Shown here: piece by piece, positions 1-64,000 of the stretch
Position numbering within the stretch: position 1 is the stretch's first letter
Layout: each line of letters starts with the position of its first letter
Assembly (NCBI GenBank): GCA_050506795.1
Contig: JBJHCF010000004.1
Span: 64,001-128,000 of the forward strand
Direction: 5' to 3'
Length of the DNA stretch: 64,000 bases
DNA from: Opitutia bacterium
GTDB taxonomy: Bacteria; Verrucomicrobiota; Verrucomicrobiia; Opitutales; T3Sed10-336
Notes under the pieces: model-generated
What the model was told of the DNA's origin: nothing
What the model saw: the letters and a program-made list of their open reading frames with translations, nothing else
The model's database searches: none
Made by a program: the position numbers and the translations under genes

Positions 1-647
1 ACGATTACGATGGCTGTATCCTGATTGGAACGACGGCAGACCTTGGTGATTTCGCGGAGTGTGTGCCGGATGTCGGCGTCCTTGTTGATGTCGCCGATAT
101 TCACCTCGCCGAAAGGATCGATGTAGATGACATCGGGTTTGATCAATTCGAGGGTGTCGAGCCACTTCTTTTTGATGTCGTCAGCGCCAAGACAGATAAA
201 GGCGTCGTCGATCTCGCGAACGACGTGAAAGAACGTGTGTGTTCCGACCAGGCGTTTCTGCTCGGGCGTAAGGCCGCGAGTCATCCGTTGGTAATCGTGT
301 TGAAGTCGGTGGATGCTGTTCTCGGTGCCGATTAGAAGGTGGCGTAGCGGTTTTTGATAGGTGGACAGGCCGGCGACGGGCCAGCCGAGGATTTGGGAAA
401 TGGCAATCTGCATCGACAGTCGGCTTTTCCCAGTGCCGCCCTGGCCGACCATGTTCGTCTGCTGTCCGAGGGCAATGACGCCGTCGCCGAGGACGTTTAC
501 CTTCGGCGGGAGCTTGATCGTGTCGAGCTGATCTCCGGTGAAAACCGTGTAGGGCTTCGGCGGAGGGTTGGTCGAGTTCTCGGCGGCGGCGAATTGGGGA
601 TCCTCGGTGGCATCCCAGATTTCTCGTGGTGTTTCTGGCTCGTTCAT
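1..647 (-). CDS. RepA/SF4-type (AAA_25) helicase, runs off the window edge
   Basis: Not in the ORF track; translated by hand from ATG 647 (ATGA overlap with the primase stop): MNEPETPREIW...MVGQGGTGKSRLSMQIA (Walker A)...LIGTENS...PDVIYIDPF (Walker B)...DTAIVIV. Confidence 0.85.
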   Translation of the reverse strand, partial: MNEPETPREIWDATEDPQFAAAENSTNPPPKPYTVFTGDQLDTIKLPPKVNVLGDGVIALGQQTNMVGQGGTGKSRLSMQIAISQILGWPVAGLSTYQKPLRHLLIGTENSIHRLQHDYQRMTRGLTPEQKRLVGTHTFFHVVREIDDAFICLGADDIKKKWLDTLELIKPDVIYIDPFGEVNIGDINKDADIRHTLREITKVCRRSNQDTAIVI

Positions 648-1516
648 GCGTGGGAAATGGGTTCGATGTTGAAATGAAGGATGTCCTGGCGAACTCCGGT
701 ATCGCGTCGACCGCCGGGCAGACGGACCAGTTTGGCAGGATCCCATAGCGTGGGATCGGCCCCGAGAAAGACTGCGTGACGGAAGAAGCGGAGCTTCCCG
801 TATTCGGATAGTCCCTCCACGAGGAACCAGCCGTGCAGGGATTTGCCTCCGGACCAAACGACGAGGATCAGGGGCCTCTGCTTGGAATGAAGCGAGGAAA
901 GGATCGCTGCCTGTTCCCGAAGCGTTCCCCGGTCGAACTCGATAACTTGATACCGACGGCTGCGGGTCGCGTTATCGTGACAGCGCGGAGATGGTTTGCC
1001 GGACTGATTGATTCCGGTGGGTGCCGTCATCGCGTTGGCCACGATGAACTGCATGTTCGATTCGAGGCCGCGCCATTTTTCTCGCGGTTGTGTCTGGGCA
1101 CTGCGGGTGTCGAGCGCGAGGCACAATAGCGCGTCTGTTGGATAGAGGCGGTCAATGACTTCTTCGCTGGTCACATCGACTGGTGTGGACCCGAAAAGAA
1201 TAGGGCCAGCCTTCCGCCGATCCCAGGCATCCTGATTGAAAGGAGGCCACGGCAAGGCGGGTTTGGTCGGTCGCGGTAAAACCGGGCCTCCTGTTTCAAA
1301 CGCCCGCTCGACAGCGCGTGCGATCTCGGGCCGGAAGTCGCGGTCGCCCCATCGAGTGGCGACCGCTTCCAGAACGAGGCGGATCTTTTCCGGCGAGGCG
1401 TAGTGGCGAGCATTTCTTGCGACGGTGAAGAACCAAAGGTTTCGATTGCCGGGAGCGGGAGTCTGCTCAAGGAGTTCGGCTAGGGAGCGTGGTAAAGGAT
1501 CAAGTGTGGCCATCAT
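644..1516 (-). CDS. Archaeo-eukaryotic primase (AEP/RepB'-like)
   Basis: Motifs VIEFD, WSGGKSLHGWF, DPAKLVRLPG. Start reassigned to ATG 1516, which forms an ATGA overlap with the polymerase stop. Confidence 0.75.
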   Translation of the reverse strand: MMATLDPLPRSLAELLEQTPAPGNRNLWFFTVARNARHYASPEKIRLVLEAVATRWGDRDFRPEIARAVERAFETGGPVLPRPTKPALPWPPFNQDAWDRRKAGPILFGSTPVDVTSEEVIDRLYPTDALLCLALDTRSAQTQPREKWRGLESNMQFIVANAMTAPTGINQSGKPSPRCHDNATRSRRYQVIEFDRGTLREQAAILSSLHSKQRPLILVVWSGGKSLHGWFLVEGLSEYGKLRFFRHAVFLGADPTLWDPAKLVRLPGGRRDTGVRQDILHFNIEPISHA

Positions 1517-3348
1517 TTGCAGTAGGTTTGGGTTTCGATGCCTTCGGCAGCCACGGGCAAGCCGGGCATCCATGCTGGTGTCTGGGCGAGCAGGTTGGTC
1601 ACCTGCTCGACACCGATGCCGGAGTCTTCCGGCACTTCGCAGATCACTTCGTCGTGAACTGTCCAAAGGATGCGAATACCCGCGTCATGAATTCGGAGCA
1701 GGCCTTCGGCGAAAACATCCCGTGCGGTAGCCTGGACGAGGTTTTCGGTCAGCTTCCCGCCATACCAATGAAGACGGGGGCCGCCTCGTTCGGTTGCGGC
1801 CGTCAGTCCGTCCTCGTCGGCTACGTCGAAGTAGCGGATAACGCGATGCGACGGCAGGCGCATGTGAAACGTGTGACCAGCGTGGCGGCGCATCGATTCC
1901 TCCAGCGAGGCCCAGAAAGCAACCGTTGCAGGGTTGGCTTTGCGGAAGTCGTTCACCGTCGCCCGGGCCTCGGAATGGGAGATTTCGAGGCCGTAGATCT
2001 TGGCGAGGTTCTTGAAGGTCGCGGCGCCCGCGCCGTAGCCCAAGCCGATGACGCGGCATTTGGCGAGGAGGTAGAGACGGGGGTTTTCCTCCTTGAGCTT
2101 GCCGCCCGTCCACCCCATCGAAACCTCCGCGTGCGCCTGGTAGATAGGCAGGCCGTCGGCAATCTTTTCAAGAAGGTCGCGATCTCCGACCATCCACGCG
2201 AGCACTCGCGGTTCGATCTGCGAGAGGTCGGCGGTGATCAGCTTGTGCCCCGGGCGAGCACGAAGGCAGCGGCGTGGGTCGACGCCGTGAAGCGGCTCGC
2301 GGTTGAAGTTTTGGAAGTTCAATCCCGCGTCTCCGGCCCAGCGGCCGGTGGCGATGGCTCCGAAGTATTTCAGGCTGAAAGGGAGCGTGCTATCGGGGCG
2401 ACACCGGTCGCGCATTGTTTCGAGGAGCCGAAGCATCCGGTTCGACTTTCTCCAGTTGCGGATGTGGCCAATCCATGGAAAGCGTTCGCCGTAGCGATGC
2501 TCCCATTCTTCGCAGGCCGGATCGTCCTCGCTCGTCGAGGGTGGAGGCGGAAGATTGTGCCGCCCACATTCGATGGCGAGAGCCTTCGTGCTGGTCGGCT
2601 TTTCGCGGCCAGCCCACGGGAGAGCCCGTTCTGAATCCGCGCATTGTTGGGCGAGAATCGCAATGCCGGCGTCGACGGCTTTGCGGTCGAGATAAACGCC
2701 ATGCTCGCCCTGCTCCACTGTGAGACGCGAAAGACGCCGTTCCTGAGCGGGCCAGTGAAGCGAATACCCAAGCCATAGATCGCATGCGAGCTTGGCGTCT
2801 TCGAGCGCGTAGCCGAGAAGCTGGTCGTCCTGGAGCAAAGTGCGCGATTGGAGCCAATCGGTTCCCTTCATTGCTTTGCGAATGGCCTTGTTTGGCTTCC
2901 GTCCCAGAAGGTGCTGAGCAGCACCCTCCAGATTACGCGGGGCCTGGAGATAGACCGCGAGAGCGGCCGTGTCGTGCCATTCCCGCGGGGCGACATCAGC
3001 CGGGGCGATTCCGAGCTCCTGGAGCCGGGAGAAGACGGCCCGGTCGAAGCGGCTGTTGTGCGACACCCAAATGCACCCGGAGAATTCGTGCCATGGGCAT
3101 TCCTTTGGGTGACCAACGAATTGACCGTGAGGTCCCCAAAAAGAGACCAGGTAGCAATCGAATTTCTTGTCGGCGACGTAGCGGTCGACGCCAACGGCCT
3201 TCAGGTCGTAGCCCTTGCAATAGAAGGTCTCGGTGTCGAAACCGTAGACCCTATTGTCGGTAGCTGTAACCATATTCGGACCAGAGGTCCGTGATGGCAG
3301 ACTCAATTCCATCTGCGGCGAGGGTGTGAAGTTGGTGGAAGCGTTCAT
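1513..3348 (-). CDS. Phage-type family A DNA polymerase with 3'-5' exonuclease and no 5'-3' exonuclease
   Basis: ExoI FDTET, ExoII HNSRFD, ExoIII YALED; TGRW; motif A ADLSQIEPR; motif B AKCRVIGLGYG; ENLVQATARD; motif C VHDEV. Confidence 0.93.
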   Translation of the reverse strand: MNASTNFTPSPQMELSLPSRTSGPNMVTATDNRVYGFDTETFYCKGYDLKAVGVDRYVADKKFDCYLVSFWGPHGQFVGHPKECPWHEFSGCIWVSHNSRFDRAVFSRLQELGIAPADVAPREWHDTAALAVYLQAPRNLEGAAQHLLGRKPNKAIRKAMKGTDWLQSRTLLQDDQLLGYALEDAKLACDLWLGYSLHWPAQERRLSRLTVEQGEHGVYLDRKAVDAGIAILAQQCADSERALPWAGREKPTSTKALAIECGRHNLPPPPSTSEDDPACEEWEHRYGERFPWIGHIRNWRKSNRMLRLLETMRDRCRPDSTLPFSLKYFGAIATGRWAGDAGLNFQNFNREPLHGVDPRRCLRARPGHKLITADLSQIEPRVLAWMVGDRDLLEKIADGLPIYQAHAEVSMGWTGGKLKEENPRLYLLAKCRVIGLGYGAGAATFKNLAKIYGLEISHSEARATVNDFRKANPATVAFWASLEESMRRHAGHTFHMRLPSHRVIRYFDVADEDGLTAATERGGPRLHWYGGKLTENLVQATARDVFAEGLLRIHDAGIRILWTVHDEVICEVPEDSGIGVEQVTNLLAQTPAWMPGLPVAAEGIETQTYCK

Positions 3349-3354
3349 CGCAGG

Positions 3355-3579
3355 TTACCTTTTCCGGGGGTTGACGGTGCAATTTTCCTCCAGCGCCTGC
3401 CGGACGTTCGCCACGTCGAAGCGAACGAGGTGTCCGATTTTGACGTAAGGAATTTTCCTTTGCGCCTGCATCTGGCGAACCCAACGCAAGGAGGGTCTGC
3501 TGGTTTCGTCGAAAAGGGCTTCGAGGAGCCCGTGAGCGTCTACGAGTTTGGTCGATGGAATGTTGGTCGAAGTATTCAT
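3355..3579 (-). CDS. Excisionase-like small HTH protein
   Basis: 74 aa with SLRWVRQMQAQRKIPYVKIGHLVRFD, a typical Xis/HTH_17 winged-helix pattern. Confidence 0.75.
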   Translation of the reverse strand: MNTSTNIPSTKLVDAHGLLEALFDETSRPSLRWVRQMQAQRKIPYVKIGHLVRFDVANVRQALEENCTVNPRKR

Positions 3580-3696
3580 GATCTGGTGTCATTTATGAGA
3601 AAGTGATGAGTGGTTGGCGGTGGTCCCGATCACCCCCCGGCGTATGCCGGAGGATGACGGGCGTTCACCTATAGTCGGCGATACAACCAGCGGGCG

Positions 3697-3984
3697 TTAC
3701 AGCCGCAGGAAGTCGTCCGAATGAACGAGGATCCAGAAGCCGGGGCGGTTGCGTTCGGAGAGGCAAACGACCGGCGTTTTCTTTTCGGGAGTCGCGAGTT
3801 TCTTCGCCTCGTCCCAGGTGCGAATCGCGGCGAAGCGTTCACGCTGCTTACACTCGATGAAGAGCGTCGGGTGAAGCGTGTCGGAGCGGGTGAGCTTCGA
3901 GTTGCCTCCCGAGAGCGCGTTCCGCTCGGTCTTGAAGAACCTGGCGACGCGGCGCTCGAATGCCTTCCAGCACTTATCGGCCAT
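3697..3984 (-). CDS. Hjc-like Holliday junction resolvase / small PD-(D/E)xK nuclease
   Basis: KAFERRVA...SD...FIECK pattern. ATG 3984 is preceded by a GGAGG RBS and overlaps the upstream stop. Confidence 0.7.
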   Translation of the reverse strand: MADKCWKAFERRVARFFKTERNALSGGNSKLTRSDTLHPTLFIECKQRERFAAIRTWDEAKKLATPEKKTPVVCLSERNRPGFWILVHSDDFLRL

Positions 3985-4798
3985 TGGGTGCCTCCCTCCC
4001 GTGCGAGCGTGGATCGTATCCCTTCTGGTGGCGCCACATGGCGCATGCCATTTTGAATACTTCCCATTCAGCGAGGAGCTGCCGGGGCCCGTAGCTGACA
4101 ACCTCGACGCGGCCCGGCTCCGTTGTGCTGATGAACACGTTCGCGCCGTAGAGGCGTCCGAGGTTTTCTTCGCCCCAGTAAGTCGCGCCGTAGGCGGCGA
4201 TCTGCATTGCCTGCCCGTCGTAGGCGGTCACGGCGAGGCCGGGTTTGGTTTTGCGCGTCTTGAAGTCGATCACGCCAATCCCGTTGGTGCCGTAGCGGCA
4301 GGCGACATCCATTGTTCCGGCGAAGCCTTCCCTTTGGTTGACGAGGCAGAGCTCGCGCTCGACGAACTGGATCTGTTTGGCTTGCTGCCACGCGATCACC
4401 GGGCTGGTGTAGACTTCCAGATCCGGCGGGACCGGGACGCCGTCGAAGTGCTTTTCGAGAGCGTCATGGATCCGACTGCCGAGATCGGCGGCCTGCTCGA
4501 CCTGGGCGAAGGCTTCCTCGATGATGCGGTCGGCGAGATAGTCGTCGCTTTCGCCCTCGGTGCGGTTGAGCCGCATCGAGGCCAACGCGACCTGCTTCAT
4601 CTTCCACTTGTCGAGTTGTGGCTTGGCAAAAATCCCGAGGATCGAAGTGACGCTCGGATAGAGCCCGAGGCGTTTCGCGTCGCGGATCGTCGTCGGCCGG
4701 AGCCCATCACCGCCCGCCTTGGGCAGGCGGTGACAGGGCGTTCCGTCGGCTTTATACCAGTGCGAGGACTGGACTTGGTCTTTCTTGAGAACGGCCAT
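3974..4798 (-). CDS. Phage PD-(D/E)xK exonuclease (RecB-like)
   Basis: PSVTSIL, GSRIH, VEREL, AGTMD, IDFKT, QIAAY motifs. Confidence 0.85.
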   Translation of the reverse strand: MAVLKKDQVQSSHWYKADGTPCHRLPKAGGDGLRPTTIRDAKRLGLYPSVTSILGIFAKPQLDKWKMKQVALASMRLNRTEGESDDYLADRIIEEAFAQVEQAADLGSRIHDALEKHFDGVPVPPDLEVYTSPVIAWQQAKQIQFVERELCLVNQREGFAGTMDVACRYGTNGIGVIDFKTRKTKPGLAVTAYDGQAMQIAAYGATYWGEENLGRLYGANVFISTTEPGRVEVVSYGPRQLLAEWEVFKMACAMWRHQKGYDPRSHGREAPNGR

Positions 4799-4815
4799 GG
4801 TCGATTTCCTCCGGG

Positions 4816-5382
4816 TCAGAACGGGCAGTTATCGTCGGAATCGACTTCCGGGTTCCACGCGGCGTGAGGCGCGGGAGCCGGAGTCGCTTGTGGGGCCGGG
4901 ACGGCAGGCGTCTGCGGTGTCACCGGAGCCTTGGCGAAGGCCGCGAGCGGAAGGACCTGGCTCTTCAGCTGGTCGATCACCGGAGCAATGCCAACGATGT
5001 TGGCGAAGGTCCGGGTGCCGTCGCGGGAGGTCTTTTGGCCGACCGTGATCATCGCGCCCGCGCCCTTCAACTCGCAGTAGTCCCAGCCGTATTTCGGCGG
5101 GTGGCCGAGCCATGCGGTGAGGAACTTGAAGAGGTTCGACTTCGGCGATCCCGAAATGCGAAACTCGTGGGTCTGCACCCTGTAAATGCGGCCGTCCTGG
5201 CCGCGAAAGCCGAAGAGGAAACGGGTAATGTCGAGCGTTTCCTTCTCAGCAGGATTTTCGAACTTTGGGCGCTCAACGCCGAACTGGTCCTGGATTTCCA
5301 GGCATGTCGCGATTGAGGGCCCGGAGGGGGCGACTTCGGTGATGTCGAACCCGCTCGATTCTGGTTGTTTGAGTAGTGCCAT
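4816..5382 (-). CDS. Putative single-stranded DNA-binding protein, phage type
   Basis: Beta-rich core, Pro/Ala linker and acidic tail DSDDNCPF resembling the SSB DDDIPF tip; adjacent to the exonuclease. Confidence 0.65.
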   Translation of the reverse strand: MALLKQPESSGFDITEVAPSGPSIATCLEIQDQFGVERPKFENPAEKETLDITRFLFGFRGQDGRIYRVQTHEFRISGSPKSNLFKFLTAWLGHPPKYGWDYCELKGAGAMITVGQKTSRDGTRTFANIVGIAPVIDQLKSQVLPLAAFAKAPVTPQTPAVPAPQATPAPAPHAAWNPEVDSDDNCPF

Positions 5383-5467
5383 GATGATTTTGATTCATCA
5401 GGCAGACTCTCCATTGCTCGGGCGTCGTGCCGTCGCTTCCCGGTGAATCTGCCTTCACCGGAAAGGC

Positions 5468-5505
5468 GCTACTTTTGGAGTAGCAAATGCTACTTTTGGG
5501 GTAGC
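5468..5505. promoter_or_regulatory. Tandem palindromic operator-like sites GCTAC-N7-GTAGC
   Basis: GCTACTTTTGGAGTAGC (5468-5484) and GCTACTTTTGGGGTAGC (5489-5505), 21 bp apart, upstream of the replication operon. Confidence 0.65.
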
Positions 5506-5508
5506 ATT

Positions 5509-6807
5509 TTATTTTTTCTGAAAAAATTTCACGCGCCAGACCTCCCCGAGGGCGGGGGTGTATGTGAACTCATTTCCTTTGCGAACGCGGGGCGAAATGT
5601 ATTTTGCAGCGGGGGCGCAACGGGATTCGAGCGCGGCCAGAGCGACGTTGAGCGCTTTCGTGACGGCTTTGCGGGCACGTTCGTGGCGGCTGTCGACGCG
5701 GAGGCGCCGGCCTTTTCCCGTCACCTTGCGAAGATGGGCGCGGATTTCATCGAGTTCGGCTTCGATCTCGTCGGCCTCCATTTCGCGACCGGCGTCGCGG
5801 GCATCGTCAGCGGCGGCCTTCAGCTCGGCCACTTTGCGGGCGTAGGCAAGCTGGGCGGAGCGATCCGTCGCGGCGATGCCGCCGTCCCCTTCGGCGCTGG
5901 CAGCGAGCCCTTCGAGAGATGCAGTGACCGGTTCGGCGGGATCGAGATCCTCTTGCAGGTCGATCGGGCTGAAGGAGAGATCCGGTTGGTTGAGTAGCCG
6001 GGCGAGATACTGCATGCCGCGCATGTCGGGAATCGTTCCGTGGTGCCCCAGAAAGTTCATGCGCCACGTCGCTCCCTCGCAGGTCAGGGCGTATTCGGGC
6101 GGCGGTTCCTCCACTGCATTGAAGTCCGACAGGGACTCAGCCGGAGCGAACGAGGCACATAGCTCCCGCCATGCGGCGAGAAAGGAGTCTGTAGCGGCGA
6201 GGCCGCGGGGACCGAGCTCGAAGCCGCCGTCGAGGGCGAGCGGACGGCATCCTTTGCGTTGCAGAAGCGCGGCTACGTCAGGCGTGAGGTGCCGGAGGGT
6301 CGGGCTGAGGAGGATGAACGGAAAACGGTCCGCAAGGATCTGCCGTTCGACGAACGTTTTGAAATCCTGTGGATTGGATTGCCGGGTAAAAAGAATTTGC
6401 ACGGGAGCGGAAGCGGTTCCTGGAAGATTCCCCAGAAAGAGAGACGCTCCAGGCAGGCCGAGCGGGGTGGGATTGAACGGGAGTCGGAGAATCTTTCCCA
6501 CTTCCTCCATGATTCTCCGGTCCTGAGGTTCGTAACGGATCAGTTCGGCACGTTCGAATGAACGGCGGGGGCAGCGGCCTTCGTCGCAGATGCCGACGAG
6601 AGAGCCGTCCTGGTGCTCGACGATGCGATAGTTGCAGGCTGTCTGGCGACTGCGCTCGCAGGAAGCAATCGGCGACAGCCCCGGCACTGGCGCAAGGTAG
6701 CGCTGCATGAGGGGAAACTCGTCGCCGAGGGCGAGCTTCCAGACCGGCTCGCGGATCGGCCCGAGCCGCACATCAAGACATTTCCAAAACAAACTCTTGC
6801 TGCTCAT
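5509..6807 (-). CDS. Hypothetical protein with probable C-terminal DNA-binding domain
   Basis: C-terminus GMQYLARLL..P / ERARKAVTKAL...RVRKGNEFTYTP resembles HTH tails of transcription regulators; N-terminal Cys cluster (C...C...CDEGRC). Start uncertain (6807 or 6834). Confidence 0.6.
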   Translation of the reverse strand: MSSKSLFWKCLDVRLGPIREPVWKLALGDEFPLMQRYLAPVPGLSPIASCERSRQTACNYRIVEHQDGSLVGICDEGRCPRRSFERAELIRYEPQDRRIMEEVGKILRLPFNPTPLGLPGASLFLGNLPGTASAPVQILFTRQSNPQDFKTFVERQILADRFPFILLSPTLRHLTPDVAALLQRKGCRPLALDGGFELGPRGLAATDSFLAAWRELCASFAPAESLSDFNAVEEPPPEYALTCEGATWRMNFLGHHGTIPDMRGMQYLARLLNQPDLSFSPIDLQEDLDPAEPVTASLEGLAASAEGDGGIAATDRSAQLAYARKVAELKAAADDARDAGREMEADEIEAELDEIRAHLRKVTGKGRRLRVDSRHERARKAVTKALNVALAALESRCAPAAKYISPRVRKGNEFTYTPALGEVWRVKFFQKK

Positions 6808-7966
6808 GACCGGTAACCATTCCTCGTTCGACAAATCCGCGACGCATCAGCCATTCCTCGATCAGTTGGCTATCGTCGTCCCGCGTGTAGAGGGCGACAT
6901 TGGTCGGCTTGATCGTCACTGAGCGTGGCGTTGGGTTGTCCCGGAACCGGACCTTGAACGTCGCCTGGAGGAGGCGAGCCAGCGGCGGGATCTGAAATTC
7001 CCGTGACGCCATGGCATTGAAGAGGTCTTCGGCTTTATGGCTGCGGACTTCCCTTTCGAGATCTTCCAGTGCGTATTCCAGCTTCACGAGGCGGACCCAA
7101 TTCAGGCCGGGAACATCCACGCACTCGACCGAGGACGCGGCGTCGCGGCGGATCGGATCGAGGGTGTATTTGTTCGTTTCCGGAAAGTAATTCTCGCGGC
7201 CGAACAGCTCCAGGCTGAAAGTTGTGCGGTAGCGGTCGCGAAGCGTCGGCGTCCTGGCATTGATGCGAATTTCATTCGTCAGGCCGTCGAAGACCAGGAC
7301 GTCAAATTTCTCCGGCCGGAACAGGACGGAAGCGGCGCTGCCGTCGTCGGCGACGGTCGACTCACGCCGGTAACAGTCTCCGTGGCGGATCAGAAACCAC
7401 GTTTCGTGGTTGCGGGTGTAGGTGAAGATCCGGCAACCGGTCCCCATCCGACGCTTTTGAAACCAGACGTCGAGGGAGCGTTCGATCGCTTTGATCTGCG
7501 CATCGCCAGGTGGTTCGAATGCTTCTCCGCCTCCTCCCTCGGCACTGAAATACTCAAAGGCGCGGGCACGGAGTGGGAGTCGCTCGTAATGAACCGCCTT
7601 CGCTGCCGCCGGATCTACAATATACAGGAGCATCGCGGCCTCGGCGGCAGTGGCGTCGTTGGGCAATTGGAGGCCGGCGTTCTGACAGGCCTCATAGACG
7701 GCGTCTGCCGCATCGAGGGTGGCCAGCTCGCTGACGCAAAAGATGGCATCGATCAGCTCGCGGGGCGTTTCTTCGCTTGGGGACAGAAAGGTTTGGGTGA
7801 TGGCAGGGAGAACATTGGAATTCTCTGGGGCAGAAAGAGCATCCAGCTCAATCTGACGGGAATCGAAAAACCCCCGGTAGGGATCGAAAAACCTCCGTAA
7901 GGTTTCGCGATTTGTGGAGTGGAGCGCCTTGGGACGCGTGAAGATCAGGGAACTGAATGAGGACAT
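6773..7966 (-). CDS. Conserved hypothetical protein of prophage-like elements
   Basis: About 397 aa, overlapping the next gene; FLIRHG, FRPEKFDVLVFD, KYTLDP, RSVTIKP, EEWLMRRGF blocks recalled from an uncharacterised prophage family. Confidence 0.65.
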   Translation of the reverse strand: MSSFSSLIFTRPKALHSTNRETLRRFFDPYRGFFDSRQIELDALSAPENSNVLPAITQTFLSPSEETPRELIDAIFCVSELATLDAADAVYEACQNAGLQLPNDATAAEAAMLLYIVDPAAAKAVHYERLPLRARAFEYFSAEGGGGEAFEPPGDAQIKAIERSLDVWFQKRRMGTGCRIFTYTRNHETWFLIRHGDCYRRESTVADDGSAASVLFRPEKFDVLVFDGLTNEIRINARTPTLRDRYRTTFSLELFGRENYFPETNKYTLDPIRRDAASSVECVDVPGLNWVRLVKLEYALEDLEREVRSHKAEDLFNAMASREFQIPPLARLLQATFKVRFRDNPTPRSVTIKPTNVALYTRDDDSQLIEEWLMRRGFVERGMVTGHEQQEFVLEMS

Positions 7967-8197
7967 TGCCAAGCTGCTTCAAAAACCGTCCGGTCCTCTG
8001 ACACTCGCACCGCCCGTCAGCTTCGCGGGGCCGGCCCAATGGCCTCTGGATCAGCCAGACCCAGGGCGGAAAGTCACCTCGTCCGCCAGCGGCAATCCGT
8101 AGCCTCCGTTCCCTGGACGGGAGGGGTGGCGACTGCGGATCGCATTTGCCAAGGAAAACAAGGGATCTCGAAAGTTCCAGAAAAAAAGCGAGGATTC

Positions 8198-8228
8198 TTG
8201 ACACTCCCGGGCGCTCCGGTGATAGATC
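8198..8228 (+). promoter_or_regulatory. Possible sigma70 promoter of the metal operon
   Basis: Perfect TTGACA at 8198-8203; only a weak TGnTAGATC -10 match with long spacing. Confidence 0.3.
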
Positions 8229-8238
8229 TTCTTTTGAA

Positions 8239-8661
8239 ATGCGTCGCCTTGGGATGATAGTCCTTTCATTGCTATTCTCGGCTCTAGCGTTGGTTGGGGG
8301 TGCCGAGGGAGCGATGCTGTGTCTTCATCAGGCAGGGGCGGTTCACTTGGGGGCTGCGCCCATTGAGAGGGGCGGCGGGGAAGCGGGGTGCGTCAACGAG
8401 CTTGGCGAAGCCTGCGACCGAAGCGCGGAGCACCCGTGCGACTGGTGCGTCGATGTGGAGATTCGGGGGATCGATCTGGCTCAGCTTCGTTTGGATGAAT
8501 CTGTCGAAGTGACGGTCCCCGTGGCGGCAACGGGGGAAATGGTCTCCGCCGTCGAATGGGGCTTGCCATCCGCTGTACTCTTGAATTGCGCCCCTGCGCG
8601 TGCGCCTCCTGCCCTTTCCGAGGCGTTGATCGTCGCCAAGACGACGGTTCTGCTTTTGTGA
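8239..8661 (+). CDS. CzcI/DUF2946-like exported Cys/His-rich leader with RAPP motif
   Basis: ATG 8239; signal-peptide-like N-terminus MRRLGMIVLSLLFSALALVG; LCLHQAGAVH and HPCDWCVD; RAPP at 8599-8610; first gene before czcC. Confidence 0.7.
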   Translation: MRRLGMIVLSLLFSALALVGGAEGAMLCLHQAGAVHLGAAPIERGGGEAGCVNELGEACDRSAEHPCDWCVDVEIRGIDLAQLRLDESVEVTVPVAATGEMVSAVEWGLPSAVLLNCAPARAPPALSEALIVAKTTVLLL

Positions 8662-8760
8662 GTTCCTGAATTCGGGTTTGAGCGGCCTTTTACCCAAGGC
8701 CGTTTTCCAACTGCTTCGGCGTATCGACGCCGGATCTTTCTCCGAATCCAGGAACTTTTT
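8661..8760 (+). promoter_or_regulatory. Three-way-junction cis RNA structure occluding the czcC RBS
   Basis: 8661-8675 pairs with 8742-8756 (14/15); inner hairpins at 8682-8703 and 8715-8734; U-run follows; CAGGA SD-like sequence lies in the 3' arm. Confidence 0.65.
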
Positions 8761-8761
8761 C

Positions 8762-10048
8762 ATGAATGCAGCTATACGTTTTTCCTTATTTTCATTTCCT
8801 TCTTTTCTAGCGACCGTCCTCGTGGCGGCGGCTTCTCCAGCTTTCGGCGAGGAGGCCGTCCTGACTGTGGACGAACTGGTCGCGGAAGTGCTCGGGAGCA
8901 ATCCTGAACTCGCGATCTACGAGGCCGAAATCGCCGCGGCCCGCGGCGAGCGGCGTCAGTCGGGGCGATGGGCGAACCCGGAGTTTTCCTTGGAGGCGGG
9001 TCATCAGCGGATCCGGGGGAGCGAAGGGGCCGGAGCGGCCGAGGGCTTGGCCTGGGCCGCATCGGTGGCTCAGCCGATCGAGTTTCCGGGGCGGCTGGCG
9101 CTGCGCAAGGCGATCGCCGACCGGAACACGGAGTTGGCCAATTTGGGCCTGGAAAACTTCCGACGGGTGCTGGAGAACCAAGTTCGTTCGCTGGCCTATT
9201 CGCTCTATGCGGCACGAGGGTCGGCGGATGCCGCCGACGATGTGGCCGCCCGCGCCCGGGAGTTGACGCAGGTTGTGCTTCAGCGCGAGGTCGGCGGTAT
9301 CTCCCCGTTGCTGGAAAGCCGCATTCTGGAGAGCAGCGCCCTGACCTTGGAACAGCGGCGGCAGGAGGCGCGGCGCGTTTATCAACGGGCCTTAATCGCG
9401 CTGAACCAGTTGCGGGACGCGCCCGCCGAGACGCCGGTGAGACTGGCGGAGGCTCCCTTGGAATTCCCCGAACTTCCTCCCGTGCCGGAGCTCGTCAGCG
9501 GCGCCTGGAGAAATTCGTTTGAGGCGCGGGCGAGGCAGGTGGAGTTGGAGCAGCAGGGCTTTCGGGTGCGCCTGGAGAGGAATGAGCGCTATCCAACCGT
9601 CACGGCGGGGCCTTTTATCTCGCAGGATAGAGCGGGCGAGAAGGAGACAGTGGCCGGGGTGAGCGTTTCGTTCGCTCTGCCGTTATGGGATCGAAACGAG
9701 GGCAATATCGATGCCTCGCGGGCGCGGCTACGGCAGGCTGAGGCGTCGCTGCTCGTGACGCGGCGCGAACTGGAACGGCGCGTAGTGGAGCGGGCATTGA
9801 ACTATCAGTCCGCGAGGCAGGCCCTGGCGGAGTTGAGACCGGAGGCGATCTCTGAGTTCGAGGAGGCGGCCGAACTGGCGGAGCGTCATTATCGGTTAGG
9901 GGCAATCCCGATCAGCACGTATTTGGAGATGCAAACCGCCTACCTCGACGCTCTGGACGCTGTGCTCGGCCTGCGGCAGCAAACGCTGGAGAGCCGACTG
10001 GAACTGGAAATTTTGACGGGAAACTTTGAGAAGGGAACTGAACGATGA
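8762..10048 (+). CDS. czcC: TolC-family outer membrane factor, CzcC-like
   Basis: Signal peptide, NPEL and NPEF repeats, VSVSFALPLWDRNEGNI, YRLGAI; first structural gene of a CBA operon. Confidence 0.88.
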   Translation: MNAAIRFSLFSFPSFLATVLVAAASPAFGEEAVLTVDELVAEVLGSNPELAIYEAEIAAARGERRQSGRWANPEFSLEAGHQRIRGSEGAGAAEGLAWAASVAQPIEFPGRLALRKAIADRNTELANLGLENFRRVLENQVRSLAYSLYAARGSADAADDVAARARELTQVVLQREVGGISPLLESRILESSALTLEQRRQEARRVYQRALIALNQLRDAPAETPVRLAEAPLEFPELPPVPELVSGAWRNSFEARARQVELEQQGFRVRLERNERYPTVTAGPFISQDRAGEKETVAGVSVSFALPLWDRNEGNIDASRARLRQAEASLLVTRRELERRVVERALNYQSARQALAELRPEAISEFEEAAELAERHYRLGAIPISTYLEMQTAYLDALDAVLGLRQQTLESRLELEILTGNFEKGTER

Positions 10049-10812
10049 ATTCTATTTTGAAAATGATTTTTTTGAGCGCTGCCACGATAGGCATTGCGCT
10101 GGCGGTAAGCGGGTGTGCGAAGACAGAGGGTGCCGATCAGGATCATGAGGCGGAGCAGGCGCAGGATCATTCCGGTAACTGGGTGTTCGACGAGGGCCGT
10201 GGCGTCAGGCTGACCGAGGCCGGGAGGAATGTTGCTGGCATCGAATTGGCGGAAGCGGTTTTCGCCGAAGGCGGCAACGGCACGATAACCGCGATGGGAC
10301 AGGTTTTCGCCGTGGACCGGAGCCGCGGCACGGCGCGGGCAAGTGTGGCCTTGTCGGCGCGGCGGGCAAATGGAATTGAGCCAGGCGCGCCAGTTAACGC
10401 TGGAACACGACCGGGCGACTTGCACCTTGCCGGGCACGTAGAGCGAGTCGATCGACAGGCGGTTCGGGTGACCGGTCAGGTCGAGGTGATCGTGAGTGTC
10501 CCCGCAGCTGAGGCTCACTTGCGCGAAGGCTCGTTTCTAAGCTTCAGCTTCGATCAACCAGGCGCGCAGGGCGACGAGATGTTACGCATCCCCGCCTCGG
10601 CTCTTCTTCCGACGGCTCGCGGTGATTTCGTTTACGTGGTGAATGGAAACCATTTTTTTCGGTCCCCGGTGCAAACGGGGCGGAAAAGCGGCGATTTCAT
10701 CGAGATCGAAGACGGGTTGTTCGAAGGCGACGTGGTGGTGTCGGCGGGTAAAAAGCATCTCTGGCTGATCGAGCTGCAGGCGATCAACGGAGGTGAAGCC
10801 TGCGCCGACTGA
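10045..10812 (+). CDS. Short periplasmic adaptor (CzcB-like lipoprotein)
   Basis: Lipobox VSGC; C-terminal IPASAL...VYVV...VQTG...IEIEDGLFEGDVVV membrane-fusion-protein motif; only 255 aa. Confidence 0.75.
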   Translation: MNSILKMIFLSAATIGIALAVSGCAKTEGADQDHEAEQAQDHSGNWVFDEGRGVRLTEAGRNVAGIELAEAVFAEGGNGTITAMGQVFAVDRSRGTARASVALSARRANGIEPGAPVNAGTRPGDLHLAGHVERVDRQAVRVTGQVEVIVSVPAAEAHLREGSFLSFSFDQPGAQGDEMLRIPASALLPTARGDFVYVVNGNHFFRSPVQTGRKSGDFIEIEDGLFEGDVVVSAGKKHLWLIELQAINGGEACAD

Positions 10813-10830
10813 CACTAAGAGGACCACGGA

Positions 10831-13800
10831 ATGCTGAACAAACTAATTGAGTTCTCCATCCGGCAGCGCGGCTTCGTTCTCCTGCTGACGGTCGTATTGA
10901 TCGTCGCCGGGATCTGGTCAGCCTACCATCTCCATGTGGATGCGGTGCCGGATATCACCAGCACGCAAGTGCAGATCAACACGGCAGTGCCCGCGTTGGC
11001 GCCCGAGGAAATCGAGCAACTGGTGACATTCCCCATCGAGAGCCGCATGTCGGGCATGCCGGGCCTCGTGGAGTTGCGCTCGCTTTCGCGTCCGGGTTTG
11101 TCGCAGGTGACGATGACATTCGCCGACGGCTCGGACGTATATCGTTTGCGGCAACTCGCGATGGAGAGGCTTCAGGAGGCCATGGATGAGATTCCGGCCG
11201 GCCTTCAGCCGACGCTTGCGCCGATCAGCACGGGGCTGAGCGAAATCTTTTACTATGCGGTCGGTTTTGCCGAGGACGCACCGAATGTGCCGGAGAGCGA
11301 ATACGAGCGACTGCTGGAGCTATCGCAGATCCAGGAATATACGGTAAAGCCGCTCTTACGCGCGACGGCGGGCCTCGCCGAGGTGAACACTTCCGGAGGT
11401 TACGAGAAAAAGATTCTTGTTCAGCCCGATCCCGTGCGCCTCACCCAGCTAGGTCTCACTTTCGACGAGTTCGCCGAACGGCTGAAAGGCGGCTTCGTCA
11501 ATGTCGGCGGCGGCCTGCTGGAGGTGGGCGGTGAACAAGTGGTGATCCGTTCGAATTCGAGGATGACCCGAAGCGAGGAAGTTGCAGGCCTGCCTTTGAA
11601 GTTCGGGGCGCAGGTGAATCCGATTCTGGTGGGCGACGTGGCCGAAATCGTGGTTGGGTCGAGCATCCGGACCGGCGCGGCCACCATCAATGGAGAAGAG
11701 GCGGTGCTGGGAGCGGCGATCATGATGGCCGGGGAAAACAGTCGCGTCGTAGCCCGCGCGGTGAGCCAGCGTCTGGCGGAGATCCAAAATCGCATGCCGG
11801 AAGGTGTGGTTATTACCCCGCTTTACGATCGGGGCGATTTGATCGACGCCACGATCTCGACCGTGCGCCGCAATCTCACTCATGGAGCCGTTCTGGTCAT
11901 CGTCGTTTTGTTCGCGATGCTGGGCAACATTCGGGCGGCGCTGATTGTCGCGGCGGTCATCCCGCTTTCCATGCTGGCGGCATTCATTGGCATGACACTG
12001 GCGGGCGTCTCGGGAAATCTGATGAGCCTTGGCGCGATCGACTTCGGGCTCATCGTGAGCGGCGCGGTCATTGTCGTGGAAAACTGCATGCGACGGCTCG
12101 GCCTCCTTCGCCACCGGATCGGGAGAGATCCCCGCGCCGAGGAACGGCGGGCCGAGGTTCTCGCCGCTTCACGTGAGGTCGCCAAACCGATGTTCTTTGG
12201 TGTGGCCATCATCACCATCGTCTATGTGCCGATCCTGGCGCTGACGGGCATCGAGGGGAAAATGTTTCACCCGATGGCGCTGACTGTCATGTTCGCCCTA
12301 ACGGGCTCGCTGCTTTTGGGCCTGACTTTCGCGCCCGCGCTGAGTTCCTGGGTGATCGCCGGGAGAATGACCGGCGAAGATAGTTTCCTCGTCCGCGCTT
12401 TGCGCTGGATCTACCATCCGATTCTTCGATTCGCGGTTCGCTTTCCTGTGGCCGTGGCGGTGGGAGCGGCGGCTCTTTTCGCTCTAGCGGTGCTGACGTT
12501 TCTGAGGTTGGGGGCGGAGTTTATCCCGCAGCTCGACGAAGGCTCGCTCGCCGTGCAGATGGTCCGCAGCAACAGCGTCGGCATTCAAACGTCGTTGGAG
12601 CTGCAACAGCAGGCGGAGCGCCTGCTGCTGGAGGAGTTCCCCGAGGTCCGACAGATCTTCTCGCGCATCGGGACGGCGGAGATCGCCACCGATCCGATGG
12701 GCCCGAACGTTTCCGATACGTATGTTCTGTTTCATCCGCAGGAAACCTGGCGCGAGATCAACGACCGGCGAGCACGGAAGGACGATCTGGTTGCCATGAT
12801 GCAGCGGGTCCTCGACCGGAATATTCCCGGACAAGTGGTTTTGTTTTCCCAACCGATCCAGCTTCGTTTCAACGAAATCATGGCCGGCGCCCGCGCCGAC
12901 ATCGCTGTGAAAATTTTCGGTGAGGATCTGGAAACGCTGGAGGAGCAGGCGTTCGCCGTCCGCGATGTGCTACGCACTATTCCCGGCGGAGGCGACGTGG
13001 AATTCGACGCCATGGGGCGGGTGCCGATGCTGGAGATCGTGCCGGATCGGGAGGCGATGCGGCGACTGAATATTCATCCCGACGAAATCAACCGCGTCAT
13101 CCAGACCGCACTGGCGGGAAGAGAGGCGGGACTTTTCATCGATGGGAACCGGCGATTTCCGGTCGTCGTGCGGCTGCCCGAAGCCCAACGCCACGATTTC
13201 GACGCGATCAGGGACCTGCCGGTGCGGACGGATGGCGGCGGCATTGTCCGGCTGGGCCAGGTTGCCGACTTGCGAGTCGAGGACCGCGTGGGAACAATCA
13301 CGCGGGAAATGGCTGAGCGTCGGGCGGCCATCCTGATCAATCTGCGCGGGCGCGATACCGAAAGCTTCGTGCGCGAAGCGGAGGCGCGCTTGCGCGATGA
13401 AGTGGTCTTGCCTCCCGGATACGCGATCGAATTTGGCGGGCAGTTTGAAAACCTGCAACGGGCGCGGGCCCGGCTGGCTGTGGTTGTTCCGATTGCATTG
13501 TGCCTGATCTTTTTCCTAATCTTTTCCTCCACGGGAAGCATGCAGCGGTCTCTCGTCATCTTTACGGGCGTGCCGTTTGCGGTGACTGGCGGGGTCTTCG
13601 CCCTCTGGCTGCGAGACATGCCGTTCAGTATCTCGGCCGGGATCGGCTTTATCGCTTTGAGCGGGATCGCCGTGATGGATGCGCTCGTGCTCGTGAACTG
13701 CTTCAACGACTTGCGGCGAGAGGGCAGACCGTTGCGGGAGGCCGTGATGGAGGGGGCGATGATGCGCCTGCGGCCCGTGTTGATGACCTCGCTGGTCGCC

Positions 13801-14055
13801 GGCCTTGGCTTTGTGCCGATGGCATTCGCTACCACCCTTGGCGCCGAGGTGCAGCGTCCGCTGGCGACGGTTGTGATTGGCGGCATCCTCTCCTCGACTC
13901 TTTTGACACTTCTCGTCCTGCCGGGCCTCTATCTAATCACCGAGCGTCGCGACAATCGCAATACCGGAAAACTTTCAGAGAACGCAACGTCGGCTTCCGT
14001 CGTCAGTCACGACCATACAGAAGCAATCATTTCCCAACAAAAGACCACAAAATGA
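10831..14055 (+). CDS. czcA: Heavy-metal efflux RND permease, CzcA/CusA family
   Basis: DAVPDIT, NLMSLGAIDFG, EGKMFHPMA, GAEFIPQLDEG, RLRPVLMT, EVQRPLATVVIGG. Confidence 0.95.
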   Translation: MLNKLIEFSIRQRGFVLLLTVVLIVAGIWSAYHLHVDAVPDITSTQVQINTAVPALAPEEIEQLVTFPIESRMSGMPGLVELRSLSRPGLSQVTMTFADGSDVYRLRQLAMERLQEAMDEIPAGLQPTLAPISTGLSEIFYYAVGFAEDAPNVPESEYERLLELSQIQEYTVKPLLRATAGLAEVNTSGGYEKKILVQPDPVRLTQLGLTFDEFAERLKGGFVNVGGGLLEVGGEQVVIRSNSRMTRSEEVAGLPLKFGAQVNPILVGDVAEIVVGSSIRTGAATINGEEAVLGAAIMMAGENSRVVARAVSQRLAEIQNRMPEGVVITPLYDRGDLIDATISTVRRNLTHGAVLVIVVLFAMLGNIRAALIVAAVIPLSMLAAFIGMTLAGVSGNLMSLGAIDFGLIVSGAVIVVENCMRRLGLLRHRIGRDPRAEERRAEVLAASREVAKPMFFGVAIITIVYVPILALTGIEGKMFHPMALTVMFALTGSLLLGLTFAPALSSWVIAGRMTGEDSFLVRALRWIYHPILRFAVRFPVAVAVGAAALFALAVLTFLRLGAEFIPQLDEGSLAVQMVRSNSVGIQTSLELQQQAERLLLEEFPEVRQIFSRIGTAEIATDPMGPNVSDTYVLFHPQETWREINDRRARKDDLVAMMQRVLDRNIPGQVVLFSQPIQLRFNEIMAGARADIAVKIFGEDLETLEEQAFAVRDVLRTIPGGGDVEFDAMGRVPMLEIVPDREAMRRLNIHPDEINRVIQTALAGREAGLFIDGNRRFPVVVRLPEAQRHDFDAIRDLPVRTDGGGIVRLGQVADLRVEDRVGTITREMAERRAAILINLRGRDTESFVREAEARLRDEVVLPPGYAIEFGGQFENLQRARARLAVVVPIALCLIFFLIFSSTGSMQRSLVIFTGVPFAVTGGVFALWLRDMPFSISAGIGFIALSGIAVMDALVLVNCFNDLRREGRPLREAVMEGAMMRLRPVLMTSLVAGLGFVPMAFATTLGAEVQRPLATVVIGGILSSTLLTLLVLPGLYLITERRDNRNTGKLSENATSASVVSHDHTEAIISQQKTTK

Positions 14056-14510
14056 ATACACCATACGTCATGAAACTAAAGAACGCACTTCTCGTATCTT
14101 TCGCATTGATGCTTGCGGGAGGAGCGGTCCTTGCCGCCGCTGAAAAGAGACAGCCCGGGCCGAACGGCGGGCTACTGCTGAAAACGGAGCCTCGAGCCGA
14201 GTTTTTTGTCAATAAGGACCGAAAGATCGAGATCACCTTTCTCGACGCTGAGCTAGAACCGGTGCCCCTGGAGCAACGAAACGTGCGGGTGACGGCAATG
14301 GCCCCTTCAGGACGAAAAATCCTGGAGTTTGACCGGAAGGAAAACGTCTTTATTTCCAAGGACCCCCTGCCGGACGGCGACGGCTACACCGTCGTTGCCC
14401 AGATCTGGCAGAAGGCGGATGACCGGCCGGAGAACTTCCGGATTGTGTATGAAGACTACGTCTGCGGCGGGTGCGACCTGGTGGAGTACGCCTGCATCTG
14501 CGATGACTGA
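14052..14510 (+). CDS. Exported putative metal-binding protein with C-terminal CxxC...CxC
   Basis: ATG 14052 overlaps the czcA stop (ATGA); signal peptide, GPNGG, tail YVCGGCDLVEYACICDD. Confidence 0.75.
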   Translation: MNTPYVMKLKNALLVSFALMLAGGAVLAAAEKRQPGPNGGLLLKTEPRAEFFVNKDRKIEITFLDAELEPVPLEQRNVRVTAMAPSGRKILEFDRKENVFISKDPLPDGDGYTVVAQIWQKADDRPENFRIVYEDYVCGGCDLVEYACICDD

Positions 14511-14530
14511 GATCTGACACCGATCGCGCG

Positions 14531-16684
14531 ATGAGCGAAATACCCGCAGGCCGGGCTGGGAAAGAGACAGTCCTCGAAATCGAGGGGATGGATTGCTCCG
14601 AAGAAGTGAAGCTACTGGAGAATGTTCTCGGCGGTGTGGCGGGTGTCTGCTATGTGCGGGCGAATCTTGTAATGAACCGGATCACCGTTATTCATGACGA
14701 GCCGGTTGAAATATCGGATCTGGTTGCAGCGATCCAAACCACCGGTATGAAAGCCCACCCACCAAAACGGGCGGGCACGGACCGGCTTGCGCGCCGCAGT
14801 GATCGGGGGCGATTGATGGCGGTCGCGCTGTCGGGCGCGCTCGCCATCTCCGGGCTTGTTCTGCAATGGACAGCCGCGGCCCCGGAGGCGGTGAGAATTG
14901 CGCTGTTTGCCGGAGCGATAGCTTCGGGCGGCTGGTATATCGTCCCCAAGGCGGTGGGAGCGGCCCGCCGGATGACTCCCGATATGAACCTGCTGATGAC
15001 GGTGGCTGTGGCAGGCGCGGCCCTCATCGGCGAATGGGGAGAAGGGGCCATCGTCGTCTTTCTGTTCGGACTCGCCGAATTGCTCGAAGCGATGAGCGTG
15101 AGTCGAGCTCGCCGGGCCATTCAGTCGTTGATGGCACTCAGTCCCCAAACGGCGCTGGTGAAAAGGGGTGAGCGATTCGAGGAACTGCCTGCTGAGTCGG
15201 TTCAAATCGGCGAAGTGATCGCCGTGCAGAACGGCGCCCGGATTCCGCTCGACGGGGTGGTCCTCTCCGGTTCGTCAGCCGTCGATCAAGCAGCGATCAC
15301 CGGTGAATCGATGCCAGTTTCAAAATCTTCAGGCGACGAGGTGTTCGCCGGAACGCTCAATGGCGAGGGCGCGATGGAGATCCGCGTCACCCGCGAGGCG
15401 TCCGGTTCGACACTGGCGAAGATCATTAAGCTGGTCGAGGAAGCGCAGGAGCAAAAAGCGCCATCGCAACGGTTCGTCGATGTATTTGCGAAATATTACA
15501 CGCCGATTGTGATGCTCCTGGCGGGGGCGGTTTTTCTCCTGCCGCCTCTGCTCCTCGGCGCACCGTGGGAGACTTGGTTTTACCGATCCCTCGTTCTGCT
15601 CGTGATCGCCTGCCCGTGCGCGCTCGTCATCTCTACCCCTGTTTCCATCGTTTCGGCGTTGACCGCCATGGCCCGCCGGGGAGTTCTCGTTAAAGGAGGC
15701 GCTTTTCTCGAATCGGTGGGAAAACTGCGGGCATTGGCCGTGGACAAGACCGGAACGATCACGCAGGGACGACCGACGGTGACGGAGGTGATTTCCCTCA
15801 ATCGCAACCAGGAAGGGGATGTCCTCCGAATCGCGGCGGCGATCGATGTGCATTCGCAGCACCCGCTGGCAAAAGCGGTGGTCGAGACAGCCGAACGGCG
15901 CGGCATTACCTATCCCCGTGGCGCGGATTATCGCGCCCGGACCGGGAGTGGGGCCGAGGCGACGATCGATGGCCATCGTTACTTTGTCGGCAACCATCGC
16001 CTCGCGCATGAATTGGGCGTCTGTTCGCCGCAGGTAGAGGGGATTCTCGCAGAGATCGAACAACGCGGTGAATCCGTAGCGGTTGTCGGGCACATGCCCC
16101 ACGACGATTGCCCGGGCGACATCCTCGGCGTCGTGGCGCTGGGAGATGCCATTCGGCAGGATGCTGCCGAGGCGGTACGGGCACTTCATCAGGCGGGGGT
16201 TCGCAATGTCGTGATGTTGAGCGGCGACAATCAGAAGACAGTGGACGCGATCTCGCGGCAAGTCTGCATCGACCAGGCCTGGGGGAACCTGCTGCCGGGC
16301 GACAAAATCGCCCGCGTGCGGGAGCTGGTGAAACGGCATCACCACGTCGGCATGATTGGCGATGGGGTGAACGATGCTCCCGCCATGGCTGCCGCAACAG
16401 TTGGAATCGCCATGGGCGCGGCGGGCACGGATACCGCGATTGAGACGGCGGACGTTGTCCTGATGGAAGACGACCTGAGCAAGGTCGCCGAAACCATCCA
16501 CCTCGGCCGGCGGACCGTCAGAATCATTCAATTCAACATCGCTTTGGCTATTGGAGTCAAAGCTCTCTTTCTGGCGCTCACGATTGCCGGTTATGCCAGC
16601 CTATGGCTGGCCATAGCCGCCGATACCGGCGCGACGTTAATTGTCATTTCTAACAGCCTGAGGTTGCTGCGAACTCGAGAATGA
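14531..16684 (+). CDS. cadA: P1B-type heavy-metal ATPase (CadA/ZntA, Zn/Cd/Pb)
   Basis: GMDCSEE metal-binding domain, TGES, CPC, DKTGT, HP, GDGVND, TM7 Lys and TM8 ADTG. Confidence 0.93.
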   Translation: MSEIPAGRAGKETVLEIEGMDCSEEVKLLENVLGGVAGVCYVRANLVMNRITVIHDEPVEISDLVAAIQTTGMKAHPPKRAGTDRLARRSDRGRLMAVALSGALAISGLVLQWTAAAPEAVRIALFAGAIASGGWYIVPKAVGAARRMTPDMNLLMTVAVAGAALIGEWGEGAIVVFLFGLAELLEAMSVSRARRAIQSLMALSPQTALVKRGERFEELPAESVQIGEVIAVQNGARIPLDGVVLSGSSAVDQAAITGESMPVSKSSGDEVFAGTLNGEGAMEIRVTREASGSTLAKIIKLVEEAQEQKAPSQRFVDVFAKYYTPIVMLLAGAVFLLPPLLLGAPWETWFYRSLVLLVIACPCALVISTPVSIVSALTAMARRGVLVKGGAFLESVGKLRALAVDKTGTITQGRPTVTEVISLNRNQEGDVLRIAAAIDVHSQHPLAKAVVETAERRGITYPRGADYRARTGSGAEATIDGHRYFVGNHRLAHELGVCSPQVEGILAEIEQRGESVAVVGHMPHDDCPGDILGVVALGDAIRQDAAEAVRALHQAGVRNVVMLSGDNQKTVDAISRQVCIDQAWGNLLPGDKIARVRELVKRHHHVGMIGDGVNDAPAMAAATVGIAMGAAGTDTAIETADVVLMEDDLSKVAETIHLGRRTVRIIQFNIALAIGVKALFLALTIAGYASLWLAIAADTGATLIVISNSLRLLRTRE

Positions 16685-16750
16685 TCCTCAGATGCGGAGG
16701 AGAACGACGACCAGCTGTGGGGACGGACGAGACCTTGATCTTTAAAGCTG

Positions 16751-16770
16751 ATTTGCCACTTATTTGCCAA
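16751..16770. repeat. Direct repeat ATTTGCCA x2, candidate integrase arm-type sites
   Basis: ATTTGCCAC at 16751 and ATTTGCCAA at 16762, 11 bp apart, in AT-rich DNA about 120 bp inside the att core. Confidence 0.5.
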
Positions 16771-16884
16771 TTTAGAAGATTTTTGCTGCTTTTTTATGCA
16801 TCTAGCTGCGCCGACATTTATTCGTAAGATACTGATAAATGCACCTTAAAGACATCTACGTGCAGTATTAGGAAAACTACTATC

Positions 16885-16910
16885 GGGTTCGAATCCCTCT
16901 CTCTCCGCCA
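16885..16910 (+). repeat. att site: duplicated 3' end of tRNA-Ser
   Basis: GGGTTCGAATCCCTCTCTCTCCGCCA is a T-loop, acceptor 3' strand, G discriminator and CCA; no tRNA 5' half upstream. Confidence 0.85.
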
Positions 16911-17126
16911 TTCGACGCGTTCCGCTCCGCTCCACTTGTTGGAAATCCCGAGCGGAGCCGAGGGGCTCATGGCAGGCCCCGGAAAACTCAAACCCGATAG
17001 TTTGCTCAAGAGCGTCGACCGTTCCCGGGCATCGGGTGCTGTGCAGGAATCACGAACCCCATAAACAGGCTTGCCGGTGCGGCGGGGCGCCGCAAGAATT
17101 GGGTTAATTTTAGATTCTTGAGTGCT

Positions 17127-17552
17127 ATGATCAGGCGGTTGCGTAAATGGTTTTCATTACCCATAAAAGAGCGGAGGGAGTTGCTTGAAGCCTTTTTCCT
17201 GTTGTGGCGGATCCGGCTCGGACTGTGGGTTTGTTCCTTTCGAAGGGTGCGGCGGTTTGTGAGGAACCAGCTTTGCCGGCCCCGCGATCGGAAGCCTGAA
17301 TATTCGTCGCGGCGGACCGGCCGTCATGTCGAACGCGCCGCCCGGTTCGTTTTTCGCGGAAGTTGTCTGACGCAGGCCCTTACCACCCAGATCATGCTTT
17401 CGCGGCGCGGACAACCGTCTGACCTCCGTTTCGGCGCCAAGAAGGTCGGCGAAAAGTTTGAGGCGCACGCCTGGGTCGAGATCAACGGCGAGGTGATCAT
17501 TGGCGAACCGGCGCCCGGGGAATTTTCGGATTTTCAGGAGCACACCGGTTGA
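17127..17552 (+). CDS. Lasso peptide B2-type transglutaminase-like peptidase
   Basis: SCLTQAL (Cys), FEAHAWVE (His), VIIGE. Confidence 0.85.
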   Translation: MIRRLRKWFSLPIKERRELLEAFFLLWRIRLGLWVCSFRRVRRFVRNQLCRPRDRKPEYSSRRTGRHVERAARFVFRGSCLTQALTTQIMLSRRGQPSDLRFGAKKVGEKFEAHAWVEINGEVIIGEPAPGEFSDFQEHTG

Positions 17553-17582
17553 TCGTCCGGTCGGCTTGCTTCCGGACCGCCT

Positions 17583-19166
17583 TCAGGGTTTGTCGGCCGG
17601 GAGGGAATCGCTTCCGGGCTTTGATTCTCCGCGGATTACGGTTTGGATCCGGCGCAGCATATCTTTCAGTTCGTAGGGCTTTTGCATGAAGTCGTCCGCC
17701 GCCCCTGTTATGAGCTTTTCCTGGTGATCGCGCTCGAGATAGCCGCTGGCCAGGATAATTTTCGCATTGGGGTTTGATCCTTTGATACGCTCGGCCACCT
17801 CTGCGCCGTCGATTCTTGGCAGGCCCAGATCGAGGAAAATCAAGGCGATCTCGTTTTTGTTTTCTTCGTAGACCGAAAGCGCTTCGGCCCCGTCCGAGGC
17901 GGTGATAACGTGATATCCCTTGCGGCGGAGACTCAGGCTTGTCATCTGGAGGATGTTGGGCTCGTCCTCGACGACCAGAATCGTTTCACCCCGACCGTCG
18001 ATTGAATCCTCGCGGGCATCGGTTCGAGGTTCTTCCGCCGCGGAGGTCTCTGAGACCGGGAAATAAAGATCGAAGCGAGTGCCCGCATTCGGTTTACTCC
18101 AGACCTCGATATGCCCGTGGTGGCTTTTCACTATGCCGTGAACCACGGCGAGACCCAGCCCGCTGCCGCTTCCGCGTTTTTTGGTGGTGAAGAACGGCTC
18201 GAAAATCGACCCGAGCACTTCCTCGGTCATTCCGGCGCCAGTGTCACTCACACACATCAGAACGTAGGGGGTGTTGCCCGGATTGGGGAAGGTGGCGGGG
18301 AGTTGATCGGCGGAGATCGATCTGGTGCTCAAGGTGATGGTGCCCGCCGAGTCCATGGCATCGCGGGCATTGAGGCAGAGGTTTATTAAGATCTGACCAA
18401 TCTGTGAGGAATCGCCCTGAATGTACGGCCCGGTCGGATCGAGTTCGACCTGGATTTCGACGGTTTTGGGCAGGGTTTCGCGAAGCATGCTTACGATGCT
18501 TTCGATGGCGTCGTTGAATTGGAGAGGTTTCAATGAAACGGGGTTTTTGCGGGCGAAGGTCAGGATCTGTTTCACCAGGTCGGAGGCGCGTTGGCCGGCG
18601 GTATCGATCTGGGTCAGATAACCCCTGGCGGGATGATCATCATCCATTGAGTCCGCGGCGAGCTCGCAGTAGCCGATAATGATCCCGATGAGATTGTTGA
18701 AATCATGTGCGATGCCTCCGGCCAGGGACCCCAGGCTTTCCATCTTCTGCGAATAATGCAGTTGATTCTCCAGCCGTTTTCGTTCGGTCACATCCCGGCC
18801 GATTCCAAAAATCGAGGAGTCCGGGGCGGTCTGTTCGTGGCCTGCGATGACAAACTCGCCGTTGACAAACCCCCCGTCCTTCCGTCGAACCCGCAATTCG
18901 AAGATGCCGCTGCTGTTTCCTTGAAGTGCCTGCCGGAACTTGTCCATGGCGAGGGGCAAATCGGACTCGTGGATCAAGGGCGGAAAGGGAAGGCCGATCC
19001 AATCATCAGTCGACCAGCCGGTTATCGTGGTGAACGCTTGGTTCAGCAGCGTTATCCGTCCCTCGGGATCAAGACGGAAAAACACATCGCGTGCGTTTTC
19101 CACCAACCGCCGGTAGTGATTTTCGGATTCTTGACCGCTGTGGAAAGCCGTGGGTTTCTCCTGCAT
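17583..19166 (-). CDS. PAS hybrid histidine kinase (CckA-like)
   Basis: PAS domain; [40 protein letters not shown]; receiver ILVVEDE...LDLGLP. Confidence 0.93.
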
Positions 19167-19328
19167 TTTCAATCCGGACAACTTGCGACGTTATGAATCC
19201 ATGTGGCTCGCCATCAGCATGTTTCGAGGACCAGGCGTCGCTTCGGTATCGGCTATCATCGGCGAGACTTTTTTTTTCTCAAGTAAATTTTTGCTTTTTG
19301 AAACCGCTGCTTTAACGTGGTTTTTGTT

Positions 19329-19778
19329 ATGCAGGATCTTGCGGATTTGTATCAGGCGGTTATTCTGGACCACAACCGCCGGCCCAGAAATTTCGTGGCG
19401 ATGGAAAGCCCGGATCGCGTCGCGGTGGGCGACAATCCCGTCTGCGGGGACCACTACACGGTGTTCCTGCGATTGGAGGGGGATCGTATTTCCGAGGTGT
19501 CTTTTCAGGGAGCCGGGTGCGCTATTTCCAAAGCTTCGGCTTCGGTCATGACTTCCCTGCTCAAAGGTAAAACCGCGGAGGAGGCGCGGGAAATTTACGA
19601 AAATTTTCATCGGATGGTCACCACCGGCGAGGTGGATCCGGAGAACCTCAGTGACCTTTCGGCATTTGCCGGAGTGCACCAGTTTCCCGCCCGTATCAAA
19701 TGTGCCACCCTGTCCTGGCATGCCGCTTTGAACGCCGTCGCCGACCCGGAAGGCGGCAAGGTGAGCACCGAGGAATAA
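19329..19778 (+). CDS. sufU: SUF system NifU-family protein SufU
   Basis: LYQAVILDH, NPVCGD, GCAISKASAS, RIKCATL. Confidence 0.93.
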   Translation: MQDLADLYQAVILDHNRRPRNFVAMESPDRVAVGDNPVCGDHYTVFLRLEGDRISEVSFQGAGCAISKASASVMTSLLKGKTAEEAREIYENFHRMVTTGEVDPENLSDLSAFAGVHQFPARIKCATLSWHAALNAVADPEGGKVSTEE

Positions 19779-19826
19779 TCCAGGATTCGATCCAGACGGA
19801 ACGGATCCGGTTTGAATCCCGACTTT

Positions 19827-21044
19827 ATGAGAGCAATCGAAACATTGCGTAAGGATTTTCCGATTCTGCATCAGCAGGTAAACGGATTTGATCTGGTGTA
19901 TTTTGACAATGCCGCGACGACTCAGAAACCAAGAGCGGTTCTGGATGTGTTGATGCACTATTACGAGCGCGACAACAGCAACGTGCATCGGGGCATTCAC
20001 ACCTTGAGTCATCGTGCCACCGTCTCCTACGAGGCCGCACGCGAACGCGTGGCCTCCTTCATCGGCGCCCGGACGGAGGAGGTGGTGTTTACCCGGGGAA
20101 CCACCGAAGGCATCAACCTGGTGGCCCGAGCCTGGGGCGATGCGAATCTGCGGGCGGGAGATCGAATCCTCCTCACCGAGATGGAGCATCACAGCAATCT
20201 GGTGCCCTGGCAGCTTCTGGCGGAGCGAACCGGTGCGGAGTTGACTTACCTGCCCATCACGGGCGATGAAGGTCTCTTGGATCTGGAGCGACTGGACGCC
20301 CTGCTTTCCGATGGGGTGAAACTGTTCGCATTCACCCATATTTCCAATGCGCTCGGGACCATCAATCCGGTGGCCGAGTTGTGCCGGCGCGCGCGAGAGA
20401 GGGGAGTCGTTACCTTGGTCGACGCCGCTCAGAGCGTCGGACACGCCCCCCTGGATGTGATGGATCTGGGGTGCGATTTCCTGGTTTTTTCGGGGCATAA
20501 AATGTGCGCCCCCACCGGGATAGGCGCGCTGTACGGTCGGCTTGACCTGCTCCAGTCGCTTCCGCCGTTCCACGGGGGCGGAGAAATGATTCTGACGGTG
20601 GATTGGCACCGGAGTGATTGGAAGCGGGCGCCTCATAAGTTTGAAGCCGGTACCCCCAATATCGCCGGCGCCATCGCTTTGGCGGCGGCCATGGAGTACC
20701 TGGACTCAATTGGTCGCGAAGCGATTTTCGCCCACGACAGGGAACTGGGCGCTTATGCCGCGGCGCGGCTGAGGGAGCTTCCGAATCTCCGTCTTTTGGG
20801 TCCCCGCGACGAGCGCTCGGGAATCGTCAGTTTTCACCTGAACGATATCCATTCCCATGACATCGTGAGTTTCGCCGATCACCGCGGAATTGCGCTGCGC
20901 GGGGGGCATCACTGTACGCAGCCCCTGATGCGGCGACTGGGTCTGGATTCGACCACCCGCGCGAGTTTTTACTTTTACAATACTCGCGAAGAGATTGACC
21001 GGTTTGTCGAAGTTCTCTCCGAGATCCAGAAATTTTTCGGCTAA
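19827..21044 (+). CDS. sufS: Cysteine desulfurase SufS
   Basis: YFDNAATTQKP, MEHHSN, SGHKM, EAGTP, RGGHHC. Confidence 0.95.
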   Translation: MRAIETLRKDFPILHQQVNGFDLVYFDNAATTQKPRAVLDVLMHYYERDNSNVHRGIHTLSHRATVSYEAARERVASFIGARTEEVVFTRGTTEGINLVARAWGDANLRAGDRILLTEMEHHSNLVPWQLLAERTGAELTYLPITGDEGLLDLERLDALLSDGVKLFAFTHISNALGTINPVAELCRRARERGVVTLVDAAQSVGHAPLDVMDLGCDFLVFSGHKMCAPTGIGALYGRLDLLQSLPPFHGGGEMILTVDWHRSDWKRAPHKFEAGTPNIAGAIALAAAMEYLDSIGREAIFAHDRELGAYAAARLRELPNLRLLGPRDERSGIVSFHLNDIHSHDIVSFADHRGIALRGGHHCTQPLMRRLGLDSTTRASFYFYNTREEIDRFVEVLSEIQKFFG

Positions 21045-21067
21045 GTTCGTCCCGGTTCATTGAGCGG

Positions 21068-23083
21068 TTACGCCGCCGGCAGACTCAGAGCAAAGGTGGC
21101 CCCCTTGTTCTGCCCGAGGCTATAGGCTCTTAGCGTCCCGCCGAGCTCCCGGGCCGCCAGCGCGCCGCTATGCAATCCGAATCCGTGTCCGTTTTTCTTC
21201 GTGGTGAATCCGTGGCTGAAGATGCGGGCCATGTTCTCCGAAACAATTCCGATTCCGGTATCGATCACTTGTATCTCCACCATATCACCCGCGGGTGCGA
21301 CACGGATAGTGATCTTTTTGTTATCGGTATCCGCTTCGTCGCAGGCGTCCTTTGCATTCCGCAAGAGGTTGATCAGGATCTGAAGCACCTTGTGCTTTTC
21401 GGTCGTGATGATCGGCTGGATACGATAATCGCGCTCCACATTCACGCCGTGCCGCGTGAAGGCGCCATCATTGATGCGCAATGCGTCCTCCAACAGGTCA
21501 ACCAGGTTTATTTCCTCCTTAACGGCGGAAACCGCGGCGTAACTTTGCTGCATGGCGACGATTTCCTTGATGTGGTCAATGTTTTTCCTGAGCGATTGAA
21601 CCTCCTCAAGCATGACGGTTCGCTCCTCGCTCAAGTGGCGCGACAGGACTTTGAGGTAGGAAGGGACTTCCTTTCCCCGGGAATCCTCGGTCAGGAAATA
21701 TGCAAGATTGCCATTCTGCTGGTTAACGAGCTCCGAAAGTTTGTTCAGGCTCGCGCAACGGGAACGTTCCAGCCGGTCGGTCAAAAGGGTGGTTGTGATG
21801 TTTACGCTGTTGAGAACGTTGCCCACGTTGTGCAGGACACTGGTGGCGACTTCCGCCATTCCAGCCTGGCGGGAGGCGTTCACCAGACGCCGGTGGGTGA
21901 GGTCCAGTTCCTCAATCGCCTTCTTCCGGTCCGTGATATCAATAACCGTGGTCAAATTCTGTGCGGATCCGTCCAGATAATATCTGCGGTGGGTATAAAA
22001 GTGAACCCACACGATATCGCCGTCGGGTTTGATGTAGCGCTTTTCGAGCGAGTAGTGGTCGATCTCGCCCGCATCCAATTTTTCCTGCAATCGGGACTGC
22101 TGAGGACGGTCCTCGGGGTGGGTCATATTCTTGAAAAGGTAGGATTCGTTTCGCTGGTCCGTAGACAGCCCGCAGATTTCCAGATGAGTCCTGTTGATGA
22201 ACCGTGAGGTGACGACTTTTCGGGTTCCGTCCCAGGTAATCAGCGATATACCGACCGGGACGTTGTCGAATATGAATTGGAGCGTGGAGCGTTCCTCCTC
22301 TGCTTCATCCTTGGCGGAGAGCAGGTCGGCGGTGCGTTCCTCCACCTTGCGTTCCAGATCGATGCGCGCCGCCAGAAGTTCGGCGTTTTGCGCTTCGATC
22401 CGTGACATCATGGCATTGAACGAATCGGTCAGCCGGCCGATTTCGTCTTCACTTTGCTTGGCGGCCCGCAGGGAGAAATCGTGATTCAGCGCCACCCGGC
22501 CAACGATTTGATCCAGGTGCGAGATTGGTCCGGAAATCAAACGTTGCAGACGTGATGCGATGACAAAAGTCAATAGGATGGATACGGCCATCACGGCGGT
22601 GACGATGATGGCGTAGCGCACCCATCGTTCTCGAATCTCCTGCAAGTCGGCCTGTAGAAATATGGTGCCGACGCTGTCACTCCCGAGATGAATGTCCTGG
22701 AAAATAGTCAGGCTTTCGCTGGTGAACTCCTCTGTTTCGGATCGGACCGGAGGCCATTCGGTTCGGTTCGAGCCATAGCGTTGGTAAGTCGCGAAAACGG
22801 CGCCATCGGCGTCGTAGATACAGGCAGAGATCACATGCGGATGAGCATTCAATGCCTCGAGGGTTTGCCGGGCGAACCCGGGGTCATCGAAGGTCAGGGC
22901 GGCCGTGCTGTTGAAGCCGATCATGCGGGCGGTCACCGACAGGTCCCGGATCATACCCTGACGCGTGTTGACCTGCTCGTAGGTGACAAATCCCGCGCTA
23001 GCCAGCAGAAGCGCGATTCCGCTGGTGACAAGAATAATCATCATCAGCTTGTGCCGGATCGGTATCGTTTTAATTGACGGCAT
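21068..23083 (-). CDS. Membrane sensor histidine kinase (YfiN-type periplasmic domain, HAMP, PAS)
   Basis: AALTFDD periplasmic motif, DEIGRL HAMP, PAS HPED, H-box LHNVGN, NLLRNA, GHGFGL. Confidence 0.9.
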   Translation of the reverse strand: MPSIKTIPIRHKLMMIILVTSGIALLLASAGFVTYEQVNTRQGMIRDLSVTARMIGFNSTAALTFDDPGFARQTLEALNAHPHVISACIYDADGAVFATYQRYGSNRTEWPPVRSETEEFTSESLTIFQDIHLGSDSVGTIFLQADLQEIRERWVRYAIIVTAVMAVSILLTFVIASRLQRLISGPISHLDQIVGRVALNHDFSLRAAKQSEDEIGRLTDSFNAMMSRIEAQNAELLAARIDLERKVEERTADLLSAKDEAEEERSTLQFIFDNVPVGISLITWDGTRKVVTSRFINRTHLEICGLSTDQRNESYLFKNMTHPEDRPQQSRLQEKLDAGEIDHYSLEKRYIKPDGDIVWVHFYTHRRYYLDGSAQNLTTVIDITDRKKAIEELDLTHRRLVNASRQAGMAEVATSVLHNVGNVLNSVNITTTLLTDRLERSRCASLNKLSELVNQQNGNLAYFLTEDSRGKEVPSYLKVLSRHLSEERTVMLEEVQSLRKNIDHIKEIVAMQQSYAAVSAVKEEINLVDLLEDALRINDGAFTRHGVNVERDYRIQPIITTEKHKVLQILINLLRNAKDACDEADTDNKKITIRVAPAGDMVEIQVIDTGIGIVSENMARIFSHGFTTKKNGHGFGLHSGALAARELGGTLRAYSLGQNKGATFALSLPAA

Positions 23084-23105
23084 CTTAGGGAATTGTTTCT
23101 CGCTT

Positions 23106-23693
23106 CTAGCGCGGAGTGAGCGCCAATTGCAGCAATTGTGTGCTGATCGTCAGGTTCGCGTCTCTTGCGGAATCGCGGTTCACAAAAAAGCGGACCCGGT
23201 CAGCGTGCAGAGTGAAGGTGATCACCCCTCCCATCCTCACGAACGCTTCGGATTCGCCCACGGTCAGGACTCCCTGTTGATGAATTTCGTTCAGATCACC
23301 GTCGATCAACAACTCGGCGCCCGCCGGAACAAACAGGAGGTGAGGTGTGCGTGAATCGGTAAAGGTGGGAACGAATTCGACTTTGAAACCGCGACCGCTG
23401 ACCTCCCTTCCGGCGAAGCTGTCCCGGAGTTCGTCGCCGAAAGGGTTGGTTCCGAGGACGTGAATCAGGATGGGACTGTCCTCGGTTTCGAAATATTCCG
23501 GCACCCATTCCACGAACCGGGTGAAGTTGTAAAGAAACGCCGCCTTGATTTGATATTCCCTGGAGACGGCTGGGGTGGAACCAGGCAGGTTTGTCACAAT
23601 CAACGGAGCAAGCATGAACAGTAACAAACCGCTGACCGCGGGCCGCGAAGCGAAGCGGAATGCCGGTGAACGCCTTGTGTTCTTAACGATCAT
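23106..23693 (-). CDS. yfiR: YfiR-family periplasmic protein
   Basis: EYQIKAAFLYNFTRFVEW, LTVGE, ISTQLLQLA. Start uncertain. Confidence 0.88.
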   Translation of the reverse strand: MIVKNTRRSPAFRFASRPAVSGLLLFMLAPLIVTNLPGSTPAVSREYQIKAAFLYNFTRFVEWVPEYFETEDSPILIHVLGTNPFGDELRDSFAGREVSGRGFKVEFVPTFTDSRTPHLLFVPAGAELLIDGDLNEIHQQGVLTVGESEAFVRMGGVITFTLHADRVRFFVNRDSARDANLTISTQLLQLALTPR

Positions 23694-23713
23694 TTCGATG
23701 AATGCGGATACGC

Positions 23714-23971
23714 TCAGAAGCATCAGACCATTTTCCCGTAGACGGAGGTGACGGTTTCCATCATCAACTCCTCCAGACTGAGATCGGCGAAGTCGCGGGC
23801 GCTCGTAGGGGTCAAGGCTTGGGTGGCGGCAGGGACAGTGAAAAGGATAAGCATTCCGGATACCAGCGAGCCGCTCGCGCGTAGGAAACGGCTGGTCGAT
23901 ACCTTTGTTTTTGAAGGGATTACTGCATGGTTATGCTCGGTCATTAGAGATGTTGTCAATGTGGGATTCAA
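23714..23971 (-). pseudogene. TonB-dependent receptor remnant with a large internal deletion
   Basis: Signal peptide plus DLSLEELMMETVTSV (TBDR N-terminus) joined in frame to YGKMV*CF* (resembling a TBDR terminal strand SVYGKxxWxF). Confidence 0.75.
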
Positions 23972-24085
23972 TTCGAGTTGGGTATCTATTTAAAGGGGTA
24001 ATCGGTTATCGCGGGCTGTTTTACGAAGCTTTTACCGGTTGGGTTTCGGCTTGAGCCGGTACCTGGATTGGGAAAGATTGGCGCC

Positions 24086-25240
24086 ATGGGCCACAGCACG
24101 TACGTAAGGGAGGGCGAGTATGAGGGGCGCGAACGCCGTCCGTCCGGATTCCGCGCGGGCCCGGCGGCGCGCTTGTTGCGGGTCAAGGGAGTTTTTCCCA
24201 TGCTAAAGGGTGAACTCCACAATCCGGTCATCGCCTACGAAACCTGGGGCGAGTTGAATGCGGCCCGGGACAATGGTGTTTTGCTGTTCACCGGTCTGTC
24301 TCCTTCGGCGCACGCCGCGTCCTCGGTGGACGATCCTCGTCCCGGCTGGTGGGAGGACATGATCGGCCCGGACAAGCCGATCGACACGCGGCGGTACTTT
24401 GTGATCTGCGTAAACTCTCTCGGGAGTTGTTTCGGTTCGACCGGTCCCGCCTCCGTCAATCCCAACACCGGGAACCCCTATCGTCTGTCGTTTCCGCGGT
24501 TGACCCTTGAGGACGTGGCCAACGCGGGTCTGGAGGTGGTCCGTTTCCTGCGGATCGAGAGGCTGTTCGCCACTGTCGGGGCTTCCATGGGAGGCATGAC
24601 GGCACTGGCCTTTTGCCTCCTGCACCCGGGGCTCTCCCGCGGTCTGGTGTGCATCTCTTCGGCCACCCACAGCCTCCCTTTCGCCATTGCCCTCCGTTCG
24701 TTGCAGCGCGAAGCGATTTGCTCCGATCCCGCCTGGCAGGGAGGCGCTTATCCTCTTGGGCGGGAGCCGGTCACCGGGATGCGCCTGGCGCGCAAGCTCG
24801 GCATGATCACCTACCGGTCGGCCGGCGAATGGGACGTGCGTTTCGGGCGCGAGCGTTCGCCCGAGTCGCGAGGCGGAGGAAGTCTCTTTCAGGGCGGATT
24901 CGAGGTTGAATCGTACCTGGAGGCGCACGCGGAGAGATTTATCGGTTCGTTCGATGCCAACTGCTACCTCTACCTGTCCCGGGCGGTGGACCTTTTCGAT
25001 GTGGCCGACCACGGGGGCACCGTGGAAAAAGGGTTGCGGAGAATCGTGCTGGAGCGGGCCCTGGTGGTGGGGGTGGAGAGTGATGTCTTGTTTCCCTTGC
25101 GACAGCAGGAAGCGTTGGCCGAAGGTCTGCGGACGGTGGGTTCTGACGTTCGATTAACGTGTTTGCCCTCGATTCAGGGCCACGACTCGTTTCTAATCGA
25201 CATGGAACGGTTTCGTCCGGTGGTGGGAGAGTTCTTCTGA
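24086..25240 (+). CDS. metX: MetX-family serine/homoserine O-acyltransferase
   Basis: YETWGELN, TGLSPSAH, GWWEDMIGP, GASMGGM, FDANCY, SDVLFP, GHDSFL. Confidence 0.9.
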   Translation: MGHSTYVREGEYEGRERRPSGFRAGPAARLLRVKGVFPMLKGELHNPVIAYETWGELNAARDNGVLLFTGLSPSAHAASSVDDPRPGWWEDMIGPDKPIDTRRYFVICVNSLGSCFGSTGPASVNPNTGNPYRLSFPRLTLEDVANAGLEVVRFLRIERLFATVGASMGGMTALAFCLLHPGLSRGLVCISSATHSLPFAIALRSLQREAICSDPAWQGGAYPLGREPVTGMRLARKLGMITYRSAGEWDVRFGRERSPESRGGGSLFQGGFEVESYLEAHAERFIGSFDANCYLYLSRAVDLFDVADHGGTVEKGLRRIVLERALVVGVESDVLFPLRQQEALAEGLRTVGSDVRLTCLPSIQGHDSFLIDMERFRPVVGEFF

Positions 25241-25308
25241 ATTCGCGCAGTATTTACCAACGGATGCGGAGTCCGTTCTGACGGACCTCGATATTTTTAC
25301 GTTAATAT

Positions 25309-26880
25309 ATGGAAAACAAGGACTGGACTCGTTGGCGGGTGGTGATCGGAGCGGTGCTCGTCATGTTAATTCTGGGAACGGTTTACGGATACAGCATATT
25401 CTGGCAGCCGTTGTCATCCGAGGTCTTCCCGGAGGTCATCACGGAGGCGGAATACGCGGCTTTGTCCGACGCGGAAGAGTCACGCCGCGGTTACCGGGTG
25501 GTGGCCGATGCGGCGGCCGCCGAGCGCGAGCGCGACCGTCAGCAAGCGTATCTGAAATACGCGTTTTCCATCTGTATTCTGTCCTTTGCCCTGGTTATGG
25601 TCTTCGCGGGTAGGCTCCAGGATTTAAAAGGGCCCCGCGTGCCGGCATTGATCGGGGCCTGTTTAATGGGTGGCGGGTTTATCCTGGCCGGATTTCTCGA
25701 TGCGCCGATCGTCTTCTACCTGGCCCATTCGGCGTTTGCTGGGGGGGTGGTGGTGGTATTGCTCATGGTGACGCATGCCTTTTCGCGCTCCAGTGGGGGG
25801 AGCGAGAGTCCGTTTGTGAAATACCTGCCCTTCGGCATTGTCACCGGAGTTGCGGTGGCGGCGGTGGTGCTCGCCGACGAATATGTGGGCGCCCTTGGAG
25901 AATGGGATCGGGTCTTTCTACTGTGGGGGACGGTAGGATTCCTTGCCGGCGCGGGAATCGGCTTCGCCTACGTTTGTCCGATCGCGGCCCTGGTGAAATG
26001 GTTTCCGAATCAAAAAGGTCTGATGAGCGGTATTGCCGTCGCCGGATTCGGAATGGGGGCGTTTCTTTTCAAGGGGGATCCGTACATTGTGAATACTGAA
26101 TGGTTTAGGATTCCCATCCCCGGAGCGCAGGGGTTCATGGAAATGTACGGAATCCGCAGCCTTTTTGTGGCGCATGGCCTCGTCTGTATGGCGGGAATCG
26201 GCATCGGCGCCATGTTGTTGAAAAATCCGCCGGGCGTCGCGCCGGCGCCGGGGGTGTCGGCCGAATCCTCCTGGCAGGAAACGCTGAAGCACCCGGCTTT
26301 CTATATTATGTGGCTGATGTTCTTCAGCGGCGCCCTGGCCGGATTGATGGTGATCGGAATCGTGCAACCGTTCGTGAGTGAGCGCATCGCCGCAGGCGGG
26401 ATTGAAGCCGCGGAGGCGGCGGCGATCGGCACGGCCGCCGTGGGATACCTGGCGATCTTTAACGCTTTGGGCCGTATTATCTGGGGACTGATTTCCGACC
26501 GGATCGGACGCACAACAACGTTTGTCGTGCTGTTCCTCGTGCAGGCGGGGGTCATGTTCCTGCTCGGGCATGTGAGCGGCGCTTTCGCGTTGTGTGCCGG
26601 CGCGGCGCTCGTGGGCTTCAATTTCGGCGGGTGCCTCGCTCTGTTTCCTCCGGCGACCTCCGATATTTTCGGCGCCAGGAATCTCGGGGCCAATTATGGC
26701 TGGCTGTTCACGTCCTACGGCTTTGCAGGGGTGTTCGGGATCGTGGCCGGCAACGCTGCGCGGTTGGCCACGGGGAGTTACACCGCGGCCTTTATGCTTG
26801 CTGGCGTGCTCTGCCTGATCTCCGCAGGCCTGACGTTGGTCCTGCGGGCCGTTACCAAACCGAAAAGTGGGGCCGGGTGA
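25309..26880 (+). CDS. MFS transporter, oxalate/formate antiporter (OFA) family
   Basis: GTVYGYS, KWFPNQKGL, NALGRIIWGLISDRIGR, GANYG. Confidence 0.88.
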   Translation: MENKDWTRWRVVIGAVLVMLILGTVYGYSIFWQPLSSEVFPEVITEAEYAALSDAEESRRGYRVVADAAAAERERDRQQAYLKYAFSICILSFALVMVFAGRLQDLKGPRVPALIGACLMGGGFILAGFLDAPIVFYLAHSAFAGGVVVVLLMVTHAFSRSSGGSESPFVKYLPFGIVTGVAVAAVVLADEYVGALGEWDRVFLLWGTVGFLAGAGIGFAYVCPIAALVKWFPNQKGLMSGIAVAGFGMGAFLFKGDPYIVNTEWFRIPIPGAQGFMEMYGIRSLFVAHGLVCMAGIGIGAMLLKNPPGVAPAPGVSAESSWQETLKHPAFYIMWLMFFSGALAGLMVIGIVQPFVSERIAAGGIEAAEAAAIGTAAVGYLAIFNALGRIIWGLISDRIGRTTTFVVLFLVQAGVMFLLGHVSGAFALCAGAALVGFNFGGCLALFPPATSDIFGARNLGANYGWLFTSYGFAGVFGIVAGNAARLATGSYTAAFMLAGVLCLISAGLTLVLRAVTKPKSGAG

Positions 26881-26884
26881 CGGA

Positions 26885-27001
26885 TTACTTTTTCTTTTTC
26901 CTGGAGGACGACGCAGCCAGGGCTTTTGCCGCGTCCTTGCGGCGTTCCTGGTAGGCCTTGCGGCGGCGACGTTTGATCTCCTTGTTGTACTGTTTTCCCA
27001 T
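26885..27001 (-). CDS. 38-aa highly basic small protein
   Basis: Below the track cut-off; MGKQYNKEIKRRRRKAYQERRKDAAKALAASSSRKKKK*, fitting between the MFS gene and pfk. Confidence 0.7.
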   Translation of the reverse strand: MGKQYNKEIKRRRRKAYQERRKDAAKALAASSSRKKKK

Positions 27002-27120
27002 AAGCGGGTCACTATCGGGAAGCATTTCGGCGATTGCAAGCCATGATTGGCGAAAGCCGCGGCCGGAATTTGAAAGTTGCCGTCGGAACTTCCTGTCTCC
27101 AGCATCGGCTCCAGAGACTT

Positions 27121-28275
27121 ATGGGAAGCAAATCCAAGACGAAATGTATCGGCATTCTCACCTCCGGCGGTGACTGTCCCGGCCTCAACGCGGCAATTCG
27201 GGCGGTGGCCAAATCGGCCATGCACTATGGGATCCGGGTGCTGGGCATTCCCGACGGCTTCCGCGGTCTGGTGGAAAATCGTTTTCATCCCCTGGAGGAT
27301 TCGGATGTTTCGGGCATTCTGAACCGGGGAGGGACCATTCTCGGCACCAGCCGGGACAAACCCCATAAGATGCCCATGGGTGACAGAATCATGGATATGA
27401 CCAGCGTGGCAGTGGCGAATGCCCGCGGGAAGCAGATTGACTGTCTGGTCTGTCTGGGCGGCAACGGCACCCAAAAGAACGCCCGTCGCATTCGGGACGC
27501 CGGACTGAATGTCATTACCCTGCCCAAGACGATCGACAACGACGTGATTGGGACCGATGTGAGTTTTGGGTTCGATACCGCGATGAATACCGCGGCGGAA
27601 GCTATCGACCGACTGCACACCACGGCGACGAGTCATCACCGGGTGATTATATGCGAAATCATGGGGCACAAGGCGGGATGGCTCGCCCTGGGCGCCGGCA
27701 TTGCCGGTGGCGCTGATGTGATCCTTATCCCGGAGATACCCTACGATCGCGAGGTCGTGGCGGAACATCTGATGGAGCGGCGCAAGCACAGCAAGCGTTT
27801 CTCCATCATTGCGGTGGCGGAAGGCGCCCGTTCGATTAAAGAAGCCAGGGAAGGCAAGAAGGCCGAGCCGCCGGAACCGGAGGCGAGTAAAAACCCGAAA
27901 AAATCCTCGAAAAAGGCCGATTTGCTGCATGACGGCCCGCATTTGGTCCAGGAATCACTCGACAGCCGGATCGCACGTCAGTTGCAGCAACTCACGGGAC
28001 TGGAGGCGCGCACGACTTCGCTGGGCCACGTGCAGCGCGGCGGTTCGCCCTCCGCCTTCGACCGGCACCTGTGCACCTTGTTGGGCACGCGGGCCGGTGA
28101 GTTGCTGGCGGCGGGTCAATATAACGTGATGGTGGCCTTGCGCGGATCGGAAACCGTTCCAGTGCCGTTGGACGAGGTTTCCAGCGGTTGCCGAACCGTG
28201 CCGAACGATCATCCCTGGATCCACGCCGCGGAACTGGTGGAGACCTGTATGGGAAATCGTATCCGGCGCGACTGA
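27121..28275 (+). CDS. pfkA: 6-phosphofructokinase (group III type)
   Basis: TSGGDCPGLN, GGTILGTSR, GGNGT, PKTIDND, EIMG, LGHVQRGG. Confidence 0.95.
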   Translation: MGSKSKTKCIGILTSGGDCPGLNAAIRAVAKSAMHYGIRVLGIPDGFRGLVENRFHPLEDSDVSGILNRGGTILGTSRDKPHKMPMGDRIMDMTSVAVANARGKQIDCLVCLGGNGTQKNARRIRDAGLNVITLPKTIDNDVIGTDVSFGFDTAMNTAAEAIDRLHTTATSHHRVIICEIMGHKAGWLALGAGIAGGADVILIPEIPYDREVVAEHLMERRKHSKRFSIIAVAEGARSIKEAREGKKAEPPEPEASKNPKKSSKKADLLHDGPHLVQESLDSRIARQLQQLTGLEARTTSLGHVQRGGSPSAFDRHLCTLLGTRAGELLAAGQYNVMVALRGSETVPVPLDEVSSGCRTVPNDHPWIHAAELVETCMGNRIRRD

Positions 28276-28289
28276 GATTCGCCCCGGCG

Positions 28290-30917
28290 TTATTCCAGCA
28301 GGTTTTTCAGGTCTTCGATACTCAGTTTCGCGTTGGCGCTCTCGCTGGCGGCAAACAGATTGCGCAGCAGGTGCGACTTGGATCGTTGGAGTTCGAGAAC
28401 CTTTTCTTCGATCGTATCTGCGGCGATCAGTTTGATGCTGGTAACCACCCTGCTTTGGCCGATGCGGTGCGCCCGGTCCGTGGCCTGAGCCTCGACCGCG
28501 GGGTTCCACCAGGGATCGTAATGGATCACGGTGTCCGCGCCGGTGAGGTTGAGTCCGGTTCCGCCCGCTTTGAGCGAAATGAGGAAGACCGGAATGTCAG
28601 GACTGTTGTTGAAACGGTCGCATTCCTTGAGGCGGTCTTTGGTGGATCCGTCAAGATAGCAATAACTCAAACCCGCCTGGTCCAGTTCGGCGCGCAGCAG
28701 TTGAAGCAGCGATACGAATTGCGAGAAGACCAGCATGCGGTGGTCGCCGTCGATGGATTCCTGAACCAGTTCGAGGAAAGAATCCTTCTTTGCCGAATCG
28801 AGAGCCTGTTCGGGCGCCGGCTCCTTCCCCTTGTACAGCAGTCTCGGGTCGCAGCAGAACTGGCGCAGGCGCAGCAACTGGGTGAAAGCCGCCATACGCA
28901 GTTTCCCCTCGGAGGCTCCGGCCATTTCCAGCTCGAAGATCGCCTTCTGGGTATTCTCCTTCAGTTCCTGGTACTGTTGCCGCTGGATCGGGCCCATTTC
29001 GCAGTAGATGACCTGCTCGATCTTTTCGGGCAGTTCCGGAGCGACGATCTGTTTGGTTCGGCGCAGGATATAGGGCGCCGCCTTTTGCTGGATACGGGTA
29101 TCGTACCACTCGCGCTCCTCCGCCTTGGCATTGGCGGGCGGTTTGTGCAGGTAACCGGGAAGGATGAAATCAAAGAGAGCCACCAGGTCGTCCAGACTGT
29201 TCTCCAGCGGCGTACCGGTGAGCAGGAAATGTCCCCGGCTGTAAAGTGAACAAATCGATCGGAAATTTCGCGTTTGCGGATTTTTGATGTGCTGCGCCTC
29301 GTCCGCGACGATACAGTCGAACACCAGACTTTGAAACAGGTCCGCGTCGCGAATAAGCGTGGTGTAAGAGGTGATCACCAGGTCGTATTGCTCGAATTCC
29401 TCCACCGAAGTCAGCCGGTCGTTCCCGTGGTGCAGGAAGAACTTGAACATCGGCACGAACCTTTGGGTTTCCCGTTTCCAGTTGGTCAACAGACCCGCGG
29501 GGCAGACAACCAGGAAGGGAGAGGAGATGATGCGTTGGTGGCGTCCACGCGAATTCTTCTTGCGGCTCTTCTGCTTGAATTTACGTCGCCGGATCTGCCA
29601 TTTGCGAATCGCCGCCAGGAGGGCCAGGGCCTGTATGGTTTTCCCGAGACCCATCTCGTCGGCCAGGATTCCGCCGATCTTGTTGCGATAGAGGTGATAC
29701 ATCCATCCCACGCCCAATCGCTGGTACGCGCGCAGCGCTTCATCCAGATCGCGGGGAATGGGTGGGCGTTCCAGCCGGGAGAGGTCGCGAATCGCCACGC
29801 TGCGCTTCTTCCAGCTTCCGGGGGTCTGATGGTGGTCGGCGATGGTTTCCATCAGGTACTCGGTGTCGGGCATATCCCGAATCTCGATACGGTGCTGGGT
29901 GCGCGGCACCAGAGCCTGATTGTGATTGCCGGCGAGAGAGCGCTGAAGGTGCTCCAGACCCTGGAGCTTGCGGTCCGAAATGAGGAATACCCGCGTGGGT
30001 GTTTCCACGTAGTTTTTGCCGGAATTGATATTGTTTTGGATCTCGCGAAACTTGAATTTGCCGGCCTTGAGGGAGGTTTGAACCACGAAATGCCCGTCCT
30101 CCTCGCGGGCGATGCAGGTGATTTTCGCGTCTGTGATCCTCTCGGTGTTTTTCTTGAAGTTTTCGGTGAAGTTGGCCTGGAACTTATTCTCCAACGCGCT
30201 CCAATGCTCCGCGAGGAAGTTCAGCACCTTGTGCCGGTCGCGCATCCACCACTTGCGGGAGGAGGGATCAAGCAGAAACTCGTTGCTGCGCAGCAGGGCC
30301 AGCGCGTCAGCGTACAGCGGGTGGTCGCGTGAAGGCAGGCTAATGGCCAGGAAATTGCCGGAGCCGTCCACTTCCATGGGAGTGAAACCGGCATTGATGT
30401 CCGGCACCGGCTCCACCGGGGCCGAGGGTTGGTCCCCGGCTGCGGGAGGATCTTCCGCCTCCCAAATGTCCTCTTCGTCCTCGTCCTCTTCGTCCTCGTC
30501 GGATTCCAGATATTCGCTGATGCCGTCGAGCCGGGATCCGTCCCAGTCGAGCGGCGTATCCCGGCTGAGACCCAGGAAAAACACCGGTTCGTCCCTCAGT
30601 ACGTCGATCAACTTCTTGAGCTGGCTTCGCCGAAGTTTGGATTTTTCCGGCAACTGGTTTTCATTCCAGGTCTCCAGGAGGCGCCCGGCGATGGCGTGCG
30701 GCGGCGCCAGGTTATACGGACGACTCCGGTCGAGTTCTTCCGGACTGCAGATGGAACCGTCGGCGAATTCGACCTCCAACTTTAGCGGAATCGCATTGCG
30801 CCTGGCTGCCGAGGCGGGCTTGGCGGGGAGGTGAATCAGGAATCTGATCGGCACCCCTTGCGTTTCCGAAAGGGAAAGAGAGTTCAGTGTAGGAGTTAGC
30901 TCGGTGGCTTGCGGCAT
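28290..30917 (-). CDS. SNF2-family helicase/ATPase
   Basis: LADEMGLGKT, DEAQHIKN, TGTPLEN, FSQF, SLKAGGTGLNL, QATDRAHRIGQ. Confidence 0.95.
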   Translation of the reverse strand: MPQATELTPTLNSLSLSETQGVPIRFLIHLPAKPASAARRNAIPLKLEVEFADGSICSPEELDRSRPYNLAPPHAIAGRLLETWNENQLPEKSKLRRSQLKKLIDVLRDEPVFFLGLSRDTPLDWDGSRLDGISEYLESDEDEEDEDEEDIWEAEDPPAAGDQPSAPVEPVPDINAGFTPMEVDGSGNFLAISLPSRDHPLYADALALLRSNEFLLDPSSRKWWMRDRHKVLNFLAEHWSALENKFQANFTENFKKNTERITDAKITCIAREEDGHFVVQTSLKAGKFKFREIQNNINSGKNYVETPTRVFLISDRKLQGLEHLQRSLAGNHNQALVPRTQHRIEIRDMPDTEYLMETIADHHQTPGSWKKRSVAIRDLSRLERPPIPRDLDEALRAYQRLGVGWMYHLYRNKIGGILADEMGLGKTIQALALLAAIRKWQIRRRKFKQKSRKKNSRGRHQRIISSPFLVVCPAGLLTNWKRETQRFVPMFKFFLHHGNDRLTSVEEFEQYDLVITSYTTLIRDADLFQSLVFDCIVADEAQHIKNPQTRNFRSICSLYSRGHFLLTGTPLENSLDDLVALFDFILPGYLHKPPANAKAEEREWYDTRIQQKAAPYILRRTKQIVAPELPEKIEQVIYCEMGPIQRQQYQELKENTQKAIFELEMAGASEGKLRMAAFTQLLRLRQFCCDPRLLYKGKEPAPEQALDSAKKDSFLELVQESIDGDHRMLVFSQFVSLLQLLRAELDQAGLSYCYLDGSTKDRLKECDRFNNSPDIPVFLISLKAGGTGLNLTGADTVIHYDPWWNPAVEAQATDRAHRIGQSRVVTSIKLIAADTIEEKVLELQRSKSHLLRNLFAASESANAKLSIEDLKNLLE

Positions 30918-31305
30918 TTGTTTTGAATTTCCCCATGGGAAAGGATGGGAATTAATGTCCCGATCCTATAATGGGCGAATCATTTACACGGAAAAACCGT
31001 CTTCCGAATAGGAGCTTCATTGGTTCGAAGCGCTGTTCGGATATGTTTGCGATCTCATGAAATAGCAGAAATTAATGTGTTGAAAAGAAGAAAATCAAAT
31101 GACTTCGCAACGATGCGCCTATATGGTTTGAGCGTTTCACTGGCAACAGGTTGAATGCATCATCAAGCAGCATCGGCCTTCGTGTTGCGCGGGAAGCAAA
31201 GGGAAATGTGAGCTGTGAGCAGTCACAAAACCGGGAACGGGTCGTTTTGTGCCGGGAATTGATTTGAGATTTGTCCCCGAGACACGTTTGTCTAGATGTT
31301 GAGGT

Positions 31306-33414
31306 ATGACAGAATATCCGTTTTTGCAAGAGACTTTCTTAATTTCCTGGTCGAGCCTAACTCCGGATCGGGTGAAGCCGGACATCGAAAAGGCGCTGCG
31401 GGAAGCGCGCGCGCAGCTGGATGAAGTCGCCGGGCAATCCGGCGATGAATTGACTTTCGAGAGCACCTTGCTGGCGTTGGACAAGGCCACGGAGCGCCTG
31501 AGCGAGGCATGGGGAAGAGTGTCGCATCTCAATTCCGTCTGCGACAGCCCTCCACTGCGTCAGGCCTATAATGAAATGTTGCCGCGGGTTTCGGAGTTTT
31601 TTGCCGGGATTCCGTTGGATGAAAAGTTGTGGAGGGTGATCCGGCAATTCGCGGAAACCGCGGCGGCCGATTCCCTGACCGGGGTCCGGAGACGTTTTCT
31701 GGACGAGACTCTTGCCGACTTTCGCCAGGCAGGCGCCGACCTGTCCCATGAGGGGAAAAAACGCATGGAAGCGATCGAGAGCGAGCTCTCCGCGCTGACA
31801 CAAAAATACTCAGAGAATGTGCTCGACGCCACCAATGCCTGGGAACTGGTGATCGACGACGAGGCGCGCCTGGCCGGCTTGCCCGCCAACGCAAAAGAAG
31901 CCGCCCGGCATAACGCCCTGACCAAGGGATACGGAAGCGAGGACGAGCCTCGTTGGCGGTTTACCCTGCACATGCCTTCCTACGAACCGTTCATGACCTA
32001 TCTCGACGACGCCGGATTGCGGCGTCAGATGTGGGAGGCGGCCGTGGCGGTGGGCGCCGGTGAGCCTTACGACAATACCGGGCTGATCGATCGAATACTC
32101 GCCTTGCGGCAGGAAAAAGCCCAATTGCTCGGAAAGGACAGTTTTGCCTCGCTCGTGCTGGAACGGCGCATGGCCAGGAGCAGCGAACGGGCACTGGGGT
32201 TTGTTGAAGACCTGCACCGCCGGTCCCGCGAAATGTTTGCGGACGAAAATCGCGAGTTGGAGGATTTTCACGGCGGGCACGCGCATGAGGCCAGCCTGCC
32301 TTTGGAGCCCTGGGACCTGCTTTACTGGTCGGAGAAACAACGGCGGGCGACTTTTGATTTCGATGAGGAGGATTTGAGGCCCTATTTTCCGATCGACCGG
32401 GTTATTCGCGGTTTGTTCGCCATCGCCGAACGGATTTTCGATATCGCTATCGTGGAGCGCGAGGACACTGTGTTTCACGAGCCGGACGCCGGGAATGAGG
32501 CGCCGGCCGACGCGGTCGAAGTCTGGCACCCCGAAGTTCGTTTTTACGAGCTGAGGGACCGGAGCAACCGCCATCTGGGGTCCTTTTATGCCGACTGGCA
32601 CCCGCGTGAATCCAAACGGGGAGGCGCCTGGTTCAACCCGCTGGCCACCGGCGGGCCGACTCCGAGTGGCGAGCGGCTGCCGCACCTCGGCGTAATCTGC
32701 GGAAATCTCACGCCGTCGGTGGCGGGAAAGCCGGCCTTGCTCACCCATCGAGAGGTGGAGACGATTTTCCATGAGTTTGGACACCTGCTTCACCACCTGT
32801 TCGGTGAAGTGGAAATCAAGTCGCTCAACGGGGTCAACGTGCCCTGGGACTTCGTGGAACTCCCTTCGCAAATCATGGAGAATTGGTGTTGGGACCGTGA
32901 AAGCCTCGACTTTTTCGCGCGGCATCACGAAACCGGCGTTCCCATTCCCGACGACCTTTTTGAGAAAATGTCGGCGGCCCGAAACTACCGTTCGGCCAAC
33001 GCCACCATGCGACAGTTGAGCTTTGCCCGACTCGATCTGGAATTGCACGCGCGCTATTCGCGGTATGCGGACAAGGATCTTGATTCAGCCCTCAAGGAGG
33101 TGCTGACCGATTATCTGCCGCCCACCCGAACGCCGATGCCCACTATCATCCGCCGGTTCGGCCACTTGTTTTCCAGTCCGACAGGATACGCGGCGGGATA
33201 TTATTCCTACAAGTGGTCTGAGGTCCTCGATGCGGACGCCTTCACCCGTTTTCAGACGGAAGGCGTGCTAAATCCCAAAGTGGGCAGGGAATTCGCCGAG
33301 AAGATTCTGTGTAAGGGAAATTCTGAAGATCCGTTGAAACTTTATGTCGATTTTATGGGCCGGGAGCCGGACTTGCTGGCATTGTTGAAACGTGCCGGGT
33401 TACTTAAGGAATGA
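31306..33414 (+). CDS. prlC: Oligopeptidase A (M3)
   Basis: KRGGAW, FHEFGHLLH, DFVELPSQIMENW, YAAGYYSYKWSEVL. Confidence 0.93.
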   Translation: MTEYPFLQETFLISWSSLTPDRVKPDIEKALREARAQLDEVAGQSGDELTFESTLLALDKATERLSEAWGRVSHLNSVCDSPPLRQAYNEMLPRVSEFFAGIPLDEKLWRVIRQFAETAAADSLTGVRRRFLDETLADFRQAGADLSHEGKKRMEAIESELSALTQKYSENVLDATNAWELVIDDEARLAGLPANAKEAARHNALTKGYGSEDEPRWRFTLHMPSYEPFMTYLDDAGLRRQMWEAAVAVGAGEPYDNTGLIDRILALRQEKAQLLGKDSFASLVLERRMARSSERALGFVEDLHRRSREMFADENRELEDFHGGHAHEASLPLEPWDLLYWSEKQRRATFDFDEEDLRPYFPIDRVIRGLFAIAERIFDIAIVEREDTVFHEPDAGNEAPADAVEVWHPEVRFYELRDRSNRHLGSFYADWHPRESKRGGAWFNPLATGGPTPSGERLPHLGVICGNLTPSVAGKPALLTHREVETIFHEFGHLLHHLFGEVEIKSLNGVNVPWDFVELPSQIMENWCWDRESLDFFARHHETGVPIPDDLFEKMSAARNYRSANATMRQLSFARLDLELHARYSRYADKDLDSALKEVLTDYLPPTRTPMPTIIRRFGHLFSSPTGYAAGYYSYKWSEVLDADAFTRFQTEGVLNPKVGREFAEKILCKGNSEDPLKLYVDFMGREPDLLALLKRAGLLKE

Positions 33415-33533
33415 GAGGAGCAAGGACCGCGGCTGAGCCGATTGGATGGGTGGCAGAATCCTGGCCATCCACTTGTCATTGGCCAGGCCGTGGATAGGTT
33501 GCCGCTCTTTTGCCGTGCCGCGGAGCTGTGTTC

Positions 33534-36500
33534 ATGAAAAAACTTATCTACATTGGGGCCGGTTCCCTCCTGATTTTTGTCCTGATTATTCTGTTGCTCC
33601 CGCTCTGGTTGCCCTGGGTCGTCAAGCCGGTGGGGGCACGATTCGGCTTGGAATATGCGGAATACGAAAGGATCGGATATGGGAGATTTGCCCTGCACGA
33701 TGTCGACTTCGAGCATGAGGTCGTTTCCTTTTCCGGCGAACGGTTGGAAGGGTACCTGCCGTTGACCTGGATTATCCGCGCCCTGCTGCGGGATACGGAA
33801 AACGATTTCGTCTCACTGGAAAGCTGGCGTCTGGTAGTCGAACCGCCGGAGAAGGTGGAGGTCGAAGAGCCGGCGGAAGTCTATGCCTACAGGATTTTCG
33901 AGCTGGTGGAGGGCATTCTGCCGCACGTGGTTCGCTGGGCGCCCGGAGCTTCCGCCCGCGAAGGTGTGGTGGCGGTGGAGGATCTCGAGATCTCGGTGGA
34001 GGAAGTCGTCTGGGATGCGGGGCGTGTGCACGGGCGGGCGGGCATGCATTTTCTGGATGAGTTTTTTGAGGTGGTGCTGCGCGGGGATGTCAGCGAGCCC
34101 GGGCGCGTGGAGGTCGACGTTGAACTGCATCCCTGGGAAATCGTTCTGGTGGCGAACGCCGCCCGCTCCGAGGAGGATCTGACGTTCGACGCCAATGTTA
34201 CCTGGCGCGACAATGAAGCGGGCTTGTCGGCGCGATTTGGGCCGGAAGATGTATTGCCGGCGGAGGCACTCCTGTGGTCCGAGGCGTTGACCGTTCCGTC
34301 GGAGTTGGTGGGAATGGATGAATATGAAGCATTGGTGGCGACCATCCGGGCCGAGTGGCGCGAGGCGGCTTACGAAGTCGGAATCCGAGCCGAGGCCGTA
34401 CCCCGTGATCCGGCATCTCCCTATTCCCGAGTGGAGGCGGATATCCGGGCGGAGGGCGACCTGGATTCGGTCCGCCTGGAGTCGTTTAGCCTGCACACCC
34501 CCTTTCTGCGAGCTGAGCTGAGTGAACCCCTCGAGGTCGACTATCGGGGGCGGTTACTGGGAGAGGGGTCCGTTTTTCAGGTCGAGGGAGACCTTGCCGA
34601 GCAGGGTTTTTTCGAGGCTTCCGGCACCCTCGCCGCGCAATTGACCGTGGCGCCCGGGGCCGCCGATTGGCCCGATGTCGATTTTGTCCTGAACGCGGAG
34701 GCCCTGTCGGCGTTTGCTGTATCGGGTGAATCGTTATCGGTGGAAGGTCGGCTTTTTTGGCCGGAAGCCGTCACTGAGGGTCCTCCCTGGCCGCATGCGA
34801 ATTACAGCATTGTCGTGGGGCGAATCGAAGCCTTTGACCGCGTCGTGGAGGAAGCCACAGCCCAAGGGCGCTTCACCCCGCCGATGGCTGAATTGACTGC
34901 GCTGACCGCGTCCCTGGCGGACGGAACCTCGCTGGAAGGGTTTGTCGATTTCGATGTTGTGGATTTTCGAGTCGGCCGGGGAGAGGTGGTTCTTGATTTG
35001 CGGGAAGACGTGGTGCGGGAGTTTCTTCCGGATGGCGTCGGATTCAGTCAGGCACGGCTCGGGGCCAGGGTTTCCGGCCCCATCCAGACTCTTCGGCATG
35101 AGGTCGAATTTGCGCTCGATTCGCTGCGGGCTCCGGAGATCAAACCGGGTGATCTCACTTTTTCCTGGCGAGGAGAATTTCTGGACTTCGACGAATGGCT
35201 CCTCGAGTGGCGTAATATTGACGACGCGAGCATACAGGCGGGCGGGGTCTTCAGTGGGGCATTGGATCGGGCCGAGCTGGACCTGGGGCGTCTGGTTTTT
35301 GCCCTCGGCGAGGAGACTTTGTTGAATCTGGAGGCGCCCGTGCGATTGGAGGTCATCGAGAGTGAAACGCCGGTCGATCCCAACCTGGAGTCGGCCTTGC
35401 AGGAGTGGCGGGTCGTCCTGAGTGACCTCGTCCTGGAGGGCGGGGAGGAGAGGCTGACCTTGAACGGTCTGCTGGATTGGCCCCGCCAGGGAAGGCTGGA
35501 GGTCGGAGTCGAAGGATTCGGGCCAAGCCTCTTCGGGCATTATTTGAGCCGGGATCTGCCTGATTTTCACCTTGAATATTTGGGACTGGAGTCCTTTTGG
35601 AGCGATGGGGGAGCGTTGCATTTCGATCTGGAGACCCGGCTCAACGGGGAGATACCGGGTGAGGAACGCCTTCGTCTGGAGACCGCGCTTTCAGGAGACG
35701 ATTCGGGAGTTCGTGTTAATCGTCTCGAACTTTCCGGTGATGAAGGGAGTGTGTTGACCGCTTCCGGTCATCTTCCGCTGATTCTGTTTCCCGGGCGACC
35801 GGACGAGTTGTGGATCATCGACTACGAGAAGGAGATTCTGCTCGCGGCCGCGTCGGATCCGGACGCCACGCTTTGGGAACGGCTCGACGAGATGACCGGC
35901 GTCAGGCTGGATACGCCGAGGCTGAGTGCGGATTTGGAGGGAACGCTCCTGCGGCCGCGAGGAGTCGTCGCTTTTAGCGCGGACGGTCTGGAGTATGCCG
36001 GTCTGGCGGATCAAAGGTTGCCCCAACTGAGCGAGATCGATGTCAGGGCGGTCTTTGATGTGAACGAAGCACGTTTGGAAACCTTCCGGTTCCTGGTGGA
36101 GGGTCAGGAAGTTCGCGCCGAGGCGGTTTGCCCCCTAGGTGGTGAAACCTGGGGGGCCCTGGTGCGCGAGGGACAGGTCCCGGACTGGACGCAGATCGAG
36201 GCCTCACTGTTGATCGATCGGGCCGAGTTGGCTCCGTTCGCGCAGTTCTTTCCGGCATTGCTCAGCCCACAGGGCACACTGAGCGTGGATCTGAGGTTGA
36301 GAGGCGATCGTTTTGAATCGGGTGAAGTGATTCTGGAAGGCGCGGCCACCCGCCCAATAATGCCGGTGGGGTCGATGCAGGATATGCGGGCGCTCATACG
36401 CTTCGAGGATCGCACCGCGATTCTGGAAGAGTTTTCCGGCAGGCTTGGAGGTGAGCGGGTTCGGGTTGCGGGCCGTCTTTCTCTGCCGGAGAGTCTGGAA

Positions 36501-37382
36501 CCCGACTTCGAGCTGACGGTCCGCGGAAACAACCTGCCACTGACTCGCCAGCCCGGACTGGTCATTCGGGGTGACGTTGATCTGGCGATTCGCGGCAACG
36601 CGGAGGAAACGGCATCAATATCGGGTAATATCAACATGCGCGAGAGTCTGGTGATCACCGAACTGCGCGCCATGGCCCCGGTTTCCGTCGCCACTCCCGA
36701 ACGAAGGCCCCCGTTTTTTAGCGTCGATCAGGAGCCCTTCTCCGCCTGGGTGCTCGATATCGATATCGAGGGGGACCGCTTCCTTTCGGTGCGGGCTCCG
36801 GGGTTTCGTGGTCGCTTGTCGGCGAATTTCAATGTCCGCGGGACGCTGCTCGAGCCCCAGGCTATCGGTGAGGTGCAGATCAATTCCGGCGGAGTCCGAT
36901 TCCCGTTCGCGACCATGCGTATCAACCAGGGGACAGTGTCATTGAGCCAGGACAATCCCTATCAGCCTCAATTGTTCATCACCGCTTCGACACGCCTTTT
37001 TGGATACGATCTCCATATGGAACTCAGCGGAACGGCGGATGATCCGTCCCTGGAATTCAGCTCGCATCCTCCGCTGAGTTCGGAAGCGATCCTTTTGATG
37101 ATTACCGCGGGCGAACTTCCCCGCGATGAGCTGCAATTCACCGGTCAACAAAAAGCCACCAAGCTTGCCCTTTATATCGCCCAGAACCTGTTCCTGGAGT
37201 TCGGCGGTGATGATGACGCCGCGGAGCGACTCACCATTCGATCGGGCGAGAATATATCCGAGCAGGGCAGAGAGACCTTTTATCTGGAGTACATGTTCTG
37301 GCCCCGGGTCGGTTTGGTGGGTGAATACGACCGGTTCGATGCGTTCAATGCCGGAATCAAGTGGAGGTTTTTCAGTCGATGA
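33534..37382 (+). CDS. tamB: TamB-like translocation/assembly module protein
   Basis: N-terminal anchor, long amphipathic beta repeats, C-terminal DUF490-like LSGTADDPSLEFSSHPPLS; coupled to an Omp85 gene. Confidence 0.8.
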   Translation: MKKLIYIGAGSLLIFVLIILLLPLWLPWVVKPVGARFGLEYAEYERIGYGRFALHDVDFEHEVVSFSGERLEGYLPLTWIIRALLRDTENDFVSLESWRLVVEPPEKVEVEEPAEVYAYRIFELVEGILPHVVRWAPGASAREGVVAVEDLEISVEEVVWDAGRVHGRAGMHFLDEFFEVVLRGDVSEPGRVEVDVELHPWEIVLVANAARSEEDLTFDANVTWRDNEAGLSARFGPEDVLPAEALLWSEALTVPSELVGMDEYEALVATIRAEWREAAYEVGIRAEAVPRDPASPYSRVEADIRAEGDLDSVRLESFSLHTPFLRAELSEPLEVDYRGRLLGEGSVFQVEGDLAEQGFFEASGTLAAQLTVAPGAADWPDVDFVLNAEALSAFAVSGESLSVEGRLFWPEAVTEGPPWPHANYSIVVGRIEAFDRVVEEATAQGRFTPPMAELTALTASLADGTSLEGFVDFDVVDFRVGRGEVVLDLREDVVREFLPDGVGFSQARLGARVSGPIQTLRHEVEFALDSLRAPEIKPGDLTFSWRGEFLDFDEWLLEWRNIDDASIQAGGVFSGALDRAELDLGRLVFALGEETLLNLEAPVRLEVIESETPVDPNLESALQEWRVVLSDLVLEGGEERLTLNGLLDWPRQGRLEVGVEGFGPSLFGHYLSRDLPDFHLEYLGLESFWSDGGALHFDLETRLNGEIPGEERLRLETALSGDDSGVRVNRLELSGDEGSVLTASGHLPLILFPGRPDELWIIDYEKEILLAAASDPDATLWERLDEMTGVRLDTPRLSADLEGTLLRPRGVVAFSADGLEYAGLADQRLPQLSEIDVRAVFDVNEARLETFRFLVEGQEVRAEAVCPLGGETWGALVREGQVPDWTQIEASLLIDRAELAPFAQFFPALLSPQGTLSVDLRLRGDRFESGEVILEGAATRPIMPVGSMQDMRALIRFEDRTAILEEFSGRLGGERVRVAGRLSLPESLEPDFELTVRGNNLPLTRQPGLVIRGDVDLAIRGNAEETASISGNINMRESLVITELRAMAPVSVATPERRPPFFSVDQEPFSAWVLDIDIEGDRFLSVRAPGFRGRLSANFNVRGTLLEPQAIGEVQINSGGVRFPFATMRINQGTVSLSQDNPYQPQLFITASTRLFGYDLHMELSGTADDPSLEFSSHPPLSSEAILLMITAGELPRDELQFTGQQKATKLALYIAQNLFLEFGGDDDAAERLTIRSGENISEQGRETFYLEYMFWPRVGLVGEYDRFDAFNAGIKWRFFSR

Positions 37383-39478
37383 AAAAACGTTTTTCGATTT
37401 TCTTTTTGGCTCTCATTATCCTGTTGCCGGCGCCGGCTGCGATCGCTGAGGACGAGGGCGATTCGCCTAAATTGAAGGTGAGAGGATACGGGTTCTGGGG
37501 AAATCGGGAACTTCGCCGGACGATCGAACTTCTGGATACGGAGGAGGAGCGACGATTTTTCGACGCCAACTTTATCGAGGATGCGGTTTTTATCCTCAAT
37601 TCAAGGGTGCAGCAGGACGGATACCTGCGGCCCACCATCTCCGCGCGGGTCACGTTGGAGGACGGAACGGTGGAACGTTTTACCTGGACCGACCGGTTGG
37701 ATACCCTTCTGCCGCGACCTTTGATGGCCCGGGCCGTGCGGTTCGACATCGACGAAGGGGTGCTCTTTTATTACGATCGGATAGAGTTTGAAGGGTTGAC
37801 CGTACTCGACCGCAGTGAGGCGGAAACCTATTTTGTTCCGTCGGACTTCCTTTTTCGACTTCGGGGAACGCGTGCTTTTACCCCGCGACGTCTGGACAGC
37901 AGTATCGGTAATCTGCGGGAACTGCTGGTCGGTCGGGGATACGAGAGCGCGCGGGTCACTCTGTTGTCTATGGAGCGTGATGAGGAATCCGGAGCGGTGT
38001 CGGTGCGCATCGGGGTGGAGGAAGGGAAACAAACGATAATCCGGACTTCGCGCGAGGAGGTGTTTGTCGAAGGTGAGGACGAGCCTTCACAGGTGGTTGA
38101 CCGTGAGCCGGGCAGACCGTTTTCGCGCATGTGGGTTCAGGATCGCAGTCTGGATCTGCGCAACAGTTTTTACCGTCAGGGCTATCCTGATGCACGGGTC
38201 GAGGTGACAACGGTTGCGCGCGAGGAGTTGGATGATCGAGTTGAAGTGGACCTGCTGTTTCAGGTTCGAACCGGTAATAAGATTTATGTTGCCGACGTTG
38301 TCTTCGAGGGGGCGGAGAAAACGAGGGAATCCGTCCTTCGTCGCCGTGTCCGGGCGAGGTCGGGCGACCAGTTGGATCGCCTGGAAATGGATCAGGCGCG
38401 TTTTCGGTTGGCCAGGCTGGGAGTCTTCGATCGGGTCGAAGTTTCCTACGAGGAAGTCGATGAGGAGACCCGCAATGTGCTCTTCCGATTGCGGGAAGGC
38501 AAGGAGATTGATATCAGTTTGCTCTTTGGTTACGGGAGTTACGAACTGTTGCGGGGCGGTCTGGAGATCGAGCAGTACAACATCTTCGGCCGTGCGCACC
38601 GGTCCCGGCTCATGGCGATTCAATCTTTTAAGGCATCCAGTGCCGATTATCTCTATACCATGCCCGAAGTGTTTGGAGAGGATATCAACGCCTTCGGGCG
38701 GGCCAGCGCTTTGCGACGTGAGGAGATTGATTTTATCCGCACCGAGTACGGCGGCACGGTCGGCCTGCAAAAGTACGCGCCGCGTATCGACAGCGATCTG
38801 ACCCTGCGTTACAGCTATCAGCTGCTTCAGTCGGGGCGTTTTGATCTTGTGGAGGAGGACGGCATCGGGCGTGCGCAGGTGGGGTCGGTCGGCTTTGACG
38901 TTCGTCATGACGTGCGTGATAACCCGATTTATCCCAGAAGCGGGCACAGCCTCTTTGTGATCACTGAGGCGGCATCGGAGTACTTTCTGGGCGAGGCCAA
39001 CTATCAGCGCCTGGAGTTGGGGGCCTCTTGGCACAAGGGAATCGGACGCGGAGCTTACATCAATGCGGGTTTCACCCATGGGGTGGTGCATGCCGATGGA
39101 GCGGTGAGCGAAAACCTGCCCTTCAATAAACGGTTTTTTCCCGGAGGCGACAGTTCCATTCGCGGCTACCAGTTCGGTCAGGCGGCCTCCCGCAATGAGG
39201 CGGGGCGTTTGGCCGGGTCGGAGACCTACGCCTTGCTGAACCTGGAGTTTGAGCAGGTGCTGACTCCTAATTGGTCGGTTGTGCTGTTTTCCGATTCGCT
39301 GGCCATTGCCCGGAGATTTTCCGGATATCCATCGGAGGAGGAGCTCTATTCGATCGGCGCGGGAATCCGCTACAAAACCTTCATCGGACCGATTCGTTTG
39401 GAGTATGGGCACAATTTGAATCCACGGGATCGGGATCCGTCAGGCACTCTCCACCTTTCGATCGGCTTCCCATTCTAA
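37379..39478 (+). CDS. tamA: Omp85/BamA-TamA family outer membrane protein
   Basis: POTRA repeats, RFFPGGDSSIRGY, GPIRLEYG, C-terminal SIGFPF. Confidence 0.88.
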   Translation: MKKRFSIFFLALIILLPAPAAIAEDEGDSPKLKVRGYGFWGNRELRRTIELLDTEEERRFFDANFIEDAVFILNSRVQQDGYLRPTISARVTLEDGTVERFTWTDRLDTLLPRPLMARAVRFDIDEGVLFYYDRIEFEGLTVLDRSEAETYFVPSDFLFRLRGTRAFTPRRLDSSIGNLRELLVGRGYESARVTLLSMERDEESGAVSVRIGVEEGKQTIIRTSREEVFVEGEDEPSQVVDREPGRPFSRMWVQDRSLDLRNSFYRQGYPDARVEVTTVAREELDDRVEVDLLFQVRTGNKIYVADVVFEGAEKTRESVLRRRVRARSGDQLDRLEMDQARFRLARLGVFDRVEVSYEEVDEETRNVLFRLREGKEIDISLLFGYGSYELLRGGLEIEQYNIFGRAHRSRLMAIQSFKASSADYLYTMPEVFGEDINAFGRASALRREEIDFIRTEYGGTVGLQKYAPRIDSDLTLRYSYQLLQSGRFDLVEEDGIGRAQVGSVGFDVRHDVRDNPIYPRSGHSLFVITEAASEYFLGEANYQRLELGASWHKGIGRGAYINAGFTHGVVHADGAVSENLPFNKRFFPGGDSSIRGYQFGQAASRNEAGRLAGSETYALLNLEFEQVLTPNWSVVLFSDSLAIARRFSGYPSEEELYSIGAGIRYKTFIGPIRLEYGHNLNPRDRDPSGTLHLSIGFPF

Positions 39479-39505
39479 ACGAGGAAAGCCGATCGGCGCC
39501 GTCGA

Positions 39506-40171
39506 TCAACGCCGAGTCAACATGAAAAGATAAATCAGGTTGGCCAGGCTGCTCACGAAGGCGGCGACGTAGGTCAGGGCGGCGGCGTTCAGAGTCTGGC
39601 TCACTCCCGGCATCTCGTCCGGTCCGATTATTCCGATGGCGACCAGTTCCTTTTTGGCCCGGCGGCTGGCGTCAAACTCGACGGGCAAAGTGACCAACTG
39701 GAAAATGGTCAAGATCAGGTAGACGAAAACCCCGAGCATCAGCAATCCAAGCATGTTGAAGAGGATGCCGCCGATCATGATAAGGGGCAGCATTTGCGCG
39801 GAAATATTGGTGATCGGAACCAGCGCCATGCGCAGCTTGAGCGCTTGATATCCGACCTTGTGCTGAATGGCGTGACCCGCTTCGTGCGCGGCCACCCCGA
39901 GGGCGGCCAGACTGGTGCCCCGGTAATTCTCACTGCTTAGCACCAATCGTTTGTTGATGGGATCATAATGGTCGGTCAGGTGACCCCCGGTTTCCACGAT
40001 CTGGACGCCCGCGACCCCCGCTTTGCGCATCACGGCGTCGGCCGCTTCACGACCGGTGATACCGCCGCGGGAAGGGACTCGAACCCACTTGTTGTAGGTC
40101 GACGTCACCTTGTGCTGAGCGTAGATGCCGAGGATAAAGGTGGGAACAATGAGAATTAAAAAAAGATACAT
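39506..40171 (-). CDS. Neutral zinc metallopeptidase (YugP-like)
   Basis: LTDHYDP, AAHEAGHAIQH, TLPVEFDAS, AALTYVA. Confidence 0.92.
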   Translation of the reverse strand: MYLFLILIVPTFILGIYAQHKVTSTYNKWVRVPSRGGITGREAADAVMRKAGVAGVQIVETGGHLTDHYDPINKRLVLSSENYRGTSLAALGVAAHEAGHAIQHKVGYQALKLRMALVPITNISAQMLPLIMIGGILFNMLGLLMLGVFVYLILTIFQLVTLPVEFDASRRAKKELVAIGIIGPDEMPGVSQTLNAAALTYVAAFVSSLANLIYLFMLTRR

Positions 40172-40258
40172 GCCTGCTATAAGTAATGGAAATTAGAATC
40201 GGCTTAACGATGGAATGGCTCAATGGAAACGAAAAAAAGGATCGGGTTCCCTGAAAAC

Positions 40259-40291
40259 GAAGAAAGCCGGGCTTCGCGCCCGGCTTTCTTT
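40259..40291. terminator. Intrinsic terminator, probably for the small lipoprotein gene
   Basis: AAGAAAGCCGGGC-TTCGC-GCCCGGCTTTCTT. Confidence 0.7.
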
Positions 40292-40360
40292 CGGTTAAAG
40301 AGACTGTCCCGACAGCTCATGCTTCATCGGGACGGATGAAACGAATCGATGTCACCTCTC

Positions 40361-40576
40361 TTACTGAGGCGTTTCCGACGGAGTTTCCGGGTGTTCGGGA
40401 TGTTGAGGTTCAGGCAAGGGTTCTCCCGGAAGGCCGGGCTGGTCCGGGTCCGGCGGCGGGGCCATATCGTCCGGCGGGGCGCAACCGGTGACGTTGACTC
40501 CGAGACCGATCGCGGCAATAGCCGCCAGCGCGAGTGTCTTTTTCCCAAGTGATAGTTCAGTGCGTTTTTTCTTCAT
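40361..40576 (-). CDS. Small Pro-rich lipoprotein
   Basis: Basic N-terminus, hydrophobic core, lipobox VTGC, Pro/Glu/Asp-rich mature part. Confidence 0.7.
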   Translation of the reverse strand: MKKKRTELSLGKKTLALAAIAAIGLGVNVTGCAPPDDMAPPPDPDQPGLPGEPLPEPQHPEHPETPSETPQ

Positions 40577-40726
40577 GATGCGGCTTTCTGGTCAATGGTT
40601 GTTCACAATTAGAGATTTAACCTCAGTTCCAGCGACAGGTCCAGCACCAGGAGGTTCCCGAATTGGTTATACTTCTTCAAGAAAACAGAGTTACAGTTGA
40701 AAAAAGTCAAATAACATCACACATCG

Positions 40727-41830
40727 TCAGTTGGCAAAACGAAAAAGGGCAACATCGCCATCCTGGAAAACGTAATCCTTGCCCTCCAGGCGCGCCTTTC
40801 CCGCCTCCCGGGCCGCCGTCATGCCGCCGAACTCCCTGAGGTGCTCGTAGGAAACGACCTCGGCCTTGATGAAACCCTTTTCGAAATCGGTGTGAATGAC
40901 CCCGGCCGCCTGGGGGGCTTTCATGCCCAGAGTGATGGTCCAGGCCCGGACCTCCTTTTCCCCCGCGGTGAAGTAGGTGACCAGGCCCAGGAGTTGGTAA
41001 ACGCCGCGTATCAGAGTGTCGACGCCGGAGTCATTGACTCCGTAACCGGCCAAAAATTCCCTCACTTCCTCCGGGGCCAAATCCACCAGTTCGGATTCCA
41101 GGCGGGCGCTGACGTGGACGCAGGCGGCGCCGTGGTGTTCCCGGGCGTAGGTTTCCACTTTCTGCACGTACGGGTTGGCGGAAGCGTTGGCCAGGTCGCC
41201 TTCCGCGACGTTGGCCGCGTAAAGGATGGGTTTCGCGGAAAGCAGGAAGAAGCTTTTCATCACCGCTCGCTCGTCGTCTGACAACTCCGCGGTGATCGCG
41301 GGTTTTGTTTCGTTGAGGTGCGGGATGAGCTTTTCCGCGATCAACAGTTGGGCCTGGGCTTCCTGGTCGTTGCCGCGAGCCTTCTTTTTCAGCTTTTCAA
41401 TCCGTTTTTCCAGCGATGCAATATCGGCCAGAATCAGCTCGGTGTTGATGGTTTCGATGTCGCGAATCGGATCGACCCCGCCCATGCTGTGGAGGATGTT
41501 GTCGTCATCGAAGCAGCGCACCACATGCACGATGGCGTCCACTTCGCGGATGTTGGAAAGAAACTGGTTTCCCAGACCCTCGCCTTTGCTTGCGCCGGCC
41601 ACCAGACCCGCGATGTCGACGAATTCGATCGCCGCCGGGATGACCACGTCGGTCCGCACGATCCCCTGCAGGACGGCCAGTCGCTCGTCCGGGACGGTCA
41701 CGACTCCCACGTTGGGATCGATCGTGCAGAACGGGTAATTGGCGGATTCCGCCTTGTGCGTTTTGGTTAACGCGTTGAAAAGTGTCGATTTCCCCACGTT
41801 GGGGAGTCCCACGATGCCGGCTTGTAACAT
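40727..41830 (-). CDS. ychF: Ribosome-binding ATPase YchF
   Basis: [45 protein letters not shown]. Confidence 0.97.
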
Positions 41831-41947
41831 GATTTCTGACTTCTCTGAAAAGGAGGGGGCGGCGTCGACCTAAAAACGAGAAAACCAGGAAAAGGGCTTG
41901 CCTTAACCCGGCGATCTCCTTTTAGGTCAGGGTTTGGTTTAGGGCTT

Positions 41948-42021
41948 CGGGCCGTGGCGCAGCCTGGTAGCGCGCTTGCATGGGGTGCAAGAGGTCGAGA
42001 GTTCGAATCTCTCCGGCCCGA
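41948..42021 (+). tRNA. tRNA-Pro(GGG)
   Basis: CGGGCCG/CGGCCCG acceptor stem, anticodon arm CTTGC-ATGGGGT-GCAAG, GTTCGAATC; CCA not encoded. Confidence 0.95.
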
Positions 42022-42030
42022 CCGGAAATA

Positions 42031-42067
42031 AAAGAGGCTTCCGAAGTGATTCTTCGGAAGCCTCTTT
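42031..42067. terminator. Bidirectional intrinsic terminator
   Basis: AAAGAGGCTTCCGAAG-TGATT-CTTCGGAAGCCTCTTT between the convergent tRNA-Pro and DUF1080 genes. Confidence 0.8.
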
Positions 42068-42094
42068 GCCTTTGAAATCCGGGTCGCCTGGTCC

Positions 42095-42892
42095 TCAGGG
42101 ATCCAGTTTGCGAATACGGACTGAACGGATATCGGTGGGATGGCTTTCTGCCTGCAGGGCGATATGGCCCTCGGTCAAAGGAGTGCCATCTTCGAGTTGG
42201 GTACCGGAATATTCCATGACGAGTTCGCCGTTCAGGATATGCTGAATCAATTCATCGCCCCTAACAATCAACTCGGCGGTGACCCATTGATCGCCGTGGT
42301 GTGTGGGGCCCCCGGAGCCGATGCAGTGCTCTCGGCGCAGTTGGCCATCAACAACCACATGGGTTCCCGGAGTGCAGATGCTGCCGTTCGGACGGTCATT
42401 TGTGCCGTCTCCTCCCAGCAGCTGATACTCGATGGAAACAGGGAAGTCCTGATTCAGGAGCATCGTCGCCGCCGGCTGGGAGTGGAACATGATCCCGTTG
42501 TTGCGGTAGGCCCAGCCCGGACCGTTTTGCACCTGTTCTCCAACGAAGCGGTACTCTACGATCAGGTGGTAGTGGGAGAAAGGCTCTTCGTAAAAAATGT
42601 GGCCGAAACGTTCTTCGAATGTGTCATATTCGTCGTAGCGGATTTTCAGTATACCATCCTCGACGCGAAAGGTGTTGCCGTAATTGTCGTTCAGTTCATA
42701 GCCCCGGATTTTAATGTCCCAGCCGTCGAGGTTTTCCCCGTTAAAAAGGTCGACCCATTCGCTGTTACGGTTGCCGGAGGTCTGGCAGGCGGCAAAGACG
42801 AAGGTGGCGGCGACCGCGGCGAGGCGGAGGACACGGGAGGAGAGGGAACTCCGGTTTTGGTTCAGTAGTTGAGATGTGTTTTCTGCGTTCAT
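42095..42892 (-). CDS. DUF1080 / 3-keto-disaccharide hydrolase-family lipoprotein
   Basis: WVDLFNGENLDGW, NNGI, SIEYQL, GHIALQAESHP; lipobox FAAC. Confidence 0.88.
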   Translation of the reverse strand: MNAENTSQLLNQNRSSLSSRVLRLAAVAATFVFAACQTSGNRNSEWVDLFNGENLDGWDIKIRGYELNDNYGNTFRVEDGILKIRYDEYDTFEERFGHIFYEEPFSHYHLIVEYRFVGEQVQNGPGWAYRNNGIMFHSQPAATMLLNQDFPVSIEYQLLGGDGTNDRPNGSICTPGTHVVVDGQLRREHCIGSGGPTHHGDQWVTAELIVRGDELIQHILNGELVMEYSGTQLEDGTPLTEGHIALQAESHPTDIRSVRIRKLDP

Positions 42893-42936
42893 AAGAGTCT
42901 TACAATTATAGTGTCGGGTGGCTGTTTGGGCGTCGG

Positions 42937-43815
42937 TCAACCGCGCATGAGCTGTTTCATGAACTCAGCGTTTTCACGCACCGCGTCGATCGGCGTGGTG
43001 CCGGCATAGGCTTCCTGCTCCACCAGGAAGTATTTCATGCCGTTGGCCCGGGCCACCGGAAGGATGGCGTGAAAATCGATCACACCGGTGCCGAGAATCG
43101 TGGATTGCCGGTTGTTGTTGCCGGCGGTCAGGTCCTTGACATGGGAGGAGGTGAAACGTCCCGGATAACGGTTGATCCACTCGATGGTGCTTTCGCCCGT
43201 GATTTCCACCCAGTAAATGTCGAGCTGGAACTCAACAAGATCCGGGTCGGTGCGCTGCATCAGAATGTCCTGAGGCATCTCGCCGTTTTGTTGCCTAAAG
43301 GTGTAGTCGTGATTGTGATACGCGAACTTCAATCCGGCGTCTCTGGCGATGCGACCGCGTTCGTTGAATTGGTCGGCGATCTCCCGGTAGCCGTCGAGGC
43401 TGTCCCGGCGACCTATCCAGGGGCAGACAATGTATTCCATGCCGATTTCCGCGGCCTCGTCCACTTTGCGTTCGAAATCATTGAACACGTTGGCATGACT
43501 GGAAACCGGGCGCATGCCGTGATCTTCCAGAAAGGTTTTGAACCCGGTGTTGCCCATTCCCCAGAACATGCCCTGGGGGCCTTCGTAACTTTCAATCTGG
43601 GTGTAGCCGAACTCACCGACCTGGCGTAACACGCCTTGGGGATCGTCCACGATCACGTCCCGCAGCGTGTAAAGCTGTAAACCAAAGGCCGTGTCCCGTG
43701 ACCGGCGGTTGGCGTGGGCACATCCTTTCATTAGAGGCAAGCTGCCGAGCGCCAGGCCGGAGGCCAGTATGCCGGAGGATTTGAGGAAGGAACGACGACT
43801 AAGGTTTTTGTTCAT
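42937..43815 (-). CDS. Tat-exported sugar phosphate isomerase/epimerase (AP_endonuc_2 TIM barrel)
   Basis: SRRSFLK Tat motif, GLQLYTLRD, YHNH, LDIYW, HVKD, VEQE. Confidence 0.9.
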   Translation of the reverse strand: MNKNLSRRSFLKSSGILASGLALGSLPLMKGCAHANRRSRDTAFGLQLYTLRDVIVDDPQGVLRQVGEFGYTQIESYEGPQGMFWGMGNTGFKTFLEDHGMRPVSSHANVFNDFERKVDEAAEIGMEYIVCPWIGRRDSLDGYREIADQFNERGRIARDAGLKFAYHNHDYTFRQQNGEMPQDILMQRTDPDLVEFQLDIYWVEITGESTIEWINRYPGRFTSSHVKDLTAGNNNRQSTILGTGVIDFHAILPVARANGMKYFLVEQEAYAGTTPIDAVRENAEFMKQLMRG

Positions 43816-44010
43816 AGTAGATCCAAGTCAATGATTTCCACCGTACGGGTCGAGCAAAAAGCCGTTTCTCTCAGGATCCAAACATCGGCTTTCATTGTCA
43901 TTAACCATGTTAATCCGGAACCTTGGCTGTTCGGGGATGCGTAAGGTAATACCGCGATGCGCACGGATGTTTTCGAGCAGTTAAGCGCGACATTGCTTTT
44001 CCATCTGTCA

Positions 44011-44038
44011 GGGTGCGGGGCCGGATTTGAACCGGCGA
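44011..44038 (-). repeat. Duplicated 3' end of tRNA-fMet (att-like scar)
   Basis: TCGCCGGTTCAAATCCGGCCCC-GCACCC versus tRNA TCGCCGGTTCAAATCCGGCCCCTGCACCC. Confidence 0.8.
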
Positions 44039-44085
44039 TCCCGCAGGCGCGGTGTCAGGAGCCGAACCGCCCGTTCGGGGCGGCC

Positions 44086-44126
44086 ATAAAAAATCCCCGA
44101 AATCATTGATTTCGAGGATCTTTTAT
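44086..44126 (-). terminator. Terminator-like hairpin downstream of tRNA-fMet
   Basis: ATAAAAAATCCCCGAAATC-ATT-GATTTCGAGGATCTTTTAT imperfect inverted repeat with A/T runs. Confidence 0.6.
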
Positions 44127-44130
44127 TAGG

Positions 44131-44204
<74 letters not shown>

Positions 44205-44275
44205 ACAGATGAAGAGGATAAGGTAAGCCCGGCTTGGTTGGGCGTTCAAGTGAAAAATATACTTTTCTCAGGATT

Positions 44276-45502
44276 TTAGTGAGGAAAGCCCTGGCTGTAG
44301 GCTTGGTGATGGGCGTCGATTTCCGCGCGTTCCAGGTTCTCCCTGCGGTCGGTGACCCAGAAACGGTAGCGAAAGGTGAGCGGTTGGTCGGCGGTCAGGG
44401 TGGTAGGAATGAATTCACCGAAACGACCGTAAAGCCTCTCGGACATCTCGCGCCGGTCGTCTCCCGCGATGTCGCCGTTGGCGGGATGAGAGAGGTAAGC
44501 GACGGTGTAATCGTCGCCCTCTATGGTGAACTGAAAGGCGTTCCAGGGAAGCCCCGTGATGCCGGCGTGTTCGCTTGCCGGGTCACGGTCCGCCCAATCC
44601 CCGGGCCGAAGGAAGCTGGAGAGCTCCCGATTGTCGGCCACGTATTGGGCCGCGCGAAACTGGACGCCCGCGTGATGGTTGTCACCGGCGAGTTCGATGT
44701 CCCCGACTCTCGACGTCAGGGTGGAGGTGAAATCGATATGAAAGTCGCCGCTTGACTGTTTGAACACTCGCAGCGTCCGGGTTTCTTCGATGAACCGGGT
44801 GTCCTCGGCGTCGGTCCAGTCGATGCGCACCGAATGACCACCGAACACCGGACCGGCCCAGGCGCGCAGGGTGCCGCGGTGCTCGGAACGTTCGCCGCGG
44901 GTGGCGTGCCAGATGTCGGCGCCGCCGCCTTCGAAGCGAATGTGGTTGTAACCGAAATAAATCCCCCGGTGATGGGGAAACAGGCCGCCCAGTCCCTTGG
45001 TGAGGTGCCGCGTGCCATCCGGCGAAAACACGTGGTGAAAGGGCTTTTTGGTGTCTTCGATGTTCTCCGGATCAAAGCGGGGGTGGATGTACTCCAGGAC
45101 AGGGACGCCGTCGAAGGTCAACAGCGTGGCGCCGTTGTCCTCCGGAGCCCAGGCAAAGCGTTTCCCCGCTTCCGGCGCATCCGGCACGACGACGTATTCA
45201 CGGGTCTCTCCCGCGGGTACCGTGGCCATAAACCAGAGGAGCGTGCGTCCGTCCTCGGCCGCTTCCACCTGGGCGGGAATCCGCTCGCCGTTGCTGGTCA
45301 GGTGAACGGAAGAATCTTCGCCCAGCACTTCGTTGCCGGTCCACTCCACGGCATAGGGCGCCTCGTTCAGGGCGTGTTCGCCCGCTCGTACGCTTATGGT
45401 GGTTGCGGCACCGTCTTCGGCGAAAAGGATCGGGCCGAAAACTGCGGTGAGAGCGCATAATACGGTCGCCCTTGCGGTCAGGTTGATCTTTGGTTTTTTC
45501 AT
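44276..45502 (-). CDS. Exported DUF6807 ('PmoA-family') protein
   Basis: Signal peptide; KPFHHV, PHHRGIYFG, EETR, LTFRYRF. Confidence 0.7.
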   Translation of the reverse strand: MKKPKINLTARATVLCALTAVFGPILFAEDGAATTISVRAGEHALNEAPYAVEWTGNEVLGEDSSVHLTSNGERIPAQVEAAEDGRTLLWFMATVPAGETREYVVVPDAPEAGKRFAWAPEDNGATLLTFDGVPVLEYIHPRFDPENIEDTKKPFHHVFSPDGTRHLTKGLGGLFPHHRGIYFGYNHIRFEGGGADIWHATRGERSEHRGTLRAWAGPVFGGHSVRIDWTDAEDTRFIEETRTLRVFKQSSGDFHIDFTSTLTSRVGDIELAGDNHHAGVQFRAAQYVADNRELSSFLRPGDWADRDPASEHAGITGLPWNAFQFTIEGDDYTVAYLSHPANGDIAGDDRREMSERLYGRFGEFIPTTLTADQPLTFRYRFWVTDRRENLERAEIDAHHQAYSQGFPH

Positions 45503-45561
45503 AAAGGTGATTTGGGCGGGGAAAAGGCTGAATTGGAACTCCGGGGCTGAACTCGGTCTCC

Positions 45562-45795
45562 TCAAGGTCTCAGATCGTGCTTCAGGGAGCTTGTTTCATA
45601 GTTTCTGGGCGACAACTCCAGGATCTGCCGGAACGTGTTGAGAATGGAGATTTCATCGTCGACGTTCAGGATGGTCTCTCCCCGGCCCGGTGGCAAGTTT
45701 TCCTGGGGCGAAGCCGGTGAAGTGGCAACCCCGATATCGATCTGGGCCGGCAAATCGACGTTGAAGCCGATGCCTTTGCCGACCTCACCGTAAAT
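45562..45795 (-). pseudogene. Fragment of a hybrid histidine kinase
   Basis: IYGEVGKGIGFNVDLPA (HATPase end), linker, GRGETILNVDDE (receiver start), then decay. Confidence 0.7.
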
Positions 45796-45912
45796 CCGGG
45801 AGTGATCTCGTCGGGATTATGATCGAAACGATCTTCTCCGGGCAGCAGACCTCGGTGGTGTGAAGTGTCCCGTTCTAGCGCCCCAATCCCCTGGAACAGC
45901 AAGGCGATTTGG

Positions 45913-47436
45913 TCACTTGGCGACCGGGGCGAGACGACTTTTCACCGTCCTCCGGTCGAGCCCGAGCCTTCGGGCGGTTTCCTCCAGGGTTCCGGACGCC
46001 GCATAGACGTCGGTGCAGTAACCGTGCAGGAGCTGGTCGGCGGTGAGGGCGTGACGGCGAGCCTGTTCGATCCAGTCTGAGCTTTGGTTGGGCTCCCGGT
46101 TCGGAGGCGAGTACTCTTTGCGAATGAGCAGATTCCTCAGGCACTGTTCCAATTCCCGGAAGTTGCCAGGCCAAGGATAGCCGGGGCCGAGGTTTTTTTC
46201 AATCCATTGCCGCGCCTCGTCCGCGAAGGTGACCGCGTCCGCCCGCTCGCCGATCAGGCGTCGGGCCACGAATCGGGTCAGGGTCGAGAGTTCCTCCGGA
46301 GAATCGGCCAGCTGTTCGTGCAGCGACGGCGTGCGGACCAGGTCCGAGCAGAGCCGGTAATAGAAATCCTCCCGGAACCGGCCCGCGTTCATTTCGGCGG
46401 CCAGATCGCGATTGGTCGCGGCGATGAGTTTTCCGCTGAAACGGTGCGCATCGGTCTCTCCCATACGCTGAAAGGTCCGGTCCTGAAGCACCCGCAGGAG
46501 TTTCACCTGAATGGACGGATCGACGTCGCCGATCTCGTCGAGGAAAACCGTTCCGCTCGGGGGACAAACCTCCAGCCAGCCGGTTCGATTTTCCACCGCG
46601 CCGGTGAATGCTCCCCGGCGGTGACCGAAGAGTTCCGATTCAATGAGAGTGGGGGAGAGCGCGGAAAGGTTGAGCGGATGGAACGACCCCGCGAAATTCT
46701 CTTCGAACGCGCCGCGCGAGGGGTCGAATGCCAGGTAGCGGGAAAGGCCGATCGCCCGCGCCACCAGTTCCTTGCCCGTTCCGGAGGGGCCGGTGATCAG
46801 GGTGGCGAAGTCGCCCATGACCGGATAAAGGGAACTGCGGTAACGCCGCATGTCGTGGGTGAAAATCGACTGCCAGATGGCGCCCCGCAATCGGGTGATG
46901 GGCAGGCTGCTGCCGATTACCGACCGGTGGATGTTGTGAAAGGCCCGCCGTATCTGAAAAAACGCCGCGAACAGGTGGTCTGAGGGAATTCGCTCCTCCG
47001 GTGGCAGGCCGGGCCGGTCGAAAAGGGCGTCGTAATCGCGCCGGAAATGGGGGAAAAACGCGACGCGGTTGGCGGGACGTGGCCCGTCCAGCACCGCTCG
47101 AATGCTGGCATCGAACCGTTCGCAGTAGTTGTGGAACAGTTTGTAGAGGGCCAGCGCCTCAAAAAGCCGGGCATCCTCGGCTCCCGGTTTTTTCCTTTGC
47201 GGCCAGTCCCGTGTGAGGCGGGCCAGCACGGATTCCACACGTTCCAGCAGCCGTATCAGGTTGGGATGTTGCGTTGCCAGGAGCGCCTGGCGATTCCACT
47301 CCGCGTCCTTTTCGACAAAGGCGTCCCCCAGCGCTTCACGCTCCGTGGCAATCCGTTCCTTGAGAAAGGGATTCTCGTAATTCAGGCGTTCGATGACCCG
47401 GGCGAAGCGCCGCTCTTCGGCGGTTAAGAGTTGCAT
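45913..47436 (-). CDS. Sigma54-dependent enhancer-binding protein
   Basis: GPSGTGKE, ESELFGH..GAFTGA, FLDEIG, AATNRDL, FREDFYYRL, WPGNFREL, C-terminal HTH. Confidence 0.92.
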   Translation of the reverse strand: MQLLTAEERRFARVIERLNYENPFLKERIATEREALGDAFVEKDAEWNRQALLATQHPNLIRLLERVESVLARLTRDWPQRKKPGAEDARLFEALALYKLFHNYCERFDASIRAVLDGPRPANRVAFFPHFRRDYDALFDRPGLPPEERIPSDHLFAAFFQIRRAFHNIHRSVIGSSLPITRLRGAIWQSIFTHDMRRYRSSLYPVMGDFATLITGPSGTGKELVARAIGLSRYLAFDPSRGAFEENFAGSFHPLNLSALSPTLIESELFGHRRGAFTGAVENRTGWLEVCPPSGTVFLDEIGDVDPSIQVKLLRVLQDRTFQRMGETDAHRFSGKLIAATNRDLAAEMNAGRFREDFYYRLCSDLVRTPSLHEQLADSPEELSTLTRFVARRLIGERADAVTFADEARQWIEKNLGPGYPWPGNFRELEQCLRNLLIRKEYSPPNREPNQSSDWIEQARRHALTADQLLHGYCTDVYAASGTLEETARRLGLDRRTVKSRLAPVAK

Positions 47437-47493
47437 GTGAAGACCGATAATGCCGCACCGGGACGGAAAGACAAGGCTGGGAGGAGTGGGCGG

Positions 47494-47620
47494 TACAAAT
47501 TTCGTATGAAGGCGTTCATTAATTGTAGGACGTTTAGTCTATCGTGGTTTTGTTAGGATTCTTATTAATTTGAAAAAGAAGGCCTTACGGATTCTGAGCA
47601 AATTGGCCCGACACCGGCTA
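47494..47620 (+). promoter_or_regulatory. Sigma54 promoter and candidate UAS pair for aas
   Basis: TGGCCCGACACCGGCT at 47604 has GG-N10-GC spacing; TACAAATTTCGTA (47494) and TTCATTAATTGTA (47515) are 21 bp apart; AT-rich tract between them and the promoter. Confidence 0.55.
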
Positions 47621-47690
47621 TAGGAACGTGTTCCGCCGGGAGATCCAGTACCCGGGAGGGAATTCTTCAAAACCACAAAATGACTCTGCC

Positions 47691-50600
47691 ATGACTACGG
47701 AAAACACGGATAACCGATCCCTGACTCGGCTGCTGGCCGTCCAGACTCAGGTCGCGTTCAACGACAACGCGGCCAAATTGATGCTCATCCTCCTCGCGGG
47801 CGCGCCGGGGGTGCTCCCGCCCGAGTGGGTGGTGCCGGTGATCGGCACACTGACCGCGCTCTTGGTGGCCCCTTTTATTGGATTCTCACCTTTTGCCGGC
47901 TGGCTGGCGGACCGGTATTCCAAACGAACCGTCCTGCAGGCGGGTTTGGCCTTGCAGGTCGGAGTGATGGCCGCTTTGGGGGCCGTTTTGTACGTCGAAA
48001 GCATGGTGGGAGCGCTGGTTTGTTTCGGGTTCCTGGCGGTGCAGTCGGCGCTTTTTTCTCCGGCCAAGAGGGGTATCCTCAAGGAACTGGTCGGCTCGTC
48101 CCGGCTTTCGCTGGCGGTCGGTTGGATGGAGATGCTGACCATCGCCGCGATACTGATCGGGAGTCTGGGCGGGGCTCTGATGTTCGACTATTTCACGCGC
48201 GCCACGTCCGGTCCCTTTGCCGGGGCCTTTCTGGTGGCCTGCGTGCTTTTCGCGGCCTCGATCCTGGCCTGGTTTTTGTTCCAGGGGGTGGCTGCGACGC
48301 CGTCCCAGAGCCGGGAAGCCTATCGTCACCGTATCTGGTGGCGGCATCTTGCCGATCTGACCGAGCTTTGGCGCGACCGCCCGCTTTTTCGCGCGGGTCT
48401 GGGCGGCACCTGGTTTTTCAGCCTGGGCGGAGCCCTTTATCTGACCCTGACGCAGGTCGCGCGTGAAGCTTACGGCGGCGATGCCGGAACCGGGGCGTTC
48501 ACAGCGTTGATGCTGGGCCTGCTGGGCGTCGGAACGGTGGCGGGGCACCTCTCGGCCGGTTTGTTGTCGCGCGGCCGGGTCGAACTGGGGCTGGTCCCGA
48601 TCGGTTGCCTCGGATTGGCCGCCGGCCTGGGTATTCTGGCCGCGGGAACGCCGGGGACGGTGTTTTTCAGCGCCGGTTTGCTCGGCCTTGGGTTTGCCGG
48701 CGGGCTTTTCCTGGTTCCGCTTTACGCCTATATCCAGGACCAGGCCGGCGATCATCGCCGCGGCCGGATTCTCGCCGCGGTGAATATCATGGAAAGCCTG
48801 GGCGGCCTGGCGGCCGCGGGCGCGTACGTTTTTATGGCGCGTTTCCTGGGATTGGATTCGTCGGGCCAGTTGTTCGTGATGCTGGGGGCAACGCTCCTGA
48901 TCGGACTCTATCTCGTGCGCCTTTTGCCCGACAGTTTTGTCCGGGCGGTGGCGCGCTGCCTGGCGTTTCCCATTTACCGGCTGCGGGTGCGGGGGCTGGA
49001 AAACCTGCCGCGCGAGGGTGGGGGAATCGTGATCGCCAATCACGTTTCGCAACTCGACGCCGTCATGTTGCAGTTCGCCTGCCCGCGTCAGCTGCATTTT
49101 ATGGGGTTCGAGGGACTGCGGCGCTTTCGCTGGTTGCGTTGGGCGTTTCGGTTGTTCGCGGTCATTCCGGTTTCCGATCGTCGCGCGAAAGACGCCATCC
49201 GGGCCGCCGCCGAGCGCGCCGCGGCGGGCGAGCTGGTCTGCATCTTTCCGGAAGGTGCGATTTCGCGGACCGGAACCTTGCAGGAGTTGAAGCGGGGATT
49301 CGCACTCATGGCCCGGCAGTCGCGAACCCCGGTGTTTCCGGTCTATCTCGATTCGCTTTGGGGATCGATTTTTTCCTACCGCGGGGGCCGGCTGTTCTGG
49401 AAGCGTCCCCGCCGGTTTCCCTACCCGGTACACGTCCACTTCGGGGAACCGATTCCCTGGGAAGAGGCCTCGCCCAACCGCGCCCGGCAGGCATTGCTGG
49501 ACCTTGGAGAGACGGCGTTTGGCGAACGCCCGGAACTGCGCCGTCACTTGGGCCGGGCCTGTGTGCGGGCGCTGGGACGGAAACCGTGGCGGGAGGCGTT
49601 TATCGATTGGACCGGTGATCGGCGCTCGGTTTCCCGGGGGAAACTTCTGGCGGTTTCCGTCGCGCTCAGCCGGAGGATTCGCGAAATGACGCCCGAACGC
49701 CGCGTCGGCATTGTCCTGCCGCCGGGAGCGGGCGGCGCCATCGCCAACCTGGCGGTGGTTTTGGCCGGGAAAATTCCGGTGAACCTGAACTTCACCGCGG
49801 GACGGGCGGCCATCGAATCCAGTTTGGACCGAGGAGAGATCGGTACCGTGCTTACCGCCGGGGCCATGAAAGCCAAGGTGGGGGACTTTCCCTGGCCGGC
49901 CAGGACTCTGGATATCGCTGAGGAAATCCGGTCCTGCGGGCGCGCGTCCATCGTCGCCTGGCTGGTAGCGACGTGGATCCTGCCGGCGTCCGTCATGGCT
50001 TGGCGTTTAAACCTGCCGCGGCACGGCGATCATGACGAGGCCGGCCTGCTCTTCACCAGTGGCAGTTCCGGAGAACCCAAGGGCGTGGCGCTTACCCACC
50101 GCAACATTCTGGGCAACGTCGAGCAAATCGACGAAATGGGTGTGCTGCGGGATACGGATACCGTGCTGGGCTCCCTGCCGCTTTTCCACAGCTTCGGGTT
50201 CACCGTGACCCTCTGGTGCGCGATTCTTAAGGGCGTTCGGGTCGCCACCGTGCCTTCGCCGCTCGATGCCCGCCGGATCGCGCGGGTGATCGGTGAGGAA
50301 GGAGCGACGGTGCATGTCGGCACGCCGACTTTTCTGCGCATGCTGATGCGTCAGGCCGAACCGGACCAGTTGCGCTCCCTCCGCCTGGTGATTTCCGGCG
50401 CGGAGAAGTTGTCCGACGAATTGGCCGCGGCCTTTCGCGAGCGTTTCGGGGTATCCGTTCTGCAGGGTTACGGGCTCACCGAAACCAGTCCGGTGGCGGC
50501 GGTCAATGTTCCGGATCCCGAGCGTCCGCGCGTCAGCATGGGAAGGCATCTGGGACAAAAACCCGGCGCCGTCGGCCGGCTTGCTCCCGGCATGACCGCT

Positions 50601-51152
50601 CGTATTGTTTCGGCCGATACGGGGAAGGAACTTCCTCTCGGCGAACCGGGAATTCTTCGGCTGAAAGGAGTGAATGTGTTTTCCGGATACCTCGGCGACG
50701 AGGAGAGCACACGGGATTGTTTTGACCGGGAGTGGTTCGTCACCGGGGATATCGCCCGCATCGACAAAGACGGATTTGTCTTTATCGAGGGCCGCCTTTC
50801 GCGGTTCTCGAAAATCGGCGGCGAAATGGTGCCGCATACGCTGGTGGAGGAAAAAATCGTGGCGGCCCTGGAACTGGAGGATCGCGAAGAGCCCGCGGTG
50901 GCGGTGACCGGGGTTTCGGATCCGTCGAAAGGGGAGGCGCTCGTCCTGCTCAGCGCGATCGAAGTGAGCGTCGATACCCTGCGCCGCAAACTGGGGGAAC
51001 ACGGCTTTCCCAATCTTTGGATTCCCAGGATCATACGGCGGGTGGACCGCATCCCCTTGCTCGGTTCCGGCAAGCTGGACCTCAAATCCTGCCGCAACAT
51101 GGCACTCGGCGGGACCACGACCCCGGCGATCGCCGCAGCGACGGGCGGGTAG
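47691..51152 (+). CDS. aas: LplT-MFS / acyltransferase / acyl-ACP synthetase fusion (Aas-like)
   Basis: AFNDN and FSPAKRG (LplT); NHVSQLD and FPEG (acyltransferase); FTSGSSGEPKG, GYGLTE, TGD, SGKLD (AMP-binding). Confidence 0.92.
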   Translation: MTTENTDNRSLTRLLAVQTQVAFNDNAAKLMLILLAGAPGVLPPEWVVPVIGTLTALLVAPFIGFSPFAGWLADRYSKRTVLQAGLALQVGVMAALGAVLYVESMVGALVCFGFLAVQSALFSPAKRGILKELVGSSRLSLAVGWMEMLTIAAILIGSLGGALMFDYFTRATSGPFAGAFLVACVLFAASILAWFLFQGVAATPSQSREAYRHRIWWRHLADLTELWRDRPLFRAGLGGTWFFSLGGALYLTLTQVAREAYGGDAGTGAFTALMLGLLGVGTVAGHLSAGLLSRGRVELGLVPIGCLGLAAGLGILAAGTPGTVFFSAGLLGLGFAGGLFLVPLYAYIQDQAGDHRRGRILAAVNIMESLGGLAAAGAYVFMARFLGLDSSGQLFVMLGATLLIGLYLVRLLPDSFVRAVARCLAFPIYRLRVRGLENLPREGGGIVIANHVSQLDAVMLQFACPRQLHFMGFEGLRRFRWLRWAFRLFAVIPVSDRRAKDAIRAAAERAAAGELVCIFPEGAISRTGTLQELKRGFALMARQSRTPVFPVYLDSLWGSIFSYRGGRLFWKRPRRFPYPVHVHFGEPIPWEEASPNRARQALLDLGETAFGERPELRRHLGRACVRALGRKPWREAFIDWTGDRRSVSRGKLLAVSVALSRRIREMTPERRVGIVLPPGAGGAIANLAVVLAGKIPVNLNFTAGRAAIESSLDRGEIGTVLTAGAMKAKVGDFPWPARTLDIAEEIRSCGRASIVAWLVATWILPASVMAWRLNLPRHGDHDEAGLLFTSGSSGEPKGVALTHRNILGNVEQIDEMGVLRDTDTVLGSLPLFHSFGFTVTLWCAILKGVRVATVPSPLDARRIARVIGEEGATVHVGTPTFLRMLMRQAEPDQLRSLRLVISGAEKLSDELAAAFRERFGVSVLQGYGLTETSPVAAVNVPDPERPRVSMGRHLGQKPGAVGRLAPGMTARIVSADTGKELPLGEPGILRLKGVNVFSGYLGDEESTRDCFDREWFVTGDIARIDKDGFVFIEGRLSRFSKIGGEMVPHTLVEEKIVAALELEDREEPAVAVTGVSDPSKGEALVLLSAIEVSVDTLRRKLGEHGFPNLWIPRIIRRVDRIPLLGSGKLDLKSCRNMALGGTTTPAIAAATGG

Positions 51153-51167
51153 AGCTACCAATCAAGA

Positions 51168-51194
51168 GTGGAGGGCGGCGCTCCTGCGCCGCCG
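51168..51194 (+). repeat. REP-like palindrome, TGGAGGGC family
   Basis: GTGGAGGGCGGCGCTCCTGCGCCGCCG; related copies at 54226, 54288, 57078, 57111, 61769. Confidence 0.75.
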
Positions 51195-51245
51195 CCTCCC
51201 GTTCTGGCGGATTTGCCCAACCGGTCGGAGTCGCAACCAATCGGC

Positions 51246-51419
51246 TCAATCACTACTGCGGCGGTGTTGCCGCCAGTTGTTGCGGTACTTGCGGATCCAG
51301 TCGAGCAGGGCACGCTCAAAACCGATGTCGCGCCCTGCTTTCTCGGACTCAATCCACTTGTGCTTTAGGATTTCCTCACGCTCGGCGAGAAACTCCCGGT
51401 AAAGGTTGGAGTGAGCCAT
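51246..51419 (-). CDS. DUF4032-like small protein
   Basis: EREEILKHKWIESEKAGRDIGFERALLDW. Confidence 0.8.
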   Translation of the reverse strand: MAHSNLYREFLAEREEILKHKWIESEKAGRDIGFERALLDWIRKYRNNWRQHRRSSD

Positions 51420-51630
51420 AAAGGGCTCCGCTGTCGGAGCGGAAGTCGTGTGATTTTGAGTGCGGTCACCCTTCATACTAAGTGGCGGAATATGAAACCC
51501 TTGATTATCTTTTCAGAAAAAAGTGCGACATTCAATATCAAACGAAGCTTTTCATTCCGAATATGCGTTTGTAAGGCGACCGAAGTGGTAACATTACAGT
51601 GCGATACATTACGGGTGGTGATGAGGAATG

Positions 51631-52692
51631 TCAACCCAGTGTCTGGAGGATCTTGTCGGCGATGGCAAAGAACGCGGCGGCCTCCTTGCCCTCCGGGTCC
51701 GCGATGACGATCGGAATGCCATTGTCCCCGGCTTCCCGGATACCGGGGTGCAGGGGAACCTGACCGAGAAAGGCGGTTTCCAAGTCCTCCGCCGTGCGCT
51801 GCCCGCCGCCTTCCCCGAAGATCGCGGTGCGGACGCCGGTCGCCGGATCCTCGAGGTAGCTCATGTTTTCAGCCACCCCAAGCAGGGGAACGTTGACCTT
51901 GTCGAACATGCGGGCGCCCTTTCGCGCCACGTTTACGGCGGCGGGTTGGGGAGTGGTGACAATGACAGCGCCGTCGAGAGGAATCGTTTGCACCAGAGAC
52001 AAATGGGCATCGCCGGTGCCGGGGGGGAGATCGACCACCAGCAAATCCAAATCGCCCCAGTCGACGTTCTGGGCGAACTGTTGAATGGTTTTCATGATCA
52101 TGGGTCCGCGCCAAACCACCGGGCTGTCGTCGTCCACCAGAAGCCCCATCGACATCACCTTGATGCCGAAGTTTTCCAGGGGGAGAATGGTGTTGTCGAC
52201 CACCTCGGGTCGGCCGCGGATACCGATCATCAGCGGGACGCTGGGGCCGTAGATGTCGCAGTCCATGATACCCACCCCGTGGGTGCCACCCCGTTCCCTA
52301 AGTCGCTGCTCCAGCGCGCAGGCCAGATTAACGGCGAACGTTGATTTGCCCACGCCGCCTTTGCCGCTGGCGACGGCGATGGCCCTTTTGACCCCCCTGA
52401 TCGGGGTCTGACCGCTCATGGGCGAACCGCCGGCCGCCGGCTGCTGTTTCGGTTGAGTAACCGCAACTTCGACGTTCACCCCGTTTACACCGTCAATGGC
52501 GCCGAGTTTCTCCTCGACCTCTCGTTTGATCTGCGCCGGCACTTTCGGGTCCGCCGTGGTTACGGCGAGCTGCACGGCGGCGATCCCGTCGTTCAGGTCG
52601 AGCCCGCGAATCAACCCGAAGGAAACAATGTCGCGGCTGAACCCCGGGTAATTAATGGTCTTGAGTGCGTTTTGTATGGCTTGCAATGACAC
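51631..52692 (-). CDS. mrp: Mrp/ApbC Fe-S carrier ATPase
   Basis: SGKGGVGKST, DIYGPS, WRGPM, DLPPGTGD, VTTPQ, ENMS. Start uncertain. Confidence 0.93.
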   Translation of the reverse strand: MSLQAIQNALKTINYPGFSRDIVSFGLIRGLDLNDGIAAVQLAVTTADPKVPAQIKREVEEKLGAIDGVNGVNVEVAVTQPKQQPAAGGSPMSGQTPIRGVKRAIAVASGKGGVGKSTFAVNLACALEQRLRERGGTHGVGIMDCDIYGPSVPLMIGIRGRPEVVDNTILPLENFGIKVMSMGLLVDDDSPVVWRGPMIMKTIQQFAQNVDWGDLDLLVVDLPPGTGDAHLSLVQTIPLDGAVIVTTPQPAAVNVARKGARMFDKVNVPLLGVAENMSYLEDPATGVRTAIFGEGGGQRTAEDLETAFLGQVPLHPGIREAGDNGIPIVIADPEGKEAAAFFAIADKILQTLG

Positions 52693-52763
52693 GGATTTGG
52701 CCCGGTTTCGGTTGGAAATGGCCATCTTCGGTACCTGTGCCGTCGAGGTCAATACCACTCACT

Positions 52764-52819
52764 TTAAATCTGAAATTTGAAATCTGGAATTTGAAATTTG
52801 AAAGCTGAGACCTGAGATT
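52764..52819. repeat. Heptamer tandem array (TGAAATY) x8, degenerate
   Basis: TTAAATC TGAAATT TGAAATC TGGAATT TGAAATT TGAAAGC TGAGACC TGAGATT. Confidence 0.85.
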
Positions 52820-52902
52820 TCCACCCGGTCCTGCCGATTTCCAGATCGGTGGTTGCCTTGTCCCGAAAGGCCGTTTTAAGAGAAATGGATTTATCGAAAG
52901 CA

Positions 52903-54126
52903 ATGTGCCGAATCATGTGTAAATCTTTTGTTTTCCTCCTTTCCGCCGTCGCTTTCGCGATCGCGGCCGTCGACCTCCGCGGACAGGGGCGCCAGGTGCA
53001 AATCGACGACATTGTGGCGCGTGGTGAGCGGGTGTTCAGCGTCGACGTGGTTTCCAATGATGAGAACCTGCGGAATCTCCTGAGACGGGCCTTTCGCACC
53101 CACGGCCAGTTCTCCCTGGCCGAGAATCGAAGCCGGGCGGACTTTGTGTTCGAGGTGGTCGTGCAGGGTGAGAACCGGGTCCGGCTGCGAATTCAGTCCG
53201 GATCGCCGTTGCAGACGCTGCACGAGGAATCGGTGAGCGGCGATACCGTCAGGCAGGCGGCCTTGCGGGCCGGCGATGTGGCGGTCAGACGCACCACCGG
53301 CCTCCCGGGGTATTTTTCCGGACGGTTGACCTTCATCGGTCAGCAAAGCGGTCACCGGGAGGTTTACATGTCGGACCTTTTTTTGGGAGAGCGACGTCAG
53401 CTTACCACCGACCGCTCAAAGTCTGTGAGTCCACGTTGGTCGCCGGACGGACGCCGGATCATCTACACCGGTTATTACCGGTCGGGATTTCCGGATATTT
53501 TTGTGATCGACACCGCCGGCATGCGCCGGACCCCGCTGGTGACCTTTCGCGGCACCAACACCGGGGCCCGTTTCAGTCCCGACGGCAGTCGCATTTCCAT
53601 GGTGCTCTCGGGTGAAGGCACTCCCGAGGTCTACGTGGCGGACTCCTCCGCCCGCAATGCGCGCCGGTTGACCCGCACCGGGGGCAGCGTGCAGTCCTCG
53701 CCGACCTGGTCGCCCAACGGGCGGGAGCTGATTTTTGTTTCCGACCGTGACGGCCGGCCGCAGCTTTACCGGATGACGGCCGAGGGAGAGAATATGCGGC
53801 GCATTCCCACCGACATCAGTCGCTACTGCGCCGAACCCGACTGGAACCCGGTGAATCCCAACCAAATCGCGTTCACCGCCGCGGTGGCCGGACGATTCGC
53901 GGTGGCGGTGTATGACTTTTCCACCCGGCAGAGTCGTTTCGTGACCCAGGGGCCGCAGGACGCGATCGAGCCGCGCTGGACCAACGACGGAAGGCACCTG
54001 ATCTACACCTTGCGCAGCGCGAATCAGGAGGTATTGGCCATCCTGGATACCGTGACCGGCAAATCGACTCCGTTGAGCGATGGCAGCCTGGGCCGACTTT
54101 CCCAGGCCGACTTCCTGATGCCCTAG
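52903..54126 (+). CDS. tolB: TolB-like beta-propeller protein
   Basis: Signal peptide and PD40 repeats (SPRWSPDG, FSPDG, SPTWSPNG, PDWNP, PRWTNDG). Start uncertain. Confidence 0.85.
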   Translation: MCRIMCKSFVFLLSAVAFAIAAVDLRGQGRQVQIDDIVARGERVFSVDVVSNDENLRNLLRRAFRTHGQFSLAENRSRADFVFEVVVQGENRVRLRIQSGSPLQTLHEESVSGDTVRQAALRAGDVAVRRTTGLPGYFSGRLTFIGQQSGHREVYMSDLFLGERRQLTTDRSKSVSPRWSPDGRRIIYTGYYRSGFPDIFVIDTAGMRRTPLVTFRGTNTGARFSPDGSRISMVLSGEGTPEVYVADSSARNARRLTRTGGSVQSSPTWSPNGRELIFVSDRDGRPQLYRMTAEGENMRRIPTDISRYCAEPDWNPVNPNQIAFTAAVAGRFAVAVYDFSTRQSRFVTQGPQDAIEPRWTNDGRHLIYTLRSANQEVLAILDTVTGKSTPLSDGSLGRLSQADFLMP

Positions 54127-54225
54127 GAGTCTGTCGGGCTTCGCCGACAGCCTCCTGGTCCAAATCCGACTCGGATGATGCGGTCCATTGTTGGAGAAAC
54201 CGAATCGAAATCGCGCCTCAGCTTA

Positions 54226-54313
54226 CTGGAGGGCGGCGCTCCCGCGCCGCCGCCGTGATACAGGCATTCCTGCCTGTCAATCTCGCGCGGCCATGCGGGG
54301 CATGGCCTTCCAG
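54226..54313. repeat. REPIN-like inverted REP pair enclosing another palindrome
   Basis: CTGGAGGGCGGCGCTCCCGCGCCGCCG (+), ACAGGCATTCCTGCCTGT at 54260-54277, CTGGAAGGCCATGCCCCGCATGGCCG (-). Confidence 0.72.
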
Positions 54314-54325
54314 AGGAAGATCATA

Positions 54326-54365
54326 AAAAAAAGCGGGCCGCGTCTGAACGCGGCCCGCTTTTTTG
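54326..54365. terminator. Bidirectional intrinsic terminator (sodA/tolB)
   Basis: AAAAAAAGCGGGCCGCGT-CTGA-ACGCGGCCCGCTTTTTT. Confidence 0.85.
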
Positions 54366-54370
54366 TCGGT

Positions 54371-54988
54371 TTATCCGAAGTTCTTTTCCGCCTGATCCCA
54401 ATCGACGACGTTCCAGAAAGCGGCGATGTAGTCGGGCCGCCGGTTCTGGTAATTGAGATAGTAGGCGTGCTCCCACACGTCGAGCCCGATGATTGGTTTG
54501 CCCGGGCAATCCACCAGGCCCTTCATCAACGGAGAATCCTGGTTGGCGGTGGAGCAGATGCAAAGGGAGCCATCGTCCTTTTTGCAGAGCCACGCCCAGC
54601 CGCTGCCGAATCGGCCGACGGCGGCATCGGCGAACTGTTTCTTGAAATCGTCGAAGCTTCCGAAAGCCTGGTCGATGGCGTCGGCCAAATTGCCCTTGGG
54701 AGCGCCGCCGCCTTTGGGCGAGAGGATGGTCCAGAAAAAGCGGTGGTTGGAATGACCGCCGGCGTTGTTGCGTAGCGCGGTCCGGATCTTTTCCGGCGCC
54801 TGGGAAAGGTCGGCGATCAGTTCATCGACGTCTTTCGAAGCCAGCTCAGGGGCGGATTCGAGCGCGGCGTTCGCCTTGTCCACGTAGGTTTTGTGGTGCT
54901 TGGAGTGATGGATTTCCATCGTCTTCGCATCGATGTGCGGCTCCAGCGCGTTATAGTCGTAGTCGAGTTTCGGGAGTTCGTAGGCCAT
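54371..54988 (-). CDS. sodA: Superoxide dismutase, Mn-type signature
   Basis: [36 protein letters not shown]. Confidence 0.95.
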
Positions 54989-55038
54989 AGTCATTTCCTT
55001 CTGTTGAGATTAGTTTCGAATGTACAGGTAAACTTTGC

Positions 55039-55587
55039 TTACTCAGGGGATTCCGTTTCGTCAACCGCTGACGGAAGGGAATTTCGCTTTTCCCGGAAGA
55101 ACGCCTGCAGCAATTGCCGGCATTCCGGCTCCAGAATACCTCGGGTGATGGAGAAATGGTGATTGATCGTCGGAATGCCGTTGAGATCGGTCACCCCGCC
55201 CAGACAACCCATCCTGGGGTCGGGTACGGCGTAAACCACACGGGCCAGCCGCGACATCAGTGCGGCTCCGGAACACATGGGGCAGGGCTCCTTGGTCACA
55301 AAAAGGGTGGCTCCGTTCAGGCGCCAGTCTCCCAGGGCGCGCGAGGCCTGAGTGAGAGCGAGCATTTCGGCGTGGGCGGTGGGGTCGCCGGTGGACTCGA
55401 CCTCGTTGTGGGCGGCCGCGATCGGCTCGCCGCCGTATTCGATCACGGCTCCGATGGGAACCTCATCGCGCCGCCAGCCGTCGATGGCCTGATTGTAGGC
55501 CAGAGTCATAAAAAAGGCGTCGTCGCGCAGCAACTGGGACGGAAAGCGCTTGGGAAACGGACAATCGTTGGCGGAATCACGCATCAT
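55039..55587 (-). CDS. tadA: tRNA adenosine deaminase
   Basis: EVPIGAV, TAHAE, EPCPMC, LLQAFF. Confidence 0.92.
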   Translation of the reverse strand: MMRDSANDCPFPKRFPSQLLRDDAFFMTLAYNQAIDGWRRDEVPIGAVIEYGGEPIAAAHNEVESTGDPTAHAEMLALTQASRALGDWRLNGATLFVTKEPCPMCSGAALMSRLARVVYAVPDPRMGCLGGVTDLNGIPTINHHFSITRGILEPECRQLLQAFFREKRNSLPSAVDETESPE

Positions 55588-55713
55588 GGACCGTTCTCGT
55601 CCTGCCGAATTGGCGTTGACTTTGAATTCGAGAGCTCATCATACACGTTTTAACTGGATTTTTATGCGGCTATGTCCATATTATTCCAGGTTTACGTAGT
55701 TCAGACATCATTT

Positions 55714-56004
55714 ATGGCAGAAAATCAATCGATCGAAGTAGAAGGCAAGATAGTGGCGGTGCTTCCGGGGACCATGTTTCGGGTTCAGCTCAAGAACGAC
55801 CACGTGGTCCTGGCTCATATCTCAGGAAAGCTGCGCAAGCATTTCATCAAAATCACCACCGGCGATTTCGTGAAGATGGAGATGAGCCCCTACGATCTGG
55901 ATAAAGCCCGCATCACCTACCGTCTGAAAAACGCCAACGCCCAGCAGCGCAACGCCCCCATTCGCAGTTACGGTCCCCGCGGTTCCCGTCCCAAGAAGCG
56001 CTGA
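55714..56004 (+). CDS. infA: Translation initiation factor IF-1 with basic C-terminal extension
   Basis: [38 protein letters not shown]. Confidence 0.95.
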
Positions 56005-56106
56005 TTTTCCCTTTCACTCTACCTTCCCCGGCCGATCCCCGCGGCCAATGTCAATTGCCGGCGGCTTGACTTCCACCGGTGTTGCTCGAAACAATCCGGA
56101 CCAATT

Positions 56107-57054
56107 ATGGCATCTATTTTTCCTGATATCGTCTCCACCGTGGGTAACACCCCCTTGGTCAAATTGAACCGGATCGCGGCCAATCTGGATGCCGAGGTGT
56201 ACCTGAAGTGCGAATTCTTCAATCCCTTGGCCAGCGTAAAGGACCGGATTGGTTATGCCATGATCGACGCCGGGGAAAAGGACGGGTTGATTAAGGAGGA
56301 TACCATCATCGTCGAACCGACCTCCGGCAACACCGGCATCGCCCTGGCCTTTGTCTGCGCGGCCAAGGGTCTGCGTCTGATTCTCACCATGCCCGAAACC
56401 ATGTCCATCGAGCGGCGGGTGCTGCTGCGCATGCTGGGGGCGGAAATTGTGCTCACGCCCGGGAGCGAGGGTATGCCCGGAGCCGTGCGCCGGGCGCGGG
56501 AGATTCTCGAAGAGCAAAAGGAGCACGGGTTTATGCCACAGCAATTTGAAAACCCGGCCAACCCCGAAATCCATCGCCGGACGACCGCCGAGGAAATCTG
56601 GGCCGCCACCCAGGGCGAAATCGACGTCTTTGTTTCCGGGGTCGGCACCGGCGGCACGATTACCGGGGTTTCGGAAGTGATCAAGAAACGGCGGAACCTC
56701 ATCAGTATCGCGGTCGAGCCCGAAGCCAGCCCCGTGATCTCCGGCGGCAATCCCGGCCCTCACAAAATTCAGGGCATCGGCGCGGGTTTTATCCCCAAGA
56801 ATCTGAACACCGACATTATCGACGAAGTGATCCAGGTCTCCAACGAAAATGCCCTGGAAACAGCCCGCGAACTCGCTCTCACCGATGGCATCCTCGGCGG
56901 TATTTCCACCGGCGCCAACACCTGGGCCGCCTTGCAGGTCGCCCGGCGCCCGGAGATGGCGGGCAAAAAGATCGTCACCGTCGCTTGCAGCTTCGGCGAA
57001 CGTTACCTGAGCACGCTCCTGGCGGAAAAAGCACGCCAGGAAGTCACCATCTGA
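56107..57054 (+). CDS. cysK: Cysteine synthase A
   Basis: [45 protein letters not shown]. Confidence 0.96.
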
Positions 57055-57077
57055 CCGCACTCCCAAAGCCGCCGCCC

Positions 57078-57167
57078 CGGCAACGGCGGAGCGTTGCCCT
57101 CCACAAAACGCTGGAGGGCCATGCTCCGGCATGGCCGCCGCCGGGAACGCGGGCATCTTGCCCGCTC
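57078..57167. repeat. Composite REP cluster
   Basis: Divergent TGGAGGGC-family REPs (57078-57104 -, 57111-57137 +) plus CCGGGAACGCGGGCATCTTGCCCGCTC (57141-57167). Confidence 0.75.
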
Positions 57168-57194
57168 ACGCATGGCCGCCGCCGAACCGGCGGT

Positions 57195-59717
57195 TCAGCC
57201 GGTTGAGTTTCCGGCTGAAAGGGCGTGCGACCGGCCGAGAAAGGCATGGTTAAAATAATTGTCCTCCAATCCCTTGTGGATGCCGTTCAGTTCGCTCGCC
57301 AGGCGTTCGTACGTTTTGCCCAGCGCGATTTCGGATTCTTTGGGCAAACCGCCGGGCTGCTCCCCGGTGCCGGCGAGCAATCCGTCGGGTAACCGGCTCA
57401 GGCGTCTTTGGATCCTGTCCATGGCGCGAATGATCTCGGGAAACTCATCGGTGCGGATCGTGTTTTGCAGCGCTTCGAGCACACCCCGCAACGCCGCCAG
57501 GCAATAGCCGATCGAACCGGGATTCTCCTGGTTCAGCCAGAGAAGGGCCGCTACGCGATCGGTTTGCGGGCGAGACCGGTAGGTGCGGCGGTAGGCGTCG
57601 AGGGAACCGAGCATGCGCAGCAGTGATACCAGAAACGGATCGGCTTCCTCTTCACCGTTCATCCGGTGAATTTCCCGGAGGACGTACATGCTCACCTCCA
57701 GGGTGGCCTGCGCCCGCTCCATCAACTTGCCCATCCGGTAGAAATGCCAGCTTTCGTCGCGAGGCATGGTGCGGGATGCGGTTCCCCGCAGCTCGGCCAG
57801 GCGCCTGACTGTATTACGGCAGGTTTCGCGCAGCGCGTCCCGTGAGACCCGTTTGGGAAGGTACGGTTTTTCCAGGGGCGACAGAGCCTGCAGCAGCGCG
57901 GTCCAGACCTCGGGGGTCACGAATTCCCGGGTCACTTGAGTGTTGTCCCGCGCCGCCCGCAGGCACCGCAGAACCGATGCCGGATCCCGGGCGTCATGCA
58001 GCAGTCCCCCGATAAACCCGCTGGACTCTTTGCGGGTGGGTTGGCGGCGCGGAGCGGTATCCTGCCCGGTCGCTTCAGCCACCGCCTTCCAGAGTGCCCG
58101 GGTGACCGCTCCCTGAGTCCGGCGGGCGCTCTCCCCGCTGCACTCTTCCAACACGAGCAACATGCGCGCGGTGTTCTCGGCGCGTTCCGTGTAGCGACCG
58201 ATCCAATACAGGCATTCGGCGGCGCGGCTGCCGATGGGGAGATCGTCGGTGAAAGTGGGGAAACTGATCGCCGGTCTTGTTTTCTCCGAGCGTTTGCCGC
58301 CGGCCTGTATCCAGATGTCCTTGCTGCCGGAAAATCGTTCGAAATGTCTGTCCTCGTTACGGCGCGTACTCTGCAGACACAACCCTCCGGGCAACACCTG
58401 CGGACGTTCGCCCAGGAGCAGAAAGCAGCGCAGGTAAAACGGGCGATCCACCCAGTCTCCCCGGCTGCGACGCGGGGCGCGGGACAGCTCCGGTTTGCTT
58501 TGGGCGGCGATGTATTCGGGATGAACTTTCAGCAACAGGTTCGGGTCCGGGTCGGTTCCGTTGCGAAAGCGCGCCTGCAGGAAATGTTTCAGCAACTCCG
58601 TGCTCTGCACCGGTTTCAGGGTCATGGCCGCCCGGCGTTGACGAACCAGGTTCGCCTGATCAGGGTCGCCGCAATCGTAGGTGGGAACGGTTTTCAGCAG
58701 GGGAGTTTCGCCGAGATAGTGACGAATGATCCTGTCCGAATAACGGAGCAGCGCCTTGTTGTCGGCGATTCCGCTCCCCAGCCCGTTCGACACCGCGACG
58801 GTTCCCTTGCGCAAACAGCTCATCAGGCCGGGGACACCTTCGCCGCTGGTGGAGCCGAAGGACACCGGGTCCATGGAGGTGCTGCGTATCCGCCGGTATA
58901 TGACATCCACCTGCTCCAACCCGCCCACCGTTTTCAGGTGCACGCGGTTCTCCCGCACCAGGAGGTCGTCGGGGGTCACGATCGGTATGCCCATGTGACG
59001 CGCCAGCAGACCTTCCTCGAAAAACGATTGTCCGGGTTCATTGCGCCCGGTGAGCAGGACCACCCGGGGATTTCGCGCGGGAGACAGTGCCCGCAAGGCT
59101 TCCACCATCTGGCCGGCAAAGGTATCCAGGGGATGGATTCCCTCGCCGTTCAGTAACTCCGGCAGGGCATCGGCCAGCATGTGCCGGTTCTGCAGGGCGT
59201 AGGAGAGTCCGAAGGGCAGGGCGAAATAGTTTTCCAACACCTGCCACTCGCCGCCGGTGGTGCGGCAGAGGTCCACCGCTCCGAACAGGACGTGATGCCG
59301 GTCGCCGGGATTGAGTTCGGAGATCTCCCGGAGAAACGCGGGATCCCTCAGCACCAGCGAATACGGCAGGACCCGGTCGCGCAGGATTTTCTGTTCCCCG
59401 TAGATATCGCGCACGAATAGATCGAACGCCCGGGCGCGCTGGATCACCGCGGCGCTCAGGCGCTCCCATTCCGATTCCGGCAGCACCAGCGGTGTCAGGT
59501 CGAGCGCGAAGGCGGGTTCGTGGTGTTCGGTGCCCGCCCCGGCCGCGTAATGCAACCCCAGCGCCGCCTGCGACCGGGCCAGACGCTGGCGCCGCCGGTT
59601 TAATTCTTCCGTCCCCAGCCGGCGCAGCACTCGCTTCATGGCCGCCGGCAGCGGCAATACGGCCTTGCCGCCGGCGCGGCGCGCGGAGTCAGTTTTGGTC
59701 GAGGGCGTTGAGTTCAT
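57195..59717 (-). CDS. Circularly permuted type 2 ATP-grasp fused to an alpha-E domain
   Basis: QRAR..DIYGEQ, WQVLEN..P.G.SYALQNR, VDVIYRR, GVPGL, ADNKA, PGGL, SKDIW; alpha-E LYWIGRYTERAENTAR. Confidence 0.88.
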   Translation of the reverse strand: MNSTPSTKTDSARRAGGKAVLPLPAAMKRVLRRLGTEELNRRRQRLARSQAALGLHYAAGAGTEHHEPAFALDLTPLVLPESEWERLSAAVIQRARAFDLFVRDIYGEQKILRDRVLPYSLVLRDPAFLREISELNPGDRHHVLFGAVDLCRTTGGEWQVLENYFALPFGLSYALQNRHMLADALPELLNGEGIHPLDTFAGQMVEALRALSPARNPRVVLLTGRNEPGQSFFEEGLLARHMGIPIVTPDDLLVRENRVHLKTVGGLEQVDVIYRRIRSTSMDPVSFGSTSGEGVPGLMSCLRKGTVAVSNGLGSGIADNKALLRYSDRIIRHYLGETPLLKTVPTYDCGDPDQANLVRQRRAAMTLKPVQSTELLKHFLQARFRNGTDPDPNLLLKVHPEYIAAQSKPELSRAPRRSRGDWVDRPFYLRCFLLLGERPQVLPGGLCLQSTRRNEDRHFERFSGSKDIWIQAGGKRSEKTRPAISFPTFTDDLPIGSRAAECLYWIGRYTERAENTARMLLVLEECSGESARRTQGAVTRALWKAVAEATGQDTAPRRQPTRKESSGFIGGLLHDARDPASVLRCLRAARDNTQVTREFVTPEVWTALLQALSPLEKPYLPKRVSRDALRETCRNTVRRLAELRGTASRTMPRDESWHFYRMGKLMERAQATLEVSMYVLREIHRMNGEEEADPFLVSLLRMLGSLDAYRRTYRSRPQTDRVAALLWLNQENPGSIGYCLAALRGVLEALQNTIRTDEFPEIIRAMDRIQRRLSRLPDGLLAGTGEQPGGLPKESEIALGKTYERLASELNGIHKGLEDNYFNHAFLGRSHALSAGNSTG

Positions 59718-61644
59718 CGACTACCTGGCTCCAATCGTTCATGGCCCGGCTGAGGGCCTGTTTCAATTCCTCGTATTCCGTTACCGTCGCTCGCGCCTGA
59801 TCGGCTTTTTCGTAGAGGTTTGGGTTAGCCATTAACAATTCCAGTTCCGCCTGACGCGACTCCAGTTCGGCGATCTTTTTCTCCAGTTCGGATTCGCGCT
59901 TCCGCAGCGGTTTCAGGCGATTGGCGCGCTCCTGTCGCTCCCCGGCCTCACGTCGGCGCCGTTCCCTGGGGGAGAGGTTGCCGCCCGTGGCCGGAGTTCG
60001 AGCCGCCGGCATCCCGCCCTGCGGACCGAGAGCCGCCTTTTCCTCCTCGCGGCGGGCCAGGTAGTCGGTGACGTTACCCGGGAGCGATCGCAGGCCGTTG
60101 TGACTGACTTCCAGGACCTTGTTGACGATGGGGTCGAGAAAGGCGCGGTCGTGGGAGACGATGACGTAGGTCGCGGGAAATGCGGCCAGTGCTTGTTGCA
60201 GGACCGACTTCGACCGCATGTCGAGGTGATTGGTGGGTTCGTCCAGGATGAGAAAGTTGCCCGCCTGCAGAAGCATGCGCACCAGGGCCAGCCGGCTCTT
60301 TTCGCCCCCGGAGAGGACCGACACCGATTTGAAAACGTCGTCGCCGCGAAACAGGAACGCTCCCAGCAGGGTGCGGATGCGGGTTTCCGCCACGCCGGTG
60401 GCTTTTTCCTCGGCGGCCTCAAGCACGGATTGCCGCGGATTCAGTTCCTGGGCCTGGTGCTGGGCGAAGAATGAAAGGCTGACGTTGTGCCCCGGTTTTC
60501 GCAGCCCGGCGGTGGAGGGTTCCACTCCGGCCATGATGCGGGCCAGCGTCGATTTTCCGGCGCCGTTCACCCCCACGATGGCGATACGGTCCCCGCGCTC
60601 TACCCGCAGGTCGACGTCCCGGAAGACGGTCAGATCCCCGTAACGCTTCTCCAGTCCCTGCAACTCCATTACCACCTGACCGCTCTTTGGCGGTTTCGGA
60701 AACTCGAAGGCGATCCCGTCCTCCTCTTCCTCCAGCTCGATCCTTTCCACCTTGTCCAAATGTTTTATCCGGCTCTGCACCTGGGCCGCCTTGGTGGCCT
60801 TGGCCCGGAAGCGGTCGATGAAACGCTGGGTCTGATCGATCTTTTTCTGCTGGTTGGCCTGGGCCTGAACCCGGATCGCCTTCCGGTGAGCGCTCTCGCG
60901 TTCGAAATAGGAGTAGTTTCCGGAATAATCCTCAAGCCGGCCGAGCGAAAGAGCCAGGGTGCGGGTGCAGAGGGTGTCGAGGAAAGCGCGGTCGTGCGAA
61001 ACCAGGATCAGAGCGCCGTCGTAGTTGCGCAGGTAGCTCTCCAGCCAATGCTGCGACTCGATATCCAGGTGATTGGTGGGCTCGTCCAGCAACAGCAGGG
61101 ACGGCTCGCGCAGCAGGAGCTTCGCCATGGCCAGGCGCATCTGCCAGCCTCCGCTGAACTCCCCGGTCGGCCGCTCCATGTCCTCCATTCGAAATCCCAA
61201 TCCGAGGAGGATACTCTCGATCTTGGATTTCATGCGAAAGGCATCCAGTTCCTCCAGCCGATGCCGCAATTCGCCCTCTATCTCCAGCAACTCCGCCTGA
61301 CGGGGATCATCGGCGGGCAGACTTTCGCTCTCTTGGTGCAGCGCCTCCAGACGTTGCCGCACCTCCAGCACCGCCTCAAACGCCGTTTCCGCCTCAGCGT
61401 ACACCGTTTTCCCGGAAACCGTGAGGCCGTCCTGCGGCAGATAACCCACCGTGACGTAACGGGCCCGCGCCACCTGCCCGCGTTCCGGATCCGCTTCTCC
61501 GGCAATAATCTTCAGAAGGGTGGTTTTGCCCGCGCCGTTGGACCCCACCAAACCGATGCGGTCGTGCGGCAAAATGTTGGCGTTGATTCCATCAAACAGT
61601 TTTCGTCCCCCATATTGAAGGAAAAGGTTTTCCAGCGAGAGCAT
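59689..61644 (-). CDS. ABC-F family ATPase
   Basis: Two ABC cassettes (GSNGAGKT, FSGGWQMR, LDEPTNHLD; GVNGAGKS, LSGGEKSR) with linker and C-terminal coiled coil. Confidence 0.95.
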   Translation of the reverse strand: MLSLENLFLQYGGRKLFDGINANILPHDRIGLVGSNGAGKTTLLKIIAGEADPERGQVARARYVTVGYLPQDGLTVSGKTVYAEAETAFEAVLEVRQRLEALHQESESLPADDPRQAELLEIEGELRHRLEELDAFRMKSKIESILLGLGFRMEDMERPTGEFSGGWQMRLAMAKLLLREPSLLLLDEPTNHLDIESQHWLESYLRNYDGALILVSHDRAFLDTLCTRTLALSLGRLEDYSGNYSYFERESAHRKAIRVQAQANQQKKIDQTQRFIDRFRAKATKAAQVQSRIKHLDKVERIELEEEEDGIAFEFPKPPKSGQVVMELQGLEKRYGDLTVFRDVDLRVERGDRIAIVGVNGAGKSTLARIMAGVEPSTAGLRKPGHNVSLSFFAQHQAQELNPRQSVLEAAEEKATGVAETRIRTLLGAFLFRGDDVFKSVSVLSGGEKSRLALVRMLLQAGNFLILDEPTNHLDMRSKSVLQQALAAFPATYVIVSHDRAFLDPIVNKVLEVSHNGLRSLPGNVTDYLARREEEKAALGPQGGMPAARTPATGGNLSPRERRRREAGERQERANRLKPLRKRESELEKKIAELESRQAELELLMANPNLYEKADQARATVTEYEELKQALSRAMNDWSQVVDELNALDQN

Positions 61645-61741
61645 ACCACCTATCTCCCACCGAATTGCCCCAAAGCTCCAGATAAATTTATCACTCTCAT
61701 CCGCCCCCCCTTGGCGGCCGGCATCCCGCGCCGCCGCCGAT

Positions 61742-61801
61742 CCGGGAACGCGGGCCTCTTGTCCGCTCCGGCAACGGCGGAGCGTTGCCCTCCACAAAAC
61801 G
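61742..61801. repeat. Composite REP cluster
   Basis: CCGGGAACGCGGGCCTCTTGTCCGCTC followed by CGGCAACGGCGGAGCGTTGCCCTCCACAAAACG, identical to 57078-57110. Confidence 0.78.
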
Positions 61802-61896
61802 TGAGTGGCGCCCCCGCGCCGCCGCGATTCTACATGAAACTTGGGGGTTGTGTCGCGGGTCGGTAGTGGATCACACTTTACTCAAAAGAAAGGCTT

Positions 61897-62891
<995 letters not shown>

Positions 62892-62895
<4 letters not shown>

Positions 62896-63794
62896 GCGTT
62901 TCCCTGGTCGAACTGCTCTCCCCGGCGACTTTGTCCCGGATTGAGAACTACGCGCTGCTGGCCAAGGTGGCGGTGGAAGGTTACCTGTCCGGCCTGCACC
63001 GCAGTTTCTCCCGGGGGCAGGGCAGCGAGTTCCTGCAGTACCGGAGTTACACCCCGGGCGACGACCTGAAGTACGTCGACTGGAAGGTCTTTTCCCGCAG
63101 CGACCGGTTCTACACCAAGGTCTACCAGGAGGAGACCAATATGAACTGCTACCTCGTCCTGGACGCCAGCGCCTCCATGGACTACCAGGGGGAGCGGGCG
63201 GTGTGCTCCAAGTGGCGCTACTCCGCCATGGTCGCCGCCTGCCTGGCCTACCTGGCCTCGCGGCAGGGGGACAACGTGGGGCTCTGCCTTTACAACGACG
63301 ACATCGTCGAAATGATCGACTCCCGCAACCGCCAGGGGCAGTTGCAGCGGATTCTGAGCGCTCTGGCGAAAACCGTTCCCTCCGGCGGCGCCAACCACCA
63401 ATACGCCTGGAACTACCTCTCGGGTCACCTGAAAAACCGGGGCATGGTGGTGTTCCTGTCCGATTTCCTGGAGGCGGAGGAGAATCTGCCCCCGATCCTC
63501 AAACGGATTCGCTTCGCGCGCCACGAGTGCGTCTCCATCCAGGTGCTCGACCCGGACGAAACCGATCTGCCCTTCGACCGCGCCACCGAGTTCATCGACC
63601 CGGAAAGCGGCTGGCGCATTCTCACCAATCCGGAAAAAGTGCGGGCTCACTACATGGAAAGAATGAACGATTTTATGACGCGGTTGTCGGTAGCCTTGAT
63701 GCGTTCGCAGGTGGAATTTTTATCGCTGACGAGCTCGGACTCCCTGGCTCGCTCCCTGGCGGCGTACCTGCACAAGCGGGAGGCTTTACGGTAA
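62892..63794 (+). CDS. DUF58 (vWA) MoxR-associated protein
   Basis: GLHRS, EFLQYRSYTPGDD, VDWK, LDASASM, GDNVGL, LSDF. Confidence 0.92.
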
Positions 63795-63896
63795 AATGCT
63801 GTCGGGCTTCGCCGGCGGGTTACTAGCGGGGTGCTGAGTCCTAAAACCGGAAAGTTGTTGTCGATGAGTCAAGTTTTTCGAGTATGTGTCACAAAA

Positions 63897-63945
63897 GTAG
63901 CTCACGCTTCCAGCGTGAGTTTTGCACGCAAGATGCGTGCGCTAC
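63897..63945. repeat. Inverted pair of GTAG-type REPs
   Basis: GTAGCTCACGCTTCCAGCGTG (+, 63897-63917) and GTAGCGCACGCATCTTGCGTG (-, 63925-63945). Confidence 0.75.
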
Positions 63946-64000
63946 ATTGGTCTGAGGCGATCCCTAGCTAGGTCTATGCTGGCGTTTCAATATTCATGGG

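Follow-up and report, generated by a model that had tools for sequence, protein, structure and literature searches.

The 32.0-kb element integrated at a tRNA-Ser gene of an Opitutia bacterium (assembly GCA_050506795.1, here G000; positions 48857-80912 of contig JBJHCF010000004.1, here C4) is, on balance, likely to be a capsid-forming satellite that has kept a complete Mu-type head module and borrows its neck and tail. This reading is supported by the att repeat, integrase, replisome and head genes of the element, by the clade-wide absence of adaptor and tail genes, by purifying selection and by the use of several tRNA and tmRNA targets. The right half of the element occupies positions 1..16912 of the window, that is, the whole 64,000-nucleotide stretch of C4 that was analysed, and the remaining left 15 kb, which holds the tRNA-Ser gene, attL and the genes for integrase, head and packaging, is located upstream of the window.

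The right end, attR (16885..16912, plus strand), consists of 28 bp that exactly repeat, in direct orientation, the 3' terminus of an intact tRNA-Ser(GCT) gene located 32 kb upstream, and is spanned by one contig of run X1. Only two exact copies of this 28-bp sequence occur in the 4.94-Mb assembly. A preliminary description of the window had proposed integration at tRNA-Ser and a tRNA-Ser att site, and had advised looking upstream for an intact tRNA-Ser and an integrase; both genes are present there, and the exact repeat bears out the att site. The elevated coverage that it also advised looking for was not observed, since the contig depth in run X1 is ~14-20 within the element and 15 across both ends, and no excised circle was seen in the contigs of that run. 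Among the matches listed for contigs of four runs at each end, no excision or induction was visible, contigs being unable to reveal rare forms. No particles of the element have been seen; this and the depth values are counted against the satellite reading.

The replication genes of the element are located on the minus strand. The 5' part of the gene for a 381-aa AAA_25 (RepA/SF4-like) helicase (1..647; PF13481, E 3e-19), which extends upstream to C4:63502, is followed with increasing coordinates by genes for an AEP-type primase (644..1516; phrog_2597, E 4e-5), in which the acidic and His motifs were located, a family A DNA polymerase (PolA) with a 3'-5' exonuclease (1513..3273; PF00476), an Xis-like HTH protein (3355..3579; phrog_1840), a Holliday-junction-resolvase-like (Hjc/RusA-like) protein (3697..3984; weak matches to phrog_244/2002), a PD-(D/E)XK exonuclease (3974..4798; phrog_298, E 5e-23) and an SSB-like or NGO0469-family protein (4816..5382; NF046043, E 4e-12, below the cut-off). 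Two further minus-strand genes encode proteins without a family match, one of 441 aa (5509..6834) with distant homologues in some relatives and one of 397 aa (6773..7966) with a homologue in one relative. Stop/start overlaps at the exonuclease/Hjc, polymerase/primase and primase/helicase junctions agree with the co-oriented, partly coupled operon described earlier from the SSB-like to the helicase gene, and the matches of polymerase, primase and helicase uphold the PolA replisome. PolA is accessory in the family, being present in 2 of the 12 head-bearing members examined, and adjoins the primase and helicase genes. On the plus strand, the metal cargo noted earlier was confirmed as ~8.4 kb (8254-16684) encoding a czcCBA-type RND pump and a ZntA-type ATPase. 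The first part (8254..14510) consists of a small ORF, CzcC-like (8762-10048), CzcB-like (10045-10812) and CzcA/CusA-family (10831-14055) genes and a 152-aa ORF; the second (14531..16684) is a heavy-metal P1B ATPase gene of the ZntA/CadA type, with TIGR01525 and TIGR01512 above the cut-off.

The preliminary description reported no visible virion genes because the edge of the window cut the element; a complete Mu-type head and packaging module, comprising TerS, TerL, portal, gpF stub, protease, decoration protein and major capsid protein (MCP), is located 4-10 kb upstream of base 1. The upstream search for terminase, capsid and tail genes that it had advised thus succeeded for head and packaging. 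Neck or tail genes were not found in the G000 element, so it does not qualify as an intact tailed prophage, and its genes gave no PHROG match to a connector and no match to an HNH nuclease. No lysis-family match was obtained in the element, and small conserved membrane genes sit after the MCP gene; these have no match outside the clade and are absent from some members. A scan of 48 genes, most of them belonging to tailed sisters, gave no endolysin match either. In one tailed sister, a similarly built hydrophobic lipoprotein gene, identified by eye, precedes the terminase gene. The proteins p97 and p436 were considered as conserved entry proteins and rejected, being absent from the other members examined.

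The syntenic modules sought in Verrucomicrobiota revealed a widespread head-only family. Its MCPs form one group among those of tailed phages (36 rows, SH-aLRT 99, quick tree), as do its portals (30 rows, support 100, FastTree). The head-tail adaptor profile matched none of the 34 clade loci, compared with 26 of 33 loci outside the clade with at least 2 kb beyond the MCP gene; in a metagenome set retrieved by portal, it matched 0 of 13 clade loci and 7 of 7 others. A PHROG scan of 89 genes, taken from four near-complete members and a handful of further ones, matched no connector, and the single tail match was weak and 43 aa long; sister phages gave adaptor, tail-tube and tape-measure matches. 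Of 401 genomes from the order, 15 were matched by the portal profile, counting G000 and tailed sisters. The members occur in several families of Verrucomicrobiota, at tRNA-Ser, -Leu, -Pro and -Glu genes and tmRNA, with two copies in the complete genome CP011265 (IMCC26134), which gave no adaptor match. Eight att-bounded members measure 23-37 kb, seven of them 32-37 kb; the att of G061 has two mismatches and that of G062a one, and G063 and G067 were left out of this count, no right att having been found in the 48 kb examined. Purifying selection acts on the terminase, portal and capsid genes: in the codon comparisons, dN/dS lies mostly at 0.03-0.15 for TerL, the portal and the MCP. The cargo of the relatives is mostly anti-phage defence, including restriction, Ssp and Hma systems. 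Matches of G000 to GenBank phages are distant (portal 30%, PolA 26%, MCP 27%), the best for the portal being Akkermansia phage Chantilly (30.5%), and five IMG/VR records checked are classed as linear or provirus. Tailed prophages with a matching head type occur in the order, such as that of G320 (35.8 kb), and a head-only element and a tailed prophage with the same head were found together in two of five genomes. On the other hand, an adaptor match is also absent from three of five other hosts, identity between the portal of G000 and those of the sisters does not exceed ~40%, and four queries of the 97.8% complete G000 assembly found no second terminase, tape measure or adaptor and thus no resident helper, all of which counts against the satellite reading.

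The absence of a helper in G000 would fit a tail-independent HK97-type virus lineage, in which a reshaped portal clip plugs the filled head, the decoration protein picks the target and no helper is needed; entry could rely on the decoration protein, which is variable, on the small membrane proteins, which are conserved, or on membrane vesicles. Besides the missing adaptor in all 34 clade loci, this account draws on the clip-tip segment of the portal, which is 40-41 aa long in 30 of 30 clade portals versus 37-38 aa in others, with a motif that is near-invariant in the clade and a segment that is variable in 29 others. The decoration protein diverges rapidly, with 40-98% identity in pairs that share 95% or more MCP identity and dN/dS of 0.09-0.78, and the membrane genes after the MCP are without a match outside the clade. 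However, tail-free infection is not known for any bacterial virus of the HK97 type. The longer clade loop falls where the adaptor of Mu docks, and in Mu, gp36 enters the clip of the portal and may serve as the stopper, according to the part of PMC11915804 consulted, in favour of the satellite reading; the longer, conserved tip could equally mean an altered adaptor site, which counts against that reading. The portal monomer model has pLDDT <50 across the clip region, which is uninformative on a plug and leaves it unsupported. Some members lack the membrane genes, and the lipoprotein gene of the tailed sister makes a lysis role as likely. A tail-free virus is considered unlikely; if true, phage-sized loads of metal-resistance or defence genes would move between Verrucomicrobiota without a helper phage.

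Improbable in our view is that the head genes serve as interference or decoys against related tailed phages while the DNA of the element rides in complete virions of the helper. The element matches the genome of a sister phage in size and the relatives carry mostly anti-phage defence, but interference would seldom require both terminase subunits, portal, protease, MCP and decoration protein jointly under purifying selection; known interfering satellites use one or a few genes in the portion of PMC10085698 used here. Decay of an ordinary prophage that recently lost its tail could account for the frameshifted MCP of G065 and the lack of activity in X1. This very doubtful reading is largely refuted because the loss is common to the whole clade, which has a long stem and saturated synonymous distances, and intact head genes under purifying selection are found at different tRNA sites in several families. 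The same selection on head genes without a tail might suggest a domesticated head operon maintained by the host. Gene transfer agents are fixed, vertically inherited loci without an integrase or replisome of their own, whereas this element has both as well as att sites, its occurrence is patchy (15 of 401 genomes at most), its insertion sites vary and one genome holds two copies, which makes such an operon highly improbable. Barely credible is a non-viral island that synthesises itself with PolA and would parallel the pipolins. G132 and G195 do have elements at tmRNA (~39.5 and 35.1 kb) that lack head genes, are bounded by att sites and share the integrase family and the PolA module; however, the full head module refutes this reading for G000, and PolA occurs in a small minority of head-bearing members and adjoins primase and helicase genes. 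The head-less copies are 98-99% identical and carry truncations and frameshifts, and polymerase, primase and helicase of G132 and G195 differ by 18 non-synonymous and 7 synonymous changes, which is near neutral on these small counts. The head-less PolA copies, found in three genomes, are decaying, and with PolA accessory a PolA-driven island is unsupported. Of the two alternatives offered by the preliminary description, a prophage with a resistance moron does not hold as an ordinary prophage, neck and tail being missing here and clade-wide; in the other, a non-viral or satellite PolA-based island, "satellite" comes closest to the best reading and "non-viral" fails on the head module and the rarity of PolA.

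As a capsid-forming satellite, the element may be excised by its integrase and Xis and replicated in a theta or recombination-based mode by its helicase and primase, the polymerase being PolA in this element and that of the host in most relatives. Its DNA could then be packaged by the headful mechanism into a phage-sized head filled by the element itself, which would explain the refilling of tail-freed space with cargo up to 32-37 kb. A co-infecting tailed phage would supply a Mu gp36-like adaptor and tail to close and deliver the head, and the metal pumps would repay the host where metals abound, in the way that defence systems do in the relatives. In known capsid-forming satellites, an adaptor and a connector of their own seal the head and determine which tail is used; this family has lost both and retained its head genes under purifying selection. 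It either pirates its helper at the portal, one step earlier, or can deliver DNA with no tail at all, and either would extend the assembly rules of tailed phages. The elements are vehicles of phage size, and the space left free in them carries defence systems or, in this one, metal pumps. Mobile elements of this phylum have received little study, and prophage finders are likely to classify these as defective prophages.

Casposons are att-flanked integrative elements with a family B polymerase. Pipolins resemble the element in being att-flanked and in encoding a DNA polymerase of their own alongside a large cargo module, and are defined by a primer-independent family B polymerase in the sections of PMC11551731 consulted. 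In contrast to both, the polymerase here belongs to family A, is paired with a primase and is dispensable in the family, and the element also carries capsid genes. VEIMEs and tycheposons are likewise integrative elements with cargo; in the excerpt of PMC9618062 used, some VEIMEs are linked to Verrucomicrobia, some have TerS or DNA polymerase genes and none encodes an MCP, whereas this element encodes the whole head. The Mu-like-head temperate phages of PVC bacteria (the G320 prophage and Chantilly) share the order of portal, protease, decoration and MCP genes and are of similar length, but have gp36 adaptor and tail genes directly after the MCP, a longer gpF and, in some, tube and tape-measure matches, in place of which the head-only clade has no neck or tail genes. 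A close likeness is to cf-PICIs such as EcCIEDL933 and KpCIDSM30104, which have an integrase, replication module, att sites, their own TerS, TerL, portal, protease and capsid, and no tail; defence cargo, as in the relatives of the element, is a further likeness. In the parts of PMC10085698 and bioRxiv 10.1101/2025.02.11.637232 drawn on, cf-PICIs measure 10-18 kb and encode an HNH nuclease as well as an adaptor and connector that set tail choice, the latter point counting against the satellite reading. They are further characterised by the absence of holin and lysis genes and by tail-less heads, filled with DNA, to which tails of a helper attach. Without adaptor (0 of 34 loci), connector or HNH match and at twice the size, the element is not a cf-PICI; it belongs to a family of 23-37 kb elements of Verrucomicrobiota with a Mu-type head, a decoration protein and, in some members, PolA.

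The right half of a real, integrated, head-only phage-like element, which carries metal-resistance cargo and a PolA that is accessory in its family, lies at window positions 1-16912. The window covers positions 64001-128000 of contig C4 of the Opitutia assembly. The 28 bp of att at window 16885-16912 exactly repeat the 3′ end of an intact tRNA-Ser(GCT) gene on the upstream part of C4 (48790-48882, plus strand; attL, 48857-48884), and therefore the element measures 32.0 kb. The preliminary description had proposed an upstream check for an intact tRNA-Ser, a tyrosine integrase, and terminase/capsid genes, all of which are present; the integrase (phrog_1) occupies C4 48921-50282 on the plus strand. 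The assembly contains only two exact att copies. In sequencing run X1, attR is bridged by one contig and depth is flat over both element ends; thus, integration is real, and contig depth across the ends gives no sign of induction. Elsewhere in the assembly, a second integrase lies beside an att-like sequence with three mismatches (contig C1, 308269-309563), and a 41-aa fragment (contig C6, 41703-41825) is 73% identical to the element integrase. Outside the element, we take window 17118-17552 to be a lasso-peptide B2-like ORF and window 19317-21044 a SufU/SufS-like pair, both named by eye.

The claim of no visible virion genes did not survive beyond the window, since a full set of head and packaging genes lies upstream of base 1. 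On the minus strand of C4 are encoded a 56-aa membrane protein (50322-50492), a predicted lipoprotein of 164 aa (50489-50983), a DUF6694 lipoprotein (51072-51947), proteins of 436 aa (52180-53490) and 97 aa (53540-53833), both virus-like leads in the ESM Atlas, the major capsid protein (MCP; 53845-54762, phrog_1005), a 132-aa protein with a fold like capsid decoration proteins (54815-55213), a Mu-type protease (55232-56350, PF10123), a gpF stub (56347-56640), a Mu-type portal (56637-58019, PF06074), TerL (58019-59392), and TerS (59389-59889). No connector or tail family matched among the genes of the element, and the rest of the assembly yielded no match to a terminase, tape measure, or adaptor. 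Beyond TerS, a CopZ-N-like metallochaperone gene (59964-60506, plus strand) is followed by about 2 kb without called genes and two small ORFs, up to the end of a minus-strand AAA_25 helicase gene at 63502. Within 60500-62490, one strand carries 14 copies of the mini-hairpin motif GC-GNA-GC and the opposite strand none (against a genome-wide mean of 0.82 per strand in 2 kb), and a segment of up to 85 bp also occurs in four relatives.

Relatives were retrieved with MCP and portal from IMG/VR, GTDB genomes (titles mostly Opitutales/Opitutaceae), and metagenomes. The close relatives keep the order TerS-TerL-portal(+gpF stub)-protease-decoration-MCP, past which usually come one or two small membrane genes and then an integrase with a tRNA or defence cargo. 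Head-only MCPs (36 rows, SH-aLRT 99, quick tree) and portals (30 rows, support 100, FastTree) each form one clade among tailed phages that carry a Mu gp36-type adaptor just 3′ of MCP. Loss of neck and tail is clade-wide. Among de-duplicated loci grouped by MCP identity with at least 2 kb downstream, the adaptor profile matched 0 of 34 clade loci versus 26 of 33 others, a group that includes one partial clade MCP; many of the 26 helped build the profile, and five metagenome loci that did not go into it also match. Of 80 portal-retrieved metagenome loci, 20 extend at least 1 kb after MCP, with adaptors in 0/13 clade-type (several repeating IMG/VR records) versus 7/7 sister-type loci; all these counts are descriptive, without significance tests, because kin are not independent. 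When 89 genes, mostly other than the core head genes, were compared with PHROG profiles, none matched a connector and a single weak match was to a tail family. Four loci with MCPs outside the clade (L047, L048, L053, and L060) also lack adaptor and tail downstream and are possibly independent head-only or domesticated loci. Signal-peptide-like and repeat proteins lie between and after the head genes of L004, L007, L015, and L024, and L081 has two portal copies and a reverse transcriptase (phrog_1423) 3′ of MCP.

The head genes are under purifying selection, and the pattern is not one of decay. In up to 18 pairs, TerL, portal, and MCP mostly have dN/dS values of 0.03-0.15, reaching 0.29 where distances are near saturation; the protease has values of 0.05-0.23, and the decoration protein is much less constrained (0.09-0.78). 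Eight att-bounded members measure 32.0, 33.3, about 33.8, 36.5, 36.6, 37.1, about 37.3, and 23.2 kb, the last with a frameshifted MCP, and two further members showed no right att in the stretch covered. Among tailed sisters, the prophage whose head genes come closest (portal 38%, MCP 51%) measures 35.8 kb. The insertion sites of the family include tRNA-Ser, -Leu, -Pro, and -Glu as well as tmRNA, which suggests that it spread once the tail had been lost. Relatives mostly carry defence systems as cargo, among them restriction-modification, Ssp, Hma, and QatC-like systems.

The minus-strand operon was read correctly; it holds SSB-like/NGO0469, exonuclease, resolvase-like, Xis-like, family A polymerase, primase, and AAA_25 helicase genes. 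The polymerase retains three exonuclease motifs and what we take to be motifs A, B, and C, and its "762" position, by motif count, is Ile (Leu in three viral relatives). PMC6302109 reports Leu762 mainly in temperate phages. Of 12 head-bearing members with a visible replication region, two carry PolA; three others have this primase-helicase block but not the polymerase, and the remainder lack the block or have other helicase/primase sets. PolA is an accessory passenger in the family. Polymerase exchange among tailed phages is documented (PMC11348598). The PolA search matched 8 of 401 genomes. In three of them, labelled as two families, PolA sits in copies 98-99% identical where no head genes were found: G132:C3 (L242-L245), G195:C95 and C59 (L246-L249), and the end of G035:C2 (L075), a contig that stops within the helicase. 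Two of these lie between att repeats at tmRNA and measure about 39.5 and 35.1 kb. The head-less copies initially resembled the PolA-driven non-viral island that had been offered as an alternative, but they contain deletions and frameshifts, their Exo, Hjc, or PolA is truncated, and three genes compared between G132 and G195 differ by 18 non-synonymous to 7 synonymous changes, a ratio close to neutral; they therefore look like decaying remnants.

The metal cargo also proved as described, with an RND pump of the CzcA/CusA family and a P-type ATPase for heavy metals; host paralogues are at most 36% identical. The best-matching run carries the label mine tailings, and the assembly may derive from it. 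An 18.5-kb contig of run X4, from another study, aligns to window 4125-16897 and represents a sister element, in which the exonuclease-to-metal-cargo block is common up to att and both flanks differ; run X4 gave no close match to the head module. The metal block occurs in another context. In G063 (L026, L147), a second czc-type operon (CzcA 47%), beside what by eye we presume to be an RcnA/RcnR-like pair, follows defence cargo 8-17 kb past MCP; operon and pair may lie inside or outside that element, for which no right att turned up in the stretch covered.

The element would be excised, replicated, packaged, and closed, and its neck-less head would have to be sealed and to deliver its DNA into a cell. 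In Mu, the arm of gp36 enters the clip of the portal, where it may double as a stopper against DNA release (PMC11915804). A head without gp36 would therefore need a helper adaptor or a new seal. The putative clip-tip segment, located by alignment to the Mu and JBD30 portals, has 40-41 aa and a near-invariant Gly-rich motif in 30/30 clade portals; it is variable and has 37-38 aa in 29/29 others. This difference suggests that function has changed where the adaptor docks, and it could suit a self-sealed head delivered tail-free, which we consider unlikely, as well as one that borrows a neck. In two of five genomes checked, an adaptor-bearing tailed prophage accompanies the head-only element. Piracy of neck and tail from a helper phage is the best reading, and we lean modestly toward it.

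By titles and abstract openings, in a body of literature that lacks most subscription papers, such elements were not found described in Verrucomicrobiota, and the family is apparently undescribed so far. Pipolins are defined by a family B polymerase (PMC11551731) and VEIMEs as lacking a capsid gene (PMC9618062); the element has a family A polymerase and an MCP and is neither. EPIPs (PMC12822802) and the Mulch/Flayer satellites (PMC10690885) differ from it in gene content. The element would work like cf-PICIs, although it departs from their definition (PMC10085698 and bioRxiv 10.1101/2025.02.11.637232) in adaptor/connector, HNH, and size. The head-only family would extend the capsid-forming satellites.

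Follow-up and report, generated by a model that had tools for sequence, protein, structure and literature searches.

A possible metal-sensing leader peptide gating the ribosome-binding site of a czcC-like efflux gene from its own stop codon

The first gene of a heavy-metal efflux operon in the window (i.e., the whole stretch of 64,000 nucleotides analysed here) probably codes for an exported metal-binding leader followed by a ribosome-binding site (RBS) that is gated by a ribosome at the leader stop codon. Our main reading goes further and depicts a translational switch that acts in cis and is set at the stop codon, in which the RAPP motif of the leader is an accessory element; we assign to it a probability of roughly 45%. 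We infer the arrest, the metal binding, the coupling through force, and the direction of the switch in the following scheme. By default, the P1 stem of a three-way junction would hide the RBS of the czcC-like gene, as the computed and conserved fold suggests, and, according to the computed opening costs, the RBS would be freed only by a ribosome standing on the last one or two codons of the leader. The leader would be exported co-translationally and, with the ribosome at the stop codon, its CxxCxD core would be separated from the peptidyl-transferase centre by about 70 residues, the published distance, here applied to this leader, at which periplasmic folding pulls the chain. The V-L-(R/L)-(I/L)-stop tail would slow down or arrest termination. 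The stay of the ribosome, and hence the amount of pump, would depend on whether the Cys/His core has bound metal or is folded/disulphide-bonded in its absence. The likely sign for an efflux operon would be CutF-like, with metal lengthening the stay and turning the pump ON. RAPP, 17 codons earlier, would cause an accessory pause limited to some lineages, or be a part of the same tunnel contact.

In a wider sense, we tentatively propose that the family might constitute an undescribed multi-phylum class of metal-sensing leaders, combining termination arrest by a non-proline tail, a 70-residue ruler on a periplasmic Cys core, and a three-way-junction gate on efflux pumps, with RAPP added 17 codons upstream in the window's order, which would make the leader one with two stalls.

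The leader gene, its operon, and its family

All the features described in this work lie on the plus strand. The leader gene (8239..8661), recognised from its ORF and through profile searches, codes for a 140-residue protein of an unannotated family (not DUF2946). The N-terminus is basic and then forms a hydrophobic helix, representing an export signal or a membrane anchor (aa 1–25, 8239..8313; hydropathy 1.7–2.3 per 19-residue window, predicted helix 2–19), the cleavage of which is only putative. Two putative metal-ligand clusters follow, i.e., LCLH (aa 27–30, 8317..8328), whose C28 is invariant in alignment A2, and CDWCVD (8437..8454, with CDWC at aa 67–70), recognised in the alignment of homologues. 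C70 is placed 70 residues before the C-terminus and 53 before the P-site Pro of RAPP; in many homologues, the second Cys alone is kept (CxD, not CxxC). The linker (8455..8598) has a low conservation, a mostly low pLDDT in the AlphaFold2 model, and a fixed length in the alignment, and it may act as a ruler. It is followed by RAPP (aa 121–124, 8599..8610), a predicted elongation-arrest motif separated from the TGA stop codon by 16 sense codons, and by the C-terminal tail TTVLLL-stop (8641..8661), a candidate termination-arrest or dwell motif; the family consensus is T-V-L-R-I/L-stop, and the window's own tail carries L at position -2, where the family usually has R. An earlier reading based on the sequence only had already located the 140-residue leader, its signal-like N-terminus, the Cys/His clusters, and RAPP at 8599–8610, all of which were found in place. 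The protein-level conserved tail, the fixed Cys-to-stop distance, and the comparison with CutF did not figure in it.

A probable -35 box, TTGACA, was read by us at 8198..8203, 41 nt 5' of the leader start. The promoter consensus scan did not select it; in 37 of the 63 leader homologues, TTGAC/TTGAA sits 35–48 nt 5' of the N-terminal ATG/GTG. This placement would probably imply a near-leaderless leader mRNA devoid of a Shine–Dalgarno (SD) sequence. Downstream of the leader, the operon embeds a czcC-like outer membrane factor (OEP; 8762..10048; PF02321, E 1e-35), a short czcB-like membrane-fusion protein of 255 aa (10045..10812; TIGR01730 E 4e-21 and TIGR00999 E 9e-14, both below cut-off), and a CusA/CzcA heavy-metal RND pump (10831..14055; TIGR00914, 1185.6 bits vs. 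a cut-off of 701), in which the second TM4 Asp (CzcA D408) is replaced by Ser (residue comparison drawn from PMC2891726). A secreted-type 152-aa protein with a Cys-rich C-terminus and no Pfam match (14052..14510) and a ZntA-like P1B ATPase of the Zn/Cd/Pb type (14531..16684; TIGR01525 and TIGR01512 above cut-off) complete the list. The matches of the genome to MerR (PF13411) and ArsR (PF01022) are located on contigs other than that of the leader, in agreement with the previous remark that no such regulator is found nearby. The matches retrieved from sequencing runs are contigs of relatives about 96% alike, which cover the upstream DNA too; since they extend upstream of the locus, they say nothing on transcription or attenuation.

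Searches of the leader against Pfam and NCBIfam did not assign any family, the L25 matches being far below cut-off. The AlphaFold2 model has a low confidence (pLDDT 58, pTM 0.39) and shows an N-terminal helix, three strands, and a disordered C-terminal half; Foldseek did not retrieve any match to it at E 0.001. As leads only, the ESM Atlas neighbours were unnamed clusters at 0.96–0.97 and one cluster at 0.94 with 23% DUF2946 and few shared features.

Profile matches were found in 47 of the 301 genomes of the order and, across the phylum, in 17 of 301 genomes, three of which are outside the order; the related-locus search with alignment A1 did not return any relatives. From 86 loci, 67 distinct leader matches were kept, 65 of which had a stop codon. 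Their neighbours were an OEP gene in 59 cases, a PALP enzyme in two, HupE/UreJ in two, and nothing recognised in two; the last two (L060 and L065), which lack the tail and are apparently broken, were removed, giving the 63-member set. A genome-wide search with the tail-plus-stem DNA pattern gave 70 matches, of which 16 have the proper leader-plus-gene layout (15 Verrucomicrobiota, mostly Opitutales, and one Rubricoccaceae); the other 54, having no such layout, were taken as chance. HupE/UreJ genes are usually tied to Ni/Co homeostasis. The two members preceding them are His-rich and carry RAPP, tail, and stem; these leaders may need the opposite switch sign, and the sign is perhaps not uniform in the family. 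At another locus, L002, an ECF sigma gene and a periplasmic-sensor-like ORF were read by eye 5' of the leader.

The spacer RNA and the position of the ribosome

The 5' arm of P1 (anti-SD; 8661..8675) begins at the final base of the leader stop codon and pairs at 14 of 15 positions, with one A–C, with the 3' arm (8742..8756), which contains the SD-like CAGGA (8749–8753) 8 nt 5' of the ATG at 8762; four U follow the stem. In 36 of the 44 anchored loci (i.e., those of the 63 holding both anchor words), CAGG lies 7 nt before the ATG. P1 encloses the hairpins P2 (8682..8703) and P3 (8715..8734), and two inner hairpins are also formed in 50 of 61 homologous spacers. The fold of 8655–8770 has an energy of -47.2 kcal/mol (z -5.25), and none of 200 shuffled sequences folded as well; the sequence-only reading was right in describing an almost completely folded spacer. 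Its proposal that G-U pairs favour the plus strand did not hold: the fold energy of the spacer is -46.1 for the minus strand and -45.1 for the plus strand, so that energy gives no strand preference. The plus strand is assigned on the basis of the location of the element between stop codon and RBS in the homologues.

The comparison was extended to 61 of the 63 loci, two spacers longer than 200 nt being left out. The folding z was below -3 in 55 of 61, and at least six of nine RBS bases pair with post-stop bases in 55/61 leader spacers vs. 27/325 background ones, the latter being co-directional spacers of similar length from the window's genome with crude ORF calls. The start codons were picked with a bias towards an ATG behind an SD-like sequence, two being assigned manually. 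These computed data support a conserved three-way junction that sequesters the RBS. In all 44 anchored loci, the anti-SD core begins 1–6 nt past the stop codon, and four flanking P1 pairs (paired in 37, 42, 41, and 29 of 44 loci) covary beyond all 2000 column shuffles, with weaker signals for the inner pairs and with shuffles that ignore kinship. Only P1 (nine pairs, three of them with two-sided changes) emerged when RNAalifold was applied to 14 spacers aligned by sequence. The sequence-only reading had proposed comparing the leader–czcC spacers of homologous loci: P1 covaries and the junction recurs, whereas P2 and P3 are too divergent to be aligned, so that their support comes from independent folding and not from covariation.

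No Rfam covariance model matched the spacer, even at E 5. A covariance model built on the spacer, together with blastn, revealed that the element is single-copy in the genome; in 150 genomes, 13 of the 14 matches of this model are located directly behind a leader stop codon, training sequences included, the model being insensitive, as it missed the L131 genome and many family loci (strict filters). One of these matches, L100, follows a leader that resembles the family in its C-terminal part only; this locus shares the RNA, and its leader has the tail, CxxC, RAPP, and a similar spacing, which implies that tail and RNA travel as a module.

The ribosome footprint has its edge at +15 or +11, counted from the P-site codon. 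With the mRNA masked up to either position, the energy needed to open the RBS was computed in 54 loci, spacers longer than 130 nt and three loci without an RBS stem being excluded. The median cost is 12.5 kcal/mol with the ribosome at codon -30, 13.0 at -17, 12.6 at -6, and 11.8 at -3, and it falls to 4.0 at codon -1 and 2.3 at the stop codon; values below 4 kcal/mol were obtained in 0 of 54 loci at the RAPP position and in 45 of 54 at the stop codon. With the +11 edge, the median at the stop codon is 5.0 kcal/mol and just 20 of 54 loci are below 4. At the window locus, the cost goes from 17.9 kcal/mol at RAPP to 2.9 at the stop codon. The RBS being closed with the ribosome at RAPP and open at the stop codon, the ON state corresponds to a ribosome at the stop codon; the statement that a ribosome stalled at RAPP is too far upstream to touch the stem is borne out by the same medians. 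A SecM-like model, in which the arrest at RAPP itself opens the RBS via an alternative fold, was rejected, as no drop is observed at codon -17 (median difference between -30 and -17 of -0.2 kcal/mol).

The eleven distant loci L171–L181, from the phylum of L131, gave a mixed picture. The opening cost goes from 16.7 to 4.3 in L173, from 9.6 to 5.5 in L176, from 11.7 to 8.4 in L172, and from 8.3 to 6.1 in L171, that is, a clear opening in L173 and a modest one in the other three. It falls by less than 1 in L174, L179, and L181, which lack the RBS stem and keep the tail (L180 is nearly equal to L179). The post-stop stem stops short of the RBS in L175, L177, and L178.

The tail, the Cys-to-stop distance, and the role of RAPP

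The last four residues of the 63 leaders are V in 47, L in 56, R in 50, and I/L/V in 59, respectively, and the corresponding codons vary synonymously, all six Arg and all four Val codons being in use; the tail V-L-(R/L)-(I/L)-stop is, as far as the alignment tells, conserved at the protein level. The distance between Cys and C-terminus is 66–78 residues in all 61 scorable leaders (sd 1.9), irrespective of whether R[AG]PP is present, whereas the N-terminal Cys–Cys spacing is variable, with an sd of 4.9 in the 61 members and of 6.8 in 35 distant relatives. The latter, which were retrieved with divergent members and form 10 clusters at 50% identity, all lack R[AG]PP and harbor a VVLLI-type tail with a Cys-to-end distance of 69–71 residues (sd 0.6), bearing in mind that profiles containing the tail favour matches with tail and similar spacing. 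Judging from the alignment and the model, this variable, disordered linker of fixed length looks like a co-translational ruler. Counted from the peptidyl-transferase centre, C70 would be 70 residues away for a ribosome at the stop codon and 53 for one at RAPP; a periplasmic folding force has been reported at about 70 residues from the same centre, and exit from SecY at about 50 (bioRxiv 2021.02.06.430026). Peptides arresting at termination are known (PMC10987492, PMC13183943).

The sequence-only reading had placed RAPP at the core of the switch, and its release-ON model is the main rival of our reading. In that scenario, the arrest at RAPP would hold the ribosome 42 nt upstream of the stem (OFF), the binding of metal would pull the chain and free the arrest as in CruR, and the ribosome would reach the stop codon and melt P1 (ON), with the tail only lengthening the dwell or marking the finished protein for removal. 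We consider it unlikely, albeit a serious competitor. The computed state of the RBS, inaccessible as long as the ribosome is at RAPP and accessible once it is at the stop codon, is what it demands, the second Cys is about 53 residues from the P site, near the 50 needed for SecY exit (45 in CruR), and CruR does arrest at RAPP, with Cu proposed to release it (PMC9426467, PMC12992588). Moreover, in the four peptide contexts where it was tested, R[AG]PP arrests strongly (PMC12992588). The motif is carried by 37 of the 63 leaders, 16–18 residues from the C-terminus in 36 of 37, and Cys precedes its R by 49–53 residues in 34 of 35. The arrest depends on Arg (PMC12992588), yet R[AG]PP is missing from the other 26 (19 with no motif, six with QAPP, and one with REPP), the majority of which retain tail, Cys spacing, and stem, and from all 35 distant relatives. 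On a quick tree, built with the RAPP columns left in, the RAPP label needs 10 changes, at least three of them forced by strong branches, a pattern compatible with one gain and several losses. In addition, for a release mechanism RAPP need only be more than about four codons from the stop codon, yet its position is nearly fixed. Hence, RAPP, though present in most members, does not look like the core of the switch as far as these comparisons go, but rather like an accessory pause. At the window locus, the ribosome may stop at RAPP first, given a strong arrest motif at a fixed position, and a two-stall hybrid (RAPP plus stop codon) is quite possible there.

Three further explanations are less likely still. 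According to the first, which we regard as improbable, translational coupling would be constitutive: each terminating ribosome would open the RBS, which requires no arrest, and the leader would be a periplasmic metal-binding accessory acting in trans (CzcI-like), its hydrophobic C-terminus, a motif type of such ligands, being bound by a PDZ protease or by a partner. The tail persists without an RBS stem in L174, L179, and L181, and transcriptional control can exist at such loci, as the genes upstream of the L002 leader indicate. Nevertheless, a protein acting in trans, or a degron, has no reason to fix a variable linker of about 70 residues to an sd of 0.6–1.9, nor to keep RAPP, a motif that ordinary proteins are depleted in relative to AAPP (PMC12992588), and the CutF precedent works in cis only.

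Transcription attenuation, with P1 and the U run forming a terminator blocked by a ribosome at the stop codon, or with Rho acting as for CruR, appears very improbable. CruR acts through Rho (PMC9426467), and at least five U follow CAGG in 24 of 46 loci, the window among them, but the U run is of three or fewer in 18 of 46 and doubles as the SD-to-AUG spacer (7 nt in 36/44), and the terminator scan did not select P1. Finally, we give hardly any credit to the idea that a small mobile element left the spacer behind as a relic devoid of a regulatory role: inverted arms about 85 nt apart and an IS-like end of a related strain starting with similar letters would fit it, whereas the single copy in the genome, the location of the model matches behind leader stop codons, and the same stem formed from unrelated sequence in L173 and L176 point in the opposite direction.

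Among metal-sensing leader peptides, two cases have been tested, CruR and CutF, with opposite logic, and the surveys of the relatives of both selected on proline motifs. The stop-decided switch proposed here is of interest in that RAPP-plus and RAPP-minus leaders occur naturally on the same RNA switch, allowing a test of the proline motif against the stop-codon tail as the output; the family also bears on the natural use of the 70-residue periplasmic force distance measured in artificial constructs. If the tail arrests termination, it would represent a new arrest motif and a regulator-free induction of heavy-metal pumps; if it does not, this would be a further leader of the CutF-like kind whose RNA happens to show an unusually high conservation. 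If a class with non-proline tails is real, surveys based on proline or RAPP would miss its RAPP-less members.

Comparison with known systems

In the literature, mainly open-access, we found no paper on this leader family, on the V-L-R-I tail, or on the three-way-junction RNA. The sequence-only reading had suggested an HMM comparison with DUF2946, which gave a negative answer: PF11162 does not match the leader, nor anything at the locus in a six-frame genome search, and matches only one of 24 aligned members (E 0.033). The leader resembles CzcI of Cupriavidus metallidurans, described in PMC9973294, in its small size, its export, its place in front of czcCBA, and the lack of a proline motif at the C-terminus; an NCBIfam profile search at E 0.1 gave no match labelled CzcI for any of the 24 aligned members.

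With the termination-arrest peptides described in PMC10987492 and PMC13183943, the leader shares the exported or membrane nature and the conserved last residues, the stall with a stop codon in the A site being shown there and proposed here; the peptides presented in those papers precede sec/yidC genes, have other tail sequences, and are presented without a metal-ligand core. As in the RAPP/RGPP arrest peptides (ApdA, ApdP, and CruR), R[AG]PP is located towards the C-terminus of a small, exported product of the first gene, where arrest is predicted. The likeness to CruR (BP2923, Bordetella pertussis) extends to the signal, the CxxC, a fixed CxxC-to-RAPP spacing, and the position as first gene of a metal operon (PMC9426467). 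In CruR, however, RAPP is three residues from the end and 45 ± 2 after CxxC, and the leader turns an importer off via Rho (PMC9426467), whereas here it is optional, lies 16–18 residues from the end and about 50 from CxxC, and the element acted on would be an RBS stem in front of an exporter gene.

The inverse of the CruR logic, put forward in the sequence-only reading, is less new than it seemed: CutF, where metal turns a detoxification gene ON through a ribosome that melts an SD stem, comes closer as a precedent, and the genes most often found next to CutF-like leaders are those for OEP/CzcC (PMC9973294), so that leaders before CzcC-type genes are a class already in print. As in CutF-cutO of Rhodobacter capsulatus (PMC9973294; bioRxiv 10.1101/2025.02.05.636593), an exported Cys/His leader acts, in our proposal, in cis, the SD of the next gene lies in a stem that a ribosome at the leader end can melt, and a metal-detoxification gene is expected to be turned ON. 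The leader also shares with the CutF-like set of PMC9973294 a length below 150 aa (140), the first place in the operon, and a same-strand neighbour within 1000 nt (100-nt spacer), as well as a stem, here computed and supported by comparison, hiding the SD of the next gene. It differs from that set, which requires PP in the last 15 residues (PMC9973294), in having PP farther from the end, at positions 123–124 of 140, or none in other members, and from CutF in having no Pfam DUF2946 match, a non-proline V-L-R-I tail, a conserved three-way junction, and a Cys-to-stop distance fixed at about 70; the logos in Fig. S6 of the CutF-like survey (PMC9973294) may include such tails. On the whole, the leader would work like CutF, yet it does not pass the DUF2946 and CutF-like proline filters that we applied.

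Leader variants and the genes that follow them

The 140-residue Cys/His leader of the window has homologues (63 retained) in other genomes, and some of these loci combine its parts differently. At locus L100 (1607-2065, minus strand), the leader has a differing N-terminal half and carries CTLC, RAPPP, and a VVLLL-stop end; the RNA is the same as in the window, and the next genes encode an OEP and a pump that are close relatives of those of the window. This arrangement suggests that sensor domains are exchanged on a common module consisting of the conserved C-terminal tail of the leader and the post-stop RNA. Two members of the leader family (L054 and L061) are His-rich and Cys-free, with RAPP, tail, and stem all present; their downstream gene is HupE/UreJ_2, not a pump. 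The leaders of L043 and L051 lack RAPP and lie upstream of a PALP gene (cysteine-synthase-like, judged by eye), with the RBS outside the post-stop stem. In L007 and L022, the spacers are long (about 220 and 310 nt, respectively), and the anti-SD arm has either decayed or been displaced by structured DNA of another kind.

As for the upstream side, the window has a TTGACA box followed about 41 nt downstream by the leader start, which has no SD (8198-8241). A TTGACA-type box with an SD-less start is a layout common to 37 of the 63 homologues; leader transcripts are probably near-leaderless. In L002, from a genome of the same family, an ECF sigma factor gene and a periplasmic-sensor-like ORF (303-1366), identified by eye, precede the leader.

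Spacer variation in a close relative

Contigs of a relative about 96% alike to the window were recovered from several sequencing runs. The spacer differences listed (runs X1, X3, X5, and X8) number six, within 8680-8727: three replace a G-U pair by a Watson-Crick pair, two cause the loss of pairs beside loops, and one lies inside a loop. None of these six falls in P1, the stem pairing the anti-SD arm with the czcC RBS. In X5 and X8 (one study), the contigs break at 8749-8757; their loose ends are inverted, and five bases seem to be duplicated. This is an IS-like insertion, probably of the IS1380 type, within the P1 3' arm; it splits the anti-SD arm from the czcC RBS and represents a possible natural deregulation.

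The operon, its flank, and the pump residue

The membrane-fusion protein (10045-10812) is only 255 aa long, and its match to the RND adaptor model is confined to the C-terminal half of that model. Overlapping the czcA stop, a secreted-type 152-aa protein (14052-14510) bears a Cys cluster at its C-terminal end; a Pfam search with it gave no match. In the divergent minus-strand cluster (644-7972), which is phage- or island-like, unknown ORFs accompany genes for a family A DNA polymerase and a PD-(D/E)XK nuclease; the metal operon may lie on the border of this cluster.

Codon 410 of czcA (12058-12060) encodes Ser where the second Asp of TM4 (D408 of CzcA) is expected. Ser likewise occupies this position in L182, an orthologue 91% identical to the czcA of the window, and therefore it is not an assembly error. 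The proton relay is possibly altered or inactive; the replaced Asp is, according to PMC2891726, retained by mono- and divalent HME pumps alike.
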